Translations under genes and position numbers: made by a program
The notes under the pieces: model-generated
Databases searched by the model: none
The model's input: the letters and a program-made list of their open reading frames with translations, nothing else
Told to the model about the DNA's origin: nothing
Part shown: positions 1-64,000 of the stretch, in pieces
Numbering within the stretch: the first letter of the stretch is position 1
Layout: the number at the start of each line of letters is the position of its first letter
Source: an uncultured bacterium
GTDB lineage: Bacteria > Armatimonadota > Abditibacteriia > Abditibacteriales > Abditibacteriaceae
DNA: 64,000 bases
Assembly (NCBI GenBank): GCA_963843795.1
Contig: CAWJLW010000010.1
Coordinates: 62,001-126,000 of the forward strand
Direction: 5' to 3'

Positions 1-124
1 TAACGTGCTGGCAATAATCTAATCTATATACTTAATCTTGCTGTTAAATCGAGATAAATTAAATCAATTATTGCACAGTCATTTTCGGTTCACTGCAAAA
101 AGGTTTTTAAAGGAGTGCTACGTC

Positions 125-1026
125 ATGTTTCTAAACAGAGAAGTCGAACTTTCACCCGCTGAAGCTAACACTTCATTACCACGCCAGACCATTCAGTTCA
201 AAAAAGGTTTTACCTTGATCGAGCTTTTGGTCGTCATCGCCATAATTGCGATATTGGCGTCGATTTTGTTTCCGGTTTTTGCACGCGCGCGCGAAAATGC
301 GCGGCGCACAACGTGTTTAAGCAACTTGAAGCAACTTGGTTTGGGAATGATGCAGTACACACAGGATTATGATGAAAAGTTTCCGCAGCCTCATAGTACT
401 TCTGGGAGTTACGGTAACTTCCAATATTTCCGTCCCTTTCCACCTAACGCAGTTAGCGGCACATTGAACCCGGCATATGACACGACGTGGGCTGCGGTAT
501 TGCTACCTTATACCAAAAGTCCGCAGATTATGAGTTGTCCTTCGCAGCAGTCGCTCGATTGGTATACCAACACTTCTACTTTCGCAATTAAGATGCCGGT
601 AAGCTATACCTACAATCGATTGCTGGCATGGCATAAAATGTCTGTAATGGCGCAACCCACGACTTTGGTAATGATGCACGAGGCTTTCGGCCAGCAAGCA
701 TGGACGAGCGCGGTAACTTCGTATCCTCATATGAATGGTGGGACTGATGATTCCGTATATGGCCCAACAAAGCCTTACAGCTATAATCAGTCTGGAGGCT
801 GCGTTTGGTATACGGGTTTTTCAGGGGAACCGGAGTGGTCGTTTACCAAAATTCATAAAGCACTAGCAGCTTTTTATATGCTGATGGTCATGTAAAAGCG
901 ATTAATCCGTTTGGTGGATTTCCCCATCCGTACGCCAGAGCTACACCAGATGGAGGAGTTGCTTCGCGTTGGGTATACGCTGATGGCTGTACTGCTCTGT
1001 GGGTTCCCGAGGCTGATCCTTCCTAA
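125..1026 (+). CDS. Prepilin-type N-terminal cleavage / DUF1559 / H-X9-DG domain protein, with a 1-bp frameshift near 860
   Basis: AGGAG at 111-115 before ATG 125. Motif [59 protein letters not shown]. The C-terminal FLYADGHVK lies in another frame ending at TAA 1024-1026. Confidence 0.85.
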
Positions 1027-1108
1027 AGAAGACAATAAAAGTTCTGGTTTGGAATTCTTGTAAAAGAGTTCTAAATCAAGATGTAATCAAAATCAAGAGA
1101 GGATTTTT

Positions 1109-1303
1109 ATGCATATCAAAGTTTGGAAGCGCTTGTTTCAACTTTCAATTGCCACGATCGCAGCAATTTTAGTGACAGGTTGTTCAAGTTCTCAGGAAGC
1201 TCCAGTCAATGCTGAGACTTCTGCTGGCAATTCAAATAATGTCAGCTTGCAACAGGAGAAGGGCGCAGCACCTGATCCAAAGATGCGCGAACTCAAAGAT
1301 TAA
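1109..1303 (+). CDS. Small lipoprotein
   Basis: GAGAGG upstream; basic N-terminus, hydrophobic core and lipobox LVTG-C; follows the DUF1559 gene. Confidence 0.7.
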   Translation: MHIKVWKRLFQLSIATIAAILVTGCSSSQEAPVNAETSAGNSNNVSLQQEKGAAPDPKMRELKD

Positions 1304-1420
1304 TTACGCAGTGTTCTTAAGAGACTTGCACATAATACGAAATACCCGGCTTGGATTGAAGTCGGGTGTTGTAGTGTGTCACGATTCACAATTTCGTTAA
1401 CTCACACTCACGTCAAAAAT

Positions 1421-1460
1421 CCAATAAGCCTCCTGCAAGTACTTGCAGGAGGCTTATTGG
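1421..1460. terminator. 40-bp perfect palindrome centred on GCAAGTACTTGC; probable bidirectional terminator
   Basis: CCAATAAGCCTCCTGCAAGT|ACTTGCAGGAGGCTTATTGG between convergent genes, with A-run before and T-run after. Confidence 0.75.
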
Positions 1461-1474
1461 TTTTCATCTACAAT

Positions 1475-2029
1475 TTAAACGCCGCTCAGAGCGACGCCGT
1501 TGGTTTCATAGCCGTTGGGATTGTAGCCGGGCAAAGCGGTGTGGGCATTGGCAGCGTTAGCAGCCAGCACGTCCTCGACTTCGCTCACCGAAATGTTGCC
1601 GTTATCGGGCTTGGTAATATCGGGAGTGAAAGCGGTGACTTCATGCGCCATGCGTGTGGGCAACATCGTCGTGCCATTGTCGTATTCCAGTCCGCGACGC
1701 AGCACACAGGTTTCGATTTCCTGAAGGCCGAAAGCCTCACTGAGATATTTGCAGGTCAGAACGGGATCGAATTCCTTGCAGGAAAATACGTCGATAGCGA
1801 CTTCGCCACGTTCGGGAAAAGTGTGAACCGAAATGTGCGATTCGGCGATCATCACAAAACCGCTGATGCCCCAATCTTCGGGCGAAACGCCGACGTAGCG
1901 GGTGACCATCGGCGGCATAATTTTCGTCATGTTGATGCGGCCCGGCAAGGTGTCGAGCAGATCATATAAAGCGGGCAAATCTTGCAACTTGTGCCAGTCG
2001 CCGCGACGTCCTTCAATTACCAAATGCAT
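1475..2029 (-). CDS. speD: Pyruvoyl-dependent S-adenosylmethionine decarboxylase family proenzyme
   Basis: GISGFVMIAESHISVHTFPE...IDVFSC contains the ES cleavage site; AAGGAGG precedes ATG 2029 (MHLVIEG). Confidence 0.85.
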   Translation of the reverse strand: MHLVIEGRRGDWHKLQDLPALYDLLDTLPGRINMTKIMPPMVTRYVGVSPEDWGISGFVMIAESHISVHTFPERGEVAIDVFSCKEFDPVLTCKYLSEAFGLQEIETCVLRRGLEYDNGTTMLPTRMAHEVTAFTPDITKPDNGNISVSEVEDVLAANAANAHTALPGYNPNGYETNGVALSGV

Positions 2030-2256
2030 TGTGGCTGCCTCCTTAGCAGTTGGCAGGGCTTTGTGGCCCCAGCCAAAACCAGCCCGACCGTGGAAGAATC
2101 GAAACCCTTTTCGCGCTGCTTGCATTGCGAAAATTTCTGTTCCGAAACTTTTTCTTACCGGGCCACACTCCTTTCGCGACTATAGAAAATAAACGCTCCC
2201 GCGCCGCGTGACGGGAAACATCTTCTCGACCTTTACAGCAATTTTGTGACACCAAC

Positions 2257-2292
2257 GTGAACGACGTTGTGAACGACGTTATGAACGACGTT
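2257..2292. repeat. 3 x 12-bp tandem repeat (G/A)TGAACGACGTT
   Basis: Units at 2257, 2269 and 2281, in the divergent speD / LptA-like spacer. Confidence 0.9.
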
Positions 2293-2580
2293 TCGCCGAT
2301 TTCCAAAGTCGAAAACGTATATTTTGGGTCACAAGAAAAGTCACACCAAAAAGGGCGTGACTTGATTGCGAACACGACGTTTTTCCGGCTGGTTTGCGGC
2401 AGAAATTAAAGCATAGCAATCGATGCATAAAATCACAATGCGTTGCCTATTTATTTCCAATTTATTTTTGTGATTACAGTCCTCCGTCCGCGCTGCAAGT
2501 ACTTGCAGCGCACGGGCGGAACATCAAAAGTGGCTCAAACGTCGAGACCAAAGCAAATAAGAGGTTAGACTGGAATCATC

Positions 2581-3567
2581 ATGGCTTTTTCTTTTGATCG
2601 TTCGCGTTTAGTAGGAATGCTGGTCTTTTCAGGACTCGCTTTAGTGGGCGTCTGGATAGTATCCGCGCCCACGATTTCGCAAGCACAACCGGCCACGACG
2701 CCTGCTGCCGCGCCCGCCAAAGGCAACGGCGCGATTCGCATTCGCAACGATAAAGCCAATGGCACGGCGTTTGTTGACTTGAAAAACGGAGTGCGTCGTT
2801 TAACCAAAGATGTCGTGGTGACCCAGGAAGGCGAAGATTTCATCTTGTATGCCGACGAACTCACGCACTACGAAAAGCAAAACGTCGCTATTGCGCGTCC
2901 TGTGGCCAACCAAACTCTGCGCGTTGAAAGCCGGGATTCCACCATTACGGGAAAACTGATTCGCGCCGATTTTGACAGCAAAACAATCACCATTACGCAA
3001 GAAGTTTTGATGCGCTCGCACGGCGAAAGCGATGGCGTGCAAGCCACTGCCGATGAGAAAAAAACCGGACGTTCGCTGCGCGGCGAAGTGCTGCACAAAG
3101 CCTCAAGCCTCACCTGCGACCGCATCGATTACAACTATGAAAATCAGCAAGCGCTGCTTACGGGCAACATTCGAATGCGACAGGGCGACAATTTCGGCAC
3201 TTGCGACCAGATCGTGTTCGACGAAGCGCGCAACATCGCTCATCTTATCGGCAATGTGAAGTTTACAAATGGCAATAAACAAACTTTCAACACGCCTGAT
3301 TTGACGTTATATATTGATGAAGATAAAATCAGCGCACCCAACGCCAACATCATAATTCCCAATCCCAAAGGGGAAAATGCCGATAAGCCTCGAGCGCCCA
3401 AAGTCGAGTTCGCGCCCGCGCCGGAATTGCCGGATGCAATTCGCAACGATCCTGAACTGCGACCACGCCCTACGCCCAGAGCCGCCGCGCCAGTTTTAGA
3501 AGAAGAAAAAGCTGCCGCGCCGCCTGAGCAAACCGATGCTAAAGCAGTCGAGAAAAGTGCTAATTAA
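2581..3567 (+). CDS. LptA/OstA-family beta-jellyroll periplasmic protein
   Basis: Signal peptide; repeats such as LYADELTHY, ITGKLIRADFD, LTCDRIDYNY, ALLTGNIRMRQG; Pro-rich tail. Confidence 0.75.
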   Translation: MAFSFDRSRLVGMLVFSGLALVGVWIVSAPTISQAQPATTPAAAPAKGNGAIRIRNDKANGTAFVDLKNGVRRLTKDVVVTQEGEDFILYADELTHYEKQNVAIARPVANQTLRVESRDSTITGKLIRADFDSKTITITQEVLMRSHGESDGVQATADEKKTGRSLRGEVLHKASSLTCDRIDYNYENQQALLTGNIRMRQGDNFGTCDQIVFDEARNIAHLIGNVKFTNGNKQTFNTPDLTLYIDEDKISAPNANIIIPNPKGENADKPRAPKVEFAPAPELPDAIRNDPELRPRPTPRAAAPVLEEEKAAAPPEQTDAKAVEKSAN

Positions 3568-3625
3568 GACCAGAAAAATTAAAAAATGGCGTTGCAAGTA
3601 CTTGCAGGCCATTTAATTCTCTCGC

Positions 3626-5758
3626 ATGGACGAAACCACCGAAGAAATTCGCCGCCGCGCCGATATTGTCGAAATTGTTGAAGGCTATATTTCGCTGAAG
3701 CCCGCCGGCAACAATCGCTGGAAAGCGTGCTGCCCGTTCCACGACGAAAAAACGCCTTCGTTTTACGTGTCGCGCGATAAGGGCTTTTACAAATGTTTCG
3801 GCTGTGGTGCAGCAGGCGATATTTTCAAATTCGTGCAGCAAATCGAAAACGTCGATTTTGTCGAAGCCCGCCGCACTCTGGCCGAAAAAACTGGCGTGCA
3901 AATTCGTTCTCAGCGCGATTATACCCCCGAACAACAACAAGTTTTCGCGCAACGCGACCGCTTGCTGCGCGTGACCGAAACCGCCGCCAAATGGTTTGAA
4001 GAACAATTGGCTTCTCAAGAAGGGAAAGAAGCTCGTGATTACGCGCGCAGCCGCTTAGCGCCCGCAACCATGCGCGCGTTTGGTATCGGTTACGCGCCGG
4101 ATGCGTGGGATGCGTGCCGTAATTTCTTGGTCAAGAAATACGGTTTCAGCGAAGACGATGGCGTCGCTTCCGGCTTGCTCATCGAAAAGCAGAACGACGA
4201 TGGCTCCAAGCGCACTTACGACCGTTATCGTCATCGTTTGATGTTCCCAATTTGGGACGAGCGCGGGCGCGTTATCGCCTTTGGCGGGCGTGCCCTGGAA
4301 GGTGGCAAAACGGGCACTCCCGAAGCCAAATACATCAATTCGCCCGAAGGCATTTTATTCAAGAAATCGCACACTTTGTATGGCTGGCATCTGGCACGGC
4401 CCGAAGTGGGCAAGCGCGAATCCATTATCATCAGCGAAGGCTATATGGACGCCATCGCGCTGCACGCGGCTGGATTCACCAATACCGTTGCCACTTTGGG
4501 AACGAGCCTAACCGATGGGCACGCACAAATGCTGAAACGCCTCGCGCCCAAAACGGTGTATTTGTGTTTCGATGGCGATGGCGCGGGTCTGAAAGCTGCC
4601 TTGCGCGCTGGACCATTGTTCGACGCGCACGATCTGGCGGTCAAAATTGTCGCGCTGCCCGATGGTCACGATCCCGATACTTTCATCAGCGAAATGGGAG
4701 CGGCGGCTTTCGAAAAGTTGCTCGATGAAGCGCGTTTGTTAGCACAATATCGCGTCGAGCGCGCGATTGGCGATTTTCATTTCGAGCGCATTTCGGATCG
4801 CGCCGAAGCTTTGCAAGAAGCCGCGTCGATTATCGCCGAAGTGCCGGGCGCGAGCGAACAGGAAGCCTATATCGCGTTTTTGGCGCAAAAGTGGGCGCAG
4901 CAGGAAAACGTGGTCGATGCCACGCGTTTGCAAATGATCGAAGCGGCTGTGCGTCGTCAGGTCAGTGCCGCCGCGCGCCAGAACGAACAGGATCGACGCA
5001 ACCAAAAACGGCGCGACCAAGAACGTTTTCAATTTAAACGCGCACAAGAAGAACGCGCTCAAAACGAAGATAACGATGCCGACTTGAGCGCGCAACTGGA
5101 CGCATTAGCGGGCGAGAAAACTGAACGACCAGCGTGGCAGGCCAGAAAGAAAACTGCGTGGCAACCGAATTGGCAGCCCAACGGCGGGCGCGGCGCGTGG
5201 CGCGATGGTTTGCGACGCGATGGCGACGGCGTGCCCGAAGCGCTGCACAACGCCGATGCTGGAGCCGATGCCGTCGATGAAGTCGTGGCGCAAACTTTGT
5301 CCACAGCCGCCGGTTCGCAGTCGGGCGCGACGCGTACCGAACGCTTACTATTAGGCGTGATGTTAAATGCGCCAAGCCAGCGCGCACGCGTCATCGAAGC
5401 CTTACCGGGCGCACTGTGGACGAGCGAAATTCACTACGAAATCGTCGCCCATTTGAAAACTTTGCCCGCCGATGAGCCCGTCGATCCACCACGTTTGCTG
5501 GACGAATTGTCGCCCGAAGCGGGCGGACTGGTCGGCGAATTGTTGTTGGGCGATGAATCTGAAACTCCGGCCACGTTGGAAGTAATCGACGATTGCATCG
5601 CGCGCATCGAAAATTATCACGCACGCCAACGTGAAGCGGAACTTCTGGGCATCATTCGCGGTAAGCTCGAACGTGGCGAAAGCGTCAGCGCAGAAGAGCG
5701 CACCGCATTGTTGCAGGCGACAATTGAAAGTGGACGGCGAGAAAAATCAGAAGCGTGA
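3626..5758 (+). CDS. dnaG: DNA primase
   Basis: CHC2 zinc finger (CPFHDEKTPSF...CFGC), KYINSPE, TOPRIM motifs EGYMD and FDGDGAG, DPD. Confidence 0.97.
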   Translation: MDETTEEIRRRADIVEIVEGYISLKPAGNNRWKACCPFHDEKTPSFYVSRDKGFYKCFGCGAAGDIFKFVQQIENVDFVEARRTLAEKTGVQIRSQRDYTPEQQQVFAQRDRLLRVTETAAKWFEEQLASQEGKEARDYARSRLAPATMRAFGIGYAPDAWDACRNFLVKKYGFSEDDGVASGLLIEKQNDDGSKRTYDRYRHRLMFPIWDERGRVIAFGGRALEGGKTGTPEAKYINSPEGILFKKSHTLYGWHLARPEVGKRESIIISEGYMDAIALHAAGFTNTVATLGTSLTDGHAQMLKRLAPKTVYLCFDGDGAGLKAALRAGPLFDAHDLAVKIVALPDGHDPDTFISEMGAAAFEKLLDEARLLAQYRVERAIGDFHFERISDRAEALQEAASIIAEVPGASEQEAYIAFLAQKWAQQENVVDATRLQMIEAAVRRQVSAAARQNEQDRRNQKRRDQERFQFKRAQEERAQNEDNDADLSAQLDALAGEKTERPAWQARKKTAWQPNWQPNGGRGAWRDGLRRDGDGVPEALHNADAGADAVDEVVAQTLSTAAGSQSGATRTERLLLGVMLNAPSQRARVIEALPGALWTSEIHYEIVAHLKTLPADEPVDPPRLLDELSPEAGGLVGELLLGDESETPATLEVIDDCIARIENYHARQREAELLGIIRGKLERGESVSAEERTALLQATIESGRREKSEA

Positions 5759-5797
5759 AAAAAAATATGCTGCAAGTACTTGCAGCGCACTTTTATC

Positions 5798-6967
5798 TCA
5801 CAACCAATTTTTTATCGCATCTGCCAACTGATCAATATCATCACGCGTGTTCATAAAATGTGCGGATGAGCGAATCCACAAGCCGCCGTCGAAATCGTTG
5901 CGCAGAGAAAGCGCGAAACGTTCTTCCAAATGTTCGGATAGCGCTCGCATATCGCCATCAATTTGAAACGAAACGCTGCCCGAACCGTGGGATTCATTGA
6001 ACAAAACACGGCAGCCAATTTCTTGCAACTTTTCAATTGAGTAAGCGCGCAAATCGAGCACGCGGCGCGCGATGGTTTCCTGTCCGAAATCGGCCAGAAA
6101 GCCCAACGCGGCATCCAAGCCACAAATGCCTACGGCGTTGCGTTCGCCGGGTTCAAAGCGTTGGCCGTTGGGAAACGGCTCGGTTTCATAGGCGAAAAAG
6201 TTTTCCATATTAGGCGCGGAAAGCCAGCCCAGCATCGCCGGACGCAGCGTTTCCAGCACGCTTTGGCGCGTCCACAAAATCGCCACGCCCGCTGGCCCCA
6301 AAAGCCATTTGTGAGCATCGGCACAGACGAAATCGACGTGCGACACGTCCAAAGGTAACGCGCCCAGCGTTTGAATCGCATCGACACAAAACAAAACGTT
6401 TTTTTCGTGCAGCCATGCGCCAATTGTTGCAGTGTCGATTAATGTGCCAGAAAGAAAATTGGCACTGGACAGGCTGACGATGCGCGTGCGTTCATCCACC
6501 AGAGGTTGCACATCTTCGAGAGTGACTGCGAAGTTTTCGCGGCGCGGAACCAGGCGCACTTCGACACCATATTTGAATTTCAAATTGAGCCATGTCACCA
6601 CATTGGCGGGAAAATCGCCATCGGCAACAACGCAATTATCGCCCGCTTTCCAATCAATGGAAGTAGCGACGATGCCCAAAGCATGTGATGTCGAACCGGC
6701 GAAAGCAATTTCGCTGGCGTTGCCTGCAGGAGTCAGTAAATTGGCGGCGCGTTGACGGCAGCGATCTTGAGTGTCCTGGTTGAGAAAATAATATTGGCCT
6801 TGCGTCGCCGCTTTATGTGCGTGCGCACAAATGGCATCGCTAACGGTTTGCGGGAGGGGCACAATAGCGGCGTGATTAAGCAGAATTTTGTGCGCGAAAA
6901 AGGGGAATGCTTGCACGCGCCACTGGTGAAAAGCGTCAAGATCGTGTTCGATGGCAGAAATATTCAT
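5798..6967 (-). CDS. PLP-dependent class V aminotransferase (cysteine desulfurase-like)
   Basis: LNHAA, VDAIQTLG, DAHKWLLGPAG, RFEPG, SAHFMN; start set at MNISA. Confidence 0.88.
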   Translation of the reverse strand: MNISAIEHDLDAFHQWRVQAFPFFAHKILLNHAAIVPLPQTVSDAICAHAHKAATQGQYYFLNQDTQDRCRQRAANLLTPAGNASEIAFAGSTSHALGIVATSIDWKAGDNCVVADGDFPANVVTWLNLKFKYGVEVRLVPRRENFAVTLEDVQPLVDERTRIVSLSSANFLSGTLIDTATIGAWLHEKNVLFCVDAIQTLGALPLDVSHVDFVCADAHKWLLGPAGVAILWTRQSVLETLRPAMLGWLSAPNMENFFAYETEPFPNGQRFEPGERNAVGICGLDAALGFLADFGQETIARRVLDLRAYSIEKLQEIGCRVLFNESHGSGSVSFQIDGDMRALSEHLEERFALSLRNDFDGGLWIRSSAHFMNTRDDIDQLADAIKNWL

Positions 6968-7062
6968 AGGCAAAGTATGAAGCGCACTGCAAGTACTTGC
7001 AGTGCGTGGGTGCAACCGTTTCGCGCTTTCGTGGTCGTAATGGCTTGATAAATTCGTTTATT

Positions 7063-10000
7063 ATGCCCAAATTATTTTCCTATTTCACACGTCACACCAC
7101 CCGCGCCTTACTCGTGTGCGCTGCGTCGTTGTTCGTTTCCATAGTGCGTGCACAAGACGAAAAAACGGTGAAAATTGAAGGCGTCAATCCGCAGTTGTGG
7201 GACAAAGCGCACAAAATTTTGGTCGATAATTGTTTGATGTGTCACGGCGAAAAAAAGCCCAAAGCGGGTTTGCGTCTGGACACGCGTGCGGGCGTGCTCG
7301 CAGGCGCGGGCACCGGGCCGGTCGTGATCGAAAACGATCCTAAAAAAAGCCCGTTAGCACAAGTGCTGCGTCCGGGCCACGAAGTGCAAATGCCGCCCAA
7401 AGGCGCGCTCAAAGAAGAGGAAATCGCAGCCATCGAGGCGTGGATTCGAGCCGGCTTTCCCTTTGCCAACGAACCGACAACAGTTAATACAACTGCTTCC
7501 CCAGACAAGTTGGATGCGCAAACCGTCGAGTTTTTTGAAACCAAAGTGCGTCCGGTTTTGGCCAACAATTGCTATTCGTGTCACGGCGAAAAAAAGCAGA
7601 TGGCCAGTTTGCGCGTCGATTCCAAAGCCGCGCTGCTCAAAGGTTCCGATAACGGGCCGGTTTTGGTGCCGAATGATCCCGATGGCAGCAAAATGATTCA
7701 GGCGATCCGGCATTCCGGCCAAATTAAAATGCCGATGGGCCAGCCCAAATTGCCCGCTGCCGATATTGCCAATTTAGAAGCGTGGGTTAAAATGGGCGCG
7801 CCGTGGCCTGGTGGCGAGGTTTCGGCGGCTGCGTTGGCTGCAGCGAAAAATGGCGAATATGTGATTACGCCCGAACAGCGCGCGTTCTGGTCGTTTTCGC
7901 CCGTGCGCAATTATGCGCCGCCCAAAGTGAAAAATGGCGGTTGGGCGACTTCGCCGGTTGATAATTTCGTTCTTGCGGCGCTGGAAAAGCGTAATCTGAC
8001 GCCCAATAAAATGGCCGACCGGCGTACCTTAATTCGCCGCGCGACTTACGATTTGCATGGTTTGCCGCCATCGCCCGCTGAAGTGGAAGCGTTTGTAAAT
8101 GATAAAGCTCCGGACGCGTGGGCCAAAGTTGTGGACAGGCTTTTAGCATCGCCGCGTTACGGCGAGCGTTGGGGCCGTCACTGGCTCGACATCGCGCGCT
8201 ATGCCGATACCAAAGGCTATGTTTTTGAGGAAGATCGGCGTTACGAACACGCTTACAATTACCGCGATTGGGTGGTGCGCGCCTTCAACGAAGACTTGCC
8301 TTATGACCAGTTCATCATTCAGCAATTGGCCGCCGACCGGTTGGTGATGGATGATGTAATGGGCAATCCGCGACCTTTGGCCGCTCTGGGTTTTTTACGC
8401 GTCGGACGTCGTTTTTTGAACAGTCAGCCCGATATTATTGATGACCGCATCGATACGACGATGCGCGGTTTTCAAGGTTTAAGTACGGCGTGCGCGCGTT
8501 GTCACGATCACAAATTCGACCCCATTCCGACCAAAGATTATTATTCGTTATATGGCGTTTTCGCTTCTTCAACCGAACCGCCGCCTCAACCAATTTCGCC
8601 CAAAGAAATTTCGCAGCCGTGGTTGGACAATCAACAGAAAATCCGCGACGCGCAGGGTGAAGCCGATAATTTGCTGCGAGAAACCGTCAAGCAATTGCGC
8701 GAACGCGTGAAAAACAAAGAAGAATTGCCCGAAGAAGTGACCAAAACTTTGGCCGGTTTGCGCGAAGGTCAATTACCCAATGGAGATCAAACAGGCAAAT
8801 TAGAAGCATCGTTTCCCATTGAAGCGCGCGAGAAATGGAAAAGTCTGAACGCGAGTTTGGATACGCTGCGTAAAAATGCGCCACCGACGCCGGAACTGGC
8901 GATGACGATGGCTGATGCGGACAAACCGGTCGAACAACATATTTTCAAGCGCGGTAATCAGGGCAATCAGGGTGATATCGCGCCGCGCCGTTTCCACGCG
9001 ATTTTGAGCAACGGCGAGCGGCCCGAATGGAAAGGCAGCGGACGTTTGGAATTGGCACAGGCAATTGCCTCCAAAGAGAATCCGCTAACAGCGCGCGTGA
9101 TGGTTAATCGCTTGTGGCAGCATCATTTCGGGGCTGGTCTGGTGCGCACGCCAAGCGATTTTGGCACGCGCGGCGATAAGCCCACGCATCCCGAATTGTT
9201 GGATTATCTGGCCAAAAGTTTCATGGATAATGGCTGGTCAATCAAGAAAATGCAACGTTTGATGATGCTTTCCAGCAGCTATCAACAAAGCAGCGATTGG
9301 AACAACCAGAGTTTCCAGGCCGACCCGGAGAACTTGCTTTTATGGCGTCAGAATCGGCGGCGTTTGGAATACGAAGATATTCGCGATTCGCTCCTGCTGG
9401 TCGCAGGCCAGTTGGACGACAAAATTGGTGGGCCAGCCGTTGATGTGTGGCAAGCGCCTTATTCCAAGCGCCGTACTTTGTATGGCGTTATCGAGCGCCA
9501 GAACTTACCGGGCATTTTTCGTACTTTCGATTTCGCCAGTCCCGACAGCAGCAGCGCACAGCGTTTTCGCACTACCGTTCCGCAGCAGGCGTTGTTCATG
9601 ATGAACAACGACTTCGTTATCGAGCAGGCTCAGGCGCTGGCCAAAGCCCCGCAAGTACTTGCAGCAACCAATGACGATGCGCGCGTACGCGCCATTTATC
9701 GTCAATTGTTTGAACGCGCACCCAATGAGCCAGAACTCATGTTGGCCCGCAAGTACTTGCAGAGCGCCAATGCGCCCACTAAACCCGTTGCCGCTGCGCT
9801 TGAATTGTGGAGTTACGGTTATGGCGGCTGGGACGAAGCGGGCAAAAACGTGAAATTCACGCCGCTGGCAATGTTCAAAGATAATCAGTATCGCGTTGGC
9901 GAGAAAATGCCGGACGACGCGCTGGGTTACGTCAGCCTCAGCAACAACGGCGGCCATCCCGGACACGACGCAAGTCACGCCGCAATTCGGCGTTGGACGG

Positions 10001-10380
10001 CGCCGCAAGATGCCACGATTTCAATTACGGGCCAAGGCAATCATCCCGCCGAACAGGGCGATGGTGTGGAACTCAGCATCGTTTCCAGCCGCGGCGGAAC
10101 GTTAGGTAGTTGGGTCGCGTTTCATGGCAAAGCAGAAACCAAAATCGAAAAAATTGAAGTCAAAAAAGGCGATACAATTGATTTCATCGCCAGTCCACGT
10201 AGCGGCGATGGTTTTGATTCGTTCACTTGGAGCGTGTCGATTGCAAACGCCGACGGCAAAGTTTCATGGGATTCGACAAGCGGTTTTCGCGGGCCTTTGG
10301 CTCCTTTAGCACCATTGAATGCGTGGGAACGTTATGTGCAAGTGTTGCTGATGAGCAACGAATTTTTCTTTATTGATTGA
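7063..10380 (+). CDS. Planctomycete cytochrome c / DUF1549 / DUF1553 (PSD1) protein
   Basis: CxxCH motifs CLMCH, CYSCH, CARCH; YGERWGRHWLDIARYAD; NPLTARVMVNRLWQHHFG; PTHPELLDYLA. Confidence 0.9.
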   Translation: MPKLFSYFTRHTTRALLVCAASLFVSIVRAQDEKTVKIEGVNPQLWDKAHKILVDNCLMCHGEKKPKAGLRLDTRAGVLAGAGTGPVVIENDPKKSPLAQVLRPGHEVQMPPKGALKEEEIAAIEAWIRAGFPFANEPTTVNTTASPDKLDAQTVEFFETKVRPVLANNCYSCHGEKKQMASLRVDSKAALLKGSDNGPVLVPNDPDGSKMIQAIRHSGQIKMPMGQPKLPAADIANLEAWVKMGAPWPGGEVSAAALAAAKNGEYVITPEQRAFWSFSPVRNYAPPKVKNGGWATSPVDNFVLAALEKRNLTPNKMADRRTLIRRATYDLHGLPPSPAEVEAFVNDKAPDAWAKVVDRLLASPRYGERWGRHWLDIARYADTKGYVFEEDRRYEHAYNYRDWVVRAFNEDLPYDQFIIQQLAADRLVMDDVMGNPRPLAALGFLRVGRRFLNSQPDIIDDRIDTTMRGFQGLSTACARCHDHKFDPIPTKDYYSLYGVFASSTEPPPQPISPKEISQPWLDNQQKIRDAQGEADNLLRETVKQLRERVKNKEELPEEVTKTLAGLREGQLPNGDQTGKLEASFPIEAREKWKSLNASLDTLRKNAPPTPELAMTMADADKPVEQHIFKRGNQGNQGDIAPRRFHAILSNGERPEWKGSGRLELAQAIASKENPLTARVMVNRLWQHHFGAGLVRTPSDFGTRGDKPTHPELLDYLAKSFMDNGWSIKKMQRLMMLSSSYQQSSDWNNQSFQADPENLLLWRQNRRRLEYEDIRDSLLLVAGQLDDKIGGPAVDVWQAPYSKRRTLYGVIERQNLPGIFRTFDFASPDSSSAQRFRTTVPQQALFMMNNDFVIEQAQALAKAPQVLAATNDDARVRAIYRQLFERAPNEPELMLARKYLQSANAPTKPVAAALELWSYGYGGWDEAGKNVKFTPLAMFKDNQYRVGEKMPDDALGYVSLSNNGGHPGHDASHAAIRRWTAPQDATISITGQGNHPAEQGDGVELSIVSSRGGTLGSWVAFHGKAETKIEKIEVKKGDTIDFIASPRSGDGFDSFTWSVSIANADGKVSWDSTSGFRGPLAPLAPLNAWERYVQVLLMSNEFFFID

Positions 10381-10430
10381 ATCAAATCGTAGGGAGGTCG
10401 TAAACCTGCTCCTGCGATTGGGAAACCATT

Positions 10431-11942
10431 ATGTCAGAACACGAAAATCCGCTCGAGAATCATTTTCTTACCCGTCGACAATTGTTGGGGCGCATGGGCA
10501 ACGGCTTCGCAATGCTGGGCCTGGCGAGCGTTTTTGGCAGCGATGCTCTTGCCGCTGAAGCGCGCAAAACAACTGCGCAAAAAATCGCGACTGCGAATGC
10601 CACTGCTAAATTCAGTGCAGCAGATTTGCAGGGCGCGATGGACAATCCGCTCGCTCCGCGCGCCCCGCAGTTTCCCGTCAAGGCCAAACGGGTGATTTTT
10701 CTGTTCATGAATGGTGGGCCATCGCACGTCGATACTTTCGATCCCAAACCACAATTGACCAACTATCACGGCAAAGAAATACCGCTCAATCTTAGCACCG
10801 AGCGCAAAACCGGCGCGGCGCTGGGTTCGCCGTTTAAGTTCGACAAATACGGGCAAAGCGGTATCGAGGTGAGCGAGATTTTCAGCAAAACCGCACAGCA
10901 CGTCGATGAAATGGCGATTATCCGTTCGATGCACGCCGATGTGCCGAATCACGAGCCATCTCTGATGCTGATGAACTGCGGCGATGCGCGTCAAGTGCGG
11001 CCCAGCTTGGGCTCGTGGGTGACGTATGGTTTGGGAACCGAAAACCAAAATTTGCCGGGTTATATCGCGATGTGTCCAGGCGGTTTTCCGATTCAGGAAA
11101 CGCAAAACTGGCAGGCGGGTTTTCTGCCCGGCGTGCTGGCCGGCACTTATATCGACCCCAAGCAAACCGATATGGAGAAGTTAATCTCCAACATTCGCAA
11201 TCATCATCTCACGACCGACGAGCAGCGCGCGCAGTTGGATGTCGTGCAGCAATTGAACGCCGCGCATCTGAAAAATCGCGGGCAAGATTCGCAGATGGAA
11301 GCGCGCATTCAATCCTTTGAACTGGCGTATCGCATGCAAAGCGACGCGACCGATGCGTTTGACGTGGATAAAGAACCGCAGCACATCAAAGATTTGTATG
11401 GCGGCGGAAGTTACGCGCGCCAGTGTTTAATCGCGCGACGTTTGGCCGAGCGCGGAGTGCGCTTCATTCAGCTTTATCACGGCGCGGGTCAGCCGTGGGA
11501 TAATCACGACGACATCGAAGTCGGCCATCGCAATTTGGCTCAAGAATGTGACCAGGCGATTGCCGCTTTAATCACCGATTTGAAGCAGCGCGGAATGCTG
11601 GACGAAACGTTAATCATCTGGGGCGGCGAATTTGGCCGCACGCCAGTGGTCGAATTACCAACGCCCGGTGCCAACGCCGGCAAGCAAAATGGGCGCGACC
11701 ACAATCATTACGGCTTCACGATGTGGATGGCGGGCGGCGGCGTCAAAGGCGGCACAGTTTACGGCGCAACCGACGAATTCGGCTTCAAAGCCGAAGATAA
11801 ACCGGTTCATGTCCACGACTTGCACGCCACAATTTTGCGACTTCTGGGCTTCGATCACACGCAATTAACCTATCGCTACGCGGGTCGCGACTTCCGATTG
11901 ACCGATGTTCACGGGAATGTCATTTCGGATATTATTGCTTGA
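10431..11942 (+). CDS. DUF1501 (sulfatase-like fold) Tat-exported protein
   Basis: TRRQLL Tat motif; FMNGGPSHVDTFDPKP; WGGEFGRTP; GRDH; DLHATIL. Confidence 0.92.
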   Translation: MSEHENPLENHFLTRRQLLGRMGNGFAMLGLASVFGSDALAAEARKTTAQKIATANATAKFSAADLQGAMDNPLAPRAPQFPVKAKRVIFLFMNGGPSHVDTFDPKPQLTNYHGKEIPLNLSTERKTGAALGSPFKFDKYGQSGIEVSEIFSKTAQHVDEMAIIRSMHADVPNHEPSLMLMNCGDARQVRPSLGSWVTYGLGTENQNLPGYIAMCPGGFPIQETQNWQAGFLPGVLAGTYIDPKQTDMEKLISNIRNHHLTTDEQRAQLDVVQQLNAAHLKNRGQDSQMEARIQSFELAYRMQSDATDAFDVDKEPQHIKDLYGGGSYARQCLIARRLAERGVRFIQLYHGAGQPWDNHDDIEVGHRNLAQECDQAIAALITDLKQRGMLDETLIIWGGEFGRTPVVELPTPGANAGKQNGRDHNHYGFTMWMAGGGVKGGTVYGATDEFGFKAEDKPVHVHDLHATILRLLGFDHTQLTYRYAGRDFRLTDVHGNVISDIIA

Positions 11943-11965
11943 GGAATTGTGGTCTGATTTTGCAA

Positions 11966-11997
11966 AAAGCGCGTGGCAAGTACTTGCCACGCGCTTT
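11966..11997. terminator. 32-bp perfect palindrome centred on GCAAGTACTTGC
   Basis: AAAGCGCGTGGCAAGT|ACTTGCCACGCGCTTT between convergent genes. Confidence 0.75.
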
Positions 11998-12013
11998 AGT
12001 GTTTTCAGGTCTT

Positions 12014-13468
12014 TTAAGCGCGCTCGAAGTCAATAAAACCGCGTTTAATATCAACGCCTTTCAGCTTGACTTTCACGCGGTCGCCGACATCCAAACCGCG
12101 TTCGCCCTTCATCACGCGGCCTTCGATGGCGGGCGACATTGTGCGAATGTAAACGCCTTTGCTCGATGCGCCGGTCACGACGGCATCGAAGATTTCGCCG
12201 ACTCGCTCGCGCACTAATGTGGCGGCGGCGACTTTGCGCATCAGGCGCTCGACTTTCTGCGCAGCGGCTTCGCGTTCGGTGCAGTGCGCGGCGATTTTTT
12301 CCAGTTCGTCCACGCTGTAAGGCGCGGGCGCATCGGCGAGAAAGGCCAGCACGATGCGCTGCGTGACCAAATCGGGAAAGCGGCGGTTGGGCGCGGTGCT
12401 GTGCGCGTAATCTTGCAAGCCCAAACCGAAATGCCCGACGCCATCTTCCGGCCCTTGCACCACGACATATTCGCCTCGCCCCAGCAGTTTCAAAACCGAA
12501 AGCGATAGTTCACCGAAATGCGCGGGCGACTTATCGCGCTGCGAAGTCAGGAATTGCGATAGCGCGCGCGCATCGGGTTCTTCGGGCAAGGTTTCGCCAT
12601 ATTCGCGCGCGAGATCGACCAGTCGCGGCCAGCGTTGCGGTTCGCGCACCACGCGCTGAATCATCGCGCGGTGCGCAGCTTCCAAGCGCTGCGCCAGCAC
12701 CATATTCGCCGTGACCATGAAACTTTCGATAATCACGCGCGCCGCATTTTTGCGCGGCACTTCCATGCCGGTCACCTGCCCGTCTTTCACCACAGGCCGC
12801 GCTTCGGGCAGCTCAATATCGAGCGCGCCCTGACCCAATTGATGGCGTTTCAAGCGTTTGGCCGCTTCCCACTGCAACTCGATTTGCGCCTGCAAACCCT
12901 TGACGCGCGCGACTTCATCGGGCACATTTCCGCCATCGAGCCAATCGCCGACGCTCTCGTAATCCAATTTCCCACGATTGAAAACGCGCGCGCGATACAG
13001 CTCGCCGTGCAGCACTTCGCCATCGGCATCAATCGTCATTTCGGTGACGACTGCGAGACGTTCGCTTTCGAAATTGAGCGAAGTCAGGTCGGTCGATAAC
13101 TGCTCTGGCAGCATCGGGAAAACTTCGACGCCGGTGTAAATCGAGGACGTGTTGTGCGCGGCGTGCGAATCAATCGGCGTGCCCGCAAGTACTTGCGACG
13201 CGACATCGGCGATGCCGACGCACACGCGAATGCGATTGTCGTCTAATTTTTCGCACCACTCGATTTGATCCAAATCGCGCGATTCCTCGTTATCAATCGA
13301 CGACCACAATTTGTCGCGCATATCGCGAATCGCAGCGTCAGTTTCGGGCGGCGCTGCGGCAATTTTCTCCAGTTGCGCCTGCACTTCCGAAGAAAATCGT
13401 ATTTCAAAACCAGCATCGCGCGTGGCCTGCTCGGCACGCTCGCGCAAATCATAAGAAGATGAAGTCAT
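12014..13468 (-). CDS. RNB-domain (RNase II/R family) exoribonuclease with C-terminal S1 domain
   Basis: SIDNEESRDLDQ, IADV, HFGL...YAHSTAPNRRFPDL, C-terminal RGFIDF. Confidence 0.88.
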   Translation of the reverse strand: MTSSSYDLRERAEQATRDAGFEIRFSSEVQAQLEKIAAAPPETDAAIRDMRDKLWSSIDNEESRDLDQIEWCEKLDDNRIRVCVGIADVASQVLAGTPIDSHAAHNTSSIYTGVEVFPMLPEQLSTDLTSLNFESERLAVVTEMTIDADGEVLHGELYRARVFNRGKLDYESVGDWLDGGNVPDEVARVKGLQAQIELQWEAAKRLKRHQLGQGALDIELPEARPVVKDGQVTGMEVPRKNAARVIIESFMVTANMVLAQRLEAAHRAMIQRVVREPQRWPRLVDLAREYGETLPEEPDARALSQFLTSQRDKSPAHFGELSLSVLKLLGRGEYVVVQGPEDGVGHFGLGLQDYAHSTAPNRRFPDLVTQRIVLAFLADAPAPYSVDELEKIAAHCTEREAAAQKVERLMRKVAAATLVRERVGEIFDAVVTGASSKGVYIRTMSPAIEGRVMKGERGLDVGDRVKVKLKGVDIKRGFIDFERA

Positions 13469-13504
13469 ACGTTTTTTGGTGGCGATTTAAATGCCGCGAA
13501 ATAC

Positions 13505-13540
13505 AAAAAGCGCTCTGCAAGTACTTGCAGAGCGCTTTTT
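13505..13540. terminator. 36-bp perfect palindrome centred on GCAAGTACTTGC
   Basis: AAAAAGCGCTCTGCAAGT|ACTTGCAGAGCGCTTTTT just downstream of the minus-strand DUF1552 gene. Confidence 0.8.
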
Positions 13541-13557
13541 CATTCGATGATTCAATT

Positions 13558-14964
13558 TCAAGCCATGATTTCGCTGAGCACGCCAGCGCCGCATAAATCG
13601 GGGTTGCCGAATTTGTCGATGCGGTGGCCCATGCCGTGCGCAATCGACATCAGCAAGCGGTTGTGCGGCACTTTATCGAATTGCAGAGAGCGGCCCATGC
13701 TCATGCCGAAACCGCCGCCGAGCAGCACAAACGGGATGTTGTCGAGCGTATGTGAATTGCCCTGACCGAGTTCGTTTGTCCATACAATAAGCGTGTTATC
13801 TAGCAGAGAGCCTTCGCCGTTGGGTTCGGGCGTTTCGCTCAGGCGCTTGGCGAGATAAGCCATTTGTTCGGCATACCACGCATTGATGCGCGTCAGCTTT
13901 TCCTGCGCGTCGGCGTCGCTGTCGGGTTCGTGCGATAAGGAATGCTGACCTTTTTCGATGCCGAGCCACGTAAAGCGCGCCTCGCCGACCGAGTTAGTGT
14001 ATTGCAGCGTCGCCACGCGCATAAAATCTGCCGCGAACGCACCGACCATTAAATCGATTTGCTGCTTGGAAATTTGCGGAATGCTGTCGTTGTCTTCTTT
14101 GAGGCCCGGTTCCAAAACCGGCACTGCATGGCCCACATCTTTTCGCACGCCTTGCAGCTCTCGCTCCATTTCGCGCACTAAATTGGTGTGCTCATCCAAA
14201 ATCTGACGATCTTCGCGGCTTACATTCGAGCGCACACGCTTCAAATCGTCGCCCAAATCGTCCAGAATCGAGCGCAAACTTTCCTGGTCTTTGGCCTGAC
14301 CATACAATTTCTTGAACATTTGATACGGATTATCAATCGGCGCAACCGGCTTGTTCGGGCCGGCGTAGCTCATGCGCGTCCAAGTATCGGCGCGTTCGGG
14401 CACCATGACGCCGAATTCCAGCGAGCCAAAGCGCGTGCGGGTTTGCGGATTCGCCTGCAAGAAATTCTTCAATTCTTGGTCGATGGAAATGCCGCTCGAC
14501 CAGCCCGCGGGCGAATCGCTGCCGCCTTGCACGTTGCCGGGAAACAGTTCCGCGCCGGTCAGCAAACAACCGATGCCACGCATATGACTGTCGCCATCGC
14601 CGCGTAATTTGTCGTAAATGCCCTTTAAAACCAGAGTTTTGTCTTTGAAAGGTTCCAGCGGTTTCAGGCTTTCTTTGAAGGCGAAATCGGCGCCAGTTTT
14701 ATCGGGCCAAAACGTTGAGGGCACCACACCATCGGGGCTGAACATGATAATTAAACGTTGCTTGCGCGACACACCACCAGATTTCACACCGTTTTCCGCC
14801 GCGAACGAAGGCAAATTGCCGACGAACGGCAAGGCTGCGGCGCTCAAACCGACAGTGCGCAAAAACTGGCGGCGCGAATGTGAACGCACTTCCTGAGTGT
14901 GTACATCGCGCAATTCGGGCGCGTTCAAACGAATTTCATCTTCCGGGTGATCGTATCTGCTCAT
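13558..14964 (-). CDS. DUF1552 (HXXSHH) Tat-exported protein
   Basis: SRRQFL Tat motif; [24 protein letters not shown]. Confidence 0.88.
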
Positions 14965-15067
14965 AATATTCTCGACAAGTATTTGCAAGGCCAACAGTTG
15001 CCACTTCGACAGTTCCACAAACGAGTTAGTTTCGATGGCTGACCGCTGCAAGTACTTGCAGCAGCAT

Positions 15068-17599
15068 TTACGCCATCGCCGCCAAAACGGCGCTTTCGAT
15101 CATCTGCTGGCGCATATTGAAATTGTTATCGCGGAAGATTTTCTGCAACAGGGCAGGCGTTTGCGCACCATAGGCTTTGACTGGCTGCTTCACAATATGA
15201 TGAAACAATTTCTCGACCCACGCCGCGTGAACTTCTTGGCTATTGGCCAAAAACTTCGCCAAATCCTGACTGCCGATAAATTTCGCTTCTTTGCCATCGC
15301 GTCCGCGATAACTACCGCTGGCATCGACGTTGACATTGTTTTCCTTGGCACGAATGCGACCAATGGCGTCGAATTTCTCCAGCGAAAAGCCCAGCGGATT
15401 AATGAGATTATGGCAATTCGCGCACGCTGCAGGTTTGGTTTGCATCGCCACGCGCTGCCGCGTCGTCATGTTCGGATGCAATTTCGCTTCCAGTGGCACA
15501 AACGCCGCGGGCGGCGGCATCAAGCGCCGTCCCAGAACGTTGCGCGCAATTAGTACGCCGCGGTGAATCGGCGAACTGCCATCGACATAAGCAAAGCTCG
15601 ATAGCACATAAGGATGGGTTAAAATTCCACTGCGCCGTCCGTAATCCATTTTCACCGGCTGAAACGGCGCGTTGCCGTTCAACGGCTCACCGTAAATTTT
15701 CGCCAGACGACCGTTGAGCCAAATTTTGTCCGAAAGCATCAATTCACGAAAATCCGAAGCCTCGCTCCACACGATGGAATCGAGTTGCATTTCTAACGAC
15801 GTACGCAAATCGGTGCGAATTTGGTCATCGAAATCGGGATACAATTCCGCGCTTTTGGCCAAATCGGGATAGGCATCGACTTTGAGCCAGCTAACCAAAA
15901 ATTCGCGCATTTTCCCGCGCGCGCGCGGGTCGTTACTCATGCGCTGCGCCTGAGCAAGTACTTGCGCGCGCGTTTTCAATTCGTCTTTTTCTGCCGCCTT
16001 CCACAAAATGTCATCGGGTGCAGAATCCCACAGCGCGAACGATAAACGCGACGCGACATCGAAAGCGTTCGATTTCGATGTCGCAAGTACTTGCGATGCA
16101 TTTTTTTCAACAGCAACGGTTTGAATTGTCGCGTGTGCGGAAACAGATGCGGACGCGCTTTCGCGTTTTTCGGCTGCGACTTCACGATACAAAAAGCGCG
16201 GCGATTTGAGCGATAAAAGCACGACACGCTTAATGGCGATTTCCACATTCGGCGCGGCTTTCCATTGGCGGTCGATGAAAAATTCCGCATCTTCATCGCT
16301 TAAAGGGCGACGAAAAGCATAAGTTACGAAGCGGCGACAAAACTCTCTCAACTTCGCTTCGCGGTCCTTGTCGTCGTCAGACACACCAGAAAGTTCGCGC
16401 AAATTATCGCTGACATAAGCGGCGGTTTCGAGTGCGGCCTGCGTCGTGGCATCGTCCCATTCTTTGGAAACCGTGGTGCCGCGTTCATAGCCGATGCTGC
16501 GGTCATCGGGCGGAAAAATCGTATCGGGGGCAAAAACGCGCGGCGCGCTCTGCGGCGACAGCCACTGCCCTTCGATGATTTCTTCCACGCGGTGCGGTCG
16601 CTTCCACGCCAGAGCGACCGAAGCGACCTGAGGCGGCTTTTCCTTGAGTTTTTTCAAGTCGTCGACGCCGGTCACGCCCTTGAACCATTCCAATCGCAGA
16701 GGATAATAACGCCCACCCTGCAACCAGATCTCAGCGCGATATTCGTTGCTATCGCCCGATTTAATGCGCGCATCCACGAGCGGCGTTTTCATGTCGTTGA
16801 GATAAAATTCGCCTGCCTGTTCGGTGCGCAAAACGAACTCGTATAAACCGGTTTCGGGCGCGAAAACCGAGCCTTCCCAGCGCATTTTGAACTGATACGG
16901 ATCGTCTTGTTCGGGCAAAGCGCCCAGAGCAGCGTAACGAAAATCGATCTTGTTATCGACGCGCTCGACCACCGGGTCTCTGTCGCCACGCGTTTTGAAA
17001 TATTTGCCGTTTAAACCACGCCGTTCGTCATGCGCTTGGGTATTGCGAAAGTTTGCGATTAAATCGCTCAGGGCGTTACGGGTTTGATTGACCGTCAAGC
17101 GCGACAACTCGATGCGCGCCGGCGCGTTGCGCGCCTGGGCGATGGGCGAATAAAAAGTTTCGTAAACATAGGCCGCGACGGCTTTGGCATCGCGTTCGGG
17201 CAGTTTCTTGGGCGCATCAGGCGGCATTTCTGCTGCGATGAATTTCGATAGTTCCTGCACCGATTGATCTCCGGCCAATGCCGAACGATAACCTTTGCCG
17301 CCTTCGCCCTTGGCACCGTGACAGGTCGCACACATCTGCGTCCAAATCTGCGCGCCCGTGCGCGCCACACCGGCTTTTGCGGGCGCTTTGGCCATTGTCT
17401 GAGCTTTTGACTGAGAAGTCGATTTAGAGGGCGCCTTGGCTGTTGATTTTTTGGTTTGGGCAACGAGTAGCGGCACCGCCACATAAGCGCGCGGTCGCGC
17501 TGACGCCAGTGCGACCTGCCAGACGCCGGGCACTGCTGCCGCCGCCACCAGGCCGATAGCGAAGCGTGCTTGGGATGCAGAAAAACGCGAAAGTGTCAT
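15068..17599 (-). CDS. Cytochrome c / PA14 / DUF1592 / DUF1588 / DUF1585 protein
   Basis: CATCH; PA14-like [35 protein letters not shown]...[16 protein letters not shown]. Confidence 0.88.
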
Positions 17600-17699
17600 G
17601 AAAAAAAGCGGATTCAATCGTAAGCGGAATGTTCTTTTCGAGAGCCTAAAGTTTCAAAAGTTGCATTTCATTTGCGCCTTCGCCGTAATCTCACTTTTG

Positions 17700-17747
17700 A
17701 AAAACACAAAAGCGTTCTCGAATTTTCGAGAACGCTTTTGTGTTTTC
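17700..17747 (-). terminator. Long inverted repeat downstream of tatA (no palindrome core)
   Basis: AAAACACAAAAGCGTTCTCGAA-TT-TTCGAGAACGCTTTTGTGTTTT. Confidence 0.8.
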
Positions 17748-17769
17748 GAGCGATTGGCTCAAAGTTGGT

Positions 17770-17955
17770 TTAGACGTGGTTGGGGGTGTTGGTTTCTTTG
17801 AGTTTGCGCTCGTCTTCGTCGTCGTCGCGCGTAGCTTTGCGAAATTCTCGCATACCTTCGCCCATGCCGCGCATCAGTTGCGGGATTTTAGCGCCGCCGA
17901 ACAACACCAGCACGATCAGCAAAATCCACATTAATTCTGGTCCACCAAATGGCAT
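17770..17955 (-). CDS. tatA: Twin-arginine translocase TatA/TatE
   Basis: GGPELMWILLIVLVLFGGAKIPQLMRGMGEGMREFRK; AAGGAG ribosome-binding site. Confidence 0.95.
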   Translation of the reverse strand: MPFGGPELMWILLIVLVLFGGAKIPQLMRGMGEGMREFRKATRDDDEDERKLKETNTPNHV

Positions 17956-18245
17956 AACAAGCTCCTTCTATCGGTCGTCAATTTAAATTCAAAACGGTTT
18001 TTTCGACATTGCGAATGGCTGCGCTGAGTTTGACACTCTGCTCGCCGTCTCACAAGGCCGCGAATCCGAACCTTCCTTATGACATCTCGCGCGCATTCAG
18101 GTGTCAGAACGTAAAGTCGAACACTGTTATTAAAGCGTGCAGACGTGCTCCTCTCAAAGCGCGCTCCATTTTGTTGGCGGTTGTTGAACGCGGTTGTTGA
18201 ACGCGGTTTTCGTGCGGCCCCAACAGAACGGAGAAGGCCAAAAAA

Positions 18246-18254
18246 TGCTATAAT
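18246..18254 (+). promoter_or_regulatory. Extended -10 promoter of the alr-cdaA-cdaR cluster
   Basis: TGCTATAAT matches TGnTATAAT, 35 nt upstream of the alr ATG. Confidence 0.55.
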
Positions 18255-18289
18255 CGCCATGCCCGTTCAATTGATTAAGTAGTTTTGCG

Positions 18290-19450
18290 ATGCCGTTCGT
18301 TTCCACCTTCCCCTCCGCTTCTGTGGCGACATCTTCGCGCCCGATCTGGGCCGAAATCGACCGCGCGGCGTGGCTGCACAATTTGCACGCGCTTCATCGG
18401 CACACCAACACCGCGCTCCTCTGCGTCCTCAAGGCCGATGGCTACGGGCACGGTGCATTGGGACTGGCACAAACCCTTGAGGCAAGTACTTGCGGCGCTT
18501 CAAAAATCGTGAAAATGCTCGGCGTCGCCTCAGTCGATGAAGGCATTGCGCTGCGCCAAATCGGCATCACGCGTCCGATTCTGCTCTTGTCAGCGGTTTT
18601 GCCCATTGAAGCCGAAGCCCTCGTACAGCACGATCTCACACCCACAGTTTTCACTCATCAGCTGGCGCAGGCACTGGAAAATTCTGCTGCGTGCCGGCAA
18701 AAAACGCTGCCGATTCATGTGAAAATCGACACCGGAATGCACCGTTTGGGCGTGGCTCACGAAAGTGCGCGTGAATTTTTGACTCAGCTACGCGCTTACT
18801 CGCATTTGCTCATCGATGGCATTTACACGCATTTTTCCAGTGCCGATGAAGATGTGACGTTTACCCATTGCCAGCGCCAGCGTTTTGTCGATGCGCTGCC
18901 GGAATTTGCGGTGGCGCGACCGATTTTGCACGCGTCCAACAGCGCGGCTGCACTGCAATTTCCGGCAGCGCATTTCGATATGGTGCGTCCCGGCATTGCA
19001 ACTTATGGATTGTGGCCGAGCGACGATTTGCGCGTGCGGCGCCCGCTGGATTTGCGCCCGGTGATGAATTTGCGCGCGCGCGTCACGCATCTCGCAACTG
19101 TTGCGCGCGGCGAAGGTGTTTCTTATGGCGCGACGTGGTGCGCAACGCGAACTTCGAAAATTGCCATCGTGCCCGCCGGTTACGCCGACGGCTACCCGCG
19201 TCGCGCCAGTGGTAGCGCGCAGGTTCTCATCGGCGGCCAGCGCTGCAACGTTGTCGGGCGCGTCACGATGGATCAGATTTTGGTCGATGTGACCGATTTG
19301 AAAAATATTCAGTTGGGCGATATCGTGACATTGTGGGGACGCGATGGCGACAGCGAACTGAGCGCCGATGAGGTGGCCAACTGGGCGCAAACCATTGGTT
19401 ATGAAATTGTGTGCGGCGTGGCACCGCGCGTCCAACGCATTTTGTGCTAA
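18290..19450 (+). CDS. alr: Alanine racemase
   Basis: VLKADGYGHG, KIDTGMHRLG, VRPG, VSYG, GYADGYPR, VGRVTMDQ, TIGYEI. Confidence 0.97.
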   Translation: MPFVSTFPSASVATSSRPIWAEIDRAAWLHNLHALHRHTNTALLCVLKADGYGHGALGLAQTLEASTCGASKIVKMLGVASVDEGIALRQIGITRPILLLSAVLPIEAEALVQHDLTPTVFTHQLAQALENSAACRQKTLPIHVKIDTGMHRLGVAHESAREFLTQLRAYSHLLIDGIYTHFSSADEDVTFTHCQRQRFVDALPEFAVARPILHASNSAAALQFPAAHFDMVRPGIATYGLWPSDDLRVRRPLDLRPVMNLRARVTHLATVARGEGVSYGATWCATRTSKIAIVPAGYADGYPRRASGSAQVLIGGQRCNVVGRVTMDQILVDVTDLKNIQLGDIVTLWGRDGDSELSADEVANWAQTIGYEIVCGVAPRVQRILC

Positions 19451-19571
19451 GCACATAAAATAAAGATAGGTTTCCAAGAACGGTTGTGTTTGCGTGGCAA
19501 GTACTTGCCGCGCTGTTTGAAACTTCAAATTGCAACTTCAAATTCAAACTTCAAATGCCTTGTGAATTCCG

Positions 19572-20471
19572 ATGAATTTCGTATTTTGGCCCGGCACTTC
19601 AGCGTTGCGCGATTTGTACCGTCAGTTGGATTTGGCGGCGTTGCTCGACATCGCTTTGGTGGCGACCGCGATTTATTATCTGTTGCTCTTAGCTCAGGGC
19701 ACGCGCGCCATGCAACTGCTCAAAGGGTTGGCGATTCTGCTCGTCATCATGAAAGCGGCGCAGTGGCTGGGCATGGACACGTTGCAATGGATTATCGGAC
19801 AGGCGATTTTTGCTTCGGCAGTTGTCGTCGTGATTCTCTTTCAACCCGAACTGCGCGCCGCGTTGAACCAGTTGGGGCGCGGGCAATTCGATTTCGGATT
19901 CGGACGCAGTTCCAGCACGCAGACGCGCGCCATCGGGGAAATTACGCGCGCGGTCGAAACGCTGGCCGCCCAACGCACTGGCGCGTTAATTGTCATCGAG
20001 CGCACGACCGGCTTGGACGACATCGCCCAAACCGGCACCAAAATCAATGGCGTGTTATCGAGCGAACTGTTGGGCGCGATTTTCCACAACGGCAATCCAC
20101 TGCACGATGGCGCGTGTCTGATTCACGATGAAACTATCGCCGCTGCCGCCTGCATTTTGCCGCTTTCGCAAACTCAGGCGCTGCCACGCACCGTCGGCAC
20201 GCGCCATCGGGCCGCGCTGGGTTTGAGCGAAACCACAGATGCGCTGGTGATTGTGGTCAGCGAAGAAACCGGCAACATCAGTCTGGCGACCGATGGAACG
20301 ATGAACTCGATTTTACAAACGCGTTTGCTGGGCAACGAACTAATGTCGCGTTTGGGCGGCAGCGAAGGCGCGCCGTTGTTGCGCCCCTTCGCGCGCAGCT
20401 TTGCCCAAACTGCGCTCAATGTGCCGCGCTCGACGCTGGGAACTTTGCGCGCCGTTTTGAACCGACGATAG
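19572..20471 (+). CDS. cdaA: Membrane diadenylate cyclase
   Basis: Three N-terminal TM helices, FQPELR, PLHDGA, GTRHRAALG, VSEETG. Confidence 0.95.
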   Translation: MNFVFWPGTSALRDLYRQLDLAALLDIALVATAIYYLLLLAQGTRAMQLLKGLAILLVIMKAAQWLGMDTLQWIIGQAIFASAVVVVILFQPELRAALNQLGRGQFDFGFGRSSSTQTRAIGEITRAVETLAAQRTGALIVIERTTGLDDIAQTGTKINGVLSSELLGAIFHNGNPLHDGACLIHDETIAAAACILPLSQTQALPRTVGTRHRAALGLSETTDALVIVVSEETGNISLATDGTMNSILQTRLLGNELMSRLGGSEGAPLLRPFARSFAQTALNVPRSTLGTLRAVLNRR

Positions 20472-20578
20472 AATTTCGAAAGGAGAATGCGGAAGTCGCA
20501 TTTCAAAACGTTTTCTTCACGGCAAGTACTTGCAGCGCAAACTTTCACCTCCGACCGCCCAAATTCCACATTCCGAAT

Positions 20579-21640
20579 ATGCAACGTTTGCTTTTCAACT
20601 GGAAATTAAAATTCACCGCATTGGTTTTATCGCTCGCGTTGTGGAGCCATGTGCGCGGCGAAGTGAATCCTTGGGAAACCGCGACTTTTCGCGTGCCGCT
20701 GAAATGGACGGCGCCACCGCGTACTATCGCGCTCAACGGCGACAAGATTCCTGCCATCGTGCGCGTCAATTTGCGCGCGCCGCGTTCACGTTTGCGCGAA
20801 CTTAAGGGTTTTGCGCCCACCAACCCGCTGGCACCCGCCGGAGAAACCACATTAAGTAATGGCGATGTCACGGCAACCCTCGACTTCGCCCTCGCACGGC
20901 GTGGTGAACAGGATGTGCCAATTAAAGCCGAATCGCGTTTCGATGATGTCGAGATTATCGGTGTGCGACCCAGCGATGTCATCGTTCAACTCGACCGTGC
21001 CGAAACGCGCAGTTTTCCGATTCAAGCGCAAGATTTTTCCAGTCGCGGTTATCGCATCGAAAATATGCAACTCGAAAACCAGAGCGCTGTGGTTTCAGGC
21101 TTGTCGAACGCCTTGGAAAAGGTGGTGCGCGTGCGCGCCCGCGTGCGTTCGGGCGCACTAAAATTGAACGTGCGCCAGCGCACCGCAGCGCCACTCGAGG
21201 CCATCGATGCGCAGGGCGAAACCGTGCCCAACGTGCGCGTCGAAAGCGAAAGCGTGGGCGTTTCCGCCGTGCTGCGCGAACGCATCATCGAACGCCGTTT
21301 ACCGGTCAGCGCCCGACTTATTGGCGCGCTGCAAAGCGAAACTCCCGAAATCCAATTGCGACCTTCGAGCCTTCTGGTGCGCGGCCCGGAACTGCAAATC
21401 GAGAAAATCCAAACTTTGTACTGCGAAGTTTCACTCGGAGAATTGCAAACCCAAACCACGCTGCGCCGCCGCGTGGCGCTACCTGCACGCGTCATCGCCG
21501 TCAATAGCGCTTTCGTCACGCTGCAAGTAACTTGCAGCGTCCGCTGTGCCAACTCTCGCCACACCAACACCATCCCCGACTTCGACAGTAAGCGCAATTG
21601 CGACGACTTCGCCCACAATTCCCGCCACGCAGCCAGCTAA
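20579..21640 (+). CDS. cdaR: YbbR/CdaR-like cyclase regulator (true stop probably 21662; extra A near 21530)
   Basis: N-terminal NWKLKFTALVLSLALW anchor, YbbR-like beta repeats, position directly after cdaA. Confidence 0.75.
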   Translation: MQRLLFNWKLKFTALVLSLALWSHVRGEVNPWETATFRVPLKWTAPPRTIALNGDKIPAIVRVNLRAPRSRLRELKGFAPTNPLAPAGETTLSNGDVTATLDFALARRGEQDVPIKAESRFDDVEIIGVRPSDVIVQLDRAETRSFPIQAQDFSSRGYRIENMQLENQSAVVSGLSNALEKVVRVRARVRSGALKLNVRQRTAAPLEAIDAQGETVPNVRVESESVGVSAVLRERIIERRLPVSARLIGALQSETPEIQLRPSSLLVRGPELQIEKIQTLYCEVSLGELQTQTTLRRRVALPARVIAVNSAFVTLQVTCSVRCANSRHTNTIPDFDSKRNCDDFAHNSRHAAS

Positions 21641-21733
21641 CACGCAGCCAGCAAACAATTAAATTTCTCGGCACGCAATTGTCTCTAATCCCGCACGGCA
21701 AGTACTTGCAGCACAAGTTCAAGGAGAACAATA

Positions 21734-22945
21734 ATGAAAGCGATAGTGTGGAAAGGCGTGGGCGATATTCAAGTCGAAGAAGTTGCAGACCCGAAAATTG
21801 AAGATTCGACGGATGCGATTGTGCGCCTCACAGCGAGCGCGATTTGCGGCACCGATTTACATTTTGTGCGCGGAACCGTGCCCGATATGGTGCCGGGAAC
21901 AATTTTGGGCCATGAAGGCGTCGGCATCATCGAAGAATTGGGTTCGGATGTGCGCAATCTTAGCGTCGGCGACCGCGTGGTCATTCCGTCCACCATCGCC
22001 TGCGGCTATTGTTCTTATTGTCGCGCCGGTTATTATGCGCAGTGCGACAACGCCAACCCGAACGGTTCGGGCGCGGGCACCGCATTTTTTGGCGGCCCCA
22101 AAGCCAGTGGCCCATTTCACGGCTTGCAGGCCGAAAAAGCGCGCGTTCCTTATGCGCACGTCGGTTTGGTAAAGCTGCCCGATAGCGTGAGCGATGAACA
22201 GGCGATTTTGATTTCCGATATTTTTCCGACCGGATATTTCGGGGCGGAAATGGCCGAAATTGAAGATGGCGACACAGTCGCAGTTTTCGGCTGCGGCCCG
22301 GTCGGACAGTTCGCCATCGCCAGCGCGAAATTGCTGGGAGCGGGGCGCATTTTCGCCATCGACCACATCGAATCGCGTTTGGAAATGGCCAAAGAACAAG
22401 GCGCGGAAATCATTAATTTCGATGAAGAAGATCCGGTCAAAACCATTCAGCGCTTGACCGGCGGTATCGGCGTTGACCGCGCCATTGACGCCGTCGGCGT
22501 CGATTCGCAGCACGCGCATCACGGGCCAGCCGAGCCCAAAGCCAAAGCCGAGCGGGAGTTCGAGGAACAAGTCGAAACCGTCGCGCCCGATGCCAACCCC
22601 GACGGCGACCATTGGGTTCCCGGCGACGCCCCCAGTCAGGCCTTGGATTGGGCAGTCGAAGCGCTGTGCAAGGCGGGCACGCTGTCAATTATCGGCGTTT
22701 ATCCCGAAACTGCCGACTTTTTTCCCATTGGCAAAGCGATGAACAAAAACCTCACGCTCAACATGGGCAATTGTCATCACCGCAAATACATTCCGATGCT
22801 GGTCGAACTCGTGCGTTCGGGCGAAATTAACCCGCTGCACATCCTGACTCAGACCGAACCACTGACCGACGCAATTTCGGCATATGAAGCCTTTGACACG
22901 CGCCAACCGGGTTGGATAAAAGTCGAACTCGAACCGCGCGTTTAA
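21734..22945 (+). CDS. Zn-dependent alcohol/formaldehyde dehydrogenase (MDR family)
   Basis: ICGTDLH, GHE, CGYCSYC...C, SDIFPTG, GCGPVG; AAGGAG site. Confidence 0.93.
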   Translation: MKAIVWKGVGDIQVEEVADPKIEDSTDAIVRLTASAICGTDLHFVRGTVPDMVPGTILGHEGVGIIEELGSDVRNLSVGDRVVIPSTIACGYCSYCRAGYYAQCDNANPNGSGAGTAFFGGPKASGPFHGLQAEKARVPYAHVGLVKLPDSVSDEQAILISDIFPTGYFGAEMAEIEDGDTVAVFGCGPVGQFAIASAKLLGAGRIFAIDHIESRLEMAKEQGAEIINFDEEDPVKTIQRLTGGIGVDRAIDAVGVDSQHAHHGPAEPKAKAEREFEEQVETVAPDANPDGDHWVPGDAPSQALDWAVEALCKAGTLSIIGVYPETADFFPIGKAMNKNLTLNMGNCHHRKYIPMLVELVRSGEINPLHILTQTEPLTDAISAYEAFDTRQPGWIKVELEPRV

Positions 22946-23013
22946 GAAGTTTCAAAGCAAAACGTCCACTGCAAGTACTTGCAGTGGGCGTTTGTATTTG
23001 TCGGTAACAGAAT

Positions 23014-23547
23014 TCACGGAAAATCAATCCAGCGCGCGTCCAGCGCTTTGACCAAAAACAGGCGCGCTTCGGGGTTGTAAAATTCGACGCCATCTTGATG
23101 CGCTTCTCCTGCGCGCACGATTAAAATGGTCGGATTGGAATCGTGGCGGCGACCGACACTGAGCGCGATTTCGCGTTCAATCGACAAATGCACGTATTGG
23201 CGATCCATCGAACGCAAACCTTCGTGGCGAATCGCTTCCAAAGCTTTGCGCGACGTGCCGTGATACAAAATTTCGGGCGGCGTTATCGGTTGATAATCGA
23301 CGACCGGCACGACCGAATGTCCGTAACGCGCGCGAATTTTCGCGCCCCCTTGATCTTCCAAGATTTCAAAGCGCTGCTTGTCGGAATCGCGCACCACTTC
23401 GCGCACGCTGGTTTCGCTGGCCTTTAAGGTTTGCAATACATCGTGCAAAGATGCAAAACCGGCATCGTCAAGCATTAGATCGCGCGGACGATGGCGCAGC
23501 AAAGTGGAAAGTTTTTTGGATAAGCGTTTGTGTTCGGCAGGTGTCAT
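23014..23547 (-). CDS. kptA: RNA 2'-phosphotransferase (KptA/Tpt1)
   Basis: LSTLLRH, DKQRF, IRARYGHS, LYHGT, RQYVHLS. Confidence 0.93.
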   Translation of the reverse strand: MTPAEHKRLSKKLSTLLRHRPRDLMLDDAGFASLHDVLQTLKASETSVREVVRDSDKQRFEILEDQGGAKIRARYGHSVVPVVDYQPITPPEILYHGTSRKALEAIRHEGLRSMDRQYVHLSIEREIALSVGRRHDSNPTILIVRAGEAHQDGVEFYNPEARLFLVKALDARWIDFP

Positions 23548-23586
23548 AAAAATGCGGCGCGGCAAGTACTTGCAGCGCTGTTGGGT

Positions 23587-24633
23587 TTAACGATTGGTTG
23601 CATAAGGCGCGTAATTCAAGCGAAAATTGAAATTCTGACTGGTTAAGCCGCGACTGACGTGGCCATCGACATACAAGAAATTCGCGCCGATTCCATCGGG
23701 CAATTCGTGGCGAAAAATCAGATCGCGCCCATCGTAATTCGCGTTCGGACGCGGCACGTTATTTTCGTAAATCACCACAGTTTTCGCGGGGTTTTCCACA
23801 TCGCTTTCGATGTGCTTCGAAAGTTTCCAGTTCATCGCGTAGCCGTGACCATCTGGCTCTAAAACCGGACAATGAAAAACGATGTTGTTTTTCACGTAGG
23901 GCGTGAAATCGTCCTGCCATTTATCGGCGGGTGGCAGTTTGTCGTCGTAATCCTGCATATACTGGCGCATCGCCAAACCAACCTGCCGCAGACGATTGCT
24001 GCACACTTCGCTGGCGCGCGCATCGGTTGTGGCCATCGAAACCGTCGGCGTGATACCAATATCGGCGGGCGGCGGCGCTTCCGACATACTGGCATTCGAC
24101 GGCACCTTTGTGGCCGGAGAAGTTGTCGTCGCGGCGTTCGCGGGCGCGGTTTGGAGCGCGGCGTCAATCTCTTGCATCAACGGATCTTGCGAACCGATCC
24201 AGTTGCGCGCGGTTTCCAGCAAATCGACTTTCCAACCACCCGCGCTTTGCACGCACGCGACCGGCGGAAGCGGCTTGGGTTTAGAAACCGGCATCACAGT
24301 GACATTGGCGCGCTGGCGATTATTGCTGTACAGCGTGCGCGCTTCGACCGCATTGAACTGCGCGACGGTGAACAAGCGCGCCATCAAACGTTCGCTCATT
24401 TCGGGGTTGATGGTTTTCAAGCGACCGTATTCGAACAAATCTTCCGATTTGGAACGGAACGGATTTAAAAACGGATTAGCGCTAAGCGTGAGAACAAAGG
24501 CCTTGGCCGCCTCATCAGCGCTTTGCGGAATCGGGTCGTTCTGGCTTTGTGCCCACAAGCGCGCGCCACCTACGCTGCTGAGTAAAATTGCCGCACCGAC
24601 ACCGGCGCGAATCCACATTTTGCTTTTTTGCAT
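23587..24633 (-). CDS. Secreted protein with C-terminal DUF1559 / H-X9-DG module
   Basis: Signal peptide; CSNRLRQVGLAMRQYMQDYDDKLP; FHCP; RH...GANFLYVDGHV; AGGAG site. Confidence 0.75.
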   Translation of the reverse strand: MQKSKMWIRAGVGAAILLSSVGGARLWAQSQNDPIPQSADEAAKAFVLTLSANPFLNPFRSKSEDLFEYGRLKTINPEMSERLMARLFTVAQFNAVEARTLYSNNRQRANVTVMPVSKPKPLPPVACVQSAGGWKVDLLETARNWIGSQDPLMQEIDAALQTAPANAATTTSPATKVPSNASMSEAPPPADIGITPTVSMATTDARASEVCSNRLRQVGLAMRQYMQDYDDKLPPADKWQDDFTPYVKNNIVFHCPVLEPDGHGYAMNWKLSKHIESDVENPAKTVVIYENNVPRPNANYDGRDLIFRHELPDGIGANFLYVDGHVSRGLTSQNFNFRLNYAPYATNR

Positions 24634-24775
24634 TGCTATTCTCCTAATCGTGCTGTAAATAATTGCTGCAAGTACTTGCACTGCGGTTTAACCCATTCGA
24701 CAGCGCCATTTGATAAAATGGCGCGCAGACAACAGATTTATTTTAATTTTTATTTTAATCGACAAAGGAATTGAC

Positions 24776-26146
24776 ATGCGTTCTAAAGACAAGCGCCGCG
24801 AAACCAAAGCCGGAATGCTCGGCGCGCCCGTAAACACGCGCCCCATCGAAGAATGCGCTTCCATGCACGAAGCCTTTATGGCCCTGCCGCGCGCCTGCGG
24901 TGCCTCGACGCAATCCGCCGCGTATCAAATTCTCTATCGCGCCATCGTCGAAGAAGTTCCCTTCGTCCTCGCCGTTTCGGGCATCGCCAGCCTGAGCAAT
25001 CAAACGCGATTCTGGATTAACTCGATGATTCGCGCCGGTTATATCTGCGCCATTTCCACTACAGACGCCTTAACTTATCACGACGGACACGACGCCCTGC
25101 GTCCATTGCCCAAAAATCGCAAAGGCAAAAGCGAAAAAACCGAGCGCCCGATTCGTTCCATCGACCCCAACGGCGACGATGGAGAATATCGCGACAATCG
25201 CGTGATTCGCGTTTACGATGTCGGCTTCAAAGAAGAAATTTTGGAAGAGCAAGACCGCGTCACGCGCTGGCTTTTCCAGCAGCCCGAATTCGGTCATACC
25301 ATGACCACGACCGAGCGTAATTATCGCATGGGCAAACTTTACGGCGCGCTGGAAGAAGCGCGCGAAATTGAACCCGGCTTACTCGCGACTTGCTACGAAT
25401 ACGCGGTGCCAGTTTTCGTCGGCGCGCCCGGCGATGGCAGCAATTCGCTGGGAATGTTGCCCTTACGAATGGACGCCGAACTTTACGGCACCGAATTCGG
25501 CTTCAACTACGACCCGCTGGGCGACGTGATGGAAGCCTGCGCTTATCATTTCTGGGGTTTGTTCTCGAATCCGGTCAAGGAACTCGGCATTTTAGTCATG
25601 GGCGGCGGCGTGCCGAAAAACTTCGCGCTTCAACCCGAACCGTCGTTGTTACAAAATTTCATGCTCGATAGCGGCAAACACGAAGTGCGCGGTTATAAAT
25701 ATGATCTGCAAATCACCAGCGCACCGGTTTCCGATGGCAGCCTCAGTTCTTGTCCGCCCGCCGAAGCCGTGAGCTGGGGCAAAGTGGATCGCGACACGTT
25801 TCAAGATACGACCGCTTCGGTTTACGGCGACTATACGCAACTGTTCTGGCCAATGGCGTATTCGCTGTTCGAACGCAGGCGTCATTTTCAGGCCGAATAC
25901 AATGGTTTAAAAACCAAAGAACGCAGCAAGTACTTGCAGGAAACTCCCGAAGCTCGCGGCCTGTTGCGCTTGGATGGTCCGCCGAAATTGTTCTTAAAAC
26001 GCGACCAGCTAATGCAAGAATTCGTTGAAGTCGCGGGTTCAAAAAAGAACATGGCGCGCATCAAAGAATGGTACCAAGATTCGCCCGAACTGTTCAAAAC
26101 GCTGGCTAAATTGCGCAAAAACGGCGCGCTTGATGTGAAGCTTTGA
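24776..26146 (+). CDS. Deoxyhypusine synthase-like protein (possible homospermidine synthase)
   Basis: VRVYD-like IRVYD, VFVGAPGDGS, GGGVPKNF, GSLSSCPPAEAVSWGK (active-site Lys). Confidence 0.85.
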   Translation: MRSKDKRRETKAGMLGAPVNTRPIEECASMHEAFMALPRACGASTQSAAYQILYRAIVEEVPFVLAVSGIASLSNQTRFWINSMIRAGYICAISTTDALTYHDGHDALRPLPKNRKGKSEKTERPIRSIDPNGDDGEYRDNRVIRVYDVGFKEEILEEQDRVTRWLFQQPEFGHTMTTTERNYRMGKLYGALEEAREIEPGLLATCYEYAVPVFVGAPGDGSNSLGMLPLRMDAELYGTEFGFNYDPLGDVMEACAYHFWGLFSNPVKELGILVMGGGVPKNFALQPEPSLLQNFMLDSGKHEVRGYKYDLQITSAPVSDGSLSSCPPAEAVSWGKVDRDTFQDTTASVYGDYTQLFWPMAYSLFERRRHFQAEYNGLKTKERSKYLQETPEARGLLRLDGPPKLFLKRDQLMQEFVEVAGSKKNMARIKEWYQDSPELFKTLAKLRKNGALDVKL

Positions 26147-26234
26147 AAATTCAGCGCAAAAATGTAAAGAGAACAGAGAAAGTTCTTGTTTCCTCATACA
26201 TTTATACATTTTCTTTACGTTTTTGCGCTGATTT

Positions 26235-27287
26235 TCACAAAGGATAATCAACTATTAGAGGGCAATGATCGGAAGCACGGCTGTCGGGCACAAAGGCATC
26301 AAGCGGCGTCCAATCCGCGCGCGACCATTGATAATCAATGCGAATGACCGGCAGGCGCGAATCGAAAGTTGAGCCGAAACCTAGTCCGCGCAATGCGAAC
26401 GCGTCGCAAAATTCGCGTTTGTAACGGCGATAAAATCTGCCGCGCGGCGGCGTGTTAAAATCGCCACAAATGATGAACGGTAATCCAGATTCCAACGCGG
26501 TCGCGCGCACGATTTCGTATTGTCGGGCACGCACGCGGTTGGAAATGTTGATATTGATTTTGTAACGTTCGGCTTCAATCGGAAAATCGTCGTGCAAACG
26601 TGCGGTTCCGAAATGCGCGGTCACGATGGCAAATTTTTTCCCTTCAATTTCCAGAATGGTTTCCAAAACCTCACGATTGGTGATGTCGTTGAAAGACACG
26701 ACGCGCTGTGACAGAATTGGCCAGCGCGAAAACGTCGTGACTTCGCGCGCGCGTTGATATTTGTAGCCCGGCAATAAAGGCGCAAGCGTTTCGGTCGCAT
26801 CGGGAAAACCCGGCGTTTGCCACGCTTCTTGAAGGCACACGATGTCGGCGTTTTGCGCGCGAATCGTGCGCGCCACATCCTGCGCGCCCCACGCAATTGC
26901 GCGCACGTTGTAAGTCATCACACGCAAACTTTTTTTCGTGCCCTGATTTTTGGCAAACGGCGAACGCGCGGGAGCTAGCCAAACCGGACTCGGCGTTTGA
27001 AAACCCAAAATGGCGAACCAGCCAAAAAGCAAAGCCAGCGCATTGATTTTTGTGGCGATTGCTTCACGCTTCCACAACGAAACGAGTAATAGAACAAATG
27101 TCGGCAAAATAAACGGATGCTGCGGCACATAAGCGATGATCGTCGAAAGCCACCAGCGTTCGCCCACCAAGTTTTCCAGCACCCACAAACCCAGCAAGAA
27201 CAATAAATTCAGTGCTGCAAGTACTTGCAGCGCGCGCGATGGGCGCACTTGTCTTGCCGTGCGTTGCGAAGAAAAATTCATCGCCAT
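26235..27287 (-). CDS. Membrane-anchored endonuclease/exonuclease/phosphatase family protein
   Basis: N-terminal TM helices; VMTYNV, DIVCLQE, GDFN, RIDY, SDH. Confidence 0.9.
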   Translation of the reverse strand: MAMNFSSQRTARQVRPSRALQVLAALNLLFLLGLWVLENLVGERWWLSTIIAYVPQHPFILPTFVLLLVSLWKREAIATKINALALLFGWFAILGFQTPSPVWLAPARSPFAKNQGTKKSLRVMTYNVRAIAWGAQDVARTIRAQNADIVCLQEAWQTPGFPDATETLAPLLPGYKYQRAREVTTFSRWPILSQRVVSFNDITNREVLETILEIEGKKFAIVTAHFGTARLHDDFPIEAERYKININISNRVRARQYEIVRATALESGLPFIICGDFNTPPRGRFYRRYKREFCDAFALRGLGFGSTFDSRLPVIRIDYQWSRADWTPLDAFVPDSRASDHCPLIVDYPL

Positions 27288-27380
27288 AATTATAGGGTTT
27301 CGACACAAACTTTGCGCGCACCCGAATCACAAAACGCCCAGCAAGTACTTACTGGGCGTTTTGTAGTTCGGCTTTCAAAT

Positions 27381-27908
27381 TTACAGCAAAGGCTTGAGAA
27401 GCTTTTCCCATTCGGCGTAAGTTTTATCGCCAGAAAAAGATTTCACTAATTTGCCTTTGCGATTATAAATGTATGTGCGCGGTAGGGCGAATGCGCCTTT
27501 GAGACTGGGGTCGAAAGCGTCGATGAAACGCTCTTGCGAACCGCTGATGAGCCACGAACCGGCCAATTTATTCTTTTTCAAAAAAGGCTTGACTTTGCTA
27601 TCGCGCGTGGCCGGATCGTCGGCGGAAACCAGAACTAACGCCATGCCGCGTTTGGTGTAATTTTGTTTAAGTTTGGCCAGCGCGGGCATTTCAGCCACGC
27701 AAGGCGGACACCACGTTGCCCAGAAGTTCACAACGGTTAATTTACCTTTTTGCGCAGCGATTTTGGCTTTGACATCTTTGGCAGTCGCCGCTTTAATTAC
27801 TTGCGCGTTCGCGGTTTGAGGCGCACAAGTCGCCGCCAAAAGGGTCGCGCCAAAAGCGGCGCTGGCCAGTTGGCTTTTAAGTTGAATTTGGTTTTTAATT
27901 TGAATCAT
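27381..27908 (-). CDS. TlpA/ResA-like thiol-disulfide oxidoreductase
   Basis: VVNFWATWCPPCVAEMP; signal peptide; AAGGAG site. Confidence 0.92.
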   Translation of the reverse strand: MIQIKNQIQLKSQLASAAFGATLLAATCAPQTANAQVIKAATAKDVKAKIAAQKGKLTVVNFWATWCPPCVAEMPALAKLKQNYTKRGMALVLVSADDPATRDSKVKPFLKKNKLAGSWLISGSQERFIDAFDPSLKGAFALPRTYIYNRKGKLVKSFSGDKTYAEWEKLLKPLL

Positions 27909-28018
27909 GTATCTCCTTGAATTAAAAATTGATAGATTAAACGGTGCTGGCCCGCCGCAAGTACTTGCAGCGGGCCAGCACAAGTTGGGGCGTCGCAAAA
28001 ACGTTATTTACACGTTGC

Positions 28019-28669
28019 TCAATTGGCGCGTTTGATGCCGCAGCCGAAAGCGCGGGTTTCTTTGGCGGGGACAGTTTTACCGGTCAGCACGGCATCGACG
28101 GCGGCTTTCAAATCGTGGCTTTGAATGTCGTCCGCGTTCTGGCTGTCATCAATGCGACCGTGATAACGCAAAGTGCCTTTGTTGTCGATCACATAAGCTT
28201 CGGGCGTGACTTGAGCATCAAAGCGGTCAGCGATGATGTTGCCTTTGTCTTTCAACACGACAAAATCGAAACCGTTCTGCTGCGCGTGGGCTTTAATCGA
28301 CGGGGCGTCTTCAGCTTTGTTGGCGTTGATACCATAAACCGTCACGCCTTTAGCGGCGTAGTTTCTGGCAAAAGCGGCCATGCGTTGATTATAAGCATTG
28401 GAAACCGGACAGCGCGTGGAAACAAACAGCAGAACGGTTGCTTTGTTTTTGTCCCACCGCATTTCAGTAGCTTTGCCATCGGCATCGGGGAGGGTGAACG
28501 CCGCGACTTTCTGGTCAATTGCAACTTTGGCCGCAGCGCTGCTGTTAGCAGCTTTCAGGTCGCTTGTAGCAGGTCTGTTCGTGGCGGGCGCTTTCATAGC
28601 CCAAGCCGCGATACCGCATACGAAGATGCTCGCGCCCACAAGGGCTAACAGATTCTTCCTTTTGTGCAT
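28019..28669 (-). CDS. Exported AhpC/TSA (peroxiredoxin-like) thioredoxin-family protein
   Basis: CPVS, TPEAYV, YHGRIDD, C-terminal GCGIK. Confidence 0.88.
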   Translation of the reverse strand: MHKRKNLLALVGASIFVCGIAAWAMKAPATNRPATSDLKAANSSAAAKVAIDQKVAAFTLPDADGKATEMRWDKNKATVLLFVSTRCPVSNAYNQRMAAFARNYAAKGVTVYGINANKAEDAPSIKAHAQQNGFDFVVLKDKGNIIADRFDAQVTPEAYVIDNKGTLRYHGRIDDSQNADDIQSHDLKAAVDAVLTGKTVPAKETRAFGCGIKRAN

Positions 28670-28838
28670 TTTTTCGTCTCCTGATTGAGTCGGAACTGAA
28701 TCCAATTGTGCTTAAAACTCTTGGGCCGCCCGACGTTGTGAGTGCGCGGACGTTCCGGTGCGAGTTCTTTCAAGCTATGAATCGTAATGAGAAATATCGT
28801 GTGACGGCAGGGGTCGCGCACTCGTTAAAATAGATTCA

Positions 28839-29723
28839 ATGCTTTCTTCCCATTTATGGCCACCGCGCAATTTTGGCGCGCTCGATGAGCCACTTTGCAA
28901 TTATGACGGCGCGCGTTTTGTCGTTGTACCCGCGCCTTACGATGCCACAACGACCTGGCGCGGAGGCACGCGCGAAGGGCCGGACGCGATTATCAACGCG
29001 TCGATGAACATGGAATGGTTCGACCGCGAACTGGAATGCGAAATCGCCGATTGCGGCATTTTCACCAGCAATACAATCGAACCCGACGCGCGCGGTCCGC
29101 AATTTATGACCGAACGCGTGCGCGAAGTTATCGCACAAGTACTTGCAGCGGGCAAAACGCCTTTCCTGTTGGGCGGCGAACATTCATTAAGTTTGGGTGC
29201 GGTGCAGGCCATAGCAAGTACTTGCGATGGCCCACTGAGCGTTTTGCAATTGGATGCACACAGCGATTTGCGCCAGCAATATGGTGGCAGCCCGTTCAGT
29301 CATGGCAGCGTGGCGCGTCGTATCAGCGAGATTCCCAATGTCGACATCGTGCAGGTCGGTTTGCGCTCGACTTCGCAGGAAGAGTTCGACAACGTGCCAC
29401 TGCACGTTCATCAGATGTGGGCCGAAGATGTGTTAGGAAATTTCACTGAGACGCTCGCGGAAGTCGATAATCGCTTGGGCAAAAACCTTTATATTACTTT
29501 CGATGTCGATGTGTGCGACCCCAGTTGGATGCCCGCGACCGGCACACCCGAACCCGGCGGGCTGAGCTTTTATCAAGTGCGCGACCTGTTGAAAGTGGCC
29601 TGTCGCAATCGCCGTGTCATTGGAATGGATTGCGTGGAGTTAATGAGCGGGCACGAAGCCAGCGCTTTTGCCGTCGCACGCTTGTTGTACAAAACCATGG
29701 GCTACATCAACCTTAATTCATAA
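28839..29723 (+). CDS. speB: Agmatinase (ureohydrolase)
   Basis: GGEHS, DAHSDLR, SHG, TFDVDVCDP...ATGTPEPGG. Confidence 0.92.
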   Translation: MLSSHLWPPRNFGALDEPLCNYDGARFVVVPAPYDATTTWRGGTREGPDAIINASMNMEWFDRELECEIADCGIFTSNTIEPDARGPQFMTERVREVIAQVLAAGKTPFLLGGEHSLSLGAVQAIASTCDGPLSVLQLDAHSDLRQQYGGSPFSHGSVARRISEIPNVDIVQVGLRSTSQEEFDNVPLHVHQMWAEDVLGNFTETLAEVDNRLGKNLYITFDVDVCDPSWMPATGTPEPGGLSFYQVRDLLKVACRNRRVIGMDCVELMSGHEASAFAVARLLYKTMGYINLNS

Positions 29724-29877
29724 ATTCATAATTTTTGACGAAAAGTTCAGGAAAATCGCAGTTTGGTTTCGAGTCGTTCGGTTAACTTGACGCCCAGCAA
29801 AGGCGTCATTAGACTTCCTGCGCTTCTCAGCCGTTTAGCCTCGATCATTTGTTACCGCGGTTTCGCAGCCCTTATTT

Positions 29878-30843
29878 ATGACGACAATTCAAGAGCCGCG
29901 CGACGCTCCTCAAAACGCTCAAAATGCCACCCAATTCGCAGAAACCGAAGCCGCGTTAGATGCGTTCGCGATCAAAAATCTTTCTGGCAAAAATCCCAAC
30001 GAACCGCTTGTGCCGCCCACGCGCGTGGTCATTGAAGCCAGCAGTTCGCGCGTGGGGGTCAACTGGCGCGAATTGTGGCAGTTCCGCGAACTGTTGGGAT
30101 TTTTGACGTGGCGCGACCTCAAAGTGCGCTACAAACAAACCGCGCTGGGCGTGCTGTGGGCGATTATGCAGCCGCTGTTCACGATGCTGATTTTCAATGC
30201 ATTTCTGGGTCGCGTCACCAATGTCGCCTCGATAAGCGCCAACATTCCCCAGGGAATTGCGATTTATGCAGCGCTGGTTCCGTGGACGTTTTTTGCCAAT
30301 GCAGTCACGACCAGCGGCAACAGTTTGGTCGGTAGCGCGCACCTGATTTCCAAGGTGTATTTTCCGCGCCTTTTGGTGCCGACTGCAGCCGTTATCGCTG
30401 CTCTGCTCGACTTCGTTATCGCGAGCATTTTTCTCTTGCCACTGTTGCTCGCATATGGCTACCTTCCGCCCATCGGCTGGCACACGTTGATGATGTTGCC
30501 CATTGTGGTTCTGATGGCGCTATTGGGTTTGGGCGCGGGATTGTGGATGTCGGCCCTGAACGTGAAATATCGCGATATTCGCTATGCGCTGCCCTTCATT
30601 ATGCAGTTGGGCTTGTTTGGCACACCAATTTTTTACGCGCGGCAAACTTTACCCGCCAAATGGCAAACCGTATTGTTATTCAACCCGATGACCGGCGTCA
30701 TCGAAAACTTCCGTGCCGCGATGTTCGGCCTGCCGTTTCAGTGGCTTTCACTGGGTGTTTCGTGTGTTTTAGCGGCACTGATGATGTTTTATGCGCTGCT
30801 GGTTTTTCGCCACATGGAGCGCAGTTTCGCCGATATTATTTAA
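29878..30843 (+). CDS. wzm: Polysaccharide ABC exporter permease
   Basis: RDLKVRYKQTALGVLWAIMQPL, KVYFPR, YRDI, NPM. Confidence 0.92.
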   Translation: MTTIQEPRDAPQNAQNATQFAETEAALDAFAIKNLSGKNPNEPLVPPTRVVIEASSSRVGVNWRELWQFRELLGFLTWRDLKVRYKQTALGVLWAIMQPLFTMLIFNAFLGRVTNVASISANIPQGIAIYAALVPWTFFANAVTTSGNSLVGSAHLISKVYFPRLLVPTAAVIAALLDFVIASIFLLPLLLAYGYLPPIGWHTLMMLPIVVLMALLGLGAGLWMSALNVKYRDIRYALPFIMQLGLFGTPIFYARQTLPAKWQTVLLFNPMTGVIENFRAAMFGLPFQWLSLGVSCVLAALMMFYALLVFRHMERSFADII

Positions 30844-30884
30844 GCCATTCCGCCCGTGCAAGTACTTGCACGGGCATTCCAAAG

Positions 30885-32141
30885 ATGAATTCAATTATCA
30901 GCGCGCAAAATTTGGGCAAAAGCTACCGCATCGGGCATCAGGCCGCAACGCACGACACGTTACGCGATATGTTGATGTCGGCAGTCCGCGCACCGTTCAA
31001 CGCGCTGCGCGGCGGTGAGGAAAATAATCGCGACGAAACCGTGTGGGCATTACGCGACATTTCGTTTGAAGTGCAGCAAGGCGAAATTTTCGGCCTTATC
31101 GGGCGCAACGGCGCGGGCAAAAGTACTTTGCTGAAATTACTGGCGCGCATCACCGAACCCAGCGCGGGACGCGCGGAAATTAATGGCCGTGTGGCTTCAC
31201 TTCTGGAAGTCGGGACCGGATTTCATCCCGAACTTACGGGCCGTGAGAATATTTTTCTCAATGGCGCAATTTTGGGAATGTCGCGGCGCGAAATCGAGCG
31301 CAAGTTCGATGAAATTGTAGCATTTTCCGAAGTGGAAAAATATCTCGATACGCCGGTCAAACGTTATTCGAGTGGGATGTTCACGCGACTGGCATTCGCA
31401 GTCGCGGCGCATTTAGAACCGGAAATTTTGTTAGTTGATGAAGTTTTAGCGGTTGGCGACCTGGCGTTCCAAAAGAAATGTCTGGGCAAAATGGGCGATG
31501 TGGCGCGGCAGGGCCGCACGATTTTTTTCGTCAGCCACAACATGGGCGCGATTAGTTCACTGTGTGGCAAAGTGATTTATTTGCAAAAAGGTCGCGTTAA
31601 ATCTATCGGGCAGACCGAAGAAATTGTGCACGAATTTCTGGGCGAAATGCTCAACAACGACATCACCGATCTGGCGCAACTGCGCTTGCCGGGCGTTACA
31701 CGCGAAATTGAATTCACCGATATTCAGCTAGTGGGCAACGGCGACACCCAACTCAAATTCGGCGAAAGCGTGCGCTACGAGTTGGAACTAAAATCGACGA
31801 TGCGCGCTGCCGGAGTGAGCATTGGTTCGAGCATTTTCAATTCGTCGGGCCACTGCGTTGGCACGCTGTTCACATCGCAAAACTTCGACATGGAGCGCGG
31901 GCAAACGCGGCGCTTGCAAATTCAAATCGATAACGTCGCACTGGCGCCGGGCCAGTATTATATGGGCATCAGCGTGGGGCGCGGCGGTGGCGATGTGGCG
32001 CGTCAGGATTTCGATATTATCATCGGTAAGCCTTCGTTTGAAGTCTCGCCCATTGCAATTGAAAATTCGCCCTTAGCGCACTGGAGTTCCAACTGGGGCG
32101 ATATTGTGCTGAAAGATACACGTTTAGAAATGTTGAGTTAA
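30885..32141 (+). CDS. wzt: Polysaccharide ABC exporter ATPase with C-terminal Wzt_C domain
   Basis: GRNGAGKST, YSSGM, VDEVLAVGD, VSH; start set at MNSIIS. Confidence 0.93.
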   Translation: MNSIISAQNLGKSYRIGHQAATHDTLRDMLMSAVRAPFNALRGGEENNRDETVWALRDISFEVQQGEIFGLIGRNGAGKSTLLKLLARITEPSAGRAEINGRVASLLEVGTGFHPELTGRENIFLNGAILGMSRREIERKFDEIVAFSEVEKYLDTPVKRYSSGMFTRLAFAVAAHLEPEILLVDEVLAVGDLAFQKKCLGKMGDVARQGRTIFFVSHNMGAISSLCGKVIYLQKGRVKSIGQTEEIVHEFLGEMLNNDITDLAQLRLPGVTREIEFTDIQLVGNGDTQLKFGESVRYELELKSTMRAAGVSIGSSIFNSSGHCVGTLFTSQNFDMERGQTRRLQIQIDNVALAPGQYYMGISVGRGGGDVARQDFDIIIGKPSFEVSPIAIENSPLAHWSSNWGDIVLKDTRLEMLS

Positions 32142-32192
32142 GGACGCAAGTAACTTGCGGCAGGCATTTGCCGCGAATTTTAGGAAACCATT

Positions 32193-32966
32193 ATGCGCGC
32201 AGTAATTTTAGCTGGCGGACTGGGCACGCGATTACAAGAACAAACCACGGTGAAACCCAAACCGATGGTCGAAATTGGCGGTCATCCGATGCTGTGGCAT
32301 GTCATGAAATGCTACGCGCATTTCGGCATCGACGATTTCGTAGTGGCTCTGGGCTACAAGGGCGAAGTCATCAAAGATTATTTCGTCAATTATCATAGCC
32401 GCTCGCACGACCTGACCGTGCACCTCAAAAGCGGACGCGTCGAAATGCTGGGCGGTGACGCCTGCGAAGATTGGCGCGTGCAACTGGTTGATACCGGCGA
32501 CAATTCGATGACCGGTGGCCGCGTCAAGCGCGCCGCACAATTCGTCGACAACGAAACTTTTTTGATGACGTATGGCGATGGCGTGGCCGACGTCGATATT
32601 GCAAAGCTCATCGAATTTCATCGCAGTCACGGCAAATTGGCCACAATGACCGCCGTGCGCCCGCCCGCGCGTTTCGGCGGCATTCGTTTCGACGGTGATG
32701 CGATTGCACATTTCGAGGAAAAGCCTCAAATTGGTGAAGGTTGGATCAATGGAGGTTTCTTCGTTCTCGAACCGCAAATCGTTGATTACATCGCCAACGA
32801 CGCAACAATTTTCGAACGCGAACCATTGGAACGTTTAGCCGCTGAAGGACAACTGATGGCTTATCGCCATGACGGTTTCTGGCAGTGCATGGACACGTTG
32901 CGCGATGTGCAATTGCTGGAGCAGTTGTGGCAAGACGATCAAGCTCCGTGGCGCTACGATTCGTAA
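32193..32966 (+). CDS. rfbF: Glucose-1-phosphate cytidylyltransferase
   Basis: ILAGGLGTR, KPKPMVEIG, MTGGR, INGGFFV, FWQCMDTLRD. Confidence 0.95.
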   Translation: MRAVILAGGLGTRLQEQTTVKPKPMVEIGGHPMLWHVMKCYAHFGIDDFVVALGYKGEVIKDYFVNYHSRSHDLTVHLKSGRVEMLGGDACEDWRVQLVDTGDNSMTGGRVKRAAQFVDNETFLMTYGDGVADVDIAKLIEFHRSHGKLATMTAVRPPARFGGIRFDGDAIAHFEEKPQIGEGWINGGFFVLEPQIVDYIANDATIFEREPLERLAAEGQLMAYRHDGFWQCMDTLRDVQLLEQLWQDDQAPWRYDS

Positions 32967-33004
32967 GCGCAATTTTATTTCATCAAATTGTAAACAGACG
33001 CTAT

Positions 33005-33052
33005 AATTCACTACAAGCCGCTGCAAGTACTTGCAGCGGCTTGTAGTGAATT
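33005..33052. repeat. 48-bp perfect palindrome centred on GCAAGTACTTGC
   Basis: AATTCACTACAAGCCGCTGCAAGT|ACTTGCAGCGGCTTGTAGTGAATT. Confidence 0.95.
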
Positions 33053-33068
33053 TTCGAGGAGAAATCTC

Positions 33069-33344
33069 ATGGCCAAAAGCTGTTCGCATCTGGATACAAT
33101 TCGAAATCCCGCGCCAAAAACCCCGCAAGGCTGCGAAGAATGTTTGCAAATGGGCGACGAGTGGGTGCACTTGCGCTTGTGCGAAACTTGCGGCCACGTC
33201 GGCTGCTGTGACGATTCCAAGAACAAGCACGCCACCAAACATTTTCACGCAACACAACATCCGATCATCAAATCGTTCGAGCCGGGCGAAGAATGGGGTT
33301 ACTGCTACGTCGATGATCTGTTCATGGAGCAGCTGCCCTCATGA
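33069..33344 (+). CDS. UBP-type zinc finger protein
   Basis: CSHL...GCEECL...WVHLRLCETCGHVGCCDDS...HA..HF...HP; GAGGAG site. Confidence 0.92.
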   Translation: MAKSCSHLDTIRNPAPKTPQGCEECLQMGDEWVHLRLCETCGHVGCCDDSKNKHATKHFHATQHPIIKSFEPGEEWGYCYVDDLFMEQLPS

Positions 33345-35047
33345 GCGAAAATCAAGATAATCTGGACGCCACGCGCGAGCATGAGCGCAGAGATAGCACC
33401 GCAAGTTACAAGCGGAATTTCCCGTCGGCGTTTTCACAGATCGACGCTCAGCACATGGCGGTCGTCGAAGAGTTTGCCGAATGCAAAACGTATCACGATG
33501 GCGAAATGCTGTTTCGCGCGGGCGATACCGAGTTCAAATTCTGCGTTATCAAGTCGGGCCGCGTTGAAATTATCGACCGCTCATCGGGCACGCCGCGCAC
33601 GCTTTTGGTGCACGAGCCGGGCAGTTTTACCGGCGATTTGGCCAATCTATCCGGTCGTTCGTCGAACGTGGACGCCGTCGCGCTGGGCGAAACCGAAGTC
33701 TATGAAATTTGCCAGCCGAATTTACAGCATATTATTAGCGAACGGCCCGCTCTGAGTGAACTGATTCTCAACACGTTCATCGTCCGTTCGTGCGCGCTCA
33801 AAGAGAAAGGTGATTTCACTGGTTTGCGCGTTATCGGTTCGCAATATTCGCAGGACACTTTTCGCATTCGCGATTTTTTGTCCAAGAATAACGTCTTGTT
33901 CACCTGGCTCGATGTCGAAGCCGATGATCAGGTGAAAGGGCTACTGCAACAATTCGCGGTGCGCCCCGAAGACACGCCGGTCGTGAGCTATGCCGATGAT
34001 TGGCTGTTGCGCAACCCGACCAACAGTGAACTGGCGAGCAAAATTGGTATCAAGCGCACTTTAGATGCGCGCAAGGTTTACGATTTCGTCATTGTCGGTG
34101 GCGGCCCGGCGGGTTTGGCCGCGGCGGTTTACGGTGCCTCGGAAGGCTTGAACACGGTTTTACTGGAGCGCATTGCGCCCGGCGGCCAGGCCGGAACCAG
34201 TTCGAAAATCGAAAATTATCTGGGTTTCCCCACCGGACTTTCCGGTGCTGAACTGGCCGCACGCGCGACGGTGCAAGCGCAAAAATTCGGCGCCGAACTT
34301 TCCACGCCAGCCCAAGTGACGAAATTGTGCTTCGATGGCCGATTTCCAATGGTCGAGCTCGATGACGGCGAAGCGATTACCGCCAAAGCGCTGTTGATTG
34401 CCAGCGGCGCGGAATATCGCAAGTTGAACGTGCCGGGACGCGAGCGTTTCGATGGCGCGGGCGTTTATTACGCGGCGACTTCGATGGAAGCCAAGATTTG
34501 TGGCGGTGAACAAGTGATTGTCGTCGGCGGCGGCAATTCCGCTGGACAAGCGGCGATTTTTCTTTCGGGCACAGTGCGCCGAGTTTTTCTGATGATTCGC
34601 GGCGATAATTTGCCACAAACCATGTCGCATTACCTTTTGCAACGCATCGAAGATACTTCTAACATCGAAGTGCTAACTTACACCGAAATCGCGGAAATGC
34701 GCGGCGACGGTCATCTCGAAAGTGTAGAAATTGCGAATCGGCAAAGCGGAGAAAAACGCGAATTGCCCGTGGCTGCAGTTTTCTCGTTTATCGGCGCCGT
34801 TCCGCGCACCGGTTGGCTGCCCGAAGAAATCGAAACCGACGAAAATGGTTTTGTCTGCACCGGCACGGCGGTCGCGAATTCGCCGCAGTGGAACGCCCCG
34901 CGCCAACCGTTTTTCCTGGAAACCAGCCGCGCGGGCGTTTTCGCGGCGGGCGATGTGCGCGCTGGTTCGGTGAAACGCGTGGCTTCAGCAGTTGGCGAAG
35001 GCTCGATGACGGTGCAATTCGTCCACGAATATCTCAAAGAAATTTGA
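33341..35047 (+). CDS. cNMP-binding domain fused to thioredoxin reductase-like FAD oxidoreductase
   Basis: N-terminal cNMP domain; GGGPAG, GGQAGTSSKIENYLGFP, GGGNSAGQAA, GVFAAGDVR; no CxxC (YYAAT). Confidence 0.9.
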   Translation: MSENQDNLDATREHERRDSTASYKRNFPSAFSQIDAQHMAVVEEFAECKTYHDGEMLFRAGDTEFKFCVIKSGRVEIIDRSSGTPRTLLVHEPGSFTGDLANLSGRSSNVDAVALGETEVYEICQPNLQHIISERPALSELILNTFIVRSCALKEKGDFTGLRVIGSQYSQDTFRIRDFLSKNNVLFTWLDVEADDQVKGLLQQFAVRPEDTPVVSYADDWLLRNPTNSELASKIGIKRTLDARKVYDFVIVGGGPAGLAAAVYGASEGLNTVLLERIAPGGQAGTSSKIENYLGFPTGLSGAELAARATVQAQKFGAELSTPAQVTKLCFDGRFPMVELDDGEAITAKALLIASGAEYRKLNVPGRERFDGAGVYYAATSMEAKICGGEQVIVVGGGNSAGQAAIFLSGTVRRVFLMIRGDNLPQTMSHYLLQRIEDTSNIEVLTYTEIAEMRGDGHLESVEIANRQSGEKRELPVAAVFSFIGAVPRTGWLPEEIETDENGFVCTGTAVANSPQWNAPRQPFFLETSRAGVFAAGDVRAGSVKRVASAVGEGSMTVQFVHEYLKEI

Positions 35048-35067
35048 TTTCAGTTATCAAAGCGCAA

Positions 35068-35103
35068 CTTTTAGCTGCTGCAAGTACTTGCAGCAGCTAA
35101 AAG
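35068..35103. repeat. 36-bp perfect palindrome centred on GCAAGTACTTGC
   Basis: CTTTTAGCTGCTGCAAGT|ACTTGCAGCAGCTAAAAG. Confidence 0.92.
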
Positions 35104-35165
35104 CGCGTCGAATTGTAAACTGCCACGCACAATCCAAATTCACTTTATTTACAAATTCACTTCTT

Positions 35166-35615
35166 ATGATTGATGGAGTTCTGGTTCTGCCGCTACGACA
35201 AATTCCCGACGAGCGCGGGAAAATTATGCACATGCTGCGCTGCGATGCGCCACATTTCGAAAAATTTGGCGAAATTTATTTTTCGACCGTGCATCCCGGC
35301 GTTATCAAAGCGTGGCACATTCATTCGGAAATGGTGCTCAATTATGCCGTGGTTTCGGGCAGCGTAAAATTGGCGTTATACGACGAACGCGACGATTCGC
35401 CAACCAAAGGCGAAGTGCAAGAAATGGTCGTTGGCGACGGCAATTACGTTCTGGTGCAGATTCCGCCCGGCGTGTGGAACGGTTTCATGGGCGTCGGAAC
35501 ACAAACCGCGATTGTCGCCAACTGCTCGACGACGCCGCACGATCCGCAGGAAATTTCGCGCGTCGATCCGCTCGAAAATCACATTCCCTACGATTGGGCT
35601 TTGAAGCATCGTTAA
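35166..35615 (+). CDS. RmlC-like cupin (NDP-4-keto-sugar 3,5-epimerase)
   Basis: DERG, PGVIKAWHIH, DERDDSPT, IPPGVWNGF. Confidence 0.85.
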   Translation: MIDGVLVLPLRQIPDERGKIMHMLRCDAPHFEKFGEIYFSTVHPGVIKAWHIHSEMVLNYAVVSGSVKLALYDERDDSPTKGEVQEMVVGDGNYVLVQIPPGVWNGFMGVGTQTAIVANCSTTPHDPQEISRVDPLENHIPYDWALKHR

Positions 35616-35681
35616 AGCGTGTTGCAAAACGCCCTGCAAGTACTCTGCAGGACGTTTTGCGCCCCCAAACTCCCCTTTTTC

Positions 35682-36560
35682 ATGAATTCTCATCTCGTAA
35701 TTGGCGCTTCGGGCCAGGTCGGCGAACATCTTTTGAACGCATTGCACGCGCACGATTTGCCCGCATTGGGCACCTATTTTCGTCACGAAGTGCCCGTAAT
35801 GACCGCGCTCGATGTGCGCGATGCCCAAGCCGTGCGCGAATTAATCGAGCGCGTGCAGCCGCCGACAATTTATCTGCCCGCTTCGCTGACTCACGTCGAT
35901 TGGTGCGAAGAAAATGTGGAAGAAAGTTTCGCCATCAATGTTCAAGGCGCAGTGAATGTCGCGCGCGCAGCGCAGGAAATTGGCGCGAAGCTGGTTTATT
36001 TTTCTTCCGATTACGTTTTCGATGGCGAAAACGGGCCGTATGATGAAAGCGATGTGGCGCATCCGATTAGCGAATATGGACGGCAAAAAGTGCTGGCCGA
36101 ACATTATCTGGCGCTGCATCAGCCGAACGCTTTGATTATTCGTACCACCGTGGTTTACGGTTGGGAGCGACAGGGAAAAAATTTCGTGCAACGCTTGCGC
36201 GAAGTGTTGGGTCGAGGCGAACGTATGCGCGTGCCGGTCGATCAAATCGGCAGTCCGTCGTATGCGCCCGATGTGGCGCGGGCGAGCGTGGAATTGGCGC
36301 AGATGAATGCGCGCGGCGTGTTTCATGTCGCGGGGCCGAAACTGGCAGATCGCTACGAATTTGCGTGCACTGCGGCGCGCGTTTTCGGGTTGGATGAAAA
36401 CTTGTTAGATGCGGTGACAACCGCAGAATTAGGACAAGTCGCGCCGCGCCCCTTGCGGGCGGGAATGCGCGTCGAGAAAGCCGTTGCTACACTGCAACGC
36501 CCGCTGCTTGGCTTTGAAGAAGGTTTGCAAATCATGGCGGAGACGAAGCCGGAAGGATAA
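35682..36560 (+). CDS. RmlD-like NDP-4-keto-sugar reductase (SDR)
   Basis: [27 protein letters not shown]. Confidence 0.88.
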
Positions 36561-36568
36561 TAGAACTG

Positions 36569-37939
36569 ATGACAGATGAGAATTGGACGGACGACCGATT
36601 AACGGCGGCGCAGACCCCACAGCAGCACGACAACGCCGAAGATTTGCGCGCGCAAATCTTAGAATTGACTGACCGCTATCATCGCGCGCAATGGCCGCAC
36701 ACGGAATTCGTGGCGGGTGAAACGCCGGTGCCGGTTTCGGGCAAAGTTTTCGATGGTGAAGATTTGCGTTTCCTGCTCGATGCGTCCTTAGATTTCTGGC
36801 TCACGACCGGTCGCTACGGCGAAGAATTCGAGCGCGAGTTCGCCAAATTCTGCAATGTGCGCCACGCGTTGTTGTGCAACTCCGGTTCGTCGGCCGATTT
36901 GCTGGCTTTCACCGCGTTGACCTCGCCCAAACTGGGCGACGAGCGCATCAAGCCCGGCGATGAAGTCATCACCGTCGCGGCAGGTTTTCCAACAACAGTC
37001 AACCCGATTGTGCAGCACGGTATGGTGCCGGTTTTTCTCGATATTGTACTGCCCACTTATGACGTGGACACCAAGCGTTTGGAAGAAGCTCTCACGCCCA
37101 AAACGCGCGCAATTATGATGGCGCACACGCTGGGCAATCCGTTCGATTTGGGCACCATAACCGCATTTGCCAAAAAGCACAATCTGTGGCTGGTTGAAGA
37201 CAACTGCGACGCGCTGGGTTCGACTTACGATGGCAAACTGACCGGCACTTTCGGCGATTTATCGACCGTGAGCTTTTATCCCGCGCATCATATCACGATG
37301 GGCGAAGGCGGCGCGGTTTTGACCAATCGCCCACGCCTGAAAACCATTGTCGAAAGCCTGCGCGACTGGGGTCGCGATTGCTGGTGCCCGCCGGGTTGCG
37401 ACAACACCTGTGGCAAGCGTTTCGAATGGAAATTGGGTGATTTGCCGCAGGGTTACGATCACAAATACATTTATTCTCATGTCGGCTACAACCTGAAAGT
37501 CACCGACATGCAGGCCGCAGTCGGCGTGTCGCAAATGAAGAAATTGCCCGCTTTTATCGAAGCACGCAAAGAAAATTTCCGCATTTTGTATGAAGCCTTA
37601 AAGCCGCTGGAAGAATTTCTGATTCTGCCCGAAGCCACACCCAAAAGCGACCCGAGCTGGTTCGGTTTTCTCCTCACCGTGCGCCCCGAAGCGCCATTCA
37701 CGCGCGATGAATTGGTGCAGCATTTGAACGTGGCCAAAATCGGCACGCGCTTGTTGTTCGCGGGCAATCTCACGCGCCAACCAGCTTACAAAGATGTGAA
37801 TTATCGCGTGGTGGGCGAATTGACCAATACGGATATGGTGATGAACTCAACCTTCTGGGTCGGCGTTTATCCCGGTCTCACACCACCAATGCTGCAATAT
37901 ATCGCGCAGAATATCCACGATTTTTGCACCAAGCACTGA
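36569..37939 (+). CDS. rfbH: CDP-4-keto-6-deoxyglucose 3-dehydratase (E1)
   Basis: [29 protein letters not shown] (His in place of Lys), WGRDCWC..GCDNTC Fe-S motif. Confidence 0.93.
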
Positions 37940-37986
37940 AATGGAACCCGCTTGGCCCTGCAAGTACTTGCAGGGCCGTTTTTGTG

Positions 37987-39003
37987 ATGCCTGCCAAGTC
38001 TCCGCTTTCTCATCCTACTATTGCGCCGCTCGCTGCTGAAGCCGAGCGGTCGTTCTGGTCGGTGATGATTCCGGCGTATAAACGCATTGATTATCTCGAA
38101 CGCACCTTGCGCAGCGTGCTGGAACAAGCACCAGACGAGGCACAAATGCAAATTGAAGTGGTCGATAACGCTTCTCCTGGCGACGAAATCGAGCAGCTAG
38201 TGCGGCGCGTAGGTCAAGGGCGCGTGCAATATTTTCGTCATGAAACTAATCTGGGCATGGCGTGCAATTGGAACAGTTGCATTCAGCGCGCGCGCGGCGA
38301 GTGGATTCATATTTTGCACGACGACGACATGGTGTTGTCCAATTTTTATCATCGCTTTGAACGCTTGATCGAAAAGTATCCAAACGCGGCAATTTTAAGC
38401 GGTCCAGCGATTTTGGTGGACGAAAACGATAATGTCGTGCAAGCACCACAACAACCTTTGCGCGACGGGAGCAACGAAAGTGATGGGGTGATGAAAAATT
38501 TTCTGGCGCGTCAGGCGTGCGAGAATTTGCTTTTAACGCCAACCGTCGTAGTGGCACGGCGGGTTTACGAAAAGCAGGGCGGTTTTTCGCCCGATTTGCA
38601 GCACACAGCCGACTGGGAAATGTGGTTTCGGGCCGCCCTGTGCGGTGATGCCATAGCCAGCGAACAGCCGGTAGCTTTTTATCGCCTTCACGCCGGAGCC
38701 GCGACCGCCAACGATGTGCGCACGGGCCGCAATATGAAAGACGGATTTTCAACCGTCAACGCTTGCTATGCGCGCTTGCCGGTTGCAATTCAGCAGCAGA
38801 TCAAAAACACAAAATATCGGCCCCTGGCGCAAAGTGCGAGCTCACTTTCAGTTTCTCTGGCACACAACGGAGATTTCGAAAGCAGCCTGCGACAGGCGAG
38901 CTGGGCGCTGCGGTTGTGGCCGGGACGCACCGCGTTCAAAGTGTGGCTGCACGCTTTAATGCGGATGTTGATGCGCGGTAAAACCAGCGCGCGGCGGTCT
39001 TAA
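37987..39003 (+). CDS. Glycosyltransferase family 2
   Basis: SVMIPAY, VVDNAS, HDDD, DWEMW. Confidence 0.9.
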   Translation: MPAKSPLSHPTIAPLAAEAERSFWSVMIPAYKRIDYLERTLRSVLEQAPDEAQMQIEVVDNASPGDEIEQLVRRVGQGRVQYFRHETNLGMACNWNSCIQRARGEWIHILHDDDMVLSNFYHRFERLIEKYPNAAILSGPAILVDENDNVVQAPQQPLRDGSNESDGVMKNFLARQACENLLLTPTVVVARRVYEKQGGFSPDLQHTADWEMWFRAALCGDAIASEQPVAFYRLHAGAATANDVRTGRNMKDGFSTVNACYARLPVAIQQQIKNTKYRPLAQSASSLSVSLAHNGDFESSLRQASWALRLWPGRTAFKVWLHALMRMLMRGKTSARRS

Positions 39004-39092
39004 AGCACACTGCAAGAAGCACACTGCAAGAGCATACTTGCAGCAACCCAAAAGCGCGTTTGTTAAATCAGGCGCTCGAATGAATAATTTTT

Positions 39093-40226
39093 ATGGCGAA
39101 GCGCAAAGTTTTATTGCTGTTACACACTTTAAATTTGACCGGCGCGCCCAAAATCGCGCTGGATGCCTTCGAGCAATTGCAAGACGAAGTCGAGTTACAA
39201 ATCATCACGATCAGAGGTGGCGCGTGGGAAGATCGCTGTCGGCGTCTGGGGCCATTGGCCATTTTAGAACGCTTGCCGCAGGGCAACGCGCCCTGGCAGC
39301 GCGCGCGGCGCATCGCGGCCAAAGCCATTTGGGCACGACGCTGGCAAAACTGGCAACCGGATGTGATTTATATCAATAGCGTGGCCGCGCTGCCGTTGGC
39401 CAACAATCTGCGTCTGCCCCAGTCTCCCGCGTTGCTTCATGTGCATGAATTGAAAAGTATCACCGAACAATTTGCAGGCGATTGTCTGGAATTATTGGCT
39501 CATTGGCCCCAACGCTATCTTGCAGTTTCGAGCGCCGTAGTAAAGAGTCTGGTAGAAAATTATCGGGTCGCCGCACAGAACATCGCGCTGGTGCACGAAT
39601 TTGTGCCCGATGCTGATTTCGAGCGCACGGCAGCGCTGTTATCAAAGCCCTCTACAAACGGTGACGGACGGCGTTTTGTGGTGGGCGGCGCCGGTTATCC
39701 GTCTTGGCGCAAGGGGCCGCTGTTATGGCTGCAAATGGCAGTCGAACTGGTGAAATTGCTGGGACGCGATGTGGTGCGTTTCGTGTGGGTCGGCGTGACG
39801 GAGAATGAAGAAGGCGCGGTTTTCCGGGAAATGGCGCGCAAGTTGGGTTTGGATGATGTCATTGAATGGGTAGCAGTGACGCCAGAACCGTTGCCGCAGT
39901 TGGCACGCTGCGATGTTTTCGCCATGACTTCGTGGGAAGACCCATGCCCGATTGTAGTTCTGGAAGCCATGATGCTGCAAAAACCGGTCGTTTGTTTCGC
40001 ACACAGTGGCGGCGCGCCCGAAGAAGTAGGGGATGCAGGCTGCGCGGTCGCGGATTTTTCGCCCCTGCTAATGGCACAACAACTGGCCGCGTGGTACGCT
40101 GAACCCGCCAAAGTGGCCGCGATGGGCCAACGGGCACGGCGGCGAGTGCAAAATCAGTTCATAGCTTCGGTGCAAACGCCGAAAATTCTGGCAGAGATCG
40201 ACCGTCTCATCACGGCCAAACCTTAA
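39093..40226 (+). CDS. Glycosyltransferase family 4
   Basis: GAP, HVHE, RKG, SWEDPCPIVVLEAM. Confidence 0.88.
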   Translation: MAKRKVLLLLHTLNLTGAPKIALDAFEQLQDEVELQIITIRGGAWEDRCRRLGPLAILERLPQGNAPWQRARRIAAKAIWARRWQNWQPDVIYINSVAALPLANNLRLPQSPALLHVHELKSITEQFAGDCLELLAHWPQRYLAVSSAVVKSLVENYRVAAQNIALVHEFVPDADFERTAALLSKPSTNGDGRRFVVGGAGYPSWRKGPLLWLQMAVELVKLLGRDVVRFVWVGVTENEEGAVFREMARKLGLDDVIEWVAVTPEPLPQLARCDVFAMTSWEDPCPIVVLEAMMLQKPVVCFAHSGGAPEEVGDAGCAVADFSPLLMAQQLAAWYAEPAKVAAMGQRARRRVQNQFIASVQTPKILAEIDRLITAKP

Positions 40227-40241
40227 AACGCTTTCTTGTTC

Positions 40242-41195
40242 ATGCAAAACTCTTCTGCATCTCCGACGGTTTCTGTTGTCATTCCGACTTATCGGCACCG
40301 CGATTTCGTGTTACAAACGCTTGAAACCGTGTGGGCGCAAACTTTCACCGATTTTGAAGTGATCGTGGTCAACGATGGCTCTCCCGACGATAGCGCTCAA
40401 CTGCTGCGGCCTCTGGCACAAAGCGGGCGCATTCGCTATATCGAGCAGGAGAACCAAGGTCAGGCCGTCGCTCGCAATCGCGGATTGCAGGAGGCGCGCG
40501 GCGAATTCGTGGCGTTTCTAGATGACGATGATTTGTGGCCACCACAAAAGTTGGCCCGTCAGGTCGCAGAATTACGCGCTCATCCGCAAGCTGTTTTGGT
40601 ATATGGCCATATCGAAACCGTACCCACTGAAAACCAAGCAGCTTTGGTTTACACTGCGCCCGAATCGCCCACCGGTCAGGTGAAGCGTCAATTTCTTGCG
40701 CGCAATTGGATCGTGACGCCCGGACAAACTCTGATTCGAGCGACGACACTGCGCGAACTGGGTGGCTTCGACACGACGTTATGGGGCGTTGATGACTGGG
40801 ATTTGTATATTCGTCTGGCCAAACGCGGCGATTTTATTTATCGCGTCGAGCTGGCTTTGCAGTATCGTTTGCATACCCTGAACGCTTCCAAAAATAGCTG
40901 GCGGATGTATCAAAACGCCCGACGCTTGCAACGCAAACATTTCGGGAGCTGGCCCAAACCGCGCGACATCAGTTTGTGGTGGCAATCGCGCCGTTTTCTC
41001 GGAAAATACGCGAGCGATATGGCCGAAGCCGCAGAACAAATGGCACAGCGCGGCCAGAAAACCGAAGCGCTGAAAATGTGGTGCAGATCGATCACAATGC
41101 AGCCCCATCCACTGACGCGAACCACAGCCCACACCGTTTTCAAACGCATCGTCCCGCTGCTGTGGAATCGAAATAACAGGAAAGCACGCGCTTGA
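40242..41195 (+). CDS. Glycosyltransferase family 2
   Basis: VSVVIPTY, VNDGSPD, ARNRG, FLDDDD, DDWDL. Confidence 0.92.
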   Translation: MQNSSASPTVSVVIPTYRHRDFVLQTLETVWAQTFTDFEVIVVNDGSPDDSAQLLRPLAQSGRIRYIEQENQGQAVARNRGLQEARGEFVAFLDDDDLWPPQKLARQVAELRAHPQAVLVYGHIETVPTENQAALVYTAPESPTGQVKRQFLARNWIVTPGQTLIRATTLRELGGFDTTLWGVDDWDLYIRLAKRGDFIYRVELALQYRLHTLNASKNSWRMYQNARRLQRKHFGSWPKPRDISLWWQSRRFLGKYASDMAEAAEQMAQRGQKTEALKMWCRSITMQPHPLTRTTAHTVFKRIVPLLWNRNNRKARA

Positions 41196-41257
41196 AGCCG
41201 CCTGCAAGTACTTGCAGAGCGTGAATCAGAAGTGGCGATGCGATTGAAAATAATTTT

Positions 41258-42430
41258 ATGAAAATTGGCATTATTTCTCTGTTGCCGGGCAATGCCTGGG
41301 CGGGCAGCGAAGAATTATGGGCGCAGATGGCCGATGGCGCGCGGCAAGCGGGACACGAAGTCGTGATCTCTGTCCCGCGTCATCGCGTGCTGGCGATTTT
41401 GCCTTATCGTCCTCCGGCGAAAATCGCGGCTCTGGCGCAAAAAGGCGTGCAGGTGCAAACGCGCACGCCCTATTTTCTGCCCGGCGCGCGCGAAATGTCG
41501 TCGTCTCTGCTGCGGCGAGAAATATCGTGGTTGCCACCGCGCGGCACTTATCGTTTCGGCGCGCTGTTCGGGGCCAGACCCGATGTAATTTGCATCAGTC
41601 AGGGTTCGACTTATGATTTCGTGGGCGAAGTCGATTTACAAAAGCGCTTGCTGGCCACCAAAATCCCCTATGTCGTAGTTTGTCAGGCCAACGATGAAGG
41701 CCCAATTGAAAATCGGATTCGCGCCGAAGCCATCGCGTTTTTTCGCAACGCTCATCGCGTGGCGTTCGTGTCGCAGGGCAATTTGAATACGGCGCGCCGC
41801 CAATTGGCCGCGCCCATCGAGAACGGCGTTGTTGTACAAAATCCGGTCAATATGACCGATTTAAGCGCTGTGCCGTGGCCCGATAACGAAACCGCGCAGT
41901 GGGCATGCGTGGGTCGTTTGTTGAACGATAACAAAGGACAGGACATTCTTTTTGAAGCGCTCAGCGACCCAATTTGGCGCGAACGCGCCTGGCAGTTGCG
42001 CTTGTTCGGCAGCGGTGAAGACCAAAGCCATCTGCGCGATTTGAGCGCGTATTACGGTTTCGCCGACCGCATCGAATTCGGCGGCCATGTGCCCGATGTG
42101 CGTGCCATCTGGGCCAAACATCAAATGCTGCTGCTCACTTCACGCAAAGAAGGCACACCGCTGGCCATTCTCGAAGCTTTGCTGTGCGGACGTCCTGTCG
42201 TGACCACCGATGTAGCGGGCAACGCCGAATGGGTCGAAGACGGAATCAATGGTTTTGTCGCACCCGCGCCGACAGCGCCGCTCATCGCACAAACGCTGGA
42301 GCGCGCGTGGCAACGGCGCGACGAGTGGCGCGCAATGGGCGAAACTGCGCATCAAACCAGTGCCGCGCGTTTCAATCCGCACGCGGGGCGAGCGTTGTTT
42401 GAACTGCTCGACGCGGCCAAAAATGCTTAA
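41258..42430 (+). CDS. Glycosyltransferase family 4
   Basis: WAGSE, VGRL...KGQD, SRKEGTPLAILEALLCG. Confidence 0.92.
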   Translation: MKIGIISLLPGNAWAGSEELWAQMADGARQAGHEVVISVPRHRVLAILPYRPPAKIAALAQKGVQVQTRTPYFLPGAREMSSSLLRREISWLPPRGTYRFGALFGARPDVICISQGSTYDFVGEVDLQKRLLATKIPYVVVCQANDEGPIENRIRAEAIAFFRNAHRVAFVSQGNLNTARRQLAAPIENGVVVQNPVNMTDLSAVPWPDNETAQWACVGRLLNDNKGQDILFEALSDPIWRERAWQLRLFGSGEDQSHLRDLSAYYGFADRIEFGGHVPDVRAIWAKHQMLLLTSRKEGTPLAILEALLCGRPVVTTDVAGNAEWVEDGINGFVAPAPTAPLIAQTLERAWQRRDEWRAMGETAHQTSAARFNPHAGRALFELLDAAKNA

Positions 42431-42482
42431 ACGTGTTAAAAAACGTGCCTGAAAACGGTGCAAGTACTTGCAAGGAACTTTG

Positions 42483-43490
42483 ATGCTCGAAGACAAGTTA
42501 GCCATCAATCTCATCACTTATAATCGCGCTGCCGCTTTGGATCGCACGTTGACAGAATTGCGCGCCAGTCCTTTTGCCCACTGTCGAATCACAATTTTAG
42601 ATAACTGTTCGACTGATGAAACGCCTGCGATTTGCGCCCGGCATCAGGCCAATTTTCCCGATTTGCACATCGTGCGTCATCCAAAAAACATTGGTTTGTC
42701 GGCCAATTATCTGCGCGCCGTCGAAATTTCCGACGCGCTTTATACGTGGGTTTTGTGCGACGACGACAGTTACGATTGGAGCGCGTGCGATGATGTGATC
42801 GAGCAAATCGAGGCCGCGACTTTCGATTGGATTTGCGTTGGTGCGCCTCATCAGAAGGAGTGGGAGCGCGGTTTAAAAACCACAACGCAAGAATTGTGGA
42901 AGCGGGGCAACCTGTTTTTCATCGTTCACACGTTCGTGCCGAGCCTGATTTTCAAGACCGCGCTTTTCGATTCCGCCTGTATGTTCGAGGGCTATAAAAA
43001 CGCCATCAATCTTTATCCACATGTGCCATTTTTGATTAAAGCCTTGGAAAATAATTTTTCCGAATACGTTTCTAAGCGCCCCGTCGTGCATCGCGAAATT
43101 GAATACAACGCTTACAGCGGATTAGATTTCATGCTGATGTTTTACAATAGTTGCGCCATCATTCCCGATGCGCACACGCGCCGCATGGCAATTTATGGCG
43201 GCACTAAAGCTCCGCGCGCCGCATGGCTGCGCGACATGGCGACAAGTTTTCTTTACGGCAAACTCGCCACACCAGCCAAAGCCGCGCTTGTACCGCAGCA
43301 ATACAGCGCGATGCTGCGCAACTGCGTTGGAGAACAACGCAATCGCTTGCTTTTGCTGGCTCCGCTGGTCGCCGTGCCCGCGCCGATTTATCGCGGCCTG
43401 CAAAAAGTGTGGCACAAATTGAAATCCGACTCGCTTCTCGCGTCCGAAAGCACCAACTCATCATCGCCCGCCGAGCAATTTCGCAGTTAA
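42483..43490 (+). CDS. Glycosyltransferase family 2 (possible dideoxyhexosyl transferase)
   Basis: TYNR, LDNCSTD, NIGLSAN, WVLCDDD. Confidence 0.85.
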   Translation: MLEDKLAINLITYNRAAALDRTLTELRASPFAHCRITILDNCSTDETPAICARHQANFPDLHIVRHPKNIGLSANYLRAVEISDALYTWVLCDDDSYDWSACDDVIEQIEAATFDWICVGAPHQKEWERGLKTTTQELWKRGNLFFIVHTFVPSLIFKTALFDSACMFEGYKNAINLYPHVPFLIKALENNFSEYVSKRPVVHREIEYNAYSGLDFMLMFYNSCAIIPDAHTRRMAIYGGTKAPRAAWLRDMATSFLYGKLATPAKAALVPQQYSAMLRNCVGEQRNRLLLLAPLVAVPAPIYRGLQKVWHKLKSDSLLASESTNSSSPAEQFRS

Positions 43491-43502
43491 AAATTTTCCT
43501 TC

Positions 43503-44426
43503 ATGAGTCATCCAAGCCATCACGTTTGCGCTATTGTCGTCACGTTCAACCGCAGCCAATTGTTGGGCCGCTGTTTGCGCGCGCTGCAAAAGCAGTTAGC
43601 GGACACAGATATTTTGGTCATCAATAATGCCAGCAGCGACGACACATTAGAAGTTTTGGCGCGCGACTTTCCCGAAATTCAACAGTTGAATTTGCCGAAT
43701 AACGTTGGCGGCGCGGGCGGTTTTGAAGCGGGCATGCGCTACGCTTACGAAGCGGGCTACAAATACTTGTGGCTAATGGACGACGATGGTGTGCCGGAAT
43801 CCAATTGCTTGCGCGAATTGTTGCAACACGCCACACCGCAACGCGTGACGGTTCCGGTTCAACAAGACGGCCAGCAATTTTATGGCGCGGTCATCGGCTG
43901 GAACAATCGGCGCGACGTGACGCCGGAAATTGTCGCAGCGGAAAAACCGGTTACCGGAAAATTCACTTTCGCTTTCGTTGGCCCGCTGATCGGACGCGAA
44001 GTCGTCGAACGTGTGGGCTTCCCGCGCGGCGACTTTTTCATCTGGTTCGATGACTTTGAATACGCGCTGCGCCTTCATCGCCACCAAGATTTACAAATCG
44101 TCATCGTGCCCCAAGCGCGCTTTTTCCACGACATTTACCACGAAATTCGCCAGGTCAAACGCTTCGGTCGCACCAGCGAACGCGCCACGCAAGCCGCGTG
44201 GAAAACCTATTACGGCACGCGCAACAGCTTTCTAGTCGCTCGCAATGGCTTCGGTTCCAAGCGCAACCGCGGCCATTTTAGGAACTTCGTTTTGCCTTTC
44301 TTGCGCGCCCAAATTCGCTTGTTAATCGGCGATGTTTTTTATGAACCCGATGGCCGCGAACGAGCAAGTTTGCGTTTGCGCGGTTTGCGCGATGGCTGGC
44401 GTGAAAAGATGGGCAAAAATCATTGA
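43503..44426 (+). CDS. Glycosyltransferase family 2
   Basis: VVTFNR, NNASSDDT, NVGGAGGF, WLMDDD, FFIWFDD, YYGTRN. Confidence 0.9.
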   Translation: MSHPSHHVCAIVVTFNRSQLLGRCLRALQKQLADTDILVINNASSDDTLEVLARDFPEIQQLNLPNNVGGAGGFEAGMRYAYEAGYKYLWLMDDDGVPESNCLRELLQHATPQRVTVPVQQDGQQFYGAVIGWNNRRDVTPEIVAAEKPVTGKFTFAFVGPLIGREVVERVGFPRGDFFIWFDDFEYALRLHRHQDLQIVIVPQARFFHDIYHEIRQVKRFGRTSERATQAAWKTYYGTRNSFLVARNGFGSKRNRGHFRNFVLPFLRAQIRLLIGDVFYEPDGRERASLRLRGLRDGWREKMGKNH

Positions 44427-44438
44427 GATTGCTGACGT

Positions 44439-44470
44439 AAGCGCGCTGCAAGTACTTGCAGCGCGCTTTT
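44439..44470 (+). terminator. 30-bp palindrome plus T-tract closing the polysaccharide locus
   Basis: AAGCGCGCTGCAAGT|ACTTGCAGCGCGCTT followed by T-run. Confidence 0.75.
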
Positions 44471-44760
44471 TCGGTTTGGTTTATCAGATAATTATTGACT
44501 TTGGAAATTTTTTCGTGCTTAAATTCAAGATTTTTGAAAAAATTTCCTAAAAATCACTTGCTTTTTAAACTCATTTCACTTATCGTAAGGCCATACCTAA
44601 TTGCAGTTGCCAATTTAACCTTATCAATTTGGTTTTTCATTCGCCATCATTCTCTTTTCGCCGTACATTTTCGTTTGTGGGAGACCTTGCATGATTAGAT
44701 TGCTCGAGTCACACGCAGGAAAAGTCACGAAAGTCGGAGACGTTTGCAGCACGCCCTTTA

Positions 44761-46359
44761 TTGACAGGAAAAATAAGGGGGGGGGGCACAAAGACAATCG
44801 AGCGTCGGACACTGAGCGCGCTGGTGTTGGGCGCGACAGTTGGTGCTGCGGTGCTGGGAAGCGCGCCGATGGCGCGGGCCGGTGATTGGGTGGCCAGCAC
44901 ACCGAGCTATTCCGGCACTACGACCAGAGTAGAACCGCCAAATGTAAATACTACTTTGCCGTGGAGTACGTATATGATGAACGGGAGCATGGCAGCAGTG
45001 CAGCCAAATGGATATAGTGGCTTGGCTGAGCAGAAAGGGACCGTGAGTCAGCTTTGGACTTACCACCCAACCAGTTCTACAGACCTTCCACCCGAGACTC
45101 TGACGCTCAAGATCACGACAGTTGCTACTGCCGAGGCCGACAGTGCTTCGGATCCCGGTTATTCATCTTATCGGGACATCAGTAAGCAAAAAGTGACGGC
45201 CTCTGCAATGGGCCACGACGCGGTGCCTCACTATACTGATATATACAGCATTGGTACTGCCGAGGCTGGCGGTGTAAGGCTCAAAACATTTCCAGTCGAT
45301 TCTAATGGCCGAGTCTTAGTGAGTTTTCCGCTTTCAGCACGGGCTGAATTGACAGGGTTTCGTTCCTACGGCTTTTACTATAGTACACCTCTAAAAGGCT
45401 ATGCTAAAGCAGCCGTCAATTATTCTGCTGCGAGGGACGACAGAGATGTGCGCTTGTCACGTCCTTATGCCGATCACGACGACGAAACTTACGACCAAAA
45501 CAGCAATACGACAACAGGCAACACAACGTTTTCATATGATGTAAAACAACATCCATCGGTCACTGAACACGTACCTAATCTGCAAACTTTCAGTTCTGCG
45601 GTAACAGGTACTTGGCCGACGACTGCAAACGGTTTGTACAATCTAACGTATACATGGAATCCCGCTGATTCTACCAACGACACATGGACTATGCACGAGC
45701 AAATCATGCCCTACGGTGACCGCTTTGTAGATTTGAATGGACGCTGGGCCGGTTCTGCTTCACCCTCTCAAAGCATTACCATCACTTACACAGCTAAATC
45801 AGGGGTAGATAACGCCACTGCAACAGCTCGTTACATTTTGAATCTGCACGACGAATGGGACAATTGGCGAGAAGACTCTGCCCATCCCATTGATCGCCAA
45901 ACTCGCTTGCTGCCCTCACCGCCGACACGAGCCGATTGGGTTGGTGGCCCCGATGCAGACCAGACGGCGACTTGGTCACAAGGTCGCGATGTGGGTTTTG
46001 AAATCAGTGTCGGAGTGAGCGGTCAATTTACACTCGGAGACTTCGCGCAATTCGGTATAGATGTGACCGGAACTCATACGGAAACTATTACCAGCGAGAT
46101 GGGTCTCGAAACAACTGCGCCCGCTGGCAAGATGGTGTTTCGTGCCATTGACCAATCGTGGCTGCGCCGTCACTACCTTGTTGACCATTATATGCCCCCA
46201 GGACGGGACAAGAACGCGGCACGCACAGACGGCGCTTGGGAACAGGAATGGGATGACCTCAGCACCCTTTCTAACCGCCGCACGTTCTCGCCACTTTACA
46301 ACTTCGGCGATTACAATCTGGACGGGCAAGTAAATAATCTTGACGATGGGGTGAACTGA
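44761..46359 (+). CDS. Hypothetical secreted beta-rich protein; probable true start ATG 44691 across a G10 tract
   Basis: 532-codon ORF; signal peptide ending ARA; Ser/Thr-rich beta character; codon usage looks less GC3-biased than neighbours (visual). Confidence 0.75.
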   Translation: MTGKIRGGGTKTIERRTLSALVLGATVGAAVLGSAPMARAGDWVASTPSYSGTTTRVEPPNVNTTLPWSTYMMNGSMAAVQPNGYSGLAEQKGTVSQLWTYHPTSSTDLPPETLTLKITTVATAEADSASDPGYSSYRDISKQKVTASAMGHDAVPHYTDIYSIGTAEAGGVRLKTFPVDSNGRVLVSFPLSARAELTGFRSYGFYYSTPLKGYAKAAVNYSAARDDRDVRLSRPYADHDDETYDQNSNTTTGNTTFSYDVKQHPSVTEHVPNLQTFSSAVTGTWPTTANGLYNLTYTWNPADSTNDTWTMHEQIMPYGDRFVDLNGRWAGSASPSQSITITYTAKSGVDNATATARYILNLHDEWDNWREDSAHPIDRQTRLLPSPPTRADWVGGPDADQTATWSQGRDVGFEISVGVSGQFTLGDFAQFGIDVTGTHTETITSEMGLETTAPAGKMVFRAIDQSWLRRHYLVDHYMPPGRDKNAARTDGAWEQEWDDLSTLSNRRTFSPLYNFGDYNLDGQVNNLDDGVN

Positions 46360-46360
46360 T

Positions 46361-47185
46361 ATGAGAAAAACGCTATTTACGATAGCGGCGCTTGTATGGT
46401 TCGCTTTCTCTTGCGCCGCTCAAACGAACTCCGATTGGAATCCGCAATGGGATCCCGATTACGCTCCAATTACCCAGCAAAGCATGGTTTCAACTATACA
46501 GCGCAACAGCCAAAACGCTGCGGTTCTGGTCAAAATGATCCAGAAAGCGATGGCGTTTAAGTACGGCGATGTCGCATATGAAACGCTCGACAAAATGCGT
46601 CAACAACATCCCAACAGCCCCGATACTTTGGCCGCGTTCTGCTGGGCTTACGAACTACAACTCGGTAACGCCTATATGAAAGGCGGCGATTATCATACCC
46701 GAACTGCCAAAGAAGACAGGGTTTTCAAAGATACACTGGCACGGGCCAAAAAATTGGCGCCCGATCATTGGCTGGTCAACTTTGTATCCGGCTATCGCGC
46801 CTATGCCAAAGGTGTTGAAGACTTCGACAAAGCACTACCCTTGCTCGAGCGTACTACGGGATTGGCGCCCGACGATAAGTATGTGCGCGCTTACTGTTGG
46901 TCATTCTACGGGGCTGCTTCCAACCTTGCGGCAATGAGAAAGTATGTTTACAAGGATGAACTGGTCACTTTCCAAAAATCGGTTCAAGTCTTAGAAAAAG
47001 CAGGCAAAATTGATCCGCGCTCAACAGCGGTCTGGCTCACACTTTTCAGTATTTACAATACTGATCTGAAAGACAGAGAGAATGCTTTGCGCGCAAAACG
47101 TGCTTTCTTGAAGGCTTTACCAACAGAGCGACGCGGTAAATTGGCGAAATGGATCAAAACTATGTTTGCCAAATATCCAAGTTAG
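46361..47185 (+). CDS. Secreted TPR-like alpha-helical protein
   Basis: Signal peptide MRKTLFTIAALVWFAFSCAA; TPR-like ends AKKLAPD, TGLAPD, GKIDPR; starts 2 nt after the upstream stop. Confidence 0.75.
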   Translation: MRKTLFTIAALVWFAFSCAAQTNSDWNPQWDPDYAPITQQSMVSTIQRNSQNAAVLVKMIQKAMAFKYGDVAYETLDKMRQQHPNSPDTLAAFCWAYELQLGNAYMKGGDYHTRTAKEDRVFKDTLARAKKLAPDHWLVNFVSGYRAYAKGVEDFDKALPLLERTTGLAPDDKYVRAYCWSFYGAASNLAAMRKYVYKDELVTFQKSVQVLEKAGKIDPRSTAVWLTLFSIYNTDLKDRENALRAKRAFLKALPTERRGKLAKWIKTMFAKYPS

Positions 47186-47199
47186 AAAATGTAACAATC

Positions 47200-47233
47200 A
47201 AAAACCGCCGGAGCAAATGCTCCGGCGGTTTTT
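47200..47233 (+). terminator. Intrinsic terminator
   Basis: AAAAACCGCCGGAGCA-AA-TGCTCCGGCGGTTTTT. Confidence 0.88.
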
Positions 47234-47402
47234 GTTTTTGCTGTTGCAAGTACTTGCAGCGCGCTTTGGTGGTTTTTCTGGCTTGGTGAAGAGAATTTCG
47301 GGGTTTGAAACGCGCTGATATGGGGCAAGTACTTGCCATACAAAGGAAAGTAATTTGCAGCGCGCCCTTGTCAGGCTCGTCTTTTCCGGTCAAGGTGTAA
47401 AT

Positions 47403-49967
47403 ATGGAATCGTCTTTTATGGATTCGTCATTGAGTTCCCCGGAACGTTCGCTGCAATTTGGTGATAACGAGAATAGTGACGCCAACAGCGACGCACAGTA
47501 CGAAAATAGCGCGCCCATCAGCGATGCCGAAGTTTCTGCGGCCGGCGAATTTCTGCCGGATGAAGCGTTTTCTGAGGATCAAATTCTCAGCGCCTCGCCG
47601 CTGCGGGAATTACCGCCCTTGGGCGCGCTGCCGACCACCGAAAGCGGGCCGCGCCTGAGCGATTCCGAACTCGACGCGCGCGCCAAAGTGCGCGCTTTGG
47701 CCGAGCGCACGCGCAACTTGCGTCCCACAACCGATGCCGATTTATTGGCGCGCGCTTCGGCGTTTGCTTCGGAACAACATGAAGGCCAAAAGCGGCGCAC
47801 CGGCGAAGCCTACATCGAACATCCAATTGCCGTTGCGGGCATTTTGGCCGAACTGGGCATGGACGATGTGACTATCGCTGCGGGCTTGTTGCACGATGTG
47901 CCCGAAGATTGCGGCGTCACGATGCGAAGAAATGACCGAGCGCTTCGGGCCGGAAGTGGCGCAATTAGTCGATGGCGTCACCAAGCTCAAGAAAATCGAA
48001 TTTTCGACGCAAGGAAGAAAAACAGGCCGAAAATCTGCGCAAACTGTTTCTGGCGATGGCGGGCGATGTGCGCGTGATTATCATCAAGCTCGCCGACCGC
48101 TTGCACAATATGCGCACGCTCGACCCGTTTCCCGAAAAGCGCAAGCGCGAAATCGCGGCGGAAACTTTGTATATTTTCGCGCCCATCGCCCATCGTCTGG
48201 GCATCTGGCGCGTGAAATGGGAATTGGAAGATCGTTCGTTCAAATATCCTCGAACCCGAAATTTACAAGCAGATTTACTCCAAAGTGCAGAAAACGCGCA
48301 GCTGAGCGTTCGCAACTGGTGCAAAACGCGATGCGCGACTTGCGCGCGCGCTTGCAAAGCGAAGGCATTGTCGGCCGAAGTGAACGGTCGCCCCAAGCAT
48401 TTTTACTCGATTTACCAGAAAATGCTCAAGCAGGGTTTGCAGTTCGATGCCATTCACGATCTCATCGCGCTGCGCGTGATGTGCAATTCGGTCGGCGATT
48501 GTTATCACGCGCTGGGCGTTGTGCATTCGCTGTGGCGACCGGTGCCGGAAATGTTTTTCGATTATATCGCCAAGCCCAAGCCCAACAATTATCAATCGCT
48601 GCACACCAAAGTTTTGGGACCGGGCGGCGACCTGATCGAAGTGCAGATTCGCACGCGCGAAATGCATCGCGAGGCCGAATTTGGCATCGCGGCGCACTGG
48701 CGCTACAAAGAAGGCGACCAACCGCGTCAAGATTTCGGCGACAAATTGCGCTGGCTGCGTTTGGTTTTGGAAATGCAGTCGGACACCAAAGACGATGCAC
48801 AATCGTTTTTGGATTCGCTCAAACTCGACTTATCCGAAGATCAGGTTTTCGCGTTCACGCCGCGCGGCGACGTGATTTATCTGCCGCAAGGCTCGACGCC
48901 AGTCGATTTCGCGTATCGCGTGCATTCGGAAGTTGGCAATAATTGCGTGGGCGCGAAAGTGAACGGGCGCATCGTGCCGCTTGAACTACAAACTGCACAA
49001 CGGCGATATTTGCGAAATTCTCACCAGTCGCAATACCAAAGGCCCCAAGCGCGGCTGGCTCGATTTCGTGGTCACGCACCACGCCAAAAATCGCATCAAA
49101 AGCGCTCTGAAACGCCATGATTTCGAGGACAATTATCGCGAAGGCTTGGGGCGTCTGGAAAAAGCCGCGCAAGTCGAACGATTGAAACTGGGCGCGATTG
49201 CGACCAACGAAATGCTGCTGCGCGTGGCGAAAAACCTCAAGTTTCGCGATATTCCCGATATGCTGGCCGCCGTAGGTTATGGCGAACATTCTGCCGAACA
49301 CATTTTGCGTCTGGTGCGCAGCGAACTGGGTCGCGACCGCGAAAAAACCCGCTTGCATTCGGGCGAAGGCGAACTTTCGAGCGCTGCCGATGCTTTGTTA
49401 CATCGCCGAATGCCGCTGCAAAACAACAATTCAAACAATTCACCAAACGGCGAGCACAGCGAGCTATTAGAAAGCGCTTCGCCCTTGGAACGTGGCACAT
49501 TGCAATTAAGCTATCCAGCGCGCGATGGCGAAGAAGCTTCTAGCGTGACGGGCAATTTTCTTTATGGTCTGGCCAAATGTTGCGCGCCCATTCCGGGCGA
49601 TGAAGTGCGCGGCTACATCACGCGTGGGCGCGGCGTAACTGTGCATCGCGTCGATTGTTCGAACCTGAAAAACTCCGAAGAACGCGAGCCAGATCGCATT
49701 TTAGATGCGGCCTGGACGCCCGAACCACAACGCGCTTTTCAAGCTCTCATCGCCGTCGAGTCGACCGACCGCACCGGATTATTGTTCGATGTCTCGGCCA
49801 TCTTTGCCGAACGCCGCGTTAATATCTCCGGCATTAACACGTATCCGCTCAAGAACAATCGCGCGCGCCTAAACTTGGCCGCAACGGTGCGCGATGCCGA
49901 TGAGCTCACCGATTTGATGCACGCCCTGCGCGGCATTGTCGGAGTTTGCGATGTGCATCGCGTGTGA
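47403..49967 (+). pseudogene. relA: Long RSH (p)ppGpp synthetase/hydrolase broken by about six +1 frameshifts (probably assembly errors)
   Basis: HD (GEAYIEHP...LLHDVPED), IKLADRLHNMRTL, synthetase (RPKH, YQSLHT, EVQIRT), TGS (TPVDFAY), ZFD (AKCCAPIPGD) and ACT domains are spread over four overlapping ORFs. Confidence 0.9.
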
Positions 49968-49969
49968 AA

Positions 49970-50033
49970 TAAACCCGTAAAAGCGCACGGCAAGTACTTG
50001 CACGAGTACTTGCCGTGCGCTTTTACGGGTTTA
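49970..50033. terminator. Hairpin with 29-bp arms and a duplicated palindrome core, between convergent genes
   Basis: TAAACCCGTAAAAGCGCACGGCAAGTACT-TGCACG-AGTACTTGCCGTGCGCTTTTACGGGTTTA. Confidence 0.85.
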
Positions 50034-50624
50034 AGGCTGATAATGCTCCAGCAGAATCAAACTCCAAATTTGTGGTCCCGCGATGCCATCGACTTCGGCG
50101 CGCTTCTCGAACCAATTCGCTTGTTCCTGCGCGATGCGAAGCGCTTTTTCGGTTTGCGCACCGAAAATGCCATCGACCGGTAAGTCGGGCGTCAGAAATT
50201 GTGCTTCGTGTCCGGTGGTTTGGCGCAGCATAATTTGCAGGGCGCGCACTGCATCACCGCGATCACCTTTTTTCAAACGCAGCAGTAAAGTGGGCCACGT
50301 TTGCGCACCAACGATGCCATCGACTTTCAATTTGTTGGCGCGTTGAAAGGCACGCGCCGCCTGAGCCGTTGAGGAGCCGAAAATCCCATCGGGCTGCGAT
50401 TTGTAAAAGCCGCGATTGCGCAGCAGAAATTGAATCGCTTTAACTTGCGGCACTGAAGTTTTAGTTTTGACCTGATGATAAGCTGGCCAGTGTAATTTTC
50501 TGGCTTCAGTCGACGTAATACGGCGCGAATGATTAGCGGGCTGCGCAGATGAACTCTGGAGTACAGCCGCCAAAACGCTTAAACTTGCAGCGAACAAACC
50601 CAACTGAACAACCAATCTTTTCAT
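50031..50624 (-). CDS. Secreted protein with two peptidoglycan-binding (PG_binding_1) domains
   Basis: Signal peptide; DGIFG...FQ...LKVDGIVGAQTW and VDGIFG...VDGIAGPQIW; AGGAGGAG site. Confidence 0.9.
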   Translation of the reverse strand: MKRLVVQLGLFAASLSVLAAVLQSSSAQPANHSRRITSTEARKLHWPAYHQVKTKTSVPQVKAIQFLLRNRGFYKSQPDGIFGSSTAQAARAFQRANKLKVDGIVGAQTWPTLLLRLKKGDRGDAVRALQIMLRQTTGHEAQFLTPDLPVDGIFGAQTEKALRIAQEQANWFEKRAEVDGIAGPQIWSLILLEHYQP

Positions 50625-50714
50625 ATTCTCCTCCTATTTTCCCGTGCTTTTGCATTGCATTATGTCACATGCTCAGCAAGTCGCAGCGACCCGTTTCAAA
50701 AGCGAATGAAAATT

Positions 50715-51167
50715 ATGACAACTCCAACTTTAGAAGACGCGATTATTCTAGCCGCCAAAAAACATCGTCGCAGCGCACCCGATAAAGCCGGTGCGCCCTA
50801 CATTTTGCACCCTTTGCGCGTGATGCATAATCTGGGATCAAATGCGACTGAAGAGGAACGCATCGTCGCCGTTTTGCACGATGTGATTGAAGATTGTGAG
50901 GTGTCGTTCAGTGATTTGCGCAAGATGGGTTACAGCGAAACCATTATCGCAGCGCTTGATGGCGTCACCAAGCGCCCGGAAGAATTCGACGATTATCAAG
51001 CATTTGTGCGGCGCGCGGCGCAGAACCCAATTGCGCGCCGTGTCAAACGCGCCGATCTGACGGACAACATGGATGAAACGCGCATCCCGGAACCAAACGA
51101 AAAAGATAAGGAGCGCATGAAAAAATATCAGCGTGCAGCGGATTATCTGGATGCGCTGAATCAATAA
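50715..51167 (+). CDS. Standalone HD-domain protein, small alarmone hydrolase (Mesh1-like)
   Basis: DKAGAPYILHPLRV, AVLHDVIED, VKRADLTDN. Confidence 0.8.
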   Translation: MTTPTLEDAIILAAKKHRRSAPDKAGAPYILHPLRVMHNLGSNATEEERIVAVLHDVIEDCEVSFSDLRKMGYSETIIAALDGVTKRPEEFDDYQAFVRRAAQNPIARRVKRADLTDNMDETRIPEPNEKDKERMKKYQRAADYLDALNQ

Positions 51168-51224
51168 ACCAAAAGTGGGCTGCAAGTACTTGCAAGAAAC
51201 TTATTTTAAACAAGGACGCTTAAA

Positions 51225-51683
51225 ATGGCCCCGACAATTCCAGGCTGGCAAAGTTTGGCGCCGGGAAATCTGCCCACCAAACATCTGAATTTAACGTTTA
51301 GCGACTTCAATCCGAAAATAAAATTGGCCGCCTTCGACTTCGCTGGTTTTGTTGATATGAAAAATCTAGAAGCAGCGCAATTCGATTATTACTTCGATTA
51401 TTACCAAGATGCTTATTCGGCGAAAAAATCGTTTTCTGTAACAGGTCGCAATTACTACGGCCCTTTATTTTTCATTCAAATCAGCGAAAATTCGATAGAA
51501 ATTGAAGAATATTGTTGTCAAGACGCGCAGTGTCAGCAAACCTCGATGAAGCTACTCTATTCCTTGGCTTGCGAATTGAAATTGGAATTCGAGTGGCAGG
51601 CTTACTCTTGGTATTACGACAATCACCAATATAGCAATTTCCGCACGGGCAACGAACAGGAAATTCGCGCGCTGTTTTCGTAA
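51225..51683 (+). CDS. Hypothetical protein (aromatic/acidic-rich)
   Basis: AAGGA site, ATG start, 152 aa; no recognisable motif. Confidence 0.6.
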   Translation: MAPTIPGWQSLAPGNLPTKHLNLTFSDFNPKIKLAAFDFAGFVDMKNLEAAQFDYYFDYYQDAYSAKKSFSVTGRNYYGPLFFIQISENSIEIEEYCCQDAQCQQTSMKLLYSLACELKLEFEWQAYSWYYDNHQYSNFRTGNEQEIRALFS

Positions 51684-51694
51684 TCCCAAACCTA

Positions 51695-51728
51695 AAAAGC
51701 GTTCTGCAAGTACTTGCAGAACGCTTTT
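51695..51728. terminator. 34-bp perfect palindrome centred on GCAAGTACTTGC
   Basis: AAAAGCGTTCTGCAAGT|ACTTGCAGAACGCTTTT between convergent genes. Confidence 0.8.
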
Positions 51729-51742
51729 GGTTTTCATGAATT

Positions 51743-52903
51743 TCAACCCGGATTCAAATCCCACACATCAGGATGTTGATAGTTCACTAAAACGACCGAA
51801 TATGGATAAGGCTCGCCCTGACGTTTTTCGACGCGAATTGCGCCAGCGCGCGTGAGTCCATCCAAAACGCGGCGGCGCTCGTATTCAGCCAGAGAGGGTA
51901 AATCGTCAGCTAACTGGCGTAGAAAAGGGCCAAGCCACAGTTCGTTCGAGTGGCGTGTCGCGCCCAAACGGTGCAATTTTTCTAAGACAATTTGTAGGCA
52001 CTGGCGCTGTTTTTCATCAACCAAACGTTCAACGGGGGCGAAGTGAACCGGAACCAGATCGACGCTTTCTTCGCCACTTTCAATTTCGCGTTCCAAATCG
52101 CGCGTGGCATTTTCCAGTTCACGCGCGGCAGCTTCGCTGGCATCGGTATTCAAATTGGTTATGTTTTGTTCGCCACCTTCGCCGTTCTCGGCAGTAGAGC
52201 CTGCACCGTCTTCTACCGTTTCATCTTCGATTTGGTGACGCAACTGATCTAACTGCGCGGCGCGGGCTTTGTCTTCGATGGCGCGTGTTTGCTCTTCCCA
52301 GCGCGCGCGACGTTCCTCTTCCAAACGCAAACCTTCGGCGCGACGCGCTTCCAGACGCTCCCAAGTCGCGTCGTCTAAAAGTTCGCGCGCATCTAAAAAT
52401 TGCGCTTCTCCCAAATTCAAAAGCAGATCGCCGGAAACGGTTTCGCGAAAACCGACGCCCAAAACGTGGCGTGCTTGACGGCGCAAATGTTGAATCACGG
52501 GAATGTAATCGCGGTCGCCGGCGACTAAAACGAAAGTGTCGATTTCAGGGCGCGTATAAAGAGTTTCTAAAACGTCGATACACAAACGCATATCGGCGGC
52601 ATTTTTGTGATCGGTGCCCATGACATTTTTGGTATCGACACCTAAAAGATAAAGCGCGCCCTGTGGGGCGGATTCCAAGCGTTCAAAGTCGGCATAAGCA
52701 TTAAGCAAAATGCAATCGAGACCATATTGTTCAGCAATTTTTTCGCGCAGATTACGCAATAAATCTAAAATGTGATCGTTGAGGTCGGAAGGATCAAAAT
52801 AAGTATTTTTAAAAAAATAATAAACGTTCTCAAAATCTAGAAAAACCGCTGCAAAACGCGCTCGCTCGTGCTGCGGAGGGTTAAAACCGTTCGATGTATT
52901 CAT
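51743..52903 (-). CDS. NYN (LabA/DUF88, PIN-fold) domain protein with coiled-coil and winged-helix-like tail
   Basis: AVFLDFENV, AYADF, KNAADMRLCID, VAGDRDYIP. Confidence 0.88.
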   Translation of the reverse strand: MNTSNGFNPPQHERARFAAVFLDFENVYYFFKNTYFDPSDLNDHILDLLRNLREKIAEQYGLDCILLNAYADFERLESAPQGALYLLGVDTKNVMGTDHKNAADMRLCIDVLETLYTRPEIDTFVLVAGDRDYIPVIQHLRRQARHVLGVGFRETVSGDLLLNLGEAQFLDARELLDDATWERLEARRAEGLRLEEERRARWEEQTRAIEDKARAAQLDQLRHQIEDETVEDGAGSTAENGEGGEQNITNLNTDASEAAARELENATRDLEREIESGEESVDLVPVHFAPVERLVDEKQRQCLQIVLEKLHRLGATRHSNELWLGPFLRQLADDLPSLAEYERRRVLDGLTRAGAIRVEKRQGEPYPYSVVLVNYQHPDVWDLNPG

Positions 52904-52977
52904 ATAAACAGTCTGCCGTGATTGACGCTGCGACACAACTAAATTCGCAGCCCTGAATGACAAAATGACAATGACAA

Positions 52978-53013
52978 AACGACGGGCGCTTTTTGTCTAA
53001 AGCGCCCGTCGTT
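52978..53013 (-). terminator. Inverted repeat downstream of the protease gene
   Basis: AACGACGGGCGCTTT-TTGTCT-AAAGCGCCCGTCGTT. Confidence 0.7.
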
Positions 53014-53056
53014 CAAATTTCGATAAGCGAATTCGCCGTGTTACGGAGATGCGATC

Positions 53057-55591
53057 TTACCATTGCACGGTTATCACTATTGGCTTGTTCAAAGCGCTGC
53101 TTTGGATTTGCACTGCATCACCGATGCGTAAAGCTCCCTTTGAGAAATAGATCGTCACTGTCGTATCTTTCAATCCTACATCACTAATCGCAGCCTGGAC
53201 GCCATTAATGGCAGCGCCGCTGGTTAGCGAATCGTTGAACGAATTAAGAAAGCGCGAAGCATCCGAAGGCGTGGAAAAAGACAGTCCCACGCTGGAAGTC
53301 GCAGTGCTCGAAGAAACCGACGAGGGCGTTACAATTGTGTTGGGCGGCGGGTTCGGCCCTGTCGTGGTCAACCCGGAAGTAAAGCGCCAACGCACCAGAG
53401 CCAGTCCACCCGTCGGGCCAGTGCCATTGGCGCGTCCGGCCACAGCAATGCTATAGGTCACACCGGCACGCACCTGCCAATCGCGGCGCGAGGTGCTACT
53501 GCTATCAGTAGCCAGCGAGGGCGCAACTGGCGTTAAAGCCGTCACTGCACTGCCGGTATAGGGCGCGACAACCGGTACGAAGCGGGCCTGCACTAACATC
53601 GCGAAAACACCGTCGGCGGGTGCTGTCCAACGATACCAGATCGAAGCGCCAGCGACATCGGCAGCGTGTCGTGGCTCGCCGTTTTGATTGGTGGCAAGAG
53701 TGGTGTCGCCCACAAGAGTGCCCGAATTCGTAGTCAAAACGCGCGCGTTTTCAAAATCGTCGTTAGGCGGCGAAGGCTTGACCAGCCAACGCAGCAAAGT
53801 GCGCCCGGTGCCTGTGGCACGACCGTCAATCGCAATTTGATAAATCACGCCGCTCGTGATGCGAAAAGTGACACGGCTCACGCGGGCGTTATCGGTAGCA
53901 GTCGCCACACGCGTCAGCGTGTTCAGAACATTGCCGGTGTAAATCGCCATTTGCGGCACAAAACCATCGCCGTTAATTTCAAAAGTGACCTGCCCGTTGC
54001 TTGGAGCCGCCCACGAGTACCAGATCGAGTGTCCGCCCGCATCGCTGCCGTGCAAAGGTTCGCCACTTTGTAAAGTCGCTCCGACATTGGTGCCATAAGT
54101 GCTGCCCGTGTTGCCTGCAAGTACTTGCGCGCTGGCGAAATCATCGTTGGCAGGTTTGGGCGCAGCAGGTGTGGGAGTTGGCGCGGTCTGCAATTGCCAG
54201 CGCAACACGACGCTGCCCGTCGCGACCGGCGTAGTCGCATCGCTATATCCATCAATCGCGATTGCATAGGTTTGACCAGACACAGCATCGAACTGGACGC
54301 GGCTGGTGCGAATATTATCGTCCTGATCGTCGTTAGCGGTTACAGGCGTCAACTGCGTCAGTTGGCTACCGGTATATACCGCCATAACGGTATCGAAGCC
54401 GCTGCCCGCAGTTGAGAAAACCACGCTACCGCTGCTCGGAGCCGTCCAGCGATACCAGATCGAAGCGCCGCCCGGTGTATTAGCGTGCACAGGCTCACCG
54501 CTTTCGCGAGTCGCGCGCACCGAGGTGCCCGTGACGCTACCCGTTGCTCCCGAAATCGGCTGTGCATTAACGAAGTCGTCGTTGGGCGGGCCGGGCACCG
54601 GCGTCGCGGTGGCAATGGGAGTCGCGGTTGGTAAAGGTGTCGAACCGCCGACCTGTCCCCAACCGACATCCAAGAAAATCGCGTAATTAAGCGGTCCGGG
54701 CGCGTGCGGATTGCCCGTCGCAAAGGGCGTCATCAATTCTTCGGCACCGCTGTAAGTGTCTTCATCCAGATGATAAATGCTCGAACCGCCGCTGAAGCTG
54801 GCGGGCGCATACAATTTGGCGCCACTGCTGCTGACCGTACGGGTTTTTGGACCGACAAAAAACAGGTTATTGCTACGTACTGCCGCGCTGCGTTGCGCGG
54901 CGCCCAGACTGGTAATTAGAGTGCCATTAGCGCCCAGCGCTACGTAGCGGTCGAACGAAGAAATCGCGTCGTTGGAAAAACCTGAGCCGTTATACAAACC
55001 GGTGAAGCCCAATCCGTGGCCGAGTTCGTGCAACACAACCGCGAAAAAATCGCTGTCTTTGGCATTGCCATTGGCATCGGTCGGCGGGCGTCCGTCCAGA
55101 CCATAATAAAAATCGCTGTCGCCCAGCACGGTCTGGTTATCAACATCAGAATTGAAAAACGCTACAATGTCGGGCGTAGTGGGATCGAGATCGCCGCCCG
55201 CGAATTGGTTGGCCAAACCTTTGACGTAAAACGTGTTGCTCAGCGGTGGATTGAAACCATTACCACTGGCGAAAAATCCGGCTGGCCCGGCTTGTCCTAG
55301 GGTCGCTAAAGTGGCCGAACCACCTAACGGATCGAAATTGGCTTTGATGCGCACCGGAATAGTGCCCGGCAAACGCTGGCTCCATACCGAAGCCGCTGCT
55401 TCAAAGGCGCGACGGCGCAGCGCTCCCAGAGTTGGGTCGTTGAAGCCTTCATCCGCGCCATCGGCGTAAATCACTTGCACCGGCACCGCCTGCGCGCGCG
55501 GCGCAACAACACTCGCACCAGCGCACAAAATCAATAATGCCCATAAAAGCTGCCAACCGTTGCGCACTTTTTTATCACTGTTTTGCGTCAT
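53057..55591 (-). CDS. Secreted zinc metallopeptidase with three PPC-like beta-sandwich repeats
   Basis: HELGHGLGF zincin motif, ELMTP Met-turn; three repeats P(P/A)NDDF...SIWY.W.AP; Pro/Thr linkers. Confidence 0.85.
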   Translation of the reverse strand: MTQNSDKKVRNGWQLLWALLILCAGASVVAPRAQAVPVQVIYADGADEGFNDPTLGALRRRAFEAAASVWSQRLPGTIPVRIKANFDPLGGSATLATLGQAGPAGFFASGNGFNPPLSNTFYVKGLANQFAGGDLDPTTPDIVAFFNSDVDNQTVLGDSDFYYGLDGRPPTDANGNAKDSDFFAVVLHELGHGLGFTGLYNGSGFSNDAISSFDRYVALGANGTLITSLGAAQRSAAVRSNNLFFVGPKTRTVSSSGAKLYAPASFSGGSSIYHLDEDTYSGAEELMTPFATGNPHAPGPLNYAIFLDVGWGQVGGSTPLPTATPIATATPVPGPPNDDFVNAQPISGATGSVTGTSVRATRESGEPVHANTPGGASIWYRWTAPSSGSVVFSTAGSGFDTVMAVYTGSQLTQLTPVTANDDQDDNIRTSRVQFDAVSGQTYAIAIDGYSDATTPVATGSVVLRWQLQTAPTPTPAAPKPANDDFASAQVLAGNTGSTYGTNVGATLQSGEPLHGSDAGGHSIWYSWAAPSNGQVTFEINGDGFVPQMAIYTGNVLNTLTRVATATDNARVSRVTFRITSGVIYQIAIDGRATGTGRTLLRWLVKPSPPNDDFENARVLTTNSGTLVGDTTLATNQNGEPRHAADVAGASIWYRWTAPADGVFAMLVQARFVPVVAPYTGSAVTALTPVAPSLATDSSSTSRRDWQVRAGVTYSIAVAGRANGTGPTGGLALVRWRFTSGLTTTGPNPPPNTIVTPSSVSSSTATSSVGLSFSTPSDASRFLNSFNDSLTSGAAINGVQAAISDVGLKDTTVTIYFSKGALRIGDAVQIQSSALNKPIVITVQW

Positions 55592-55684
55592 TTTCCTGTT
55601 CCTTATTTCCCAGTTATGCTTTCGTTTTGGTCTGTATTGGCACTGCAAGTACTTGCAACAAGGACCTGCAGCACGGTGAAGTCA

Positions 55685-56224
55685 TCAACGTTCGTATTTG
55701 GCAACAGGTTTTTTGGCGATATGTTTAGCGTGTTGCGCAGGAGTTTCGCCGGGCACGCATTCATGAACGAGTGCGCCGTTTTCATCGCGCCGCGCCGTTT
55801 CATGCAGAAGATAGTTCTGGTCGGGCACCAGAGCAATTCCACCCAAAGAAGTCTTGCCATTTTCGCGGCGCCACGTTGTCTGGTTGCGAGCCGTGTAACC
55901 ACCTTCGGGAATTTTACCGCCCGGCAACACACGAACCCACGATTTGCCATCGGCGCTCTTTTTCATGTTTGGGGCTTTGCTGACCGAAGCATTCGCAGCG
56001 GGTTTGGTGGGCGCATCGGGAATCGAAACGGTTTCGACACCGGGAAATTCGGAGGGCCGCATCACGCCATCCATCACTGGAGCGCTGGGCGCAGTTTCCG
56101 TAGTAGCAATTATCGCGGGCGCAGAAGTTGAGGGCGCACTGAAAGCCGTCGAACCGGCTTGCCACGCGATAGCGCCGCCCGTCACCGCGACGGCGGCCAT
56201 AGCGACCAAATGTTGAGTTTTCAT
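55685..56224 (-). CDS. Small secreted protein upstream of the peptidase
   Basis: AAGGAG site; signal peptide; C-terminal ARRDENGALVHECV. Confidence 0.7.
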   Translation of the reverse strand: MKTQHLVAMAAVAVTGGAIAWQAGSTAFSAPSTSAPAIIATTETAPSAPVMDGVMRPSEFPGVETVSIPDAPTKPAANASVSKAPNMKKSADGKSWVRVLPGGKIPEGGYTARNQTTWRRENGKTSLGGIALVPDQNYLLHETARRDENGALVHECVPGETPAQHAKHIAKKPVAKYER

Positions 56225-56374
56225 TATTTCTCCTTGCACACCAACGGCACTCCGAGCGCTCGTTGGTCATTTCAATTTTTATCGAGAACCACGTTATGTT
56301 TTGCCATACTCACTGCGCAGTGTGCCAAATTTTGAGGCAGCGAATCATAAAGTTTCGTCAAAATAGCAAGAGTT

Positions 56375-58678
56375 TCAGCGGCGCAACATCAACACATCGG
56401 CGTCGCGCAGCGGCAAATTCACGCGAATGCGGTCGCCATCGCGCGTGAATTCCAAACGACCTTGCTCTGCCGAACCGACCGATTGAATGTCACCTGCATG
56501 AGGAATTGTGACTTCGATATTGTTCTGTTCGGCTTCGCTCCAATTGAGCAGTGTAATCGCAATGCCCGCGGGCGATTCCAAGCGCGCAGCTTCGATATTG
56601 GGCACGTTGATCGAGGCGTTTTTCGGCGCGCGCGTCAAGCGTGGCGCGGCCAGAAGTACTTTGACCAGCGCTTGATCGACGCCGCGCACGGCGGGGCCGT
56701 AACCGGCTTTGGTTTGATCGTAATAATGCGTGCCCGGCCAGAAACCATAAGCCGCGCACAAGCCCTGACCGAAGCGATGACGCGTCAAAACCGTCTGGCC
56801 TTCCGAAGTCGCTTCCACAATTGCATCGCGCGCCTGCAACGGAACCAGAGGGCGCGGGGCGGTGTAATTGTCGCCCCAATCCGCGCCGTTGAAAGCAATG
56901 ACGTGACGTTCGCCGCCTCCAGAAGCCTGCGTTAAACGCTGCGGAATCTGCGAAGTCGCACCACGCGCTTCGTCCATTATCGTGGTAGGCGTATTATATT
57001 CATCCGCAGTTGCAGCGCCCGGACTGAGCACACAAGTCCCACCACCGCGAATCCAATCGCTCAACTTCTGCTGCGCGGCGGCGGCCACGTTGGGCGCGGT
57101 CACGAAAATCAAATTGTAATTACGTGCGCTTAATTCGCCGTTGGCCAGCGAAGTTTCGTCCAGAAAATCGACCTGATAACCATTGTTGACCAGCGCGTGG
57201 TGCAAGCCGCGAATCTCAAAATTATACAGTGGTGCAAGCGGCGAATCGTCCCACACATAAGCCGAACTGGGCAGCATGATCGCCACGCGCGAGGCGACTG
57301 GGCGGCCCGGATACAGCAAATCTTCCGCGCGCCCGATTAGCGCATTGGCACTGGCAATTGCAGGAATCGCTGCCGCATTTTCTGAATAACCGTCGCCGAA
57401 AATCTTGTTCGGCCCGTAGGTATACCATTGCACGACTTTAGCACCGTGACCGACCAACGATAGAGCTTTCAAACGCGCGCCCCAGTTGGAACTCAGCGCT
57501 TTGCCGACCACGTAACCACCGAACTCATGAACATCGCCGCCCAATTGTTCGGGTACAGCGGGCCAATTTTGGCCATTGGCTTCAAACGCCGCCGCGCGCA
57601 ATACATCGGCATTCATCGACCATAATTCCGCGCTGCGGTCATCAAACCAATCCTCACTCCAAAATGCGCCGACAGCTTTTTGGCGGCCCGCGTCCATCCA
57701 ATCGAGCAAGCCTTCGCCCGCGTCCGGCCCGGTGTCGGAATTATTGGCGAACTTGACATTGGGCGAAGGAATATACCAGCGGCTCAGCGAATTTTGCCAG
57801 TTGGAGGTCGTGAGCATTTGCGCGCCAAATTGCGCTTTAAGCGCTTCACTCCACTGCTGCAAACCCAGCGCGGCCATTTCGGTCGAATAGCGTGCACTCC
57901 AATAATGCAAGCGGCGCAGCGGCAAAGATGTCGCCTGTGAACGTCCGATGGGTTTGACCTGGTTCCACGAAACGCTGCCCAAATCCTGCGGTTGCAAACC
58001 CTTATTTTGCAACCACTGCGTCCACATCTGCTGGCGTCCGGCATTGGCCACCATTTGGGTGTAAATATTCGGAAAATACCAGCCCGGTTCGTCGGCAACA
58101 TGGAACAAAGCGATGCGCGACACATCGACGCCGCGATTATCCAACGTCGGTTTGGCAACTGTATTAGCGATTTCTCTCGTCCACGCGCTGCGCTTTTGTA
58201 AGGCCATCGCGTCTTCGTTCCACGCCAGAATGCCCGGATTGGCCGTCTGGCGGTCGTAAGGCTGATAGACCGCGCGCCAACCGCGCGTAATGCCCAAAGT
58301 ATTAGCAAGCTGCGGGACGGTGGCATCGAGCGCGCCGAAACGGTCGAACATTCCCGTATTAATGCCCATATCGGCCAGCATATTGATTGAACCATCGAGC
58401 AAATTCGCATCGGGCGTGCTCTGCCCGATCACACGGTCGGCAATGATGAAACGGCGCGGGCGTTGGCTAGCCGGAACTGCGACCGCGCGCGCCCGCGCGA
58501 AGTCGCGCGCGTAAACATCGTTGGCTGCTTGCGCCACATTTTGCGCCGCGGCTTTTCGACTGACGGTTTTAACGGTTTGCGGAGTTTGCGCACACGCGAC
58601 GCCGCTCAAAACTAAGCCGCTCAGCGCGGTGACATTAAGCGGAAGTGCGTGAAAAAGGGTTCGATAAATGAATTGCAT
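56375..58678 (-). CDS. Secreted GH42-like / beta-galactosidase trimerisation-domain protein
   Basis: Signal peptide; ADEP; SRVAIM...GLHHAL..NGYQVDFLDE; WIRGGG; ADEYN; GQGLCAAYGF. Confidence 0.65.
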   Translation of the reverse strand: MQFIYRTLFHALPLNVTALSGLVLSGVACAQTPQTVKTVSRKAAAQNVAQAANDVYARDFARARAVAVPASQRPRRFIIADRVIGQSTPDANLLDGSINMLADMGINTGMFDRFGALDATVPQLANTLGITRGWRAVYQPYDRQTANPGILAWNEDAMALQKRSAWTREIANTVAKPTLDNRGVDVSRIALFHVADEPGWYFPNIYTQMVANAGRQQMWTQWLQNKGLQPQDLGSVSWNQVKPIGRSQATSLPLRRLHYWSARYSTEMAALGLQQWSEALKAQFGAQMLTTSNWQNSLSRWYIPSPNVKFANNSDTGPDAGEGLLDWMDAGRQKAVGAFWSEDWFDDRSAELWSMNADVLRAAAFEANGQNWPAVPEQLGGDVHEFGGYVVGKALSSNWGARLKALSLVGHGAKVVQWYTYGPNKIFGDGYSENAAAIPAIASANALIGRAEDLLYPGRPVASRVAIMLPSSAYVWDDSPLAPLYNFEIRGLHHALVNNGYQVDFLDETSLANGELSARNYNLIFVTAPNVAAAAQQKLSDWIRGGGTCVLSPGAATADEYNTPTTIMDEARGATSQIPQRLTQASGGGERHVIAFNGADWGDNYTAPRPLVPLQARDAIVEATSEGQTVLTRHRFGQGLCAAYGFWPGTHYYDQTKAGYGPAVRGVDQALVKVLLAAPRLTRAPKNASINVPNIEAARLESPAGIAITLLNWSEAEQNNIEVTIPHAGDIQSVGSAEQGRLEFTRDGDRIRVNLPLRDADVLMLRR

Positions 58679-58828
58679 GATTTGCCTTTGGGGAGCTAAG
58701 TCGGGGCCACGAAAGAAGTCCTGCAAGTACTTGCAGGGCATGAAGAACTGTCGCGCTCAGACGCAGCGCAGAATTTCGAGTTCACCCCTAACCATTTCGA
58801 CACAGCTCTTGAGGCAACTACAAACGGC

Positions 58829-58872
58829 AAAAGCCCGCATTTTCTGGTGAATTCAGAAAATGCAGGCTTTTT
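58829..58872 (-). terminator. Intrinsic terminator downstream of ferredoxin
   Basis: AAAAGCCCGCATTTTCTG...CAGAAAATGCAGGCTTTT. Confidence 0.75.
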
Positions 58873-58887
58873 TGACACGTCTAGAAA

Positions 58888-59133
58888 TTACTTGCCTTCA
58901 AAGAAGGCGGCGTTTTTGGCGGTGTATTCTTTCCATTCGACTGGCAGGCTGGTGTCGGTGAAGATGGCTTCAACCGGACATTCCGGTTCGCAGGCACCGC
59001 AATCGATGCACTCGGCGGGGTTGATGTACATCTGCGGCGAATCATCATCGCCGTGAATGCAATCGACCGGACACACTTCGACACAGGCTTTATCTTTCAC
59101 ATCAATGCACGGCTCGGCAATCACATAAGTCAT
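58888..59133 (-). CDS. fdxA: 7Fe (3Fe-4S/4Fe-4S) ferredoxin
   Basis: MTYVIAEPCIDVKDKACVEVCPVDCI...ECIDCGACEPECPVEAI. Confidence 0.95.
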   Translation of the reverse strand: MTYVIAEPCIDVKDKACVEVCPVDCIHGDDDSPQMYINPAECIDCGACEPECPVEAIFTDTSLPVEWKEYTAKNAAFFEGK

Positions 59134-59244
59134 ACTGTTTCTCCAGTTAAATCAAATTTCAAGCGGCTGCAGATGACCCTGCAAATAACATGCAAGTACT
59201 TGCGGCACGTTTTAAAAGATACGACGCACCGCCCATGCCGTCCA

Positions 59245-59259
59245 ATACCGATTTCGTAT
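59245..59259. promoter_or_regulatory. LysR-type binding box ATAC-N7-GTAT
   Basis: ATACCGATTTCGTAT (T-N11-A dyad) in the fdxA/lysR divergent spacer. Confidence 0.55.
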
Positions 59260-59350
59260 GCGAGCCTTAACTTCAGGTTATGACCCCAATTCAGGTTATG
59301 ACCCCAATTCGCCCTGCAAGTACTTGCGAGACTTGCAGCATTCGTAATCT

Positions 59351-60274
59351 ATGAACATTCATCAACTCGCGGTTTTTCACGCTGTGGCCGAAAATTCCAG
59401 CGTCACGCGCGCTGCGGAAAAACTTTTCATTTCGCAGCCCGCAGTTTCCAAGCAACTGCGCGAACTCGAGCGCAGTTTAGGCATGGCGCTTTTTCATCGA
59501 CTTTCCACCGGCGTGCGCTTGACCGAAGCGGGCGAGTTGTTGTTGGGTTATAGCCGACAGATTTTCGCTTTGGAAACCGAAGCCGAAGCCGCGCTGCATG
59601 AACTGCATAATTTAGAACGAGGCCGTTTGCGCGTCGGGGCCAGCACGACAATTGGGACTTACGTTTTGCCGCCAATTTGCGCGCGCTTTGGCCGCCAGTA
59701 TCCGGGCATTGATTTGTGGCTCGATATCGCTAACAGCGCGGCGATTATTGAACGTTTGCGCCGTCAGGAAATCGATTTGGCATTAGTCGAAGGTTCATCA
59801 ATTCCACTCGAAAACGAGGAATTTATCGCCGATATTTTTCTCGAAGATCATCTGGTTCCCATTGCCTCGCCTTTTCATCCTTTGAGCTGTTTGCGCGACT
59901 TAAACTTTGAAAAGTTGGCCGAGCAGCCGTTATTGTTGCGCGAAGCCGGTTCGGGCACGCGCGAAGTGCTGGAAGCCGAATTCGCACGACGCGGCGCGAA
60001 GCCGATTCTGAAAATGACATTAGGCAACAGCGAGGCCATCAAACGCGCGGTGAGCGCGGGCGTTGGCCTCAGTTGGATGTCGAAATTGGCGATAGAAAAC
60101 GAAGTCGAAAACGGCAGCTTGAAAATTTTGGGCGACGATTCACTACATATCGCCCGCACGCTGCATCGTCTGCGCGTGCCCGGCCGCTACGAAAGCCGCG
60201 CCGCGCGCGAATTTCAGCGCCTACTGCGCCGCTGGGTTCAAGGCGACGAACACAGCATGGAAACTGAATTGTAA
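59351..60274 (+). CDS. LysR-family regulator (CysL/YeiE-like)
   Basis: SVTRAAEKLFISQPAVSKQ, GASTTIGTY, REAGSGTR, SEAIKRAV. Confidence 0.93.
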   Translation: MNIHQLAVFHAVAENSSVTRAAEKLFISQPAVSKQLRELERSLGMALFHRLSTGVRLTEAGELLLGYSRQIFALETEAEAALHELHNLERGRLRVGASTTIGTYVLPPICARFGRQYPGIDLWLDIANSAAIIERLRRQEIDLALVEGSSIPLENEEFIADIFLEDHLVPIASPFHPLSCLRDLNFEKLAEQPLLLREAGSGTREVLEAEFARRGAKPILKMTLGNSEAIKRAVSAGVGLSWMSKLAIENEVENGSLKILGDDSLHIARTLHRLRVPGRYESRAAREFQRLLRRWVQGDEHSMETEL

Positions 60275-60314
60275 AAATGAAGCGTAGAATGCAAGTACTT
60301 GCCCAATAAATTTT

Positions 60315-61664
60315 ATGCGTTTGCGATTGCAAAACCAGTTTGAAGCCTTGCGCACCTCGTATTTTCTGCTGCCCATGTTGCTGGCCTTGAGCGGCATCGG
60401 CGCGGGATATGGCGCGGTCGCGCTGGATCAATATGTTGAAAACGCCAAGCTCACCGGCTGGTGGTGGATTTATTCGGGCGGCGCCGATGGTGCATCAACG
60501 GTTTTATCGACGATGGCCGGTTCGATCATGACTGTCGCAGGCATCGCTTATTCGATTACTATCGCCGCTTTGGTTCTGGCCTCGACACAATTTGGGCCGC
60601 GCCTCTTGCGCAATTTTATGCGCGATACGGTCAATCAAGTCGTGCTGGGCGCGTTTGTCGGCACCTTTTTATATTGCATTCTGGTGTTGCGCACCGTGCG
60701 CAACGAGCCGGACGGCGGAATGCTGGTGCCGCATCTCGCAGTTTCCATCGCCATCATTTTGACAATTAGCTGCTTGCTCCTCTTAATCTATTTTTTCCAC
60801 CACGTCGCCAGCTCGATTCAAGCGACCGCGATTATCGCTGATGTTGCGCGCGAATTGCACCATACCATCGACCGTTTGTTCCCTTATCACGTCGGTCATA
60901 ACGCGCCCCAGGATCAAAGCGAACCGGCGCTGCCGAACGATTTTCAAGAGCGCGCTATCGCAGTCCGCGCGCACAAATATGGCTATGTGCAAGCGATCAA
61001 CCTCAATCGCTTGTTCACGTTAGCGATGCGCGACAACTGCATTATCAAGTTGGGTTTTCGGCCCGGCGATTTCGTGACGCAGGAAGAGCCGTTGCTGTGG
61101 GTTTACCCCCATTCCACCACGCCGCAGGCGCTGCAAGTACTTGCAGATCACAGTGACAAATTACGCCGCGCTTTTATCATTGGCGAAGGTCGCACACCGG
61201 TTCAGGACGTGGAATTTGGCGTCAATCAGTTGGTGGAAGTGGCGTGTCGCGCGCTGTCGCCCGGCATTAACGACCCTTTTACGGCGATAGCTTGCTTAGA
61301 TCATTTGGGTTCGGCGCTCACACATTTGGCGCAAGTTCCACTGCCCGATGCGTATCGCTATGACGATAGCGGGCAATTGCGCCTCGTGACCGAGCGCATC
61401 AATTTCGCGGGCCTTGCCGATGCCGCTTTCAACATGATTCGCCAATACGGGCGCGACAGTGCCGCGGTGACGATTCGGCTGCTGGAAACCCTGACGCGCA
61501 TCGCTCCGCACGCGCACAACGACGAAGTGCGTCGCGCTTTACTTGAACACGGCGAAATGGTGCAGCGCGATTGCCGCGCTGAATTACCGGATGCCAACGA
61601 CCGTTCGGATGTGAAGGAGCGTTTTGATTTGCTCAAAGCGGCTTTGCAACTTTCGTGCAATTGA
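60315..61664 (+). CDS. DUF2254 membrane protein
   Basis: ASTQFGPRLLRNF, GYVQ, RT..QD, RALSPGINDPFTA. Confidence 0.9.
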   Translation: MRLRLQNQFEALRTSYFLLPMLLALSGIGAGYGAVALDQYVENAKLTGWWWIYSGGADGASTVLSTMAGSIMTVAGIAYSITIAALVLASTQFGPRLLRNFMRDTVNQVVLGAFVGTFLYCILVLRTVRNEPDGGMLVPHLAVSIAIILTISCLLLLIYFFHHVASSIQATAIIADVARELHHTIDRLFPYHVGHNAPQDQSEPALPNDFQERAIAVRAHKYGYVQAINLNRLFTLAMRDNCIIKLGFRPGDFVTQEEPLLWVYPHSTTPQALQVLADHSDKLRRAFIIGEGRTPVQDVEFGVNQLVEVACRALSPGINDPFTAIACLDHLGSALTHLAQVPLPDAYRYDDSGQLRLVTERINFAGLADAAFNMIRQYGRDSAAVTIRLLETLTRIAPHAHNDEVRRALLEHGEMVQRDCRAELPDANDRSDVKERFDLLKAALQLSCN

Positions 61665-61680
61665 TTTTTAGCGCTTCACG

Positions 61681-64000
61681 TCAATGAACCTCAACGTGAT
61701 AATTGCGCCCTTCCCAACTTTGGCTTTCAGGATAGAAAAACGTCCATTGCAACGCGCCGTTTTGCGGCGTTTCGATATCGCACCAATGCAAACCGAGGCC
61801 GCTGTCTTGCGATTGCCTATTTTGTGTACTTTGCCAGCTGTCATTTGTCCAATGCAGCGAAAACGCGCGGCCCAAAATGATGCGGCAAGTACCTGCTGGC
61901 GGCATTGTTTGCGGTTGACGATTCATTTTCCACACTTCGCCCGCAAACAAATCGCTTTTGCGTTCGACGTAGCGCGCACTCACTTCCGCGATAGTATCGA
62001 AAGTTTGGCCATCACGAATCGAGCGCAATAACTTGACGTATTCGGCGTGCGCCCACACCAAAGGTTGCGCCGAACCGGTCGGGCCGCCATTTTTCATATG
62101 CTTTTCGGGAATGTCTGGCGCGTCCCATACTTGTTCGGGTAGCAAGCCCATTTTCGAGGCTTGCATTTCCAGTGCGTTGCGCAAGCTTTCGAAATCGCCG
62201 CCGCACGACAATTCATAGTGCGCGCGCTCACCTACCAGCAACGGCCACGCGCGTCCAACTCCCCATTGCTCGAAAGCGCTGCCGTCATCGCGCTGGCCAT
62301 AGCCGTCGTTGTTGTAACGCAGCCAACACGCACCGCGCTCGGTTTCTACCTTGAGAGCTTTATCCAGCGCAGGAATCGTGGCTCTGATAATCTCATCATC
62401 AGGCGCGCGCAAACCAAAGCGCACCAGATGCAAACAGCCACCATCAACGATGTCGCGGGCGGGAAATTGGTGCTGCAAATCGGGCGCGCGGTTGGCGATT
62501 GTCAGCATCGCTTCGTCCAAATTTTCCTGCGCCTGAGCGTCGTGCAAATCAATCGGATTGAGGCGCGCGTAAATGCGTTGTTCGCTCCAGCAACTTTGCG
62601 TCGTGGTGAGCCAGGTTTCCAATTTCGATTCCAGCCAATCGGCGTAACTTAAAATGAAATCGGCACGATTTGTTTCGTTGCGTTCGCGCGCAAAATCGGC
62701 GGCGACCACTAACGCGGCGATGTTGGCGGCCAAAGTTGAGGGCGAATAGCCGCCATTTTCTTCCCAGCGCTCTTGCTGCGTAGCTGGCCCACGCTCGATG
62801 ATATAAGTCGCGCCACGAATCACCATTTGATACGGATCAAAAGTGCGCAGCGCATTTTCGCGCTTGAGATAATAAGCCAACAAAAGCGGAAACGAGGCTT
62901 CGTCAAGCTGAATCCCGTGCCAGTGCGGAGTGGCATTGACCCAAAAATTTTGCGGAAAGCCGCCATCGGGCTGCTGGCTGGCGGCCAGATAAACCAGCGC
63001 GCGCAGCGGCGTTTCGTCATCGCCCGCCGCCAAAAGCGCTGTCGCGGAATTCACCATGTCGCGAGGCCATACCAGATGATAACCGTCGACTTCCACGGCA
63101 TTTTTCACTTCGCCCCAGGGAATCGACAAACTGGCGATAAAGGCGCCGGGAAAAGTTTTGTCCTCGTGCGACAACAGCACATCGATGCTCGAACGATACA
63201 AGCAGCCCTCATCACCCGCGTGTTCGCTCAAAGGCAAAGTTTTGTGACAAGTGCGCTCCCACTGCTTGATGAACCGCTCTTGCTGAGCTTTAAAATCCAA
63301 GTCTAGCGATTGAAAAACTGTGGTCGCAGCGCCGTGAAAATTATCACCAAAGCCCAGCGCGACCACCCATTCGCGGCACACGCGACCATCATCCAAAATC
63401 GTGCGCTGCGCCTGCGACAAATCAATTTGTGCTGTCAGGGCGACATTGCCATCGGGCGCGTAATCGAACTCCCAATCCATCTGAAAATGATGATACAAAT
63501 CTGTCCAGCCGTCAGACTGCGCGACGTAGCCAGCAGAAAGTTTAAGAAACGGTACATCGGCCAAAATCGCCAGCCAAGTATTGCAGCGCTCGGCAATCAG
63601 TAAACGCTTACCGGCCACTTCGACCACGCGCGCCGTGTTGCCAAAGCCCGACACTTCCAGATGCGGCGCAGCCAAAACGTAAACGTTCAATTTGCTTTCC
63701 CAATCGGGCGCGCAAATCAGACGCATACGCTGCAAAACGCACGGCAAATGTGGATCGCAAATGAATTCCTTATGGATTTCGTAGCGGTTTTCGTGATCGG
63801 TGTTAACAATTCCAAAAGCTGGCGCATCGGGCGCCAAACGCTGGATTTCGGAATGCAAGTGACGCTTTTCTTCGTGAAAAAAGGTTTCGCCATCAGAAAT
63901 CAGAAATTGCAAATCGCGAATTTGCGGACGATCGATAGTTGGATAATAAACTTCGGTGATAACGCCGTTCCACAGCGTAAACCAAACGCGCGAAGCCGTC
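61681..64000 (-). CDS. Glucoamylase/glucodextranase, GH15 (5' end outside the window)
   Basis: Reading frame continues past 63912 to the window edge (VWFTLWNGVITEVYYP); IASLSIPWG, GYHLVWPRD, QERWEE, RYNNDGYG, LPEQVWD, PLVWAHAEY. Confidence 0.93.
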   Translation of the reverse strand, partial: TASRVWFTLWNGVITEVYYPTIDRPQIRDLQFLISDGETFFHEEKRHLHSEIQRLAPDAPAFGIVNTDHENRYEIHKEFICDPHLPCVLQRMRLICAPDWESKLNVYVLAAPHLEVSGFGNTARVVEVAGKRLLIAERCNTWLAILADVPFLKLSAGYVAQSDGWTDLYHHFQMDWEFDYAPDGNVALTAQIDLSQAQRTILDDGRVCREWVVALGFGDNFHGAATTVFQSLDLDFKAQQERFIKQWERTCHKTLPLSEHAGDEGCLYRSSIDVLLSHEDKTFPGAFIASLSIPWGEVKNAVEVDGYHLVWPRDMVNSATALLAAGDDETPLRALVYLAASQQPDGGFPQNFWVNATPHWHGIQLDEASFPLLLAYYLKRENALRTFDPYQMVIRGATYIIERGPATQQERWEENGGYSPSTLAANIAALVVAADFARERNETNRADFILSYADWLESKLETWLTTTQSCWSEQRIYARLNPIDLHDAQAQENLDEAMLTIANRAPDLQHQFPARDIVDGGCLHLVRFGLRAPDDEIIRATIPALDKALKVETERGACWLRYNNDGYGQRDDGSAFEQWGVGRAWPLLVGERAHYELSCGGDFESLRNALEMQASKMGLLPEQVWDAPDIPEKHMKNGGPTGSAQPLVWAHAEYVKLLRSIRDGQTFDTIAEVSARYVERKSDLFAGEVWKMNRQPQTMPPAGTCRIILGRAFSLHWTNDSWQSTQNRQSQDSGLGLHWCDIETPQNGALQWTFFYPESQSWEGRNYHVEVH

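Follow-up and report, generated by a model that had tools for sequence, protein, structure and literature searches.

What makes a bacterial chromosome repeat one short palindrome about once per gene, and what reads it there? For HIP1, the origin of such iteration and the reason for it have resisted explanation for three decades, in part because the motif is found in nearly all cyanobacteria. The question is raised again by a 64-kb stretch of DNA, called the window below, from an Abditibacteriaceae genome of the phylum Armatimonadota (G000, 11 contigs), in which the 12-mer GCAAGTACTTGC is iterated. It consists of a core, AGTACT, with GCA and TGC as outer bases in this species.

Copies of the palindrome in the window

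Exact matching returned 43 copies, from 1435 to 61144, or one per ~1.4 kb, against a mean of 0.01 and a maximum of 1 in 100 dinucleotide shuffles, so that the first-pass annotation, which had announced about 43 copies far above chance, was right on both points. The match extends to TGCAAGTACTTGCA for 23 of them. Six additional sites carry 1–2 mismatches (chance mean 2.96 at ≤2 mismatches), among them one-mismatch copies at 27341..27352, 29135 and 61885, and two 13-mers consist of the motif plus an extra central base; together these match the 8 or so variants claimed earlier. For the first 13-mer, GCAAGTAACTTGC at 32146..32158, the extra base is missing from contigs of two runs, so that a perfect copy has probably been misassembled there or differs between strains. 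The second is genic (21523..21535).

Independent gene calls assigned 9 copies to genes and 34 to spacers, of which 22 are tandem, 6 convergent and 6 divergent. As the copy at 18482 falls within alr by alignment, the split becomes 10 genic and 33 spacer copies, close to the ~11 and ~32 first estimated. Two genic copies without arms, at 9651 and 9749 (9651..9760, plus strand), are read in the QVL and KYL frames, respectively. The QVL frame is also used on the minus strand in an RNase R/II-family gene (13185..13196) and at 54117..54128, and on the plus strand by the final copy of the window (61133..61144). On the plus strand, the ASTC frame is used in agmatinase (29214..29225) and in a variable loop of alanine racemase (18482..18493, the same in contigs of two runs), and the KYL frame in a homospermidine/deoxyhypusine-synthase-like gene (25926..25937), whose non-iterating ortholog has other residues. 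Two further minus-strand copies lie within 15954..16094. An artefact of assembly had been envisaged; the copies at 15954, 16083 and 18482 show no difference in public-run contigs, which come from one study and are possibly the source sample itself.

Abundance and placement in the genome

The whole genome holds 2,567 copies of GCAAGTACTTGC, present on 11 of 11 contigs, for a Markov expectation of 0.2–0.65 at orders 1–3 and 20 at order 4; orders 5–7 give 610–2,308, but are trained on the motif itself. The runner-up 12-bp palindrome has 33 copies. Over-representation is thus genome-wide, as had been proposed from the window, and the proposal of a genome-wide signal at the DNA level is borne out. 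With about one copy per kb, in genes (751 copies) as well as in spacers, the distribution is that of a HIP-like word.

Copy density is flat over both replichores, at 21–43 per 50 kb on both GC-skew arms of contig C6, with the exception of four island-rich bins; foreign islands are devoid of the motif. Being neither confined to nor excluded from ori or ter, it does not belong with matS, SlmA or Noc-type domain sites, in agreement with the first reading. Chi and KOPS were rejected too, as the motif is palindromic and, like its flanks, symmetric on leading and sense strands. Convergent spacers are the most often occupied, 72–73% at 30–150 nt, versus 49–58% for tandem ones, and a 21-kb ribosomal-protein region contains 12 copies.

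The extra central base occurs at 66 sites of G000, versus 0 of 359 in the metagenome relatives K and M, and is missing from the run contigs at the one site covered. Frameshift-like breaks from the extra base were found at 6 of 78 sites in motif context, compared with 7 of 3,742 others; no assembly errors at GTAC in general were seen. A T>C variant was also considered as a mere sequencing error, and this was rejected, since 21 of its occurrences in the main frame are synonymous and 5 are not.

Hairpin arms in spacers

Several spacer copies of the window sit in hairpins. In convergent spacers, the copy at 1435 has 14-bp perfect arms (1421..1460) and looks co-opted as a bidirectional terminator, the one at 11976 has 10-bp arms with A- and T-tracts outside (11966..11997), and the one at 51706 has 11-bp arms (51695..51728). 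In tandem spacers, arms measure 12 bp at 13517 (13505..13540), 18 bp at 33023 (33005..33052) and 12 bp at 35080 (35068..35103). At 49990..50013, in a convergent spacer, an exact and a degenerate tandem copy share a single hairpin, which resembles the 13 head-to-tail doubles of the whole genome.

Genome-wide, perfect arms of at least 8 bp with A/T tails flank 166 of the 261 copies in convergent spacers. Could the palindrome be an RNA-level element such as a terminator hairpin, or a REP/MITE remnant spread by a transposase? The convergent copies would fit, as would the two Y1-type transposase motifs of G000 and a relative, G006, with a REP-like, mostly intergenic palindrome containing GTAC, itself a different element and not a dialect. 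However, long arms are rare in divergent spacers (18 of 242 copies) and in genes (6 of 648), each site has arms of its own, and half-sites showed no common continuation. No RNA holding the motif was listed.

Origin, cost and spacing of the sites

Alignment to orthologs was gap-free for 92 of 108 in-gene sites (background 4,767 of 5,140), and gains between two 82%-identical relatives were single-base changes, often synonymous. The motif is built and conserved by substitution, not insertion, as is HIP1. With such gap-free gains and a conserved core, the view of a short maintained motif rather than a MITE or REP stands; 751 in-gene copies and site-specific arms likewise exclude REP/BIME and MITE families, and the RNA-level or mobile explanation is largely refuted and in our opinion very improbable.

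Sites change protein sequence, and persist between species. Residue identity to non-iterating orthologs is 17 of 50 at sites, versus 64%, and 554 of 936 QVL tripeptides are coded by CAAGTACTT, which uses the rarest Val codon.

Spacing is more even than chance, over a range of ~1 kb. The coefficient of variation of inter-site gaps is 0.82, versus 0.93±0.02 for an occupancy-matched null; in-gene density is 0.377, 0.224 or 0.137 per kb when 0, 1 or 2 of the flanking spacers hold a copy; and the site pair correlation is 0.47–0.69 at 0.2–1 kb. The palindrome is a lineage-specific chromosomal address in these soil bacteria, with about one AGTACT-centred site per 1–1.5 kb, about once per gene.

Dialects and avoidance among relatives

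Six of 31 genomes of the class iterate, with 2,695–4,371 RAGTACTY sites each, and 18 of the 31 have 0–45. The iterating genomes spell their sites GCAAGTACTTGC, CAAAGTACTTTG, TCGAGTACTCGA or GAGTACTC, so GCAAGTACTTGC is one dialect of a family-wide system in which each species has its own outer bases around an invariant core. The 12-mer itself has 0–3 copies in 40 genomes of relatives. Absence from related genomes had been set out as grounds for refutation; it is literally observed for the 12-mer, yet refutes nothing, because relatives spell the motif differently. That relatives have other dialects or have purged the core had been overlooked by the first-pass annotation, as had a lineage-specific HNH protein co-occurring with iteration (see below). 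The family thus offers a natural experiment on iterated palindromes, with at least 5 spellings, close relatives with none, relatives purging the core, and orthologous sites with switched dialect.

Avoiders are genomes nearly without AGTACT, G005 and G047 having one each. They were suspected of retaining a single functional site, but 15 residual loci, when examined, proved mutually non-homologous. That avoidance is special to this system was weakened, as families f11 and f34 are also nearly without RAGTACTY, and many other palindromes are under-used in G000.

Dialects around a fixed core are a feature of DNA-uptake tags. A competence protein or pilin preferring the motif would let uptake and recombination of self DNA drive its accumulation, the HNH protein being a bystander. 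The density of 0.6–1.1 sites per kb, the dialects, the terminator use and the permissive coding positions match DUS, as described in PMC3630211; a ceiling of about one site per fragment, together with AT-rich flanks, is also known from USS (PMC7811141); and HIP1 is reported to raise transformation (bioRxiv 2024.09.10.611283, PMC13756078). Foreign islands lack the motif, and G000 has ComEA, ComEC, DprA, ComF and PilB/T-like genes, a competence set also found in non-iterating genomes. Against uptake, ComEC and ComEA are as common there (5 of 5 in both groups, which removed them as motif-linked candidates), no pilin was linked to dialects, 36 pilin-like genes remaining as candidates, and helical phasing of neighbouring sites (below) would have no obvious role. 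To our knowledge, no known uptake sequence is palindromic with symmetric flanks. We regard an uptake tag as rather unlikely, though a serious contender.

Helical phasing of the flanks

Flanks had been said to differ at every site. Their sequences do, but they are not random: G000 shows a weak consensus, AAAAnCGCGCT..AGCGCGnTTTT, site-specific hairpin arms, and A/T phasing at 10.6 bp, of amplitude 0.038 where the null reaches at most 0.011 and control words 0.006–0.012. The phasing is symmetric about the dyad, and is also found in genic and non-hairpin copies. Close site pairs are in helical phase (p=3e-9). Symmetric ~10.7-bp periodic flanks reaching ~65 bp, as at gyrase sites, are found in G000 only; of the other genomes, G009 shows partial phasing (12–33 bp) and M a marginal signal, while K and G012 gave nothing significant. 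This symmetry fits the proposed target of a dimeric DNA-acting protein, although the methylase version of that proposal found no support.

Such flanks resemble the 130-bp gyrase motif with its 10.75-bp periodic arms (PMC6379681), and could mark a nucleoid or topology site, where an abundant protein, or gyrase helped by one, would wrap ~100–130 bp and set domains of about one gene. The high occupancy of convergent spacers, the flat density on both replichores, the copies in the ribosomal-protein region, and the single gyrA and single gyrB found by motif in G000 would suit it. On the other side, a change in GyrA specificity was rejected, DNA-gate residues being the same in iterating and avoiding genomes; a histone fold was found in 0 of 41 genomes; tandem-AP2 proteins, present in 18 of 31 genomes, occur in both groups and do not follow dialects; and selection alone would not easily re-spell thousands of sites. 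We consider this explanation improbable.

Methylases and nucleases considered as readers

In Elhai's HIP1-type methylation model, the core is methylated by an orphan methyltransferase, and mismatch repair directed by this mark turns near-matches into sites, up to a density of about one per kb. The predicted density, ~one site per 1,000 nt (PMC4390886), is the one observed, a conserved orphan beta-class methyltransferase does exist, and the extra-central-base errors could stem from base modification. However, this enzyme is present in 21 of 31 genomes, iterating and non-iterating alike, and its recognition segment does not differ between the two groups. It is nearest to M.RsrI (GAATTC), and G005 and G047 both have an intact copy. 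D12 and C5 methyltransferases were not found in G000. As the sole conserved methyltransferase is equally present where AGTACT is almost missing, the earlier suggestion of a methyltransferase target finds no support, and the methylation model appears quite improbable.

PabI and ScaI restriction enzymes gave 0 of 31 each, zeros that are uninformative because the controls were silent too. A small GIY-YIG, Ssn-type reader was also rejected: the GIY-YIG frames of G000 are of 672 and 450 aa only, small ones occurring in G009 and in the avoiders G005 and G007.

A candidate HNH protein

The best candidate for the reader is a 127-aa HNH/zinc protein encoded outside the window (C6:2808804-2809187), for which binding to the palindrome is suggested by co-occurrence. 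Full-length orthologs (E≤1e-58) were found in 5 of 6 iterating genomes versus 0 of the 25 others of the class, a contrast to be read with the profiles of other lineage genes being uncalibrated; the 25 include two non-iterating genomes of genus g6. In one phylum sample, the figures were 4 of 4 and 0 of 297. The protein was selected from 625 genes already matching an iterating relative, after about eleven other candidates had failed, and four of its five carriers form one clade. Its gene position is identical in all five. It was not found in iterating G001, a genome 63% complete, is absent from the usual position in G001 and K, and was not found in the 1.28 Mb of K/M loci covered.

The protein matches PF01844 above cut-off, and its catalytic His/Asn/His and zinc cysteines are invariant in 22 sequences, from a tiny family of which only 18 clusters were found. 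Its model (pLDDT 95) has the EcoKMcrA HNH domain as nearest fold (Z 7.2, rmsd 2.5, 80 residues), a match limited to residues 1–89 at a Z that can be commonplace, residues 90–127 being barely probed; the sequence of the C-terminal zinc domain is specific to the family. The EcoKMcrA match points toward modification-dependent defence enzymes. None of the 79 viral loci listed encodes a full-length relative. The idea of a PacI-like enzyme whose target has been purged was rejected, no 7- or 8-mer with an expectation of at least 8 being absent from G000. Small dimeric HNH enzymes reading palindromes exist, such as the PacI and Hpy99I homodimers (PMC4081073).

The following scheme is proposed. From the phasing, the double-stranded site would be read by a two-fold symmetric, DNA-bending protein, which A/T-rich minor grooves ~4.5, 15, 26, 36 and 47 bp on either side of the dyad would face. 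A putative HNH dimer would nick the site, or would limit cutting to a form that it can distinguish, namely a nascent, incoming or unmodified strand. From the nick, a process reaching ~1 kb would begin, either strand choice for MutS/MutL repair or RecA-dependent integration of transforming DNA; MutS, MutL and RecA are all encoded in G000. One site would serve its neighbourhood, and new sites would therefore be favoured only in gaps. A shift in the outer-base preference of the reader would drag the whole genome to a new dialect, and terminator hairpins would be a secondary use of the motif. The explanation that we favour over its rivals, possible but somewhat doubtful, is that the predicted nuclease nicks the site and thereby sets off repair or recombination across ~1 kb; ~2,600 sites of the host's own exposed to cutting weigh against it.

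A bolder reading, with a probability of about 0.3, is that a stand-alone HNH nuclease has co-evolved with the palindrome into a chromosome-wide system not described before. The enzyme would nick a word that is particular to the species and present once per gene, and the nicks would mark strands for repair or self-recombination independently of methylation; changes of the enzyme would re-spell the sites, and its loss would lead to loss, and often purging, of the word. If so, no reader of a HIP-like motif other than a methylase would have been identified earlier, and the turnover of genome-wide motifs would gain a mechanism, along with a new family of site-specific nucleases whose 8–12-bp specificities vary naturally. 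At 127 residues, this single candidate is small enough for production in E. coli and assay against each dialect. Should the HNH link not hold, gap-filling over 1 kb and phasing of the flanks would still place measurable limits on any model.

Comparison with described systems

The motif works like HIP1 and the Neisseria uptake sequences, and is identical to neither. HIP1 (GCGATCGC) is likewise a short perfect palindrome that recurs throughout its clade about every kb, inside genes as well as between them, some lineages using other spellings, and its function is left unresolved (PMC4390886, PMC5861425). The present motif differs from it by phylum, by its AGTACT core, by up to 12 fixed bases and by helically phased flanks, as well as by a strong intergenic bias, sister genera purging the core, a co-occurring HNH protein and the lack of any cognate orphan methyltransferase found. 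Membership among HIP1 and alternate HIPs was rejected for an AGTACT-centred word hosted by Abditibacteriaceae, 'GTAC' being missing from the main text of PMC4390886.

With DUS of Neisseriaceae and USS of Pasteurellaceae it shares thousands of copies, dialects round an invariant core, terminator co-option, permissive coding positions and AT-rich flanks (PMC3630211 and PMC7811141), but a DUS is a non-palindromic word with inverted pairs in terminators, and the motif is a perfect palindrome with symmetric flanks and 13 head-to-tail doubles only. The E. coli gyrase motif and the BIME-2/REP gyrase sites have symmetric periodic flanks to ~60 bp and an intergenic position (PMC6379681); the gyrase motif is degenerate whereas the core is exact here, and REPs are longer and extragenic whereas the motif is also substituted into genes. 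SsnA and the NTS of Neisseria associate a small nuclease with a genome-wide palindromic repeat modulating transformation (PMC11893778), but SsnA is a GIY-YIG enzyme and the NTS measures ~30 bp, where G000 offers an HNH candidate and no small GIY-YIG. PacI, Hpy99I, KpnI and McrA-type HNH domains have the HNH plus Cys4-zinc fold in common with the candidate; unlike theirs, its presumed target is hyper-abundant in the host.

The 12-mer was found in no paper whose main text is searchable, although k-mer tables and supplements of subscription journals could list such words; Abditibacterium paired with palindromes gave nothing, Armatimonad plus palindrome gave one irrelevant paper, and the other dialect strings returned, among the matches listed, eukaryotic cell-biology or methods papers. 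The motif, unrecognised at first, was not found in the literature searched, and it differs from HIP1, REP/MITE and matS-type sites. In another genome, G017, the top repeat presumably resembles integron attC sites and is not a dialect of the palindrome.

Abundance and variants of the palindrome

The first-pass annotation had counted about 43 exact copies of GCAAGTACTTGC in the window, accompanied by variant sites. A count of 43 was confirmed, shuffled sequences containing 0.01 on average and 1 at most, and the variants were recovered as six sites with one or two mismatches and two that an additional central base lengthens to 13 bp. The whole host genome, G000 (4.30 Mb, 11 contigs), contains 2,567 copies, present on every contig, against 0.2–20 expected under Markov models of orders 1 to 4; the second-ranked 12-bp palindrome has 33. 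The best named relatives of its GyrA are Abditibacteriaceae genomes (75–81% identity, 8 of 9 loci), which assigns the host to this family of Armatimonadota. Three window copies are covered by contigs assembled from public soil runs, all of a single study that may be the source sample, and read identically there.

The extra central base was present at 66 G000 sites versus none of 359 in K and M, two metagenome relatives. Frameshift-like breaks caused by it were found at 6 of 78 motif-context sites versus 7 of 3,742 others, and it was missing from contigs of two runs (one site covered). This suggests a motif-specific assembly error, possibly caused by base modification; alternatively, the base may be a strain difference. 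Regardless of gene direction, the extra-base variant leans to the leading strand (36:19); so does a T>C change (77:41, p=0.001 among tests of 13 variants). Separately, relA/spoT is split over three overlapping frames at window positions 47355-49967, probably through assembly frameshifts.

One core, several dialects

The G000 12-mer itself proved nearly absent from relatives (0–3 copies per genome in 40 others, 0 in the same-genus G001). The survey of relatives proposed by the first-pass annotation nevertheless showed that six of the 31 class genomes, hereafter iterating genomes, have a hyper-abundant RAGTACTY core in differing spellings (2,695–4,371 sites; reversed controls, 54–255). It is found 0–45 times in 18 genomes (all 13 of genus g2, four of g5, one of g7), the avoiders, and 80–396 times in the other seven. 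In a phylum sample of 301 genomes, counts above 396 occurred only in the four iterating family members sampled.

Each dialect has its own carriers. CAAAGTACTTTG is found 1,231 times in G001, 11 times in G000 and 0–7 times in four g6 genomes, and TCGAGTACTCGA 2,770, 2,510 and 2,261 times in the iterating genomes G009, G015 and G019, 144 times in G012, and never in G001 or G000. Outer bases are loose in the GAGTACTC of G012 and in the CAAGTACTTG of K and M (∼1.1 per kb). The latter two came from a metagenome scan of at least 130 loci; they are syntenic with G000, with 61–69% G+C and protein identity mostly of 45–90%. A RecA tree placed G000 outside the group of g6 iterators (weak support, one gene).

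AGTACT counts in five avoiders were 1, 1, 3, 11 and 19 versus 470–654 for the control. AGTACT and RAGTACTY are nearly purged in g2, g5, g7 and the families f11 and f34 (e.g. 1 AGTACT in 6 Mb), together with strong avoidance of GTAC and CTAG; no enzyme responsible for the purge was found. Since avoidance also occurs in two other families, it need not belong to the palindrome system. Residual RAGTACTY sites of three avoiders are concentrated on single contigs (G024 C98, G020 C179, G013 C24), likely foreign or mis-binned DNA.

How sites arise and persist

Sites arise by substitution and are conserved. Between K and M (∼82% identical), the core was unchanged in 122 of 161 site rows versus 33% for background 8-mers; rows were counted in both directions and shared sites twice, corresponding to ∼61 shared sites and 39 not. 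In-gene gains were base changes without gaps, and intergenic cores were kept while their flanks acquired indels. Orthologs were available for 108 in-gene sites of G000; 92 of these had no gap (≤2 codons; background 93%), and 40 of the 92 retained the core. Sites of G000 were shared with K in 28 of 48 cases, M in 19 of 39, the G009 group in 2 of 11 (both at the same position in the other dialect), G012 in 0 of 6 and avoiders in 0 of 13. Identity to avoider proteins was 17 of 50 at sites versus 64%, and QVL is encoded as CAAGTACTT in 554 of 936 cases, despite GTA being the least used Val codon. The palindrome is a maintained signal with a cost to protein sequence, not an inserted element. The earlier view of a short maintained motif distinct from MITE/REP thus holds, with its gap-free gains and kept cores.

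Placement, spacing and phasing

With our own gene caller (3,408 genes, 86% coding, start sites approximate), 751 G000 copies are genic, in the frames LQVLA (495), KYL (141) and ASTC (115), and 1,812 intergenic. Of spacers of at least 60 nt, about half to three quarters are occupied whatever the orientation (convergent 50–72%, tandem 51–58%, divergent 53–54%). The motif is missing from all 48 tRNA/tmRNA genes, while the ribosomal-protein region has 12 copies within 21 kb. On the main contig C6, perfect arms of at least 8 bp were seen at 166 of 261 copies in convergent spacers, 262 of 1,124 in tandem spacers and 18 of 242 in divergent spacers, but at 6 of 648 in genes, and arm sequence differs from site to site. 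This distribution (166/261 convergent versus 6/648 genic) indicates that terminator use is real but secondary. That the palindrome is an RNA-level or mobile repeat, to which such hairpins might point, is very improbable beside the gap-free gains within genes.

Eleven long motif-free gaps were inspected: three were ordinary long genes and eight mobile or foreign-looking DNA, comprising a type IV secretion island, a contractile-injection-like contig, IS-rich and restriction islands, plasmid- and prophage-like stretches and a sugar cluster. Recent import or mis-binning might explain two motif-free stretches: C3:1-32022, a contractile-injection-system-like cluster, and C6:3590136-3623414, a type IV secretion island of high G+C at a contig end.

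Copies are spread more evenly than expected (gap CV 0.82 versus 0.93±0.02 for an occupancy-matched null). In-gene copies number 0.377 per kb when both flanking spacers are empty versus 0.137 when both are filled, and in long genes their density doubles at depths beyond 1.25 kb. Pairs 0.2–1 kb apart are depleted (0.47–0.69), and positions no farther than 1 kb from a copy make up 81% of the main contig versus 72% under random placement. Sites are thus saturated at the 1-kb scale, and their user acts over ∼1 kb, whatever its identity.

In G000, A/T content oscillates symmetrically on both sides of the dyad with a period of 10.6 bp and an amplitude of 0.038 (null maximum 0.011, control words 0.006–0.012). 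G+C troughs lie near 14.5, 25.5, 36, 46.5 and 56 bp, weaken farther out, and are seen in genic and non-hairpin copies too. Neighbouring copies 17–120 bp apart (148 pairs) are in helical phase (p=3×10−9). Among relatives, phasing was partial in G009 (12–33 bp), marginal in M, and not significant in K, G012, G001 or a phage. A nucleoid or gyrase site might show such phasing, but we regard that reading as improbable. Along the chromosome, density is flat, with 21–43 copies per 50 kb and both GC-skew arms alike except for four low bins.

A candidate reader

We put at roughly 0.9 the probability that some protein reads the palindrome in DNA. Of the 3,408 G000 genes, 625 had a match in iterator loci, and this screen yielded one stand-alone HNH protein (C6:2808804-2809187, 127 aa). 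Full-length orthologs were found in G000, G009, G012, G015 and G019 and in 0 of 25 non-iterators, including the g6 members G006 and G017; nine other genomes gave generic partial HNH matches only (E≥3.8×10−8). In the phylum sample all four iterators had it and none of the 297 other genomes did (only 14 candidates scored per genome). The HNH protein thus co-occurs with iteration, in carriers that are related to one another, a profile that other genes of the lineage may share. Its gene follows the same sugar-kinase gene of a cell-wall cluster in 5 of 5 carriers. Against it, no copy was found in iterating G001 (63% complete), G001 and K both lack the gene at its usual locus, and 1.28 Mb of K/M loci did not contain it.

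The family is very small, with 18 clusters (7 representatives below 1e-25) with one named member, from Abditibacteriaceae, and its catalytic and zinc residues are invariant. The structure model (pLDDT 95) had no Foldseek match at E≤0.001; among known structures, the EcoKMcrA HNH domain came closest (Z 7.2 over 80 residues, rmsd 2.5). This protein is a concrete candidate reader. A dimeric reader would bend DNA at the palindrome, the HNH protein could be that reader, and its nick would start mismatch repair or recombination; we hold this proposal, reading and nicking together, tentatively, at somewhat below even odds. G000 has MutS, MutL, RecA and competence genes. According to PMC4390886, nicking depends on MutH in E. 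coli, and cyanobacteria lack this protein.

Eleven other reader candidates failed or were uninformative. G000 also encodes an orphan beta-class methyltransferase close to M.RsrI (C6:2517365-2518135, L194), found family-wide in 21 of 31 class genomes, and two stand-alone tandem-AP2-domain proteins (C6:2124483-2125031, L423; C6 near 1248500, L443), possible sequence-specific DNA binders that are widely conserved within the family (18 of 31 genomes).

Comparison with known systems

The palindrome resembles HIP1 in abundance, substitution origin and density of about one per kb, and DUS/USS in dialects and use in terminators. By its sequence, however, it qualifies as neither. Unlike both, it has a nuclease, not a methylase, as candidate partner and, in G000, symmetric helical phasing of its flanks. 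A DNA-uptake sequence, which the dialects would suit, is unlikely, and construction by methylation-driven repair, which the HIP1-like traits would suit, still less likely. The comparison draws on parts of PMC4390886, PMC3630211, PMC7811141, PMC6379681, PMC11893778, PMC4081073, PMC8919816, PMC13756078 and bioRxiv 2024.09.10.611283. The palindrome system in Abditibacteriaceae is real and apparently undescribed so far, as neither these words nor the phenomenon in this family turned up in the main texts of the literature searched.

A phage with the same word, and other observations

The tailed phage G042 (IMG/VR, loci L143-L146; 67,844 bases, ∼68 kb, 38% G+C) carries 20 exact copies of the G000 12-mer with GT..AC flanks, 9 of them 12–35 bp upstream of a start codon, which may be mimicry or coincidence. 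The phage genome avoids GCGC, which occurs at 0.09 of its expected count, and contains QueC/FolE-like genes; G041 and G044 are smaller related records.

G006 (L155, L174, L459-L463) has a different, 22–26-bp palindrome, AAGTACGGTCGA WW TCGACCGTACTT, with GTAC and TCGA words in common with the g6 dialect. It occurs at ∼0.5 per kb and nearly always between genes, 6 of 124 half-sites falling in aligned coding DNA. G017 has an array of ∼12 repeats within 20 kb (L161), which we take to resemble integron attC sites. The usual RecA Walker A motif is GPESSGKTT; that of the family is GxEGGGKTT (L397-L420). GyrB of family members (L163, L183/L184/L187) has a long acidic insertion in the TOPRIM region, which the outgroup lacks.
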